A stretch of 48,861 nt of DNA, filler included, from Jimgerdemannia flammicorona (taxonomy: Eukaryota): the NCBI GenBank assembly GCA_003990765.1. It is 2 parts of 2 records of this genome, joined end to end, with 100 filler letters (N's around TTAATTAATTAA, not from the genome) between each part and the next. Parts side by side here need not be neighbours in the genome. Positions count along the whole stretch, not along the records: positions 24,486 to 48,861 come from RBNJ01000983.1; 1 more part is not named here. One strand, 5' to 3'. The notes below the pieces were generated by a model. That model had not been told where the DNA came from. It saw only the letters and a program-made list of their open reading frames with translations, and did no database searches. Positions 1-48,861 of the stretch are shown one piece after another (the first letter of the stretch is position 1; each line of letters begins with the position of its first letter). A program made the position numbers and the translations under genes.

Positions 1-1172
1 AAAAAAAAGGAGGGATAAACGATCGAAAGAGACGACGCAAAGGTCAGTTAAAGGAGCTCTAACGCCGCTGATGGGTAGTGTAGGTCCTATGTAGGTCCTC
101 CTGATCATATTCCGTGACTCACTCCTATATTAATGATTTAACAAAACGCATCTCTCTCGCGCATCAGCGGCTTCATTTACAAACTTATCGGCGTCAAAAC
201 GGAACCAGAGGCCAGAGGACATCTCCTATCCTGCGGGACACGAAACCTAGCGACAAGGATTGGTCTCGCTTTACAGACCGTAATCGCATCCCAAATTTTC
301 GCATCAATTATTTTATTTTATTTTTCAGAACCATTTATACATCTTTTGACCAAAACTCGGAGGCTTGCCCTAGGCCACGTTGTAAAGTGGCGACTGTCTG
401 TCGTATGTGTGTATATTTTCCCGTCAACGATTTCTTCAAGTTGGTTAGCCTCTAGAGTGGTGGTAAAAATTATTATTTATTGAGGCGCTACTGGCACTTT
501 GCTCCTAATATGTTTTTACATCGCGATTGACGTATGGGCGTTCCTCCAGATGACCAAATGAGTAAAGTGACGGGGGAAAATGAGTTTAAGGTACTGATAT
601 CTAGCTTCCAATCGGCCGTAAACTTGGTTGTCTTCACTAAAGAGAATGTGCGTCGACAACAAACAGAATGGTTATACGCTTTAAAGAACTCCTCAAATAA
701 CAAACTTCTTGAGAGTAACAGTTCCTATGCCACAACTCGTATCAAGTCTAGAAAGCGATGGCAGAAGTGTTCTCGACAACTACAACGACAAAATATCGTT
801 CGTGGAAAAATGCCAATATATTTTTGGTTGGAATTCATCAGGTTTTTCTTGTCGATATGGGATTCAGGTGCATCCGCAATAGTTTGTAGCACATGCCAAC
901 CTCGGATAATGATTGATAATTCTAGTGGCTGGTGGCCCCGATGCGAACGCGGTAGATACCAATGACGAATGGAACTTCGTTCACATTCCTGAACCGTGGC
1001 AATTCGGCGCTCAACACATAACAAAAGGACAATATATCTGGGGCTAGAGCTGTTAAGATCCAAAGAACGAGACGACCATTAAGTGCGACTTGCATTGGAG
1101 CGTTGATCACTTTGCCACTCCTCCACTTCATCACTTCGCATTCCTCCAACTTTCGGCAAACTTCGACAAAAC

Positions 1173-1622
1173 ATGCAAAACCCATCGCCACCTCCCGTCG
1201 CAAGCTCTGCCACAAGAAGCAACGAGTTGATCATCAAATGCCACCTGGTAGACGGCCTACCGGGCGCTTTGGCACCCTCCGGGTACGCCATAGCAATGAA
1301 CGTTCGCTAGCGTGTGTGGGTAGACGAGTCCCTCGGCATGTTTAGAGGGCGGCTAATGCGGTCGTTGCATTGCGAGGTAGAGGCGATGAAGTACCGCGAC
1401 GAGGATGGCATGGTGGTGGTGGTGCGGGACGAGAACGGATGGGAGGTGTTCAAGGAGTTCGCAAAGGGACGAGAGGTGGACGCTTACTGTTTTGCGGAGG
1501 ATCCAGGACTGGGTGGTTGGTCTTGTGTGGCGTGCTGTCCCTGTTTGTGCGTGTGCGCGTGCCTGATCTGTGCTGTGCACCGTTTTCATGAGATAATGCT
1601 GAGGGTAATGGGGGCGATGTAA
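1173..1622 (+). pseudogene. PB1-like domain protein with Cys-rich C-terminus, paralog of 2770..3435, interrupted by one in-frame TAG at 1308-1310
   Basis: ATG 1173 reads MQNPSPPP...ELIIKCHLVDGLPGALAPSGYAIAMNVR*RVWVDESLGMFRGRL...KYRDEDGMVVVVRDENGWEVFKE...CVACCPCLCVCACLIC. It aligns without gaps to the neighbouring gene across the stop. KYRDEDGxxVxVxDExxW resembles the PB1 OPCA motif. Alternative: a 63-nt GT..AG intron (1248-1310) would remove the stop. Confidence 0.55.
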
Positions 1623-2227
1623 ATGTAAGCCGGAGGTTATTATTCATAATAGGAGGCACGTTCCATTCCCAAATCCATGTACCGGTGTCATCCAACGCCA
1701 GATTGATCTGGGTAGCTGGGAAATAAGCAGGCGTAAGAAACGTCAACATACAACATGTAGTCTAAGTGGGGATCGCGAGTCCGGCCATACAATTTATTTT
1801 CGGTTGAAAAACATCTGCATATTAGCGAGGTACATTCAATTAGGCGTATGTATTTCGTTGCAATGCCCTGGGCGAACAGCCGTTAGTATCGCCAACGAAA
1901 TTCAGCGATACTAGCAAATTTAATGTGCACATGCAAGGTGGCGCGGACCCCAAAGCATGCATGAGTCCAACAAACTTTGGAATACTGCTGCATGCTGTTC
2001 TACATCATGATGTATGGCAAATGTTACAAAATAAGTGCTTATTAAAACTAAAGGAGGCGTGATTCCTACCGGTTGAGAGTTTACAGTGCGTCTCGAACAT
2101 GTCACGGTTGTCGAGGTAAACACATAAGACCGCCAACGGTCGGATATCACGGTCTGCGCAACTTTTAGTTGGAGTGTCTCACCAGCATTGTAATTACTTG
2201 TTACAAAATCCTCGTCGGTCTCACCTA

Positions 2228-2266
<39 letters not shown>

Positions 2267-2769
2267 TAAAAAAAATAAAAAATAAACACCCCTACTCCCC
2301 ATAATCAATGTTCTTTTGGACACATGCTTGAATGCATTATCGACTTTACTGTAACCTTTACGAAAAATTCTGGGATCTAACAATATTTTGCGGGAATCAC
2401 AATGACGCCGCAATTGAGTCTCCTACCATGAGATGACTGATGATATGAGTGACCCTTTCCGTTGGATTCTGCCCAACGCCTACCCGAGGACAGTAAATTA
2501 TGGAACCCGTAAAAAGGGGGCAGAAATTCAGAAGCCAGCAAGCAACATAAAACCACCTAACCAGATCACGAATCAGTCCCACATGGCGATGCCTGTATTT
2601 TACATGCGGCATCGTAACGCGGATTTGCCGCATATAAGCGACGCCACGGGGATATCACAATTTCCAACGAAACATTCGAATATTGCGTCGACCTAAGGAG
2701 GGGTTTTCGTCAAAACAATTGTTATCAGTCCTTTCTTATTTCACGGCCTCCTCCTTATCATCAAAAGCC

Positions 2770-3435
2770 ATGAACTATCTCAGATCTTACTGGGCTGGAG
2801 CGCCCGCGACAGTCACCCCGACCAAGGCCGATCCCGGCACCGCCAGCACTAGTGCCATTGACGCGCCCGTACCCCACCTCCGATTCAGTTGCCATCTGGC
2901 AATCGCGTTGTCGCTCAAGAACCCGCCGCGCCAGTACATGACACATCGCGACGTGGATCTCTGGCTTCCCGCTGCTGTGACGTTGGACGAGTTCCTCAGG
3001 AAGTTGGACGACGATTTCGGGTACCGGGTCGGGTTGGTACGGTACCTAGACAGGAGAGGCCGGGAGGTGACGGTGGAGAGCGAGGACAGTTGGCGCACGT
3101 TTAAGGAGATGGGGGTGACGGACGTGTACTGTTGGACCGAGCCGAAGACCCTGATGGAACCCGAGTCCCAGCAGATCGATGTTAGAGTGGCAAAGAGGAG
3201 AAAGAGGAGGGTCGCGATTGATTGGAGGCTTTTTGCGCGCGGGGTGACGGTGACGATGTTCATGTGTTGTGGAGTTGTGGGGTGGTTTATTGTCACAGTC
3301 GCAGTGGTGACGTTCTTCACGGCGGATGCGATGGTGCGACTTGTGCTGTTACTTGGGAGGACGTGGATGATGTTGGCGGGGCTTTGGGGCGTGGTGTTGA
3401 TGAAGTTGGGATTCAGCTTCGAGAATAGGGAATGA
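2770..3435 (+). CDS. Hypothetical membrane protein with PB1-like domain and C-terminal hydrophobic helices
   Basis: Single-exon ORF from ATG in GCCATG context. Contains TLDEFLRKL...RYLDRRGREVTVESEDSWRTF (PB1-like), a basic patch KRRKRR and about two hydrophobic segments. Strong GC3 bias. Confidence 0.75.
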   Translation: MNYLRSYWAGAPATVTPTKADPGTASTSAIDAPVPHLRFSCHLAIALSLKNPPRQYMTHRDVDLWLPAAVTLDEFLRKLDDDFGYRVGLVRYLDRRGREVTVESEDSWRTFKEMGVTDVYCWTEPKTLMEPESQQIDVRVAKRRKRRVAIDWRLFARGVTVTMFMCCGVVGWFIVTVAVVTFFTADAMVRLVLLLGRTWMMLAGLWGVVLMKLGFSFENRE

Positions 3436-3711
3436 GAAAATACGATCCAGAGAACATCAAAACGTGTAGTACCGTAACCTGCGGTAAATATGTTAGATCC
3501 TGCATCATTGTAAGATGCCACCAATATCAAGAAGCTATTCGCACTACATTTATTTTATGAAAATGACCTCTTTTCTAAAAATGCGATTCTGCAAACCTGC
3601 AAACCTGTAAAACTTTCGAAAAATCGATGACGTCACGTCAGTTGATTTTCGGGTCAAACAAAGCCGGTGGCTGTGGCTTTCTCTTCCTTGACACTCCCCG
3701 CGACCCACCAA

Positions 3712-4577
3712 ATGGTCTACATCGACTCGTGGGACGAGTTCCAGAAGGCCTCTGAGGAGCTATATCTGGGCGCCCCGCTACACGTAAGTACAACCCGCCC
3801 TTCGCTCATTGCTCAACTAGGTGGCCGCCGTAATTGACATGCACCCCCCCCCCCCCCCCCCAGACGCGATACGTCACGAGCTACAGACATGCCGACGGGA
3901 AGTTGATCCTCAAGGTCACCGACGACCGGACGGTAGGTCTTTGTTTTGTGGTTGTTATCGCTGGCATTCAGCAAGGGAGACACTCTCCTTTTCTACAAGT
4001 CGACGCTATCGAGCTGATCCACCCCTCCTCCATTCGCGTTGCCAGTGTCTCATGTACAAGACCGACCAACTGGCGGATCTGAAAAGGTTCGACCGGCTCA
4101 ACAGGTCGCTGATGAACAAGATACAGAACAGGTCCATCGTTCCCGAGGCTGAAGGTGAGCGTGCGAAATCTTTGGAGTTTGTGTTGGAGTACAACGTGTC
4201 GCAGTTGCGAGGCAGAACGAGAATTTCTGATAAGAACCTGTTGGTGAAGCATTGGAGTATTGTATGGGCGACACCTGTTTGAGGATAGAATGGACGCTGG
4301 AAATCAGGAGCGTAAAAAAGTGCTCGAACACCTACGACACCCACCAACACCATCTCTTAGTCTTCATCCACATAATTCACTCCTCATCTTGCCCACCGCA
4401 GCCTCCGAACCGACCCCCGCCCCGGCCGCCCAACCCGTCGCAGCGGCCGCCAAACCCGCCGCAACGGCCGCTACCTTCGCCTCCACCGGTCCGCAGATCC
4501 CTGTCGTAGTCGCGGCGTCGTCCATAACCCCGACTCCGTCGCCCAAAATAGGAAAAAAGAAGAAGGGGAAAAGGTAG
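3712..4577 (+). CDS. SRP9: Signal recognition particle Alu-domain subunit SRP9/SRP21, 4 exons
   Basis: Exons 3712-3783, 3864-3932, 4046-4154 and 4402-4577 with GT-AG introns give MVYIDSWDEFQKASEELY...TRYVTSYRHADGKLILKVTDDRTCLMYKTDQLADLKRFDRLN..., the SRP9/21 signature, plus an Ala/Pro-rich tail ending KKKKGKR. Confidence 0.93.
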
Positions 4578-6691
4578 AAGGACATTGCTTGTGTCGTTTG
4601 CGCTTTGACCGACCGTACATGGGTGAGGGAACGGGGCCGGGGGTCGAGTTGGTGGCAGGTTCGTGGACAAAAGGAGTTTGTACGTTGTTGTCGCCCGACG
4701 TAGCGGACAAACCTGGGACGTAATTATTTGTAAGGTGTGCCGTCATCGCAGCAAATAGACGTTGGACGTGTAGCGCTGGTTTGGATGGTGAAGTTGAGGG
4801 GTTTTGTTAGATGAAGAGGATTACTGTAATCTTGCCTATTTTTCTGAATATATCAGCGGGCGACATTTATGGTACGTGCTCTTCGAGCAGTTTTACGAAC
4901 GTACCATAGTAAGTGCGCACACAAATATCTTTTGCGGACGGAATGGATATGTGTTGGGGAAGTTGCAAAGATCCTGTACATCTATCTAGTATTTACATAA
5001 TCTATAGTGTCCGTGCAACAAAGCACGTCTACTGAATGGCCAGACCCCACCGCCGCCCGCTCACTACACCTCCTCAGACTTCATGACCTGCTCCCTTATC
5101 CTGTCGCCTGCCACAGCAGGCTCTTGGTGAGCTCTCGCTTTTCGCCGCACGTCTAGCGGTCTTGTCTTCGATGGTTGAAAACACGGGCAGAGGATATGAA
5201 CGAACCCATCCCCACTCCTCATGAAATCGGCCTTGGAATCCACGAATTCGAGGGTTGCGATGAGGTGTACGACGACGTCGTTCCGGCCGTTTTTTACCTT
5301 GCTTAGCTCCCGCAACCTCTGCTCCCACCAACACCTCCGCTCCCACCAACACCTCCCACCATTATCCCCTCGCCGTCTTAGCCGTGGCCTCGGATCCTGG
5401 GGAATTGTGAATTAATCTGCCGCCTTGAAACTCTCGCATTCTATCACGACCATCCTTATCGTGGACATTTAATGAACCATCGATCGTTTATGCCAATCAC
5501 ATGGATGGATCGACGATCCTCTCAACATTCCCACGAGAAGTGCAATTGGCCAGATCACACCACCGCTTGAAACCCTCTTACTGAATGAAGATGTGTACTT
5601 TTTTTTTTTTTTTTTTTTTTTTTTTGAAAGTAACATCCCCATTACCTCCTCATCCCGGTCAATCGTTCATCTCTTTCTCTGTCGTTTCGACACGTGAGGA
5701 CGCTGAACAGTTCCAATCTCCCGACCTTGGTGTTCTTGCAGAGTTCATGATGTCTGGGCTGATAACCTCATTCATATGTAAGATTTGATTGAGAGTAACA
5801 AGTGGCTTAAGCCTGGTGACTGGTTTGCCACGTGATCGGTTTCACAAGTGTCCAAGGAGGCCCTACTATCATATAATTAGGTTGTATATATTGTATATAC
5901 CTTATTATCACATTTTGTTAAGTGTACTGCCTTTGGATATAGTCCAGCTTTATACGTGGAAGGTAGATCGACAATTCTGTAGGAGTAAATTGTTGAATAG
6001 TCATTTCGCAAAGCTTGCGGCAATTATGTTTCGAAGTATGCAAGCCTAGCAGATTTAACACAGGATTATAGACGAAGCACAATTTCATTAATTCGCGTAA
6101 TGTTGCCAGAACACCTGATTTCAGAACGGAAAGAATTCTTAGTCTTCAGGAAAGGGATCGCATTCGACAGCTTAGCGGTTTGTTCGATGGAAAGTTTTCG
6201 GGCGCCGATCACTGATCTGTCATCCCATGATCGTGAAACCACGGATTTGGTAGGGCAGCTATTACCTCTTCGAAGTTTACAAGCGTCTTGACGTCTAAGC
6301 TCCAATGGCGAAAATATGATAATGGACGAAGTAATCTTACCCGCAGGAAAAAGATGCCTTATAATGTAAACTGCGGATTGGGCGCCCGCGATCACGGTGC
6401 ATTTGGAGTTTCGAAATAACACGGGCGTCTGCTCGATTGTAATTGTGGTGAACTTTTGCAAACCCGCACGGTCATTTCGCACCCCACAATAGTTTGAGTT
6501 TTACTCGGGTTCAGAAACATGCATAGCATTATTTTGTGGTCATTTAAATGCATTGATTGGGCCTGACCCATAGTGATATGTATAGTGTGCGAGTTACAGA
6601 TTATTTCTAACTAATGAATCAATTATGAATAAAATATCTGTGCCGTCTAGCGAAGATCTACATTTCTTAAGTTGGTCAATTGGTCGACATC

Positions 6692-7790
6692 TCAAGCATG
6701 CTGAAGGCCATAGGTGTTCATATCGACGGCACCCTTCTCGCCATTGCTGGTGCGGGCCTGGAGATCGGCGTTGTAGGAACGAATGACGATGATGAAGTAA
6801 ATCTACAGAAAGTTCGCGGAAAGGAAATTCACAAGAGGGTCAGATGGCCTAATTCATTCCGAAACGTCTTACGAGCGGCTGAAAATTCGACTTGATTACT
6901 GCTTACCTGGAAGGCCAGACCAATAATGTAGGAGATGATCCAGCTGACCAAGAAACTATCGACAAAACCGATGTTGCAGTCGATATGAGGTGTGGTAACG
7001 TTGGCCTGAGCGGCTTCGCATTGGTTTACGGCGTTGTTGTAGATTGCGCGCAGCTCGACCTCCTCGATAATGATAACTATCACCTGCACCACAAGGTAGT
7101 AGATGGCAGCAATGGTGAACAGCTTAGTGAACCTTGCGACATGGAAGGGAAGTTCCTGATGTTGTTTTTAGGTGGAGCATGGTACACAAAGGTTAGAATG
7201 TTGCGCGTCGGTCAGGATGAAATCAATAGTTGATGGAATAATAGGTATTCTTACCTTGTAAATGGCGTAAATGCCATAGAGAGAAACGAGGCCAGCCAGG
7301 GCATACACGACACCAAGCACTTTGAGGCCAACCCAGAGAAAGCTTCCTATCAGATAGCAGAGTTACAAAGCCGAATTAAAGTGGTTACAAGGAGGAGCTA
7401 ACCAACTTCAAGGATACCAAGTCAACCGGTGATAGTCCACTTACCACCATAGGGGACGAGGACGAGTGCGAAGCCTGCATACATATACCAAACCTATTAA
7501 TCAAAGTTGGGGCAAGGCACCGAACGTTAGACAATGAGTGCAGACCAGAGGTCAGATCGGTCTATGCTGTTTGGATCTTGATGACACGTAGTCGTACCAG
7601 CATCCAGGTGGCAATGATCAAAGCGCCAATTTTCAGCGGAACCATGAAGCTATTTTGATCGAATGGAATGCCCATGAGTACACCATCCGTCGATGGAAAT
7701 CATTCTATAGGATATACAAGCTAATTACCAGCAATTGCCGACAACGGGGATGCGGCGACGAGATTGATTGGGTTGGTTTGCAAAGTCCAT
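6692..7790 (-). CDS. Four-transmembrane (tetraspan-like) protein, 6 exons
   Basis: Manual splicing gives MDFANQPNQSRRRIPVVGNCCFMVPLKIGALIIATWML/VWYMYAGFALVLVPYG/GSFLWVGLKVLGVVYALAGLVSLYGIYAIYK/ELPFHVARFTKLF...NQCEAA...IDCNIG...GLAFQ/IYFIIVIRSY...QHA*. Four hydrophobic segments, a Cys pair in the large loop, canonical splice sites in consistent phase. Confidence 0.8.
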
Positions 7791-10700
7791 GGTAGTGCTA
7801 ACAGTTCAAATGGTGTGTGTGGTAAGCTGAATTTGGTTATCTTCAGAGGAAGGGAAGAGCAAACTGGAAGACAAAGGATCGCAATGAAGGGCGGGCTTTT
7901 ACGTCAAAAACCCATTAACGAAATGGGGTTGGGAAATTTAAGGCGAACGTGCTCGCTTGCTATAAGGATTGTAATTAGATATTGATCCTTACAAGGCTAT
8001 CTATGAGCTATGCAGGTCACGCTCGATATGTCTAGACTACCATGGAGTCACCCGTGTTGCGGAACACAACACATGGTTGTCTGCCGATAAGGAGTTCGAC
8101 TGACTTTACGAAATTGATCCCTGGAAAATAAAGTCCCTATTTATCACTATTTTAATGTTTTATATACCGAAAAAGTATTCTAACTTTAGCGTGGGAGTCG
8201 CGTGCTCAAACATTTAAGGCCTTTCATTTCCACTGTCTATTTCGCTCTCGCACTTTAAGGTTAAAATCGCTGCAGCTGCCAAGTAGGAAAGACTGAAACC
8301 GAGGTTTCCAGCTACCATCTGTGCACAGATTACTCTTTAATCGGTTAAAAAAGGGTCGAAGGGTCGAGCATTGACGTAAACCCTGACAACCCGCTACAGA
8401 ACCAATATGGCCAGCCCACGAGGGTCATAACCTCGGTAATAAGAAATTTGTGTGACATAAACCCGAAACTGGCATGGGAAACGCACAGGACATGGTGCCC
8501 AGGGGATAGCTTGTATTCAGATCAATTTCCGAACGGAATATTCACTACTTCGGCGTTTTATTGAACTATTTAAAGTGGTTTGAAAACGGCAACGTGTGTA
8601 AACGAGAACACTTACTTTTACCATTTAATTACACTTTGTTTATCCAAGGAAGAAAAAAAAAAAAGAAAAAAGAAAAAGAAAAAGAAATTCTGACTTCTAA
8701 AACTGGCGGAATTCCGAGACAGGTTTTACTCTTGAAATTGTTATACGACCGCTTATGAATAAATGGATGAATTTCAATAGTTAATGCCTGGTAGAACTAC
8801 TTGTTTTCCCTAAAGAAAAGATTTTCTTCTTTTTTGTCTTTTTATTTTATTTGCGATGTCTTTAATTTTTGATGGTCGCCGTTGACCGTGTTCGTCGTTT
8901 TTATGCCACCTCCAAACAAACGGAAGGTTTCAGTGTTATTGATTGGTAATAGCTGATCGAAGCTGATATACAATTTTGCTGAGCATCTGGCAGAGTAGTT
9001 TTCCAAGGAAAGATTTTTCGTGACATGGCTGAAAGAATATACTTGCAACTATTCTCTCACAAAGGGCATCTCCTTCGTAGTTTCGAAAATCCGTTGTGTA
9101 TTGCGATTATGACGAAAGCTCAGTCGCTCCTGGCTTCCGAAGATCTGCACCTTTTTTTTTTTTTTTTTTTTTTTAAAAAAAACCTCGAAATCGAATGAGG
9201 GTATTTACACCCCAATGCAATTATCGACCCCTTGATAGGATTAGTATATATCAGATGCAAACAAAAGTCATCTGTCAGTCCTAGCAAATTTAGAACATAT
9301 GCAGGGGTGAGATGACACACAGCCAGGTACCTGGGGTATATATTGCTTATGGCATAGGAATCGGCTTATGATACTCGGAAAAATAAATAAAAACAAATAG
9401 TAATATTAAAACGAAATGGGGCTCGGCCTTATGTCGAACGACTGACGGGGGATAACCCGAATTGGAAAGCTTCCCTGAAAGAGCAGTTTCAAACGTGAGG
9501 CAGTAGCAGGAGCACTCCAGTATCTCTTTCTTTTCTGGCCTTGCCATAGCACACCCATAGCACACTTCATTTCGAGACCCTAACTCTTCCTCTGTCCAAC
9601 ACCCCCTCCCCCCCTTCTCCCCACACGCTCTACCAATTCGTTAGCGAAGACACTGCTTCCAAGCTCCTTTTTTCATACGCTTCGGCTCGTTAGACAGGTC
9701 GAGGGTCACGGATAAGGCATACAACCCTGAACGACACCGCGACCTTGCGTGCGTGCTCGTCCTCTTCCCTCTGGGACTTGACGTCACTATCCCGACCCAG
9801 AAATTAATTTTGCTTTTCCATCTGCAAGCTTTGTCATTTGATCTATTCGTTTTCCTTCCGGCTTTTTCTATTTCTCGTTTCTCAAATTCACAAGACTCTT
9901 TGTGTCTCTGAAGGTTGGGCTTTCTGTAGCCATGATAAATATTTATAGTTTACGATAGGCTATCAAAAAAAAAAAAAAAAACATAAATAAAAGAACGCAA
10001 CAGCTGTTTTTTTTTTTTCTTTTTCTTTTTCCCTTTTTGCGAAACAACGGGAACGCTCTGTCACCTTGAGGAGAGTGTGGGGGTAAGACTCATGACTGTT
10101 CACCAGACACCTTTGAATAGCATTCAACCTAAAGTTATTGTATCACGTACCACATCCGCGCAAGTACAAAACGTATCTGTGCTCTGGCCAGTTTGAGATC
10201 CGCTGATTTCTCAACGTATCATCGGTCTATATCGTGATGAGATTGGTCAACGCTGCTCTGAAGGCGTACGTACCAATAAAGGGGTGGGGAGCGGGGGGTT
10301 TCCCAACAACTTGTAAAACGATCGCCGTCTTGTGCGCCACAACCTTACTAACACGGATGTATCCGAAGATCTTTGGTGCACTGGCTTATGTGATCAGAGT
10401 TTCTTGGAGCTTCCCACGTACTTGTTTTCAAAAAACTTGTTTGAACAACCAAAACGGGTCTACTTCGTCATAGGTTCGTGTGGTCCAAGCCCGGTCACTC
10501 CCCTAATCAAGCACGCGTTTGGCCTGAGCAAAATTGGCTAATCCGCACTACGTGTGTTGGCTGGAGAGTCGAAAGTGCATAATCAATCTTGCCTGTACCA
10601 TCAGCTGATAGAACCCAATGGCCAGTTTCCATTCTCGCGTCATAAGCATCAGATGGTTTTTACAAGTGAATTGTTCCTTTTATCCTTCATCCTTCCTTTC

Positions 10701-11469
10701 TTACGAAGGAGAGGAGTCCATATATTTATATTGCGGATAGCTAATATCTCAGTTACGAGTAAATACTTGTAAGTTGTGTAATTGTATTAAGACAATCATG
10801 AGCAATTATTCCAATCTGAGTAGTGAGTAAACTACAGGATGAGTGCAGAAAATTCGATAAAAATGTCCTAGCACAGCCCCAGATCTATTGAAATGGGAAA
10901 ACATGCCTAGACTGTTCTGTATATACAAGAGATGAATTTTCATTGTAGTACACTGGCGCGATAGAGAATTTAGCAACGGAATCCCGTTTCCGGATAGCGA
11001 CATCTCTAGGTTTGTTGATGAGGTCAGTCACGGCATGTGTCGTTCCGAAGCTCTAGCTTTCTACTGCGACGCGCTAACTACAATATGCTCTCGATAGATA
11101 CACCAGACCCCAAGGAAATGATATCAATGTGGTTTAAGTGGAGACAGGTCCATACGTGATGAAACCGACCGAGTGAGAAACATGGATTTAAATTGCAAAG
11201 ATAAAAATAACAAATTCGGAGTGGAGACAAATGATACAGGATTGTGCACATCGCCTTTTGAAGATTATTTCTCCCTTTTTATCGCCGCAGGTAGGGCAAG
11301 CGCAGATATTAAATATGTACGAGATAATTAATGAATATATGATATATGTGCAAATTGATAAACAACTGTTTGAGACGTGGGTAGCAGCCACTAAGGCAAC
11401 CCGTGACCAGCAATGGGAACGGCTAAATTCGTCAAACTAACCGGGACGAGACAAGAGTGTCAATGAAGC

Positions 11470-12084
11470 TCATGCCATGACCAGCATCGATAACCCGATA
11501 TACAACAATGTCCGTGCAATCAGCATCGCCTGCGATAGCCGAATGACGGACGCCCCGCTTTCTGCCGAGTCCGCCGTTGCCGTGGGAGATATAAACTCGG
11601 TCGTTTTCGTCTCTGGTGGCGCCGTGTAGGTGACGACCGTAATGATAATCGGGGGCATGGTTGTATTGCCCGATGGGCTGTCGTTCGGGAGCAATGTGAC
11701 GTTTCCGTTGCTGATGTATTGGCAGTAAGTAGCGAACTGCATTGGGTCCCACACGGTGAGGTTCATCGTGGCCGTGCACTGGGTGTACACGGTGTAGAAG
11801 TTCGTGGCGTTGCAGAGGCACTTCAGCAGCAGCAGGTTCGTCTGCGCTTGCGCGGTCACCGTCGCTGGGATTTCTGGCTGGCATCCTACCACAAGTTGTG
11901 CGTAGCCATTGCAGGCGACGGACGAGCTCGATGTGTTGGTGGTGTCGGCGGCGGTGCCCGGGAGAATCTGCAGTGGAGAGAATGTCACGGCAGGCAGGAA
12001 GAGAGTTGATGTTGGACGTTGTGCGTTGCTGATTGACGACATCAATAGACCGACAAACAGTACACAGAGAGAGGCATGTCTCAT
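11470..12084 (-). CDS. Secreted, probably GPI-anchored, Cys-rich Ser/Thr-rich cell-surface protein
   Basis: Signal peptide MRHASLCVLFVGLLMSSISNA, a six-Cys domain including CLC, several N-x-T/S sites, a Thr-rich stalk, omega-like SAESGA and a hydrophobic C-terminus. Confidence 0.82.
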   Translation of the reverse strand: MRHASLCVLFVGLLMSSISNAQRPTSTLFLPAVTFSPLQILPGTAADTTNTSSSSVACNGYAQLVVGCQPEIPATVTAQAQTNLLLLKCLCNATNFYTVYTQCTATMNLTVWDPMQFATYCQYISNGNVTLLPNDSPSGNTTMPPIIITVVTYTAPPETKTTEFISPTATADSAESGASVIRLSQAMLIARTLLYIGLSMLVMA

Positions 12085-13626
12085 GGGTGAGGTTTGGATT
12101 GCGCGTGCAAGGGCGGGAGAGAGTGGTTGAACGGAACACAGGAGAGAAAGAAGCAACTGGTAAAAAATATCCTAACTAAGACTAAGAATGACAGGCGTGC
12201 GTCAGTGTGTGGGTCAGATGAATTCCGTCCACTTGAGGTCTGTGCCACAGTTGTGCTCAGGGATATATGCATAATACTTTGGACAAATTACTATCTTGAT
12301 TCTGGGGAACTTCCACAGCCGCAGCCTTGTCGTATTGGGTTGGTTCGGGGAGTCGGACTCTGTCGTTGACTGAATCCCGATTTAGACACTAGGGTTAACC
12401 ATTTGACTTTGCAAAAACGGAATCAGAATTCCCCCCATCCAGCGCAGGGTCTGCACTTCTCTCCCAGTTTTCCATACTCATGCTATCCTCCTGAGCAAAA
12501 AAAATCTCTAACTTTACTGTCCAAATGCGGGTTATGTGGTAATATGCTACTGCAGTATATCTAGTATATCTATGGGGGCTGGCAGAAAATATCTTTTATA
12601 TGGGCAATTCGTAAATTGCTAGGCGCTCGTTTTGTCCAATCCGAACGGGAGAAAAGGGGGCAGGAGAAGGCAAGACTGGACAAACAATACAAACGGAATG
12701 GTGCAGCGTGTGATGGAAACGTAATGTTGATGAGTCAACGGGCGAAGTGGAATTACACATTACGCGATTGCTTGGCCAGACGAATAGCGCCATTGCCACG
12801 ACTGTCCAAGACTGATTTGGCACCGGAGTGACGGAATGGGCCGCTTCGGTGCCGATGGACGCAAATTTCGGGGTTTTGTGCCAGTCCCCTGGCTCGGCCA
12901 CCGACATTATGGAAAGTCACCTGGCCACCCCCCGAAATTAAATCGAAGAGCGGTGTGAGCTTGCCGACGGCGGGTTTCGCATAATTAACTGTGCTGGGCG
13001 AGCCTTCCGTCAGTAAAGACACAGACGGTCGCTAAATAAAGATACTATACACAGAGAAGGCCTGCCATCTTGCGAATCCGTTCATTACACCTGCTGTCGA
13101 TGAATATCTGAGTCTGACTGCGCCAGGTTGATACGTGCTTACATAGGGCATGTTTGTTGCTACCCAAACCTAGCTCCAAACACCCGAGTCACCAGCGTCA
13201 CAATTTTTTAATGATCGTGAAGGGTGATGATCTAGCTGCCAAGCATCATGTTCTCTGCATTTTTTGTCCGTTTCATACGCTTTGGGCACAATCATACACC
13301 AAGGACAAAGGGTTGCGCCGATATGGCTTCGTGCACTAAAAGAATTCTATGACCAAAGTATTGGAAACCAGCAACTATCGAATGCCTCTCTCTCTCTATC
13401 GAGATATAGGAGTATGTATGCCTGACCGATCAACACTCTGACATAATGACGGCGCGCCGCTTCCATCTTTGCGCCTTCCGCAAGTAATATTGAGGCAGTC
13501 ACCGGCATCATCCCATTCTTTACCATCTCAAAAACCGGTATTGTTCGTCAATAGCTTACGGTCCCACCAAGCGCTTATGAAATGCACGACGAAACGTCAG
13601 ATCGATTTTCTACATTGAGAAGCAAA

Positions 13627-13674
<48 letters not shown>

Positions 13675-15169
13675 AAACTTTGATTTTCCCGTCAGCCAAA
13701 CCCGAATATCCACGTATCTCACCGTCGCTAACTGGATTAATATAGCTTCGGCGCATTCCTATTAGCAAAGCAAGGTTGGGTAGCCAGAACCAGGTTGTGC
13801 AATGCGACATGGGTCGAATTCGCCGTGTAAAAACATGGTCTAAGTTTCCCACCTGCGATGAATAGGCGCAACGTTTAGCCACACCTCGACTGGTGTCACC
13901 ATCGTTCGCAACAGGGCACGTGTCCTCGCGCAAGATATAGATATCAATTGCGTGGGAAACAGAAGCCGCACAACCTGATATGAAACATTCAAACGGGGAT
14001 ACCTACACTTCGCGTCGCAGTGTGTTCGGTGCCATTAGGTGGGGAGAATTCCCCGACGGCGGGACATCCGTGCTGTCGGGATTTGAATTAGTAGTTGGAA
14101 AATAAATGTACACAGTTTCTCAACCACGCATATATTTTCGAACGCATGTATATATACGCTCAAGTGCAAGTTTATGACGACATTTATCTTAAAAACAGGC
14201 AAAAATCATATTAGCAAAGCAATTGTGCCAACAAATGGACAAAAGGTTTTGACACGTGAACTCATATAATAATATTCAGGTAAACGAAGACGATTTCCCA
14301 TCTAATCTTTGGCAATGGGCGCCTATTGTCATCACCTTGACTCTGGCTTTGATAAGGACTGAAACCTTGATGAAGATGTATTTTTGGCTCGGCCCAGGAT
14401 GGAATTAGCGGTCTGCGAACTGTTCAGGAGTATCTCAAGACAAGGAAGTGTGAACGTGCAGCCCCTGTTGTGCAACCAAGCCGTGACCGTGGAGGTAAGA
14501 CAGATGTTCCTGAAAGAAACCGAGAGCGTTTAGAAAATTTCGAGAATGTATCAACTTGCATTTTGTCCCATGGGATAAAATATGGTCCTTTCCCACATGT
14601 ACCTTTGCCTAGACTGCCATTTTACAGGCTATACGATTCCGCATTAGCTGGGAATTTTGTGTACCGCTTCAACCTCAACCCAATCCGATCTTGCTTCGAC
14701 CCGAAGTCGGATATTCTTAAGGTCTCGGCGGGGATTTTCTCCGAGTGTGTGTTGCGCGAGTTCGTCATTCTGTCTCGAACGATTTGCATATCTGTTGGAA
14801 GCCGGCATTCTGCTCAATTTGACCTTTGCCTTTGACTAATTCTACCAAAGTTATGGGGCTGGGTTCGTTTCCACGCCATATCTTTGTTTCGCCTCCCAAA
14901 CACAAGAAAATCGAACCAGTACCCGGCTACACACCTCGTCCATTGGACATCCGACGTAAACATCTGAATCAAGCTCCGCCGACAGATCATCGTCACTCGT
15001 GTCGGGGGGCTCACCTGTTTACCAACGTGTTCGCGATTTCGACTGCCGCTCCAACGGACTGCACCGATCCGACCTGCTGGTACATATGCTTCCAAATTGT
15101 CTCCGAGGCTGAGAATGCACCTAAAGTAGAACTGTCTAGCATGGTTTATACCGGCTCGGTTTATTCAAG

Positions 15170-15285
15170 GTCGCTTTGTATGCGATGCGCGCAGCACGTA
15201 CTATTTAGCAACCAGCGATTTTCAGGTGATTAGAGTCGCTTTGTATGCAATACGTGCAGCTCGTACTATATAACAACCAGTGATT
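15170..15285 (+). repeat. Two 51-bp direct repeats (15170-15220, 15235-15285)
   Basis: gtcgctttgtatgcgatgcgcgcagcacgtactatttagcaaccagcgatt versus gtcgctttgtatgcaatacgtgcagctcgtactatataacaaccagtgatt. Confidence 0.85.
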
Positions 15286-17054
15286 GGCGCTCCTGTGTTT
15301 CGGCAGAATATGTTTGGAACAGTTTGGAAATTCTGAAGTCTTTTTTGTCGTTGGCTAGCCATCAGCAAATTCTATCGGATCGGATTCTGACTGCAAGTCG
15401 ATCGGAGATGGTTTTGTTGCGCGAATCTTGTAGGTTAACAATGAGTTGATACGTAGTTCGTATCAAATATTCTCGGAGAATTTGAGGTGTCATATTTTAC
15501 TGTATCACATTGATCCTGATATCATTCCGAGTCAGTGTCAATTTTAATTAATGGGTGAATAACATTTATAAATCGGGATTGGAATGCTTACATTTTTCAT
15601 ATGCATCACAGGGGCTATCAACAAATGATAATACCACAAGATCACCTTTTCCTCATTATTAATGTCATCCCGCGGTAAAGTTGCTATGGTTACGTCTTAG
15701 CTTGCCACATCTGACAGAAACCCCGCCCGTATTTCAGCATGAACGACTGTTACTATAATCATTATTAACTTGGCTCTGTTAGCCATACTATTGCGATTCT
15801 TGCGATTGAAGTTGGCACCAGACAAAGGGACCCAGCGTACCATACTGGATACGGAGTTTCTCCACCATAGCAGCAAGGACGTCTCGGTGCTTTTCTTGGC
15901 GCAGTAATCGGCACAAGCTCCGAGATAGGTCTTGGGTATGCGGAGATACCGGATCCGAATAATCCGCAAAGTTGACGGTGCGACGTGAGGTTGAAGGACG
16001 ATCAAGGATATCCTCGGATCGTGGCAGCTCCGAGACTGAGGAAGATTAGATCGACGACGAGAATCCCGTGCTCGTGAGCGTATATGAAAACGTTGCCGGG
16101 GGTATGGATAGGGCCGTTATACGACCACTCGACGCGAACCGTATGCTGATCCTTGAAGACCCTGTGGGGAAGCGAGTGGTTGGGATCATTGAACTCGGAG
16201 AGCTGGAAGGCTGTGTCAACGTGGGCGATGTGCTGGACCTTGTCACTGTAAATAACTGCGGAATGGCTGTAGACGACGTGCGTAATCAGCACTCGACACG
16301 ACATTTAGGATGTAGTCGTCGATGGTGGGAAAGGCGCCGACCATGCCGACCGCACCTTCTTTCTGAGGAAATAACGTATACGAAAGAACCCAACTGGAAG
16401 TGTTCATCACTCGACGAACAGGGACTGCATTTCAGTATATATAGCGCCGTCCACAGCATTAGCGCCAATAACAACCGAAGAAACCCAGGTATCTCCCGTT
16501 TAAAATTGAATCTCCCTATCCGACATCCTCCTCGCTCTCACACACCTCCCTACGTAATCCCGCCATCAGCCCATCGCCACAAACATGAACCTTCGTCTCC
16601 TCTTGTTCAGCTCCGCCTCGTTCTTCTTTGGGACGGCTCAAGCTGCAGAATGCGGACAGGAATATTGCGACCCTTGGATATCGCAATGCGAATCTCTACA
16701 GAGCCCTTCCCCAACCAAGCATCTCCATACCGGCAAAGGCTGGACCAGCAGCAACCCAAAACCGTCGCCTCAATTTCAACAATACAATATATTAGTTGAC
16801 ATATGAGAAAAAATAAAATGAAATAAAAACATAAACAAAAATATTACAACCCTCTCTAACTCCCATTTCCGCCACTCTCTCCTAATGGCCTCTCGACTTG
16901 ATTCGGCGGGGGTCGGCATAGATGGGCAGAGTGAGTGGCAAAATTGACAAGGCTCGCCTCAATTTTCAAATTTACACATCACCCGTCACCGTTTATCTGC
17001 TTCTGGCGCATGGTGAATGGGCTCCCTACTCCTTCGCGCTTCAGTCTCATTCCC

Positions 17055-19037
17055 TCACGGTCTCTTCTCCCTTTCGTTCTCTCCGTCTAATTCTATCTCG
17101 GCCGGTTTCTCATGATTTACATCCCCCAACTCCGACAGCAAAATTGTCACGGGAATCGTACTCTGCCGTTCATCCGGTTTCCGCGTTCCATCCGCCCCGA
17201 AGGAGTGAGGAGGCGTGTACCTGTAATGGTCGCTTGTGTGCTGCTCGTGCCAGTGTTTGCGGAGATGGCGTCTGTGTTTACGGAGAACAAAAATAGCAGC
17301 GAATACAATTAGCGCGCAAACGACCACAGTACCGATGACACCGCCGACGATCGGACCGATGTTGTTTTGGCCTGTGGATCCTGCAGATGAAGAGGTTGTT
17401 GAGGCCATGAAAGAGATTGTTGGGGTCGTGAAAGAGGTCGTAGTCGCTGTGCTGACCCTATGGGAATGGGAAGGATTAAAATTGGTAGAAGTATTTCATT
17501 CTTGCTTATCTTACCCTGTATTACTTACCACTGTGATTGCGCCATGTCATACACGTGGAACTGAAAGTTGGCCAATAAAATAGAATTAATGATCCGTTGA
17601 ATACAGAAATAAATTCAATGCGTGCTGGGGCTTACCTGGTCACTATTAACAGTGGAATTACCTCCAAGCCACCCTCCGTACATGACAATCTATCACATTA
17701 GAGGAAGAAAATAACCCCCCATACGAGCTTTAGTTCCACATTCCACATCACCAGTTCCTCTATCCCGATAGATAATTTCTGTGTCTCATTTATTCGCCAA
17801 TACCTCCAACCGACCGATCAGGCCTACATGCAACTTACCGAATTTCCCTGCTGCACGTAATTCTGATCCCATATTGGCGGGGGCCACAACCCCGTCTGCT
17901 TCGTCTGGTTGGTCACTGAAATACCGATCTCCAACGGACTCGATGAGCTGTGATTAAGATCGAGCAGCTGCAAGGTGTTGACCATCCCGACTGAAGTGTT
18001 GTTCGTGGCGCCTTCACAGGGGATATGCGTGTGAGAAGGTTATATGGAGGTGGGTGTGCACGGATCAATTCGATTGACAATCATATGTCACAGGACACAC
18101 ACCTGGGAAGACGTAGAGTCGATTCAGTGGTGGGTAGAAGAAGGTTTGGCAATCAACGAGTGGCAGCGTGAGGTTTGACACTGCGAGATGCCACAGGCTG
18201 GTTGCGATATCGAACATCCAAATTGTGTTTGTCGCGGTCGCCGCAATTTGCTGGCTCTGGCTGGCATCGCCGCCGATCAAGAATATAACACCGCTAGTTG
18301 TAACGTTAGTGACGTTAACGAGCTGCGTGGCTGAGACGTAGGCAAGTGAAGGGCGCAGCATGTTGGGCGGTAGAATGGTCGCCCCAGCCTGCCGCGTGGA
18401 CCAACTATACGTCGTGAGGTTGAGAATGTAGATGTTTGTGGGGGGAGACTGAGATTGAGCTATGACATCCTGGAAAATCCAGAGTGAATCATCGACGGTA
18501 ACGATACGCTGCGAGCATGTGATGCTCTGTGGGCAACTGATCAAAGGGGGTGGGTTTGGGGCCCCCGTCATGTTAAGACGGCCAAGCCAGCGGTCGTGAT
18601 AAATGTCGTAAGCATAGTAGTCGTTGCTCCCCACTAGAAGGGTACCATTTGGGGTCACTACACAGGGTCGGAGGTAGGAGTTCTGTGTGGTGCTCGTCTT
18701 GCCAGTGGACCACATGTTTGCGAAGAGGTCGTTAATCGAGAGGGTGCTCCATTGGACAGTCTCATTCTGCGTAGTTACATTCAGTGGGAAGCTGGTGTAC
18801 ATGAACAGGCTCACATCGGATTTGTTGCCACCAAGAATGTGGAAGCGGTTGTTGTAAGCGAAGGCACAGCCTTCCGCGCGGGGGCCTGTGGCATTTTTGG
18901 AAGGTTAGTGGTGAGCGAGGGCAGGGTGCAAATGTTCGAATTGACGCAATAGCTGGACGTAAACCTGCAGCGTTTGGTGTTGCCGATAGAGCGAAGGGCG
19001 CGAACAGTAAGACCAGTGCCAATGCGAGAACAAACAT
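17055..19037 (-). CDS. Kelch/galactose-oxidase-type beta-propeller single-pass membrane protein, about 6 exons
   Basis: Signal peptide MFVLALALVLLFAPFALS. After intron 1: GPRAEGCAFAYNNRFHILGG. Kelch motifs IYILNLTTYSW, IFLIGG...WMFDIATSLW and IVMYGG...VYDMAQSQW. Ser/Thr stalk, TM IVGGVIGTVVVCALIVFAAIFVL, then RKHRR and a cytoplasmic tail. Confidence 0.88.
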
Positions 19038-19714
19038 GGTGAAGAGGGGACAGGAGTGTGGCGAAAAGAGAGGACAGGAGTGTTGCGAAAAGTTTGAGGA
19101 CCTCCCTAGTTAGGCCAAATTTCGGGGCAACCTAGCCCTAAATGAAAAATATATATAACGAGGATGTTCTTTGTCCTTTTACAATCGTTTTACCAAGTTC
19201 GTCTGGGCTGTGTCAATGTTGCTGCAGTCACTCATGCTAATACAGTGGGACCAATCTGTAAACCATACCACATAATCCGACCCTCGGCATGGTGACGTAA
19301 TGTAAAAATTTGCATCCTTGAACGGCGTCAAAATCTTTGACTGTTCCTATTATCTACAATATCAAAAGTTGACTAGATACATATATGTACTAGGCTAGAA
19401 CCTTAATCTGAAGTCAACCTCTTTTGAGTACTATTGGTAATAAACTACTATTTACCCTGCAAAACTACAAGAAACTCTGCTACATATACATATATTTTTT
19501 GAATACATTTTGACTGGGATTTTGGTTTACATAGGTTTTATATTTCTTGGAGTAAAGGTTTGTTATGCCAGAACTTATATTTTAAAGCTGAAGTTGATAG
19601 TTCTCACATTATTGCAACCGAGTTAAAAATCCTGGAGGGGAAGCTAACTGGCTTTTTATTTTTTTATTATCTCATTGAGATATCCTTTAAAAGACTCCCA
19701 TTTCAATTTTCTTG

Positions 19715-20123
19715 CATCTCAATCGTCCTTCCATCATCTCAATCATTCAACGTTCCATCTCAATCGTCCTTCCATCATCTCAATCATTCAATGTTCCATC
19801 TCAATCGTCATCTCAATCGTCGTTCCGTCATCTCAATCGTCGTTCCGCGTTCCATCTCAATCGTCATTCCGTTCATTCTGCGTTCCATCTCAATCGTCGT
19901 TCCGTCATCTCAATCGTCGTTCCGTAATCTCAATCGTCGTTCCGTCACCTCAACCGTCGTTCCGTCATCTCAATCGTCGTTCCGTCACCTCAACCATCGT
20001 TCCGTCATCTCAATCGTCGTTCTGCGTTCCATCTCAATCGCCTTTCCATCGTCGTTCTGCGTTCCATCTCAACCGTTGTTCCGTTCTGTTATCTCAATCG
20101 CCGTTCCGCGTTCAATCTCAATC
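19715..20123. repeat. Minisatellite, unit about 20 bp (CATCTCAATCGTCGTTCCGT) with variants
   Basis: Visible tandem reiteration. It explains the spurious overlapping ORFs at 19560-20510. Confidence 0.95.
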
Positions 20124-20129
20124 CACTGC

Positions 20130-20540
20130 TCATGGATGGACTCCTTTTATGAAGGTTGCTTCAGCTACTTGGTCTCAGATAGCATCAGCATAATCTGCAA
20201 GGATTATCTGATATCAGATTCTGGTGTAGAATGTGTTTGGATCCTCACTCATTCCTTAGTATGTTGTATTGAACTGATCCTTCAGGGCTTGCTTGATCTC
20301 ATCTGTATAGTAGGTGGCTCAGAGCCAGGCCTTCTATGCTGTCAGTATAGTATCATCATTGTTTCCCATATAGGTTGCAGCTATGAATGCTGCTCTTGCT
20401 GGACCTTAGAGACTGAAAAGTATGAGGGCTACTTGCTGTCTTGCTGTCAGGGTTCTTACAGCAGCGTACTGTTTGAAATCATCAATGAAGATAATGACCA
20501 ATTCATCTGAAATATATCTATAGAATACTAGCAGTCTCAT
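20130..20540 (-). pseudogene. Degenerate retrotransposon gag (capsid) fragment in an AT-rich, CpG-poor island (~19390-21325)
   Basis: One frame reads LLVFYR...DELVIIFIDDFKQYAA...LILFSL*GPARAAF...AWL*ATYY...Y*GMSEDPNTFYTRI*...EATFIKGVHP, a Ty3/Gypsy gag pattern (L.G.A; Q...E....FY.R; FI.G..P). Every stop is one transition from CAA, CGA or TGG. Confidence 0.7.
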
Positions 20541-21605
20541 ATCCATCTTGTCTGGATGTTTTGATTTGATTTGTGTAGTTGTTCAGGTGGTAGTAGTTGT
20601 TCATTGTTTAGCTTGAAAAGTGAGAGATTTATCTTGAATCACTAGTCAATAGACACTAAGTTATAATGTAGCAGACACATAACTGAGTAAGTATGTTGGA
20701 TTTCTGTATTTTGAAAATTTGATCTTCTTTGACTCCTCAGAGTCCTTGGAATACAAAGATGGGTGAGTTCAAAGTATATCTGCCCACAGGCTTACTAGTT
20801 CTCTTACTTTCTCTTTACTTTAAACTATTTTGATCTAAGGTTTATTCACTCTGGATACTGGAATATTTATACAAGTTTGCTAGCTATAAGGTGGCTGAGT
20901 TATGAGTCACTTTTCACAAGTATTACATTTTTTGACATCTGCAGAATCTTTAGTAATTGCAAGGATTTTGGCATCTGTAGAATCTTTAGCATTTGCCAAA
21001 GTTTTCTACATTTGCAAAATATAACTGTTATTTATAAGGCTATACTATATTTGGGAATCAGATTCAGGTACTGTGATCAAGTATCTATTCCCCTGATTTA
21101 TATTCCTAATTCAGATCAACTGTTACACTAATTAAAACTAAATTATATATTATTTTAAAGTTTAAATTATAATTATGTTAAATTTTTTTATTATATATTA
21201 TCTTATTATTTAATATAAATAGTAACAATTTTATTTAATTTTTATAAGTTTATTTATATTAATATAATATAAATGACTTTATAAAAATCTAAATTTAAAA
21301 TCATGTTACTTTTTATCTACAGTAGTACATATCTCTCCTCATACACTTTACTTCTTATCTCGGTCGTGTTATGTCTTCATTTTACCAATGCAGTTACTGC
21401 TGAATGTCTGCCCCACAATGGATACCGTTGGTTTGTAACTTCAGCCAATTTTGGGGGTTGATCGTTCAATGAATTCCATGGTCCGATCATCTGTACCACC
21501 GAAAGATCCCTGTCATATCGGGGCATTCCTCAGGCAGATGGTGGTGGGTAGCATTCGGAAATTGAAGTGGTCAGCCTCCCTCTCTCCCTTGTCCTCCTTA
21601 AAACA

Positions 21606-23499
21606 ATGAAGCCCTTTTCCCTTGTCTCCGTCGCAACTCTCGTGCTCGCCTACCTCGGTGCCGTTACCGGGGCCGTCCCAGGGAAGCAGGGTTTTATTGA
21701 TGATGTGGGCAAAATTCCTAATCAAAGGTGAGCAAGACAAAATTCACGAATTCACACGTCGTTCGCATCAAAGGGCTCATTGACCAAAATCACTGTTCAT
21801 TCGAAAATCCCGCCAGTCCCACCGACACCAAGGTCCGTAAGGTAGTCCAGCTTCCCTGTAATAACCGCCCCGACCGATGCGACATGCCAGTCGATTGGTT
21901 CTTGTGGCTCGGGACGCATAATTCAGGCGCTGTCCACCTACGAGACATCGATGAGGATGTGACAGATCCTGTCCGCGAGCTTGAGTTCGAATGCGGGTAT
22001 AATTGCCAGGATCAGAGTGTCACTACGATGTTGCAGGACGGCGTGCGACTCCTTGACATGGGTCGGTATTAGTTCTGCGTTGCATCCATTTGGCCGATAT
22101 AAACCACTTCCTGCTGACACACGGCTCGCCCGCACACACAGACCTCTGCGGTTGGAAGGACAAGAATGTTTATCTCTGCCACGCAATGCATGGCGGCCAG
22201 TCTCTTGGGTTGGTGGACGGTTACGGCGTCCTCTACTCCGAGTTTCTCCGCGAGGCCTTTCGTTTTTTGACCACAAATCCGCATCAGGCGATAGTGCTGC
22301 ACCTATCGGATAACGCGGTCAACAACAATGCATACCGGGTGAACCTCATGCAAGTCGATGACATTGTCGATTCCGTATGCAAGGAGTTTGTCCCTAACGC
22401 TCCGAAGGGCGCCTGTCCTCTTATCCACATCCAACCCCCTGCGCCCCAGGCGTGGCCCACGCTTAAACAACTAGTCTCTCTGGATGACAAAAACGCAAAA
22501 ATTAAGAGCAGAGCGATTATTACTAACTCGGGAGATTTCCATGCACCAGACGGGTATCAGACCAAGTATATCTCACCAGTGAGTTCACAATCGAATATTT
22601 GTGCTTCATGCTCGTTATTTTGTTAATATTATTTACTTTATAAATGTAAACCGGAACGTTAATGTTGTACTCGTCACTGCACGTATTTTCCCAATCTGAC
22701 GTTTTCACGTCGTCATTCCTCCCTACTAGATGTTTTGGCAGAATTCGTGGTTCGAGGACCAATCGACCTCGACAATTGAACCCCATCTGAACCAGATGTG
22801 CAAGAACTCTATCTCAATCGGCTACGAAGGTAACTTGCTCAATCGTTGTCTTTCTGCATCGCATGGCTGATGTTGATTTCTCTGACGCTAACCAATCCTT
22901 GACTAGCTATTCTCGGGTACAAGTTCCCGCGTTGTATCAGGTTAGCATTTTTGCTGATGTTTTTACAGACAGATGGGAGGGTCGTGATGACATAGAGCCA
23001 ATTTATTTGCATTCGTTTTTCTTACGAGTGCCATATTTTCGATTTTTATTTTTATTTTCATTTATTTATTTATCCCTATCTTGCAAATATATAGAGATTT
23101 GGCCAGGAAGGTATGTTCACGATTACATCAGGCGACACCATGTACTCGATCATTCAAAATCCAGTTATCTCCAGCGTCATTTTGTTGCTGATTCTACCGC
23201 GCTCGTCTTTAATCGATCCATTATTGCATCTTCACTTTATCCATGCGCCCGTCCCATAGATTAATAACCCTTCGTACTTGAACGAGTCCATCTTCGCCCC
23301 GCAGGGCTGTAACATCCGCGCCACGCCGACTCAGACCCGCATCTCGATGCTCATGGTGGACTTCTACCAGACCCACTTCGCTTGGATAAAAGACACTTTG
23401 CAATCCCAGTTGCTGGAAATCAACTGGAATAAATACAAACAGACGATTGTCAAGCCCAAGAAGGGGAAGAAGGGGAAGGGGAAGAAGGGCGGTAACTGA
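21606..23499 (+). CDS. Secreted PLC-like phosphodiesterase (PI-PLC X-domain/TIM barrel), multi-exon
   Basis: Signal peptide MKPFSLVSVATLVLAYLGA; CNNRPDRCD...LGTHNSGA; QDQSVTTMLQDGVRLLD; LCHA; FLTTNPHQAIVLHLSD; WPTLKQLV; final exon ...ISMLMVDFY...N*. Some internal exon boundaries are uncertain. Confidence 0.85.
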
Positions 23500-24241
23500 G
23501 ACGCGATATCTGGTTGTTTCGTGTACGTGCGCGCGACTTTGTTGATGGAAGTCGGGTGTTTTGAGGTTGGGATGAGATGTACTGTCTTATTTGCGAGGGA
23601 TTATAGAAATGTTTGTATCCTTTCGTTGCACTCTACTTTTGCGCGATTAGAAATACTAATACTTTAGATAATATGATCTCATTAAATTAATCAATTCCGT
23701 GCGTTTAGTGATGTGTTCAGTACTATTATTTCCGGCCAATCATGTCTACAGGGTGTCGTGCCTTTTTCAAGTCACTTTTCTTATCAAAAGCCAAGATGGA
23801 CTCTCCAAAAAAAAAAAACTCCTTCCCCCCCCCCCCCCACTCCCACCCCCCGTTAAGCGATCGATATTTGCTACACCACAACTGGGTCCCAACGCCTTCG
23901 AAGGCTCTACTTTGATCTTGTCGCTCTGCATTAAGCTCATCCGACAACTTTTCTCTCTGGCCCGATGCCAAACAACAGGTGAATGCCGTTCCCCACGACA
24001 CCGGATTCTTGCCCCTATCAACGACGATCACTATCCGGGCTTCGGAATTCTTCCCCGACTCCTGAGCTCAGAGAGCCGACCTTCGGGAGTATTCAATTCA
24101 AAAAGTATATCCCGAAATTGTTACGTTCGCTGTCTCCGTGTCACTCTCGCACCAACCGCACTCATTGCCACCGTACACAGTCGCCGTCAGAGTTTAATTT
24201 TTGCCCAAGACTGCGCCGTGAGATTGCTGAGGCAAGATTGG

Positions 24242-24285
<44 letters not shown>

Positions 24286-24353
24286 GTTGGTTGGTTTTTT
24301 TGTTTTTTTTTTTTTTTTTTTTTTTCCTATTTTTTTTTTTCCACAAACATAAA

Positions 24354-24384
<31 letters not shown>

Positions 24385-24385
24385 T

Positions 24386-24485
24386 NNNNNNNNNNNNNNN
24401 NNNNNNNNNNNNNNNNNNNNNNNNNNNNNTTAATTAATTAANNNNNNNNNNNNNNNNNNNNNNNNNNNNNNNNNNNNNNNNNNNN
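24386..24485. other. Synthetic scaffold gap: 44 N + TTAATTAATTAA + 44 N
   Basis: Exactly 100 nt and symmetric, with a six-frame stop linker at 24430-24441. Preceded by a low-quality poly-T contig end. Confidence 0.95.
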
Positions 24486-24541
24486 TTTCAGAATAATGTG
24501 AAGAGCGGCTTTATGACGATCCGAATATCACCCGATGTTAC

Positions 24542-24687
24542 CTTGTGAGCTTTGCTCCGGTCTGGCTCAGGACGTTGAGAATTTTTGTGGGTTCAACAGG
24601 GTCAATGACCGCCGCCTCTTTAGTCTTATCGTCTATCAAGATGTACGCGTAGTTGTCTTCAAGGACTGGGATGGGAATGATTTTCAT
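24542..24687 (-). CDS. GLO2: Hydroxyacylglutathione hydrolase (glyoxalase II), first exon only, truncated by the gap
   Basis: MKIIPIPVLEDNYAYILIDDKTKEAAVIDPVEPTKIL... is the typical glyoxalase II N-terminus (DNYAY, DP.EP). GTAAC donor at 24541. The THxHxDH exon is not in the window. Confidence 0.85.
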
Positions 24688-26735
24688 CTTTGTTTCTTGG
24701 GATGTCGTTTGGCGTTTGTTGATGAAAGGTATGCACAAAGGAATCTCAAATTGTGGTTTGCTTTTCTGGGGAAGTTCTGAGACTAAAGGCACTAACATTT
24801 TATACGTTTTCTTCAGAACTTTCGAAGTTCTATGGAGAATCATCCATTCCAGGGACCTATTATAAGCAACCTGTGCTACATGCCTTGCTTGTTTGGTTTG
24901 GCTTCTATTTGCGCGTAAGTTTCCTATCCACGAGGACTCTTTTGCGAGAGCGCGATATAGCCACGAAAGCGCGGAGCTAAGGCTGAAATCCAGAAAACTT
25001 TGGTGAGCACGAGCGAGCCTTGGGCCGGGGCGAATAGGCAATCTCCGCCCTAATAACCCAACCAACTTGTCCTACATCTCATTCCCCAGTATCCCGTCCA
25101 AGCGAAGCTCGGCAATTACAATATGGCATATAAGTTATTCAGGGGATATTTTAATTATCCATGATTTTGCGGCGGGTGATTGTACATTGCCTTCATGGCT
25201 GTTATAACCGATGGTGAATATGATGCACGGAATTTAAGGAGACAAACTAGTCTGGACTATCGAATCCACCGTGTTGGACCAATTAACAAACATCTCGCTA
25301 CATCGCAATTTGCCCCAACTGACCCCAACACACACAACCAAGGGCTCCCGATCCCGACCCGCGTGCTTTCTCAATGGAACATTGCGATACGCCTGTCAAT
25401 TTAAAATCGGAATTCCGAGGAGAATTTGTGTCTGGGGTTGCACCGATGATCGCCAATGTACAACGTCAACGTCAACCGTGAACGGGCCATGCAATTTTAG
25501 TAAGAAGATCTTGCACGCGCACACATGTACGCGTACGTAAACATATACAGAAGGAAAAGAGAAGGAAAAACAAAAGTACGTCATATCAGCCCTTTCACCT
25601 TGTCAGTCCTTGCCACCCGATCCATCGGACCGTTGTTACCGCTCTCTTACAAATTGAATACCGCCGAGGCGTATGGCGTGACGTATTTCGTTTGTTGTTT
25701 GGTCGCGCCGATTGCTTTGGTCGTCATTCGAAGCTTCCATTGTTGTGGCACCGATCAATAGGTCCTAGGGAATGTTCGACGGTAGAATTTCTCGCAAAAC
25801 GTGGGGTCTGGGATCCGGAAGGCTTGTCGTCATAGGCAGCGGAGCTTGTTGATGAAAGGACCCTTCGCACGAGGGATAATAAATGACGTGCAGCAAGGAG
25901 GGAAACGAGCCGAGATCTGGTGCAACAGTAATCGATTTATGACGGGTACCCGTTGATTTAGATGAAAACCGCCTCTTGGAGGTTTCTAAGAAAGATCAGT
26001 GATGGGAGCGAGAACGAATAAAATGGCTCACGCGGCGATGAAATAGTCACTTTTGTCTTTTTCACGCCGCTTTTCGCCGAACCGTGTATCATTACTAATA
26101 GCGGTAGGGATAACCCCGACTGTTCAATTTCGCAAGCCAAGTTTGTATGCATGCACTATGGGATAAAATCAGGTCTCGTAACCGACATATAGCATATGCT
26201 TCACACACCGCACGACATATTAGTTTGTGAACACACCTTGAAAGGAAGTTTTGCCACGGCATGCCGATCTGAGCAATGACGTGAGGCCAAAGCCTTGTCA
26301 TTGGACATGATCGTGCGAAAGTTGCTATGGCTAAATTGGGCATGGTGTGGCAAGATTTTGTTTTTTCAGAGAAAACACGACGAATCATCCCATTTTACGA
26401 CTAAACATAATTATGTTCTACAACAGGCAAGAAGTCACATGCATTAACTCAACCGCCAATATCGTAGATATTTATCGTACTCATTCCACCGCATTTATAA
26501 CAAAGTTTCCAATCATTTATGGAAGACGCCGAACGTGGCTTGTCTACGCAAACATTTTTTTTTAATACAAATTAAAATATTGTCAACCATCATTGGAATG
26601 AAGGGCTTGCGTATTTTTATTTTATTATTATTATTATTATCGTCATGATATTATTGGCAAATATTAATATCTGCATTTTTGGACTCTGCTCATCCCTAGG
26701 TTACGAAATTGTGATTGTAAACAAGCTAATACAAT

Positions 26736-26861
26736 TAGCTAGACCAGGATAATCACACGAGGGAATCGGCGATGTTGGTTAACGATCTGTTCATCCCAAT
26801 AATTCAGAATGTAGCTAGACCAGGAAAAACACGAGGGAATCGGCGATGTCGGTTAGTGATC
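26736..26861 (+). repeat. Two ~50-bp direct repeats (26736-26787, 26812-26861)
   Basis: tagctagaccagga...acacgagggaatcggcgatgt(t/c)ggtta..gatc occurs twice. Confidence 0.85.
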
Positions 26862-27689
26862 AGGCCACGTGTCCGAATTGCTGCCTGCTCCAGATGGTTG
26901 CTTCGAAGATACAAGCGCATGTTTGATATTATAATAATAGTTGCCATGAGTCAAACACGTTTGCAAAGGGCATGGAGAAACCGACACAAAGATGACCTGA
27001 TGACACCTCTCCCTCGGAATTAATAGTGCGCGTGCGAAAAAGGTGATAAATCACGAGTGTAAGTGCTCTTAAACGATACCCCATCCAAGAAAACGGATGA
27101 CCGAATCTTGTGGCGTTATTTTATTCGTTGAGGGTTGTGTGGACGTCTTCGAGGCGAGTTTGCTCGATGGTAAGGTCATGGGAACTAACTTTGCATTCTT
27201 TTACTCACCACCCGTCGTTTTATTCCCGCCCCAAATATTGCACTAGAAATCGCCGGCCACTCGGGCTGACTGGATACGTTCCTGCCGCTAGCGACGAGGG
27301 CAAGGACGAGGACGAGGTTGCGTTTGTGGCACCTGCTGCGCCCGCCGCGTCACCAAATCCGTCTGAATCTGTACGCGTGCAAGGGGTGCGGGGGCAATAG
27401 GAAAGACGTAGCGAGGGAACAGTTAGATAGATAGTGCGTGCCTGGGTTTCTCTACGGTTTTCCGCGTGGGGGTGGAAGGGGTTGAGAATTTTTTTTTGAG
27501 GCTGTGAAATTGGTTCATCTCCCACTCGTGTAGACGTAGTTGTTAACGGGAGAAATGCTGGTATGGGCGAGGGTGCCCCACGCGGTTAGTATATTTTAGA
27601 GTGAGGAATTGTGGTTCTTTTTCATTAACTGAGCACGGGGGCTGACGTGACAGAACAAATGGGGCACAACTTTTCAAAAGGTGCCTTAA

Positions 27690-30600
27690 GGTGATTTTTT
27701 TTATAAAATGAGATATTATTAAATCTGATAAATAGTCAACTTGAAGAATCAGAAAATCCATTTTTTAAGAAAAATGGCATATTTAATAATTAGAAATCAG
27801 CAAAACTTGTCAATCAACGTCAAATAATTAAATCTTCATTTAACCTAATATATAATAAAGCAATAAAAAACCAGTCCTTTTTTTTTTGGACATCCAAATT
27901 GAGAATATGTACAAATCGAAAAAATACAACCATGTGCATACCATATTCCAATGCATGCAGATCAACCTTTCTAACTTCTGGAAGTATTAGATATTTATTT
28001 TCATTGTATCTTGATGAAAAGATATTTAATTTTAATGATCTTAGGCTTGTTAGAAAGCTCTGAATCATGGCTTTCCAGAAAACTTTATGGCTTCAAAATT
28101 GAATATCTTTTCAATAATATATGATAGAAAATGTCAATATAAATTTTGAATTAAGTTCACACTTAATTCAAATAGATAGTAAATTAATATTTAAAACTAA
28201 TAACAATAAAATATTAGAGTGATAGTAAATTAAGTATTTATTTACTTTAATTGAAAATAAAAATAACAAATATTTATTTCAAGATAAGAAGTTATAAAAA
28301 AAAAAAACTAAATAATTATAAATTTTTTTAATTTTTTTTAGATTTGATATAGATGAAAGAGGACAAAGTTTATCACAAGAATCTTTTCTAATATATTCTC
28401 TAATAGAATTATATAAATACTACTGATGTTTTATAGAATACTCTTTAGCTAAAACTTCTTTTAAATCTGTAAGTTATATAGAAAGAATTTCAGTAATAGT
28501 GATATTATTTTTTATAATTCTAATATACTTTTCACTATTACTTTGAGAATGTTCTTTTATAAGAACTTCTCTTATTTTAGCTAAACTAAAATAAAAATAA
28601 TGAAAAGAAAGAAGAGAAGGAAGATTTTTAAAATATTTACTCAAAAATATAGATTATAAATAAAAAAAAAACACATTTCTTATTCTATCTTCTTCAATAG
28701 TAAGTTGAGGAATATTATGATCATTTATAGAAAATAATCTAATCACAGTTGCTAGATCATCAGTTGTATCAATATCAGTAGTTCTAATAATATAAAAATA
28801 ATATATAAATATAATAAATAAATATAATATAAATAATAAATATAAATAAATTAAAACTTACTTGAGAGTTTTTTTAAATAAACTAAAAAAGCTATTTGGA
28901 CTAAATTTTGTATGTCCTGCTACTATAAACTTAAGAGTAATATTGATATAAAGATCAATAATAATTCTCCAATATAAATATTGAATCAATGTATTGTTCT
29001 TATTTTGACTAGTATAATTGTTAGCATGAAGTACTATCTTCTGAGCTCCATAACTTTGTTTTTCAAAATAAAAATGTAGCTATATAAAAATTAATATTAA
29101 TATATATTAGCTTTAAAATTTTAAGTAAAACCTTTTATTTAAACTATATAATTAAATAATAAATATTTGTAATATTATTACATCTGCTCCTTTTCTAATA
29201 AAATATTTTTCTTCATTTAAAAAAATATATTGATATAGAATAGCATCATTATATACTCCAAAGCTTATACTTTTACTAATACTTTGAAATAAATATTACT
29301 CTTAAATATGAAAATAATTTAATAATTAATAAATTATTTAACTAATAATTGAAATTAAAATTAAATATAAAAAAGATTAACTAACCTCTTGTTGTAAAGA
29401 ATACAGAATTTATACTTATTGAGTATAATCAAATAAGAAATATAATTTGATATCTCTAGAATTTGTATCAGTATTAGGTATATTATCATCAAGCTGCTTA
29501 AAAGATTACTTTGTATTATTAATATCTTCTTTATATTGTTCACACTCATCAATTATATATAGATAATAAGTCTGCTATTTTTTTTTCTTATATAATATAT
29601 TCTGATAATGTAAATTTTCCAAATTACCAACTTTTGCAAATCTAGTAAGATTACTTCTTACTATTAAAAACTTAATTTCTCTATAATATCTTTTTCAGAT
29701 AGTATTAAATATTATTTAACTAATATGAAAGTCAGTATTTCTGTTGTTGAATTTTATCAATAATTTTTTTTATTATTGTCTGCAGGTAAGTAGATAATAA
29801 CCTCTTTGTTATATTAAAAATTCTGACCAGATAATAGTAATTCATATTGTTGACTATATTCTAAGATAAAAGTAACTATCTATAAAATTTTAATAAAATA
29901 AGAAAATGAGATAGATGAGATGAAAAATGAACAATAGATGAAAAATAAATAATAGGCAAAAAATAAACAATAGGTAAAAAATAAATGATAGGTAAAAAAC
30001 AAACAATAAATAGAAAATAAATAATAGGTAGAAAACAAATGATGAGTGGAAAATAAATAATAGGTAGAAAATGAATGATGGGTAAAAAATAAATAATGGG
30101 TGGAAAATGAATGATGGATAGAAAACAAATAATGAGTGAAAAATAAATAATAGGTAAAAAATGAATAATGGGTGGAAAATGAACAATGGGTAGAAAATAA
30201 ATAATAAGTAAAAAACAAATGATGAGTGGAAAACAAATAATGAGTAGAAAATAAATAATAGATGAAAAATGAATAATGGGTGAAAAATAAATAATAAGTG
30301 GAAAATAAATAATGGATAAAAAACAAACAATGGGTGAAAAATGAATAATGTGTGAAAAATAAATAATGATAGATAAAAAAATGAATAATAAGTGGAAAAT
30401 AAATAATAGATAGAAAACAAATAATAGGTGGAGAATGAATAATAGGTGGAAAATAATAGATAGAAAATAAACAATGAGTAAAAAATAAATAATAGATAGA
30501 AAATAAATAATAAGTAGAAAATAAATAATAGGTAAAAATAAATAATAGGTGGAAAATAAATAATGAGTAGAAAATGAACAATGGGTGGAAAATTAATAAT

Positions 30601-31594
30601 AGATAGAAAGAATAATGAATGAAAAATGAATAATAGGTGAAAAATAAACAATGGATAAAAAATAAATAATGGTGGATAAAAAAATGAATAATAGATAGAA
30701 AATAAATAATGGATAGAAAACAAATAATAGATAGAGAATAAATAATAAGTAGAAAATGATAAGTAGAAAATAAATGATAGGTGGAAAATAAATAATAGGT
30801 AAAAAATAAATGATAGATGGAAAATGAATGATGGGTGAAAAATAATTAACAAAACAGATAAGATAGATAAGACATTATCTATTTTGTTCCCATTCTTCAA
30901 AAAAATTAAAAAATAACATATTTACCTCAAGAGTTTTCTCAAATATTAGTTATCTGTATCTAATAAGTTCTTTATTTCTATATATTCTTTTTGTAATATC
31001 ATATTCTTTGAAATGTTCTCATACATATATTATATAATCTTTTTTTTTTTTTTTTTTTTTGAAATACTATATATCAATTCATATATATTTTTACATACAG
31101 ATATACTATAAAAGATATAAGTAATATTATCTTATTTTTATTTACCAGTAATGTCAAATTCTTTCAATTGTGAATTTACATCTATAGCTTCTTTTAAAAA
31201 AGTATCTTGAACATCTCTTGACTGAGTAGAGAATTCTTTAAGTCATTTTTCAAAATACTGAAGAGAAAGCTGAGAATATTTTAAACAGTTGTAAGGTTTT
31301 TTGTTACAATATTTCAATTTTTGTAATTTTTAAAGATATATTTCAACTTCTTCTTTCTTCTTTTTCTTCTCTTTTACTTCTTCAATCTGCTTATCTTTAT
31401 TATTATTTTTAGTGATTTGAGTAAGCTTATCTATTATATAAGATATATTATAAAGTAGATGTATTTAGTAAAATCATTGAGGTGATATAATATTTAGTTT
31501 TACATTAGATTTAGTATCAATTTCAGTGATATCAGTATCAATTTCAGTAGTATCAATATTGATTTCAGTAGTATCAGATCAGAACTATCTTTCA
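27690..31594 (-). mobile_element. Degenerate DNA transposon with an intron-containing Sola-like DDD transposase
   Basis: Minus-strand exon ~28861-29079 reads LHANNYTSQNKNNTLIQYLYWR...FIVAGHTKFSPNSFFSLFKK, which is HADNCxGQNKN...GHTKFSPDGFFG after G>A decay. Upstream exons read FGVYND..Q.IFLNE....KGA and TFILEYS...LP. AT-richness begins abruptly right after TTAA (27686-27689), a possible TSD. Subfamily assignment is uncertain. Confidence 0.75.
29920..30850. repeat. AT-rich minisatellite, ~18-bp unit (AAAATRAAYAATRGRTRG), roughly 50 copies, inside a transposase intron
   Basis: Visible periodicity. Bracketed by a minus-strand GT donor (~30924) and TAG acceptor (~29880). It generates the spurious F/Y/I/L-rich ORFs. 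Confidence 0.9.
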
Positions 31595-32855
31595 CTAGTA
31601 ATATTCAGGTGACATAAGACTCAGACAACATTTTCTATAGTATTTTTGGTGAAAGGCAACTAGTAATATAGACAGCAATGAACATACTGGTGAGCATGTC
31701 AGCCAGAGAGGTAGCAGTGCCTTTGACTGGCAGCATGTAGAGAGGAGGAGGGGGGATGGTTTGGGAATACCAGGGCCTTCTATGGCTGGCCATAGCACTG
31801 GTGGAGGAGGAAGAGGTAGATTGAGGCAATGTAAAGTGGAGAAGATGACCTTTGTAGACAAAGTAAAGATGGGGAGAATGGCTTCTGGTCTGGATAGTTG
31901 GCTGGGCCTAGAGAAGGCATCAACAGCTACTGTTGAGAGACAGGGAGGGGTCTCTATAGGAGGATTGGGCAGTAGAGAAGGGGGGAAAGTAGGAGCTGGA
32001 GATATGACTGCTGATGAGGCTGTGACTGGAGATCTAAAAAAAAATCCAGATGTAATAGTGGTTGGTGGTTCAGGATAGAGAGTGGGCATGAGGCCCAGAG
32101 ATCTGGCAGATAGTGTGACAGGTATGGTGTTGGCACTGTTACTTAAGAAATCAAGGTTGGAATTCACTATCACATTGTGTTTTAGGAGCTTAGTAGTGAC
32201 TGCAAGGATGATCTTGGGGCTGGTGGTGTAGGAGACAAAGGGGGTGGCTTTGGTAAAGTTCTTGAAGGGGAAAGAAGGGGTTGAGGTTGGGTTTGAGGAA
32301 GAGAAGGCATTACTGGTAGCTATGGAGAAGAGAGTAATAGTGGGTAGGGTAGTAGTCCCTATAGTCAGGTATATATACTGGAACCCCTGAGTAGTATAGT
32401 TGATGGTGTAGGATCTTCCTATAGTGTTAAGGAAGAGGGCCAGAGAGTTGATTGTGGAAGTGATCAAGGAGTATGGGGAGATTGTGGATATTGGGTTCAA
32501 GGTCTGGGAGAGTATAGAGCTCTAGACTAGTGATATCAACATCTGGATAAGGTTGGCTGGAAAGGAGAATATAGGAAAGACAAGGGACTGGCCAGCAACT
32601 CTGAAGTAGAGACTAGTGGAGTGCAAGATCACACAGATGAAAGGGACTCAGAAAAAGGAGGAGAATTTACTAGAGACTCTTGAGGATCTGGCAGGAGTAG
32701 TTGAGAGGAGAAGATTGACTTGGAAGGAGTATGAAGTTAAGACAGTGGTGGAAATGATAGATGGGAAGAGGATCAGAATGGACTGAGCAATCTGGAAGAA
32801 GATGCAAGGGAGGCAAATCCAGAAGGAGCTGCTAGCAAAGTTGGGTGGTGGTGGA
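31595..32855 (+). mobile_element. 5' part (ORF1 region) of a degenerate L1/Tx1-like LINE, interrupted by LTR element A
   Basis: G/purine-rich strand bias matching 46097-48710. The two parts join across the TSD GTGGA/GTGGG. The 5' boundary is approximate. Confidence 0.6.
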
Positions 32856-34350
32856 TGTAAGTGCACAACCTCTAAGCCACCAAAATTGCATAGCATCCTC
32901 AGAACTAATTTGGAAACCACATGTGAGACTACAAAACAAGAGATCATCTGGTTATATGAAATATGCCAGCAAGCACAAGAACCCACTGCCAAGATACAAG
33001 AATACTAGAAGAAGTACTATAACCATAAGACTGACTCTGAACTGCTATAACTAGTTTGGAGTACTGTATTATTATAAAAGAAAACCAAAAGTACCAAACT
33101 CAAATTGAGACAAGAAGAACTCTATCTCATCTACCAAAAGGTTCATGAACTGCACTTATCAACTCAAGACCAAGATACACTATGACTATACAAGACCTCA
33201 TTACTTAGCAGAAGTAAAATGTATTTGAACAACTCTGTTTGCTCTATCTGTATCACCTTCATTGGAGAGTGATGGACACTTCATCTGAACTCAAGAAAGC
33301 CAACATTATCAAAACCAATCTCAAGCCATCCACATGACAGATATTACTACTAGAAATTACCTCAGATTACAGAAAATATTATTTCCGAGAGGTTCAAACC
33401 CCCAGCTGTGACATTGAGAGCCCTCGCCCTAGACAAGAATGGCCAGTCCTCGCAAATGTACCAGCAGATCAAAAAAAAAGAGAACTAAGACCTGTTATCC
33501 TTGTATAACCACCGCCACCAAGGATAGCCTTAATCTTGCAAGAGATAGAAGTGATGACACCTTTGAAACTGATGATATCAGAAGTCAGAAAACTGCTCAG
33601 ACTTTGCCAGTGATGATGTCATCAATGGTGATGTCATCAAAGACTACCCAGACAGTGCCTAAACCTATAAATAGTCTAGCAGTCATAGTATAGTTAGATT
33701 AGCCTTGTATGATATGACTGTGAACTGACTCAGCAGCCAGACAATCTCTTGATATATCAGATCATACTTATACTACATGACTGCATTCTGACTCAGCAAA
33801 GTACTTAGTACTACATCCATATCTAGCATAGTCCAGATAGCCCCTCACTAGTATAAATACCCCCTCCCCCAGACCTCAGAATCTCAGACTTGAAAGATTT
33901 GAACAATTTGAACTCAACTCCTAAGTACTTTCCCACAATATCCCTTTATACAACTACTCCTAGTATAGCAATATTATGAATAGCGAATAAACCTATTTAA
34001 TAACCCGCAAACTACTCTTAAGTAAATCCGCTCCCCATTAGGTCCCACTCCTAACTCCATCACAAAATTCCCTAATTGGGTATTGTCAGCAGCAATACAC
34101 TGATTCAACTAAGCTGGTCTTAGTTTCTTGAACTTCCTGAAATATAGAAAATCCTGAATATCCAGAACTAGTCCGAAAAAGGACTTTGGTTGAGATGTCA
34201 ACCTGAACTTGAAATCAATAAGCATAGAGGATATACTCCATATGAAATTGATCTTAACCATAAGAAAACAGTTTTCCAGAATATCCAGAACTTTCAGAAA
34301 ACCCTTCCAGAATTATGTAATGGCTATCCTAAAAAAGTAACTCTCTAACA
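32856..34350 (+). repeat. 5' LTR of element A (1495 bp)
   Basis: TGTAAG...CTAACA, colinear with the split 3' LTR. TATAAA at 33852. Confidence 0.93.
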
Positions 34351-34479
34351 ACTTAGTAGCAGCAGTTTACAATCCAAATCTGCTTCAAGATGCTTCCTCA
34401 CCCTGCTACAAACCTCTCTGCGAATTCCTACAAGTTGGTATAGAGCCCAACCTCTGAACTGGAATTTATCCTGAACCAT

Positions 34480-36310
34480 CTGACAATCTGGAGAGAATTG
34501 AACCTGACGTACAAGGACAATTTGACCTCCACACCTGTAATAAGTGAGACAAACTTCATTTAAAAAAAGTAGTACTCTAGTTAAACTAGCAAATAGGTGA
34601 AACTCTATTCACTGAACTCCTTGCACTATACCCAGCAAATCAAGACAAAGAAGGTCTTATTGAAGCCTTCTTTACTCTTCTCAACAAGAGTTTTGTTAGC
34701 TCTACAAATCCAAGCAACCTAGGACAACCAGCAGCAGTCTTTCTAGCTTTAGTACCTCATGAAGCCCAAGTCTCTATAGCCAAGTGGCTCAACTCTACCA
34801 ACTTTCACTGTACCAGGACCAAGACCATGTTATACTATTGATTCCAGAACAGCAAGGCCTGTCATATTCTTAAAGAAGAAGTAAGAGAAACCCTTCATCA
34901 ACTATCTGACTCCAAACCTGAAGCAGGCCCTACTACAGCCCTATCTGAATCTGAAACCAATACTGAACCTAAACTTGACTTTGAATTAAGTCCATCTGAA
35001 ATCAGATATACAACTGATTCCATCTACTTTAACGTTGAGCAAACCCAATTATATAGAGACCAAACCAAAGAAGAGGAGGAGTATCTCAGTAAATTTAATC
35101 CCGGATACACCACTGAAGGAGATGCACTTCTATCAGAACAGAATACACCTATACAGCAACAAACAGCTATCTATCAAGCCCTTACTCCAGATCCATAACT
35201 ACTACTCCAGCAACTTACACAGACCCAAAGAACCCCATCATACTCTGCACTAGTACCTCAAGTAGTACCAGTAACACTACTACCAGCAGTCCAACTGCCT
35301 CCAGTAAATAATATGGCAAACCAACAGATTCTAGACCTCACAGCCCAAGTAGCCATAATGGCAGCAACCATTACTATCTTAGCTGAACAGACCTGACCTA
35401 CTAAAAATCTGAGCCTACCTACCTTCAATAGTACTATACAAGAAGTCCAAAGCTTTATTAGTGTAGTTGACACCAACTTCAAAGCCAATCAATAGACCAA
35501 TGTGCGAGTTTCTGACTACATTCTGACAAACAATCAAGACCACACTCTGGAACAACTCTTTGCTACCACTATAGTCTATGTCCGCCAAGTTGTTACATTC
35601 TTCCGAGGACCTACCAAAGAATGGTGGCAAACCCTTCCTGAAAAACCCCTCACATGGGATACCTGACCTGCAGTAGTTACTCAGAATGCAGCAAACAATG
35701 TCCAGGATACAGAGCTCATCCTGCAGCCCCTGGACTCAAACAACTCATGATTGCTCAATACTGCAGTAAAATCATGATTGCTTAATCTTGAGTAAAACTC
35801 CGCAACCTCAAATTTGATATACATGGCAAAGAAGAATTCGAAACCTTCTATACAAAACTTGAGTCACTTCTGAACACTGTTGGCCTAGGATACATTGTCA
35901 ACGATGAAGCACAAAATGGTACAAGGGCAGACCAATTATTCGATGTACTGTCTGAATGACTTACTAGAAAAATCCAAGAACAAGGCCACTTAGTTGGTTG
36001 TGATCACCAACAATGGTGCCTGGCAAAAATCAAGACTATGGTCAAGTGAATCCTAACAGCTGGACCAATTCTGTCCCGAAGACAATTTAACAACAAGGAA
36101 AAGACTTGGACCAAGAAAGAAGAACCCAAGCATGAAACATCCCGAGCTCCCTCTATATCCACCTCTTGAATACCTAGAAATCATGAACCCACTCAGCCAA
36201 GCACCTTCAAAAAACTCACTGAAGGTGAAAGGAATGAACTTCGAAGAAGTGGAGCATGCTTCTATTGCTGAAAGACAGGATACATGGCCAGTGCCTGCCC
36301 TAACCAAAAA
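34480..36310 (+). pseudogene. gag of element A with N-terminal extension and zinc knuckle
   Basis: LSLPTFNS..EVQSFISVVD, LHSSEDLP/KEWWQ region, and knuckle CFYC*KTGYMASACP (CX2CX4HX4C with H>Y) at 36257-36300. Many stops and some frameshifts. Confidence 0.75.
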
Positions 36311-36376
36311 CCCCAAACAGCAACATGAGCAACTGTTACCACTCTGCACCACCTCAACAACCTGATCACCAGGATA

Positions 36377-36785
36377 CTAGACTTTGTCAAGTTAAGACAA
36401 ACTGCTAAGGCCCCAACCAAAGGAAGTCAAAAAGCAGCTGGATATGACCTGTATACAGCTGAAGAAGCTACAGTTTCCAACTGAGAAGTTAAACAAGTCT
36501 ACACAGGAATCAGCATCCAAATTCCTGAAGGATATATTGGAAGAATATGTTCACAGCAGCCTAGCATTAAAAGAACTCTCAGTAGAAGGAGGAGTTATCG
36601 ATGAAGATTACACAGGCGAAATCATTATCCTCATTTGAAACTACAGTTGGACACCCTTCAAGATCCCTATAGGTTTCTACATAGCTCAGATTCTATTTGA
36701 AAAAATCGAGTCAACTCTGATAGTCAAGGAAGTCCCTGAACTACTGCCCACTATCCGAGGATCCAAAGGATTTGGCTCATCGAAC
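36377..36785 (+). pseudogene. Trimeric dUTPase domain of element A
   Basis: All five motifs in order: AAGYDL, GRI..SSLA, GGVIDEDYTGEI, IAQIL, RGSKGFGSS. One frameshift near 36555 and a few stops. Confidence 0.93.
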
Positions 36786-36999
36786 AAGGCCCCAGCCCAA
36801 CCTACCATGAGCAAAGAAGAACAATTCTACAAGAAGATTGAAGACGGATATATACCAAGTGGCCAATGCCCTCATGGCATTGAAATGTACTCTTTCTGAA
36901 TAATTGATGATTGCTTCTCATGTATCAATGAACTGGCTCAAAGAAGAACCAACAGAAGGAAAGGTCCTATAACTGGAATCACTACCATTGGATCAGACA

Positions 37000-37335
37000 A
37001 ACTACTTACACTTAAAGCTTTTGTCAACCAAGCACCTGTCAAGATTATGATAGATAGTAGTGCCTCAGGCAACTTCATCAATAAAGAAACAGCCAACAGA
37101 CTCAAGGTCTTCACCTCTCCAGTACAGCAAACTCAAGCAGTTGCTACAGCTGATGGAACCTCACATGTTATTAGCAAAGAAGTCTGCAACCTACTCTTCC
37201 GAATTGGTGACTACCGAGTACATGTTACCCTTCAGATCGTACCACTTCCGGATAACAAAATCATCCTTGGAACCCCATGGTTGAAACAAGAGAACCCCAT
37301 GATTAATTGGGTAAACCATTCTCTGACCATCAAGA
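37000..37335 (+). pseudogene. Retropepsin aspartic protease of element A
   Basis: VKIMIDSSASGNFI (DSGA with G>A), V.TADG and IILGTPWLKQENPMINW. Confidence 0.9.
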
Positions 37336-37735
37336 AAGGATGCCACAACTTCAAACTGTAAGGCGAAAAGGATCCACTTAATTCTAGTGACCCTGAACCA
37401 AAGATCACCCACATTAATAAGCTACAACTTAAGAAATTGGCCAAGAAATGCCCTCTCTTACACCATCCATCCATCCAAAGGAGAACCCAAGAACTCTGAA
37501 GAAGATTTTTCCAAAGTTGACAGCCATATCAGACCACTACTTCAGAAAGCCCAAGACATATTTCTGAACTGAACCACAGAACTACCTGTATCTATCATTA
37601 TTAATGACTAAGAAGAATACAAAGTTGAACAAATCCTCAACAAACACAGCCACAAGAACCATCCAAATGATACAACAACACTAGAACAAATTAGAAGGCC
37701 CTGACAAGGATATCAAAAACTAAGAAGAGGAGAGT

Positions 37736-38803
37736 TATAAGCACACAACCTCTAAGCCACCAAAATCACATGGCATCCTCAGAACTAATTTGGAAACTAT
37801 ATGCAAGACTACAAAACAAGAGATCATCTGGTTACATGAAATATGCCAGCAAGCACAAGAACCCACTGCCAAGATACAAGAATACTAGAAGAAGTACTAT
37901 AACTATAAGACTGACTCTGAACTGCTAAACTAGTTTGGTGTACTATACTATTACAAAAGGAAACCAAAAGTACCAAACTCAAATTGAGACAAAAAGAACC
38001 CTATCTCATCTACCAAAAGGTTCACGAACTGTACTTATCAACTCAAGATCAAGATATACTATAACTATACAAGACCTCATTACTTAGCAGAAGCAAAACA
38101 CATTTGAACAACTCTGTTCACTCTATCTGTATCACCTCCATTAGAGAGTAACAGATGCTTCATCTGAACTCAAGAAAGCTGACATTGTCGAAACCAATTT
38201 CAAGCCATCTACTTGATATATTACTACTAGAAATTGCCTTGGATTATAGAAAATATCATTTCTGAGAGGTTCGAACCCCCAGCCATGACATTGGGAGCCC
38301 TCGCCCTAGACAAGAATGGCCAGTCCTCACAAATGTGCCAGCAGACTAAAAAAAAAGAGAACCAAGACTTATTATCTTTATACAAGAGATAAAAGTAATG
38401 ACACCTTTGAAACTGATGATATCAGAAGTCAGAAAACTGCTCAGACTTTGCCAGCGATGATGTCATCAATGGTGATGTCATCGAAGACTACCCAGACAGT
38501 GCCTAAACCTATAAATAGCCTAGCAGTCATAGTATAGTTAGATTAGCTTTGTATGATATGACTGTGAACTGACTCAGTAGCCAGACAATCTCTTGATATG
38601 TCAGATCACACTTATACTATATGACTGCATTTCAACTCAGCAAAGCACTTAGTGCTACATCCATATCTAGTATAGTCCAGATAGCCCCTCACTAGTATAA
38701 ATACCCCCTCTCCCAGACCTCAGAATCTCAGACTTGAAAGACTTGAACAATCTGAACTCAACTCCTGAGCACTTTCTCACAATATCTCTTTATACAACTA
38801 CTC
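37736..38803 (+). repeat. 3' LTR of element A, left part
   Basis: Matches 32856-~33959 with a ~35-bp deletion. Terminal TG mutated to TA. Confidence 0.92.
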
Positions 38804-39567
38804 TATAATAACTCTCACTTCTACCCCTCTCTTATCCTTTGGATAATTAGGGAAGTGGACTATTACTTAGGGACTTGGTACACAATGTGTATCAAGAAGC
38901 CTTCAGTTTGAGGAAGCACTCACTTATAAGTAGTTGTAGTGGCAGTGCCTTATCTTTCAAAGGTCTTTCTCTTGTGCCCTATTTCAAGAGTCTTGTTCTT
39001 TGCTATGCACAGACTGAATTCGCCTTGGAATTCAGATTCAATGGGTTTACTTAAGTCTTTGGGGATTTATATACTGGTCTCAGTTCTGGCAGAAGTTAGC
39101 TAGGCTTCTGGAGTTTAGTCAGAAACACTAGAGTTACTTAGATGTCATTACTAAGACTCAGAGGAATATATATGTATGGGGGGAACTTGATTTTTGTATC
39201 AAAGACTGAACTAAAACTGCTTTATTTTGGATAAAAACTGGGGGGTATTTATACAAGTTGGTCCACGATTTCTGACTAAGTATGAGTGACTAATTTGGTA
39301 ACTATAATGAGGTTTGTGATGGCAACCTTTGTTAGGTGGTTTTTGGTAAAGAATATCTTTATGATTAGGACCTCAATTACTAGGCAATAATCAGCAGCTG
39401 TAGCAACTGTTGCTGTGGCGCCGATTGTTAGGGATAAGCTGGATATCGTTTTCCGTGTCATTTCGTATCATTCGTTATTCATATGCTGCACTCGATTGTA
39501 TGATGATATCATCACCGGGTCACGTGATCATTCGTCTCATCGCATCCCATCTGTTTGTTCTATTACA
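38804..39567 (-). repeat. 3' LTR of element B
   Basis: Colinear with 44937-45700 and the same length. Confidence 0.95.
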
Positions 39568-39578
39568 TTCTTCCCCCC

Positions 39579-40409
39579 TTAGAAATTAACGTCCTTATTG
39601 ATTGAGAAATTGAGAACCAGGGGAGAGAAAGGTGGGGAATCCTCCTCAGGGTTATTACCATCTTCTTCAGGGGCAGGGGGGGTGGTGGTTGCAGATGGCT
39701 CACCATCCAGGATGGAGAAGTCAATGAGGTCTACAAATGGTTCTTGCATTGGAATAGGTGCTGGTATAAGGGTTCTCCATCTGATGCGGTTGGGGCCATC
39801 CAAATAGGGCTCTTGATCTTTATGCCTGGGAATATCCATTTGGATAGGTGGTCCTTCAAAGAGGTCAGAGAGACCTTGGAGCCATTGGTCAGAGTTGTCA
39901 TTCAGGAGGGGGCTCCAGTAGGTTTTACAGTTAGTAGACTTGAGGGCAATCCAGGAGTTGGCTTCTTGGGTGACCTTGACTTCTAGGACATCGACCTCAG
40001 GGAAAGAGAGGTTCTGGAAGTCCTTCAGTTATATGTAGTTGAGGTTGGGGATTATGAAAGGTGTATGGCGCATGATTTGATGGACCTTCTTGGAAAATCT
40101 TTGCTCGTGCCTATCTAGATGGGTCCAATCAGAGACTTGGTCCATGGGCAGGTCCTTTGCCTATTGGAGGAGTTGATGGCCAATCTCGTATTCATGTCAG
40201 ATCTCTAGGCAGCTGGTGGCAAGGTAGGCTCTTTCAATGACTTCATGGCAGTTGAGGACATAGTGTCCTAGGTCCTGACTGGAGAGGTTAAGGGCCTCTG
40301 AGCGGCGGTTCCTTCCTTGGATGGCAACCTGGATGTGTCCAAAGAGGCGGTCAACCTGGCTTGAGAGGGGCTGGCTACAGTGGGCAGTTTGGCGGCAGGT
40401 GGCAGGCAT
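39579..40409 (-). pseudogene. Extra 3' ORF (~276 codons) of element B, unknown function
   Basis: ORF-track pieces 40197..40409 and 39579..39839 share a frame. Between them are only three stops (TGA, TAG, TAA, each one C>T from CGA, CAG, CAA) and no frameshift. Confidence 0.7.
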
Positions 40410-41105
40410 TCTTGTCTTGTCTTTTCTTTGTGAGGAAAGGGGGATGAGAGTTGCAGGGTATTCTTATCTTGGGTGTTTATACTTATTCACCTGTCTGATG
40501 TGACCTTCCTTTGGTCATGCTTTCTGGCAAAATATATAACCTGTGCTGTAAGTGGAGTATGTGCTGGTCACATGAGAAAATCCTGATTTCAAAGATCTCA
40601 TCATCTGTAGTTGTGGTTACACAGGGTTAACAGGTCTTGGTCCACTTTTTTTTTGTCTGGTTGGCACATTTGCAAGGACTGGTCATCCTTGTCTAGGGCG
40701 AGGGCTCTCATTGTCATAGCTGGGGGTTCAAACCTCTTGGAAATAGACTTTTCTTATAATCTGAGGCAATTCCTAGTAACAATATCTATCACATGGATGG
40801 ACTTAGACTGGTTTCGACATTGTCGGCTTTCCTAAGTTTCACATGAAGCGTCTGTCATCATCCAGCAGAGATAATACAGATGGCATGAAATAGAGTTGTT
40901 CAAATGCATTTTGCTATACTGTACTAGATTATTCTTTTGTTCAGAATATCTTTTTGTTGGTTATCCATAGTGTTCCTTTTTTCACAATGTTTGGTATTAT
41001 ATGTTTCCAGATAAAAATATGTGGTATCCTTCTACTCGCTGTGTGCTCCTATACTTAGAGCTGTAGTTCCTTCCTTTGCTGGGGGGTGAGTGTTTCTATG
41101 TAGTT

Positions 41106-43864
41106 CTAGAGGACTTTGTGTGTATTCTTTAGGGCTTCTTCTTTTTTCCAGGTGGCATCATGGGTGGGGTAACCCTTCCACTTGATCAGGAAAAAGCGCT
41201 TGACTGTTTTAGGATATTTGTGGACCTTGTGGTCAAGTACTTCCTCAATTTCGAATTCCTCATGATCATTGATCCTAATTAGAGGTGGTGGTGGAACTGT
41301 ATGCTTGGGGAATGAGTTCTCATAGTAGTCCACCAATTGGCTGATATGGAATACTGGGTGTACTCAGATATTGTGGGGAAGTTGCAACTTGTAGTTAACT
41401 TCACTGATTTTTTCCATAATCTTGTATGGTCCAATTCTTCTAGCATGGAGTTTCTTGGCTGGTTGTTGTATCAGAGTGTCTGGGTGGAGGTGGTCTGTTC
41501 TAAGCATGACTATATCACCAATATTGTAGGAGGCTTCTCTTCACTTCAAGTTCGTGTACTTGGTCTGGTAGTCTTGTGCTTCTATGAGAGCATCTCTTGT
41601 CATTCGCATAAGATCAGAAATGGTCTTGATCAGATCTTAGGCTGCTGGGACTGCTGATTTCGCGGTAGTACTTGGGGTTCTTGGGTGTTGACTATGGTTC
41701 AGGAAGAATAGAGTCTTCTTTGTAGAGGTTTGCTGACTGTTGTTGTAGGCAAACTTGGCATGGGCTAGGTACTTGTCCTAATCATTTTGCTTGTAACAGC
41801 AGAAGATACTAAGCATCTGTTTGAGAGTCCTGTTGGTTCACTCGGTTTGACTATCAGTCTGAGGGTGGTAGGCAGTAGAGAACTTCAGCTTGGTTCCATG
41901 GAGGGAGAAAAATGCCTTTCAGAAATTGCTTGTGAACTTGGCATCTCGGTCAGATACAATGGTGCTAGGCATGCCATGTAGCCTGAATACTTGGTTGAGA
42001 AAGATCTTGGCAATCTCTGGTGCTGTAGCAGTGGTCTTAGTGAGTGCAAAATGGGCTTGTTTACTTAAATGGTCCACGAATACCACGATGGCATCTCATC
42101 CTGCCTTGGTCTTGGGGAGTTGGATAATGAAGTCTATCGCAATCTGGTCCCAATTGTGACTTGGGATAGGTAAGGGTTGCAGGAGTCTTGCTGGTAGCTT
42201 GTTACTACTTTTGAACCTTTGGCACATCTCACATGAGGCCATAAAGTCTTTGATATTCTTGGTCATCTTTGGCCAGTAGAACTCTCTTGAGAGGAGGTTG
42301 TAGGTCTTTTCAAAACCAAAGTGTCCAGCTGCAGGAGTATCATGGAGTTCCTACATGATTTTGAGTCGCAGAGTATCATTGTTGGGTACAACTACTCTGT
42401 CATGGTCCCTGTAGATAAGTCCATTACAGTAGGTGAATCTCTTGGCCATTTGCCTCATGGGTTCTGGGACCTCAGCCTCTGGGTCTTCACAGAATTGAAG
42501 GAAATTCATCAGGGGGCTGTCTTGCTGGTAGCCATCCTTGATCATTTGGGTAAGGTCTCCAATTACTTCGACCATAAAGACAAGTTCATCTTCCATGTAC
42601 CTGGAGAAACCATCAGCCACATGGTTGGTTTTGCCTGAGATATACTTGATTTCCATATCAAAGTTGGCAATAATTTTCATCTAGTAGACTTTTCTGTGGG
42701 TCAGCATAGGCTGTGTGTGAATATACCACAGTGCATGGTGATCAGTGTAGGCTACAAATGGCTGTCCTAGGAGGAAATGGTGCTATTCCTGGAGTGCAGT
42801 GACAATAGCCAGGAGTTCCTTCTCATGGGTAGTATACTGAGTCTCAGCTGGCTTGAGCTTCTGTGAAAGGTAGGCCACTGGGCGGTCTTCTTGGCTGAGT
42901 ACTACTCCAATAGCAATGTCAGAGGCATCTGTGGTCAGAGTGAATGGTCTGGTAGGATCAGGTGCAATTAGCACTGGGGTCTTGATAAGGAGTCTCTTGA
43001 GATGGTCTATAGCCAGGGTGCATTCGGGGGTCCATTCAGCTTTGATGTTCACTCCTTTATGGGCCAGGCTGGTCAATGGGGCTACAATAGCAGAGTATCC
43101 TTGGATAAACCTTCGGTAATAACCAGCAATACCCAGAAAGTACTGGAGTAGCTTGAGGGTAGTAGGGATAGGGATATCCTTGAGAGCTGATACTTTCCGG
43201 GGGTCCATATTGATACCTTCAGCAGAGATGATATGTCCCAGGTATTCAATCTGGTCTTGGTATAACTTACACTTGCTCATCTTGGCATAGAGTTGGTGTT
43301 CTCACAGAAGAGTCAGTACTTGTCTAAGGTGGGTATAGTATAGCTCTACTGTCTCGCTGTAGATTAGTATATCATCAATATACACAAGGACACAGATGTT
43401 GAGGAGTGGTCCAAAGATGTCTTTCATCAGATACTGGAATATTGCTGGTGCATTGGTTAATCCAAAAGGTATGACACAGAACTGGTAGTGTCCAAACCAT
43501 GTTCGGAAAGCTGTCTTCTCAATGTCCTTCTCATCAATGAGAATCTGGTAGTAGCTATTTTGCAAATCCAGTAAAGAAAAGGTCTTGGCCTTGAAGATTT
43601 GGTGTAGCAACTCATCAATCCTAGGCAAGGCATATCGATTCTTGATAGTGATCTTGTTGAGGGCTCTGTAGTCAATACACATTCGCAGAGAGCCATCCTT
43701 CTTCTTGACAAATAGAACGGGGGCTCCAAACAGAGAGTGGCTGGGTTCAATGTATCCTTGGGCCAGTAGTTTGGTCAATTCATCCTTGAGGGTCTTGAGC
43801 TCAGGTTGAGCCAGTTGATAGATACTCTTGTATAGGGGTTCAGATCCTGGAATAAGATTAATTC
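41106..43864 (-). pseudogene. pol of element B: RT, RNase H, integrase, chromodomain
   Basis: [62 protein letters not shown]; integrase HHCC/core and GPYKI; chromodomain EEFEIEEVL...FLIKWKGYPTHDATW. Confidence 0.95.
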
Positions 43865-44835
43865 CATTGGTTTGCTCAGTAGCCTATATCAACTGCATTG
43901 ATGAAGTTTTCGATGTCACTGTTTTTTCCACTGAATGTTGGAATTCGCAAGGTCTTGGTTGGTTTGTTCTGTTCAGCAATTTGGTCTACTATTCCTGCTA
44001 GTGCTGCTAGCTGGGTGGTCAGTGCTGCAATGTTGACATCTACCATTGTATTGACTAGTGGTAGTGGGCCTATTGGGGTAGATTCTCCTGAAGATTGTTC
44101 TGCTTGGTGGGGTTGTGGTGCTATATGACTTGGGGTTACTTGGTTTCTGGATATTAAGTCAAAGAGTCCTGTGAGAGAGGGTAAACCAAACCGCTGTATA
44201 TGTGGCTGGATTGGTTCTGGGGTCTGATCTTCTTGACCTGTAATCCCTTGGTAAATTCCTAGGCCTGCTGTTCCTTGTTGACTATCATCAGACTGGTAAC
44301 CTGTAGAGTCTTCATCTGACTCCCTTCTCTGATGAGATAGTGTATTCTCATACTGACTAGGTTCTTCAAAGAGGATATCAGTCTCTGGCTAGGTAGATGG
44401 ACCTGCTTCTTGTTCAGCAGTAGGGGATGGGTGGCCTGCTTGCTCGTTCTCGTACCTAGTTATGGCAGAGGCATAGTATACAACTAGCCTGTAGTAGAGG
44501 GAGGTCTTGGTTGGTATATGATGATACCTGTCAGAGGCAATCCACTCGGCAGCTACTTCTCTTGCAGCAGGGGGTGTAATATAATCTAAAAAATCCTGGG
44601 TGGCTGCAGCAGTAGATTCTGGGGTCCTAGTGGTTCCAATGTGTCCTTGGAGGAGTTCGTAGAACCTACGGCAGCTAACAATATTCCTAAGTCCTGGGTG
44701 GTATGTTCTAAAGGTCTGGTATAAATTCTTATAAGCCTGGTCAATGACAAGCTGGTGGGTCTCTGTGTCTGTGGTTTCCTGGTACCACCTGGTCCTAATG
44801 GCAAGGGCTTCTCTGGCTTTGGTTTGAGGATCCAC
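43865..44835 (-). pseudogene. Truncated gag of element B (N-terminal extension plus start of capsid)
   Basis: 148-aa ORF 44389..44835 followed by ...[28 protein letters not shown], homologous to A's LSLPTFNS...FISVVDTNFKANQ. It then joins abruptly to the pre-RT sequence INLIPGSEP. Confidence 0.75.
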
Positions 44836-44936
44836 AGTTGATTCTGGGAGTTACTCCTGTCCAAGGTTGGTCTTGTTCCAACTTCAGGAGTGTGTTCTTT
44901 GGTGCCTTCTTGGCTGGTAATCTGCTGCTACCAAGT

Positions 44937-45700
44937 TGTAATAACTCTCACTTCTACCCCTCTCTTATCCTTTGGATAATTAGAGAAGTGGACTATTACT
45001 TAGGGACTTGGTACATAATATATACCAAGAAGCCTTTAGTTTGAGGAAGCGCTCACTTATAAATAGTTGTAGTGGCAGTGCCTTATCTTTCAAAGGTCTT
45101 TCTCTTATGCCCTATTTTGAGGGTCTTGTTCTTTGCTGTGTACAGACTGAATTTGCCTTGGAATTTAGGTTCAATGGGTTTACTTAAGTCTTTGGGGATT
45201 TATATACTGGTCTCAGTTCTGGCAGAAGTTAGCTAGGCTTCTGGAATTTAGTCAGAAACACTAGAGTCACTTAGATGTCATTACTAAGACTCAGGGGAAT
45301 GTGTGTATGTGGGGGGGACTTGATTCTTGTATCAAGGACTGAACTAAAACTGCTTTATTTCAGATGGAAACTGGGGGATATTTATACAAGTTGGTCTGTG
45401 ATTTCTGACTAAGTATGAGTGACTAATTTGGTAACTATAATGAGGTTTATGATCACAACCTTTGTCAGGTGGTTTTTGGTAAAGAATATCTTTGTGATCA
45501 GGACCTCAATTACTAGGCAATGATCAGTAGCTATGGCAACTGTTGCTGTGGCACCAATTGTTAGAGATAAGCTGGATATCATTTTCTGTGTCATTTCACA
45601 TCATTCATTATTCATATGCCGCACTTGATCATATGATGATGTCATCGCCGAGTCATGTGATCATTCATCTCATCACGTCCCATCTGTTTGTTTTATTACA
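44937..45700 (-). repeat. 5' LTR of element B
   Basis: TGTAATA...TATTACA termini, adjacent to the PBS. Confidence 0.95.
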
Positions 45701-45705
45701 TACTT

Positions 45706-46096
45706 CTAATATAGCAATATCATGAATAGCAAATAAACTTATTTAATAACCCACAAACCACTCTTAAGTAAATCCATTCCCTGTTAGGTCTCACTCCTAA
45801 CTCCATCACAAAATTTCCTAATTGGGTATTGTCTGCAGCGATATGCCAATTCAACTAAGCTGGTCTTAGTTTCTTGAACTTCCTGAAATATGGAAAATCC
45901 TGAACATCTAGAACTAGTCCGAAAAAGGACTTTGGTTGAGACATCAACCCAAACTTGAAATCAATAAGTATAGAGGACATACTCCATATGAAATTGATCT
46001 TGACCATAAGAAAACAGTCTTCCAGAATATCCAGAACTTCCAAAAAACCCTTCCAGAACTACGTAACAGCTACCCTAAAAAAGTAACCCTCTAACA
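45706..46096 (+). repeat. 3' LTR of element A, right part
   Basis: Matches 33960-34350 and ends CTAACA before the TSD. Confidence 0.92.
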
Positions 46097-48710
46097 GTGG
46101 GGCTGACAGTAGTATAAAGGAAGAGGGAGCAGGATTGTGAGAGAGTGCCTGGGTAGGGGAATACAGGATTGCCCAAGGTGGGGCCCAGGGTGGACCAAGA
46201 GAGGAGGGACAGAGTGGTATAGAGGCAGATATAGAAATGAGTAAAGAAGTACACTCTCAGTATAGTGTCCTGGGTGGGGTAGGGGATGAGGAGGAACTAT
46301 TGAATATACTAGAAGAGGAGTGGGATGAGTCAGTAAGGAGGAGTGCTTTGGTGGACCCAGAGGTGGAGGTTGATAGAGTTGCCCAGGGTATAGCAGAGGT
46401 AGTAAATAAGGAGAAGTAGCTGTAGAAGACTCTAGAGGGGGTGGCAGTAGAGAAACTGGAGGGAGAGAACTTCTAGGTTATGGAAGAGAGGTATTGGGAG
46501 GAAATTCTTCATGGTAAGAAGATACTGAGAAAGGTTAGAAATGAGATCCTGGCAGTCTTCTTGGAATTAGTTGAATATCAAGTGGATGATCAGAGAGAGG
46601 AGGAACTTCAGATAATTGTGAACAAATAGGTAGCATACTTATGGAGATTGAGGAAGAGGTTAGAGAAGTGGAGAGTGGTCTGTGCAGATTATTAGGTAGA
46701 GATGGAAGTGGTGGATGGGGTAGAATATCAAGAAATCTTAGAGACATTAGATACTCAGGCTGTAGTAGAAGGTGACTTGGAAGCAGAGCAGTACTTGGAT
46801 CTGGCTGGGGATGAGATGAGTATAGAATACTAGGCTGAGTTCTCAAATTCAAACATTATTCAATATGAATAGTACAACTAGAATATTCTCTTTGAATATG
46901 AATGAGTTGAGGGGGGTAGCTCAGTGAAAGTATATATTTGGTTAGCTAAAGAGATTGAATATAGATCTTTTCTTACTGCAGAATATATATTATGAGGTAG
47001 ATGTGGACTTACAGGATTAGACTAGGAAATGGGAGGGGGGTAGTAGTGTGGACTGGGCAGGTGGGTATTCTAGTTTAAAAGAGAATGGTGGACATTGGAG
47101 ATATTGGACATTGGGGAAGTCAGTTAGTGTGAGAAGTGTAGAAGAGGTCTAGATAGAGCCTTTTGATAGTTGGGTTATATTACTGTCCAGTAGAGAGGGG
47201 GGAATGGGTAGATTGGATCAGAAATTTGAAAGAGGCTAGTATTATGGGTGAGGTAGAGATTGACTGCTGGGGGGGTGACTTCAACATGATATGGGATAAT
47301 GTGATAGATAGGACTAATAGAGAGAGAGGAATGAGGAGCAGAAGTAACAGGTTGAATGATTGGATGGAGATAGAGAGGTTGAGTTCTTTAGTTGATTTGG
47401 GGAGACAGTTTTGGAAAGATCATCAAATTTACACTCACTGGGCAGTAGGGCTGGGATCCAGGATTGACTGAGTATTGATGGCAGAGTGCTGGAGAGTGGA
47501 TGTCTGGGCTATACTGGAAGTGGTTTGGTGTCCATGGTCTGATCACTAGAGTTTGTTAGGGGGGGAGAGGTTTGGAGGAAGTGGAAATGGGCCTGGACAT
47601 TGGTGACTGAATTCCTCTTTATTGAAGGATGGTGCTTTATGGACAGACTGGGAGGAGGAGGTTATTGGGAAAATTGATATGTGGTGGAAATAGGGCCTGA
47701 TGATTGGAGATTGCTAGAGGAGGCTGAAAGTGAGTGCTCAGGAGTACTAGAGGGAAGCAGGGAAAGGAAGGAGTATTTAGTGGCAGCAGAGAGTGTTATG
47801 GGCTTCATAGAGATTGATAGCACTTCTGGAGAGATGGGTGGAGATGTTAGAGGATTGAAAGGTAGCTGACTGACATATTGTACAGATTCAAAAGGAAGTT
47901 GAGGAGCTTAAGGAAGTGTTACAAATGGAGGAAGAGATTAAGTTAAAGGAAATAGTGGCAAGACTGAGGTAGCAAGGATTGGAGGAGGGAGAGAGACCCA
48001 CTAGGTTTTTATCACAGTTGCTACAAGTGTAGAGAACTAAACAGCAGTGGAATGGGCTATCAAATGAGAATAGAGAGATGGTGGTAGGAACTCTGGTAAT
48101 TTTGGGATTGCTAAGGACCCACTGGGAGAATTTATGGAGTAAGGAAGAAGGAGGTGAGAATGCCTCAAACATTGAAAGATAGTTGGAGAATTGGCATCCA
48201 GACTCAGCAATGGGCCTGGGGACTCTAGGAAACCCAGTGCAGAGAGAGGAAATTTGCAAGGTCTTGGCTTCAACAAGCAAGGGGATGGCTCTGAGAGAGG
48301 ATAGACTTCTTTGAAATTTTTGGAAGAAGATAGCTGAGGTGGCAGTGGTATTAGAAGAGATGACAGAGATGTGTGGTGAGGTTCTTCAGTCTGGAACTTG
48401 GATTGGAGGCCAGTGCTTAGGACTGGTCTCCTTGTTCTATAAGGATAAGAGAAGAAGAGAAGATTGGAAGAACTGGTGACTAATCATACTCCTCAATATA
48501 GACTGCAAACTGGTGACAAAGGTCTTGGTGACTAGACTGTAGAGAATTACTCAGCAAGTACTGGGAGTAGAGCAAAGAGGGTTTGTTGGTAGTCAGTTGA
48601 TCTAAGATAAGACAGCTTGAGCCCATGGAGTGATTGAAGGAGCCCAGGCTGCTGGGGTTAATGGTAGATTAGTGTTTCTAGATCAGGAGAAGGTATATAA
48701 CAGAGTGAGG
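46097..48710 (+). mobile_element. Degenerate L1/Tx1-clade LINE: end of ORF1, APE endonuclease and N-terminal RT, 3'-truncated
   Basis: IFSLNMNEL, LFLLQ, GGDFN, YTHW...SRID, PWSDH, GPGHW*LNSSLL, EGERPTRFL; RT motifs KNW*LIILLNIDCKLVTKVL, EQRGFV, LVFLDQEKVYNRV. Stops at a (TA)n tract near 48712. Confidence 0.88.
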
Positions 48711-48861
48711 AATATATATATATATATATATAAGTGAGGGCCAAATATGGGCCAATGTAATAAAATTTTTACTTTATAAATTTATTATAATTTAAATATA
48801 AATATTATTAAATTGATATTTTAACTAATAATAAAGTAATCATATACCTTTTAGAAAATAT

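Follow-up and report, generated by a model that had tools for sequence, protein, structure and literature searches.

From position 27,690 to its end, the window (the whole stretch of 48,861 nt analysed here) is a nest of dead transposons. It consists of a DUF7869 relic with an 18-nt satellite, a LINE designated O, an element X inserted into the LINE, and an element Y inserted into the 3′ LTR of X (Table 1).

Table 1. Components of the transposon nest, in order along the window.
Feature	Position	Strand	Remarks
AT-rich block	27,690–31,589	−	Heavily mutated DNA-transposon-like relic; 20% GC; CpG 2 observed/38 expected; abrupt left edge against CpG-normal DNA
DUF7869 match	28,861–29,079	−	73-aa open stretch; decayed motif NNYxS
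Satellite, 18-nt unit	29,881–30,870	+	TRF: period 18, 51.7 copies (~52 units)
LINE O, 5′ part	31,590–32,855	+	Split from the remainder by the X insertion; composition as in the 3′ part
X target duplication, left	32,851–32,855		5 bp, flanking the 5′ LTR
X 5′ LTR	32,856–34,350	+	1,495 bp; TG start, CA end; from self-BLAST and alignment
X interior	34,351–37,735	+	dUTPase and aspartic protease domains; polypurine tract directly before 37,736
X 3′ LTR, first part	37,736–38,803	+	TA start, against TG in the 5′ copy; interrupted by Y
Y target duplications	38,799–38,803 and 45,701–45,705		5 bp; differ by one C/T
Element Y	38,804–45,700	−	Ty3/gypsy chromovirus; LTRs 38,804–39,567 and 44,937–45,700
X 3′ LTR, remainder after Y	45,706–46,096	+	
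X target duplication, right	46,097–46,101		One G/A difference from the left partner
LINE O, 3′ part	46,097–48,712	+	Endonuclease (GDFN) and RT start; AT-rich simple sequence thereafter to the window end

Among 34 ORFs from 1–27.6 kb that were compared with Pfam, domains were found in a Kelch ORF only, the other 33 having no family; for the ORF at 2,638–3,432, no homologue was found. A search of the whole protein database with the Kelch ORF gave four matches, and both of the named ones came from Jimgerdemannia flammicorona (56% and 42% identity), while an atlas search returned Kelch clusters of mixed taxa. As judged from this single gene, the host is probably a relative of Jimgerdemannia from Endogonales (Mucoromycota), in agreement with the initial annotation, which had guessed at Mucoromycota.

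DUF7869 was the sole Pfam family in the AT-rich block; its minus-strand stretch matched PF25273 with 26.0 bits (E = 7.8e-6), exactly at the curated cut-off of 26, and in an atlas search, 26 of 30 matches were DUF7869 clusters (best score 0.94). In all six frames of the block outside 28.8–29.1 kb, no Pfam match was obtained. The GC content of this transposase relic and the satellite is 18–20%. The 5′ part of the LINE likewise gave no Pfam match, while the 3′ part matched Exo_endo_phos and RVT_1, both weakly, and carries 30 in-frame stops in 606 codons; its homologues number 1,875 at E ≤ 0.001, with identities of just 21–29% among those of full length. Within the X interior, Pfam recognised dUTPase (E = 1.6e-14) and the protease families gag-asp_proteas, RVP_2 and Asp_protease_2 (E = 3.6e-10 to 4.5e-8), with RT and integrase absent. 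Element Y has everything that defines a Ty3/gypsy chromovirus, namely RT (RVT_1, E = 6.5e-35), RNase H, integrase (H2C2 and rve), a C-terminal chromodomain (E = 3.3e-9), LTRs and a target duplication. Its pol, however, contains 12 in-frame stops over residues 1–930 of the read-through.

As the initial annotation had stated, CpG nearly disappears from 27.7 kb onwards. The observed/expected ratio is 1.04 (1501/1445) over positions 1–27,689, against 0.00–0.32 in the individual elements from 27,690 on: 0/140 in the LINE (both parts), 17/99 in the LTRs and 25/138 in the interior of X, 18/56 in the LTRs and 45/264 in the interior of Y (for the AT-rich block, see Table 1). The final CpG at normal density is located at 27,646, the next ones at 27,818 and 27,917, and none follows before 33,386; thus, CpG is absent from 27,918–33,385, as it is beyond 46,062. 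CpG depletion and TpG/CpA excess occur together, and in transposons only, which is how decay of methylated CpG is recognised. The earlier claim that no element is as AT-rich as the outermost one holds for the block of DUF7869 relic and satellite but not for the LINE, which also lies outside X and Y.

Errors in sequencing or assembly, or damage to the DNA, might be suspected, as there are two N runs at 24.4 kb and nested repeats could be chimeric joins. We consider this scarcely credible: the effect ends abruptly at 27,690 with the unique part being normal, the elements have coherent ends and target duplications, and contigs from two other public runs, covering parts of the elements, differ from the window likewise mostly by transitions. 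For other copies of the same families in these runs, placed on 31.6–48.9 kb, the totals by change type (the only level of this comparison) were 433 transitions to 51 transversions and 328 to 49; both runs derive from one organism and share 27–32% of words of 10–19 kb.

Comparison of the LTRs revealed the spectrum of mutation. The three LTR alignments contain 180 transitions and 4 transversions, and about 112 of the transitions lie outside CpG. By class, the differences are CA/TA (67), reciprocal CA/TG (40), CG/TG (28), CC/TC (22) and CT/TT (18), and the pairs hold 20 reciprocal TG/CA doublets. The share of differing sites falls from 92% at CpG to 23% at CpA, 15% at CpC and 6% at CpT (Fisher test: CpA vs. 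CpT, p = 6.5e-9; CpC vs. CpT, p = 0.0024), and arithmetic on the LTR context counts puts mutation per cytosine about seven times higher at CpG than at CpA. With transversions used as an internal clock to approximate the background rate, finding no more than 4 transversions in 115 differences outside CpG would have a probability of 2.6e-15 at a transition:transversion ratio of 2:1 and of 2.2e-7 at 4:1; chance is thereby excluded as the source of the transition excess. Several details in the initial annotation were confirmed here. Over the initial ~140 nt, the Y LTR pair indeed differs by transitions only, although these number 10, counting the terminal one, and not 9; the 3′ LTR of X (37,736) and the Y copy at 38,804 begin with TA where their partners have TG; and a reciprocal TG/CA doublet is present near the start of the X LTR pair.

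The mutations are spread evenly over the two strands and the two LTR copies, with no clustering or runs by copy or strand: the mutated copy splits 40:42, 30:34 and 18:16 across the three alignments. Of the coding-strand differences, more are C/T than G/A (70:45 in X, 43:21 in Y), a bias that matches the GC skew of this strand, where C is in surplus. The target duplications of X and Y bear one transition each, which places the mutation after integration.

The direction of change could be read from the pol of Y. At 358 columns conserved among 45 homologues, there were 23 G>A and 7 C>T changes with no A>G or T>C; thus, 30 of the 30 unambiguously polarised transitions were G:C>A:T, such changes making up 49.5% of the opportunities (P = 7e-10). 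The coding-strand asymmetry of 23 to 7 (p = 0.0014) hints at a possible strand effect, although it falls to 23:14 when all seven C>T-compatible rows (six ambiguous ones, R>W, R>stop and L>F, and one further L>F) are taken as C>T. Of the 12 premature stops, which the initial annotation had derived from CGA, CAG, CAA or TGG, 4 stand on W columns (conserved in 43–45 of 45 homologues), 3 on R columns (41–45 of 45) and the other 5 on mixed columns. Catalytic motifs have decayed as had been noted, with DSG turned into DSS in the X protease at ~37,053 and NNYxS standing at ~29,022 on the minus strand of the DUF7869 relic. Compared with fragments of its own family, the LINE shows 54 G>A and 11 C>T, along with 19 A>G and 5 T>C. 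The corresponding polarisation of the X dUTPase/protease region against seven homologues (G>A 10, C>T 1, A>G 2, T>C 1, 23 transversions, 35 multi-step changes) was discounted because of its poor alignment, in which 45 of 118 conserved columns were identical and RT motifs fell on the protease.

The 23:7 asymmetry and a spectrum purely of the G:C>A:T type could bring to mind a methylation-independent cytidine deaminase (AID/APOBEC-like or similar) acting on nuclear transposon DNA or on pre-integration cDNA. However, editing of cDNA predicts G>A on one strand, whereas the LTRs show both kinds of change on the coding strand and an excess of C/T over G/A, the opposite of the prediction. Unlike in APOBEC-type cDNA editing, the host-derived target duplications are mutated as well. 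Moreover, near-complete CpG loss with TpG/CpA excess is a hallmark of methylated CpG, and we regard such a deaminase as quite improbable.

The satellite is the most mutated sequence. In a column table of 38 clean units, the copies vary solely at ancestral G or C columns, 29–100% of the cells at G/C-derived columns being mutated, while not one of the 304 cells in the eight A/T columns has changed. At the two CpG-derived column pairs, TG, CA and TA occur 10, 6 and 22 times and 7, 7 and 24 times, respectively, and CG never; the other G columns are 29–58% A. Since the former CpG columns are mostly TA, a second step at CpA is required. This bears on the possibility that ordinary decay of methylated CpG, alone and with neutral drift at all other sites, explains the window. 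CpG is by far the hottest context, TpG and CpA are in excess, and such a pattern is known for fungal transposons; yet CpG-only chemistry cannot reach TA, nor does it account for the non-CpG transitions of the LTRs with their transition:transversion probabilities or for the 30:0 polarity of pol. On these three grounds, we reject CpG decay with background drift alone as very improbable, and the claim of the initial annotation that hypermutation extends beyond CpG is upheld.

The initial annotation had termed the hypermutation RIP-like, which is apt as a description. As in the RIP of Neurospora and other Pezizomycotina, the changes are almost exclusively C>T/G>A and affect both strands and both repeat copies, CpA is favoured among the non-CpG contexts, transposon genes are filled with stops, and AT-rich relics abut normal DNA sharply. 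Canonical RIP it is not: CpG, rather than CpA, is the preferred target, strand-coordinated runs are absent, and an ascomycete host is improbable. Classic RIP indices use thresholds of 0.89 for TpA/ApT and 1.03 for the substrate index, (CpA+TpG)/(ApC+GpT). The initial annotation had proposed TpA/ApT and the LTR context spectra as a check, and the indices are divided: TpA/ApT is raised in the elements (0.84–1.01 vs. 0.73 in unique DNA), whereas the substrate index is not lowered (1.19–1.38 vs. 1.15).

One might still suppose a true homology-triggered RIP, in which a premeiotic machinery with an unusual preference for CpG over CpA mutates C to T in both duplicates. The C>T-type changes in both copies and strands, the abrupt border at 27,690 and the heaviest mutation being found in a tandem satellite would all suit it. 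The same holds for the divergence of the LTRs, which is about 8.3% in X and 8.6% in Y although Y inserted later; such equality despite the nesting could equally well reflect action in episodes. The mutated DNA is entirely transposon or satellite. Nevertheless, besides the missing runs and a substrate index that stays above the threshold, the locally duplicated LTRs are not more mutated than the interiors. Counted from CpG positions, they retain no fewer CpGs per kb (about 5.3–6 in the LTR copies of X vs. 6.8 in its interior; 6.5 and 17 in those of Y vs. 8.8). A tandem repeat at 19.7–20.1 kb, with copies 76–80% identical, has kept its CpGs (31 observed vs. 18.5 expected). Canonical RIP depends on RID, or on DIM-2 in a second pathway. 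PMC9963178 reports RID from no group but Pezizomycotina. Homology-triggered RIP therefore appears unlikely to us.

What we favour, as the reading we believe somewhat probable from the sequence pattern, is methylation of cytosines in all contexts followed by deamination, confined to transposons. The sequence itself shows that the elements, once integrated, underwent C-to-T change on both strands and hardly anything else, with a gradient of preference CpG >> CpA > CpC > CpT, while adjoining unique DNA kept its CpG. The heterochromatin of transposons would be densely methylated at cytosines in every sequence context by a CpG maintenance enzyme together with a DIM-2-like member of the DNMT1 family; 5-methylcytosine would then deaminate, spontaneously or with the aid of an enzyme, and mutations would build up site by site over time. 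In this scenario, we infer methylation, the enzymes and the life-cycle stage at which they act. Of the two mechanisms left open in the initial annotation, repeat-directed mutation and deamination following non-CpG methylation, we lean to the latter because of the even, run-free spread over copies and strands and because LTR CpGs are not fewer than those of the interiors. According to PMC9963178, DIM-2-like homologues exist in Endogonales and Glomeromycota.

The combined effect of all-context methylation and deamination would resemble ordinary CpG decay plus the Dim2-dependent "mitotic RIP" of Zymoseptoria, and would be unlike one-round premeiotic RIP. In Zymoseptoria tritici, as described in PMC8016269, Dim2 promotes mitotic C>T change at the CpA sites of transposons; C>T in transposons and CpA as the top non-CpG context are shared with our window, and gradual accumulation without a sexual cycle would suit the even pattern seen here. 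However, more than 98% of the C>T changes there fall at CA and CpG is spared (PMC8016269), whereas here CpG is the hottest context and CpC and CpT are affected; this counts against the favoured reading, for which two processes must be assumed. With CpG methylation decay, as in Basidiomycota, Rhizophagus (where PMC8647823 documents transposon CpG methylation) and vertebrates, the window shares CpG loss and TpG/CpA excess limited to transposons, with CpG retained in genes; it differs in that non-CpG sites deviate from the background spectrum and former CpGs have become TA. The LINE forms a case of its own: it predates X and Y and has no CpG left, yet its GC content is 44.6%, which speaks against our favoured view: a non-CpG mutator of constant activity would not readily account for it, unless the dose varies between elements.

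Another comparison can be made with the transposons of Pucciniomycotina, in which TpCpG hypermutation constitutes a RIP-like C>T process centred on CpG. Such centring in a non-ascomycete fungus recalls our case; here, however, T is not preferred before CpG (ACG 9, GCG 8, TCG 8 and CCG 3) and the non-CpG component is strong.

RIP signatures are stated to be absent from Mucoromycotina and Gigaspora in PMC8647823 (citing Venice 2020), and RIP-like k-mer signatures in repeats are called unique to Ascomycota in PMC12543289. We found no report of a RIP-type signature in Endogonales in the literature searched, which did not extend to the Endogonaceae genome paper (Chang et al. 2019). The window presents a clean, polarised C>T footprint beyond CpG in a probable genome of Endogonales, the same order from which PMC9963178 reports DIM-2-like genes. 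Screens based on indices or k-mers could miss such a footprint, because CpG decay replenishes TpG and CpA at the rate at which the second step consumes them. If genome-wide, the pattern would connect mutagenic genome defence with the DIM-2-like enzymes that early-diverging fungi possess and bear on transposon tolerance in repeat-rich genomes of 96–240 Mb (sizes as given in PMC7928374). It is tempting, if rather doubtful, to go further and suppose that a fungus of Endogonales possesses an enzyme-driven, transposon-directed cytosine mutator, which would be a RIP-like defence by a DIM-2-like member of the DNMT1 family beyond passive decay of 5-methylcytosine. In that case, mutagenic defence by DNMT1-family enzymes would predate Dikarya or have arisen twice, and would have been overlooked because its preference for CpG over CpA defeats the classic RIP indices.

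Finally, we would like to comment on the base composition of the LINE, which is rich in G (32–35%) and poor in C (10–12%). Strand-biased mutation was considered as the origin of this composition and dropped, as G-rich codons are just as abundant in intact fragments of this family from other places.

The window consists of two compositional parts. Positions 1-27,689 have a GC content of 46% and contain 1501 CpGs against 1445 expected. The composition shifts sharply at 27,690: the last CpG at normal density lies at 27,646, further ones occur only at 27,818 and 27,917, and the sequence from 27,917 up to 33,386, as well as everything past 46,062, is CpG-free. Self-comparison, alignments, exact element ends and domain searches resolved this second part as a transposon nest comprising an AT-rich block, a LINE, an LTR element (X) and a chromovirus (Y).

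Features of the CpG-normal part and of the transposon nest
Feature	Position	Strand	Remarks
Kelch-repeat ORF	18,068-18,904	-	sole ORF with Pfam domains among the 34 ORFs of the CpG-normal part tested
AT-rich block	27,690-31,589		20% GC
DUF7869 remnant, 73 aa	28,861-29,079	-	Pfam 26.0 bits, exactly the cut-off; 26 of 30 atlas matches are DUF7869 clusters
18-nt satellite, ~52 units	29,881-30,870		within the AT-rich block
LINE "O"	31,590-32,855 and 46,097 to ~48,712	+	30 stops in 606 codons
LTR element X	32,856-46,096		within the LINE; LTRs 1.5 kb; 5-bp target duplication with one G/A mismatch
X interior	34,351-37,735		dUTPase and protease only; RT and integrase not found in domain searches
Chromovirus Y	38,804-45,700	-	within the 3' LTR of X; LTRs 764 bp; target duplication with one C/T mismatch
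Y interior	39,574-44,938		RT, RNase H, integrase, chromodomain; protease not found in domain searches

The initial annotation had proposed RIP-like C>T/G>A hypermutation extending beyond CpG from 27.7 kb onward, and we have hardly any doubt that the hypermutation is real. CpG is indeed nearly absent there, with 2 observed against 38 expected in the AT-rich block, 0 against 140 in the LINE and observed/expected ratios of 0.17-0.32 in X and Y. The accompanying view that the outermost element is the most AT-rich suits the AT-rich block but not the LINE, which is likewise outer yet has 44.6% GC despite the loss of every CpG. Such a composition indicates that the non-CpG dose was very unequal among neighbouring elements.

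Most of the evidence comes from the LTR pairs, where three unpolarised alignments (2,192 aligned sites) yielded 180 transitions versus 4 transversions. One-copy CpG decay (CG/TG) explains 28 of the differences, and another 40 (CA/TG) form 20 reciprocal doublets, in which an ancestral CpG was mutated in both copies. The non-CpG classes are CA/TA (67), CC/TC (22) and CT/TT (18). In total, about 112 transitions are non-CpG, and the probability of finding at most 4 transversions among 115 non-CpG differences is 2.6e-15 at a transition:transversion ratio of 2:1 and 2.2e-7 at 4:1. Taking transversions as a clock, background divergence between LTR copies is only ~0.2%, so nearly all of the transitions are excess. 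Context matters strongly: 68/74 CpG sites differ (92%), as do 67/297 CpA (23%), 24/158 CpC (15%) and 20/316 CpT sites (6%). CpA and CpC both exceed CpT (p = 6.5e-9 and p = 0.0024, respectively), while CpA versus CpC gives merely p = 0.066. Three CpGs persist in both copies and 28 in only one, so that ancestral CpG survival is ~18% per copy, and the LTR-pair counts give an estimated ~0.9 hits per cytosine at CpG versus ~0.13 at CpA. Family copies in contigs of two public runs, compared with the window, likewise differ by 433 transitions to 51 transversions and 328 to 49. Individual signs described in the initial annotation were recovered as well, namely transitions alone in the opening stretch of the Y LTR pair, a reciprocal TG/CA doublet in the X pair, a terminal TG turned into TA (in one LTR of each pair), and decayed motifs, with DSS for DSG in the protease of X and NNYxS in the DUF7869 relic.

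The two LTRs of Y have lost CpG unevenly at the local scale (13 vs 5 CpGs per LTR): an 11-CpG cluster retained at 39,419-39,541, in the LTR starting at 38,804, is nearly all gone from its partner (45,552-45,676). At 39,467-39,477, other copies of this LTR in the contigs of the two public runs have additional CpG-rich letters; thus, less mutated family members exist elsewhere.

The cleanest view of the direction of mutation is provided by the satellite, of which 44 segments were recovered and 38 clean units tabulated. In eight A/T columns (304 cells) no change occurred at all, and only one transversion was seen in total. Two column pairs read TG/CA/TA in proportions of 10/6/22 and 7/7/24, with CG in none; since A always follows C and T always precedes G, these pairs were once CpG. 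Reaching TA therefore required a second hit at CpA, for which CpG chemistry alone is insufficient. Five other G columns are 29-58% A, and the TA share (58-63%) matches the G>A share at the CpA-context columns among them (55-58%), CpC-context columns being lower (29-45%). The context order is thus the same as in the LTRs, at a much higher dose.

Coding sequences point the same way. The pol of Y, translated through stops (each written as the letter X), was aligned to 45 homologues of 43-50% identity, and it deviates at 66 of the 358 columns in which one residue is common to at least 80% of the homologues. These deviations comprise 23 G>A, 7 C>T, no A>G, no T>C, 20 transversions, 10 multi-step and 6 ambiguous changes (four being R to TGA). 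Non-synonymous transition opportunities at unchanged conserved codons are nearly equal (280 G:C>A:T vs 286 A:T>G:C), so that 30 of 30 has P ~7e-10; together with the LTR pairs, this upholds mutation beyond CpG. Of the 12 stops, 4 fall on W and 3 on R columns. Many transversions are conservative replacements (e.g., Y>F, L>I) and may be family differences older than the insertion. The coding-strand excess of G>A over C>T (23:7, p = 0.0014) is a minor oddity, falling to 23:14 if seven C>T-compatible rows (the six ambiguous ones and a further L>F) are counted as C>T. When the LINE is compared with 12 short family fragments (42-68% identity), it shows 54 G>A and 11 C>T versus 19 A>G and 5 T>C single-step differences, along with 46 transversions and ten distinct stops opposite W. 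Its coding strand (31,590-32,855, 46,097-48,700) is G-rich (32-35%) and C-poor (10-12%); intact family fragments from other sources encode a similarly G/W/E/R-rich protein, and this bias looks like a family trait rather than a mutational skew.

The target duplications of X and Y each carry a transition, hence mutation followed integration. It acts on double-stranded genomic DNA, on both strands: C/T differences exceed G/A on the LTR coding strand (70:45 in X, 43:21 in Y), which agrees with the GC skew, C being in excess there. Assuming all changes to be C>T, the mutated copies split 40:42, 30:34 and 18:16, a runs test on the LTR pairs found no clustering by copy or strand, and by count of CpG positions the LTRs are no more mutated than the interiors. 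Such post-integration, two-strand and two-copy evenness disfavours both cDNA editing and a single processive, strand-coordinated event; the pattern fits gradual, site-wise deamination. LTR divergence is equal in X and Y (8.3% and 8.6%), Y being the younger insertion, which could reflect episodes of mutation. A tandem repeat at 19,712-20,123 (76-80% identity, within a long ORF) retains CpG (31 vs 18.5 expected at 19,501-20,000), so tandem repetition alone probably does not draw the mutator.

The mutation spectrum resembles CpG methylation decay in its loss of CpG, its gain of TpG/CpA and its reciprocal doublets, and it resembles RIP in a non-CpG C>T component preferring CpA. The canonical RIP family is nevertheless a poor fit. 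CpG is mutated above CpA, and of the RIP indices only TpA/ApT shifts RIP-wards (from 0.73 in unique DNA to 0.84-1.01 in the elements), while the substrate index, (CpA+TpG)/(ApC+GpT), is not lowered (1.19-1.38 vs 1.15 in unique DNA). Moreover, according to PMC9963178, reports of RID are confined to Pezizomycotina. The nearest working analogue is the Dim2-dependent mutator of Zymoseptoria, which, according to PMC8016269, acts mitotically in methylated transposons, with >95% of mutations being C>T and >98% of these at CA; unlike in our window, CpG is spared there.

The best reading, towards which we lean with some reserve, is that transposon heterochromatin would be methylated at cytosines in all contexts, CpG maintenance being joined by a putative DIM-2-like enzyme, and that the methylated cytosines would finally be deaminated. 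This reading demands two processes, and both the unequal non-CpG dose seen with the LINE and the equal LTR divergence of X and Y may count against it. Relative to transversions, CpG and CpA transitions stand at a ratio in the hundreds, well over the tens corresponding to passive 5mC decay in mammals, which hints at enzyme-assisted deamination. DIM-2-like homologues are mentioned for Endogonales and Glomeromycota in PMC9963178, and one is mentioned for Phycomyces in a 2026 review (PMC13297926).

RIP signatures are denied outside Ascomycota in a statement in PMC12543289 and in Mucoromycotina in one in PMC8647823, citing Venice 2020. In the literature searched on RIP in Mucoromycota, Glomeromycota and Endogonales, which did not extend to the Endogonaceae genome paper of Chang et al. 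2019, we found no report of a comparable footprint in Endogonales. The phenomenon merits genome-wide follow-up.

X and Y are related families: a primer-binding-like 15-mer beside the 5' LTR is common to both, and a 300-nt stretch of the X LTR (33,216-33,512) is 81% identical to the Y interior (40,613-40,912). X may be non-autonomous.

Finally, we would like to comment on the CpG-normal part. The Kelch-repeat ORF has four homologues in all in a database of 5.8 billion proteins, the two named ones both from Jimgerdemannia flammicorona (order Endogonales; 56% and 42% identity), and appears to represent a lineage-restricted gene family; a homologue search with a second ORF of the window found none. 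On this one gene, an affinity of the host with Jimgerdemannia, in Mucoromycota, is probable. At the joint of the two records (24,386-24,485), two 44-nt N runs adjoin long T runs. A small CpG-free islet at 20,470-21,350 (0 observed, 16 expected; 27% GC, TpA/ApT 1.01) is probably another mutated transposon scrap.
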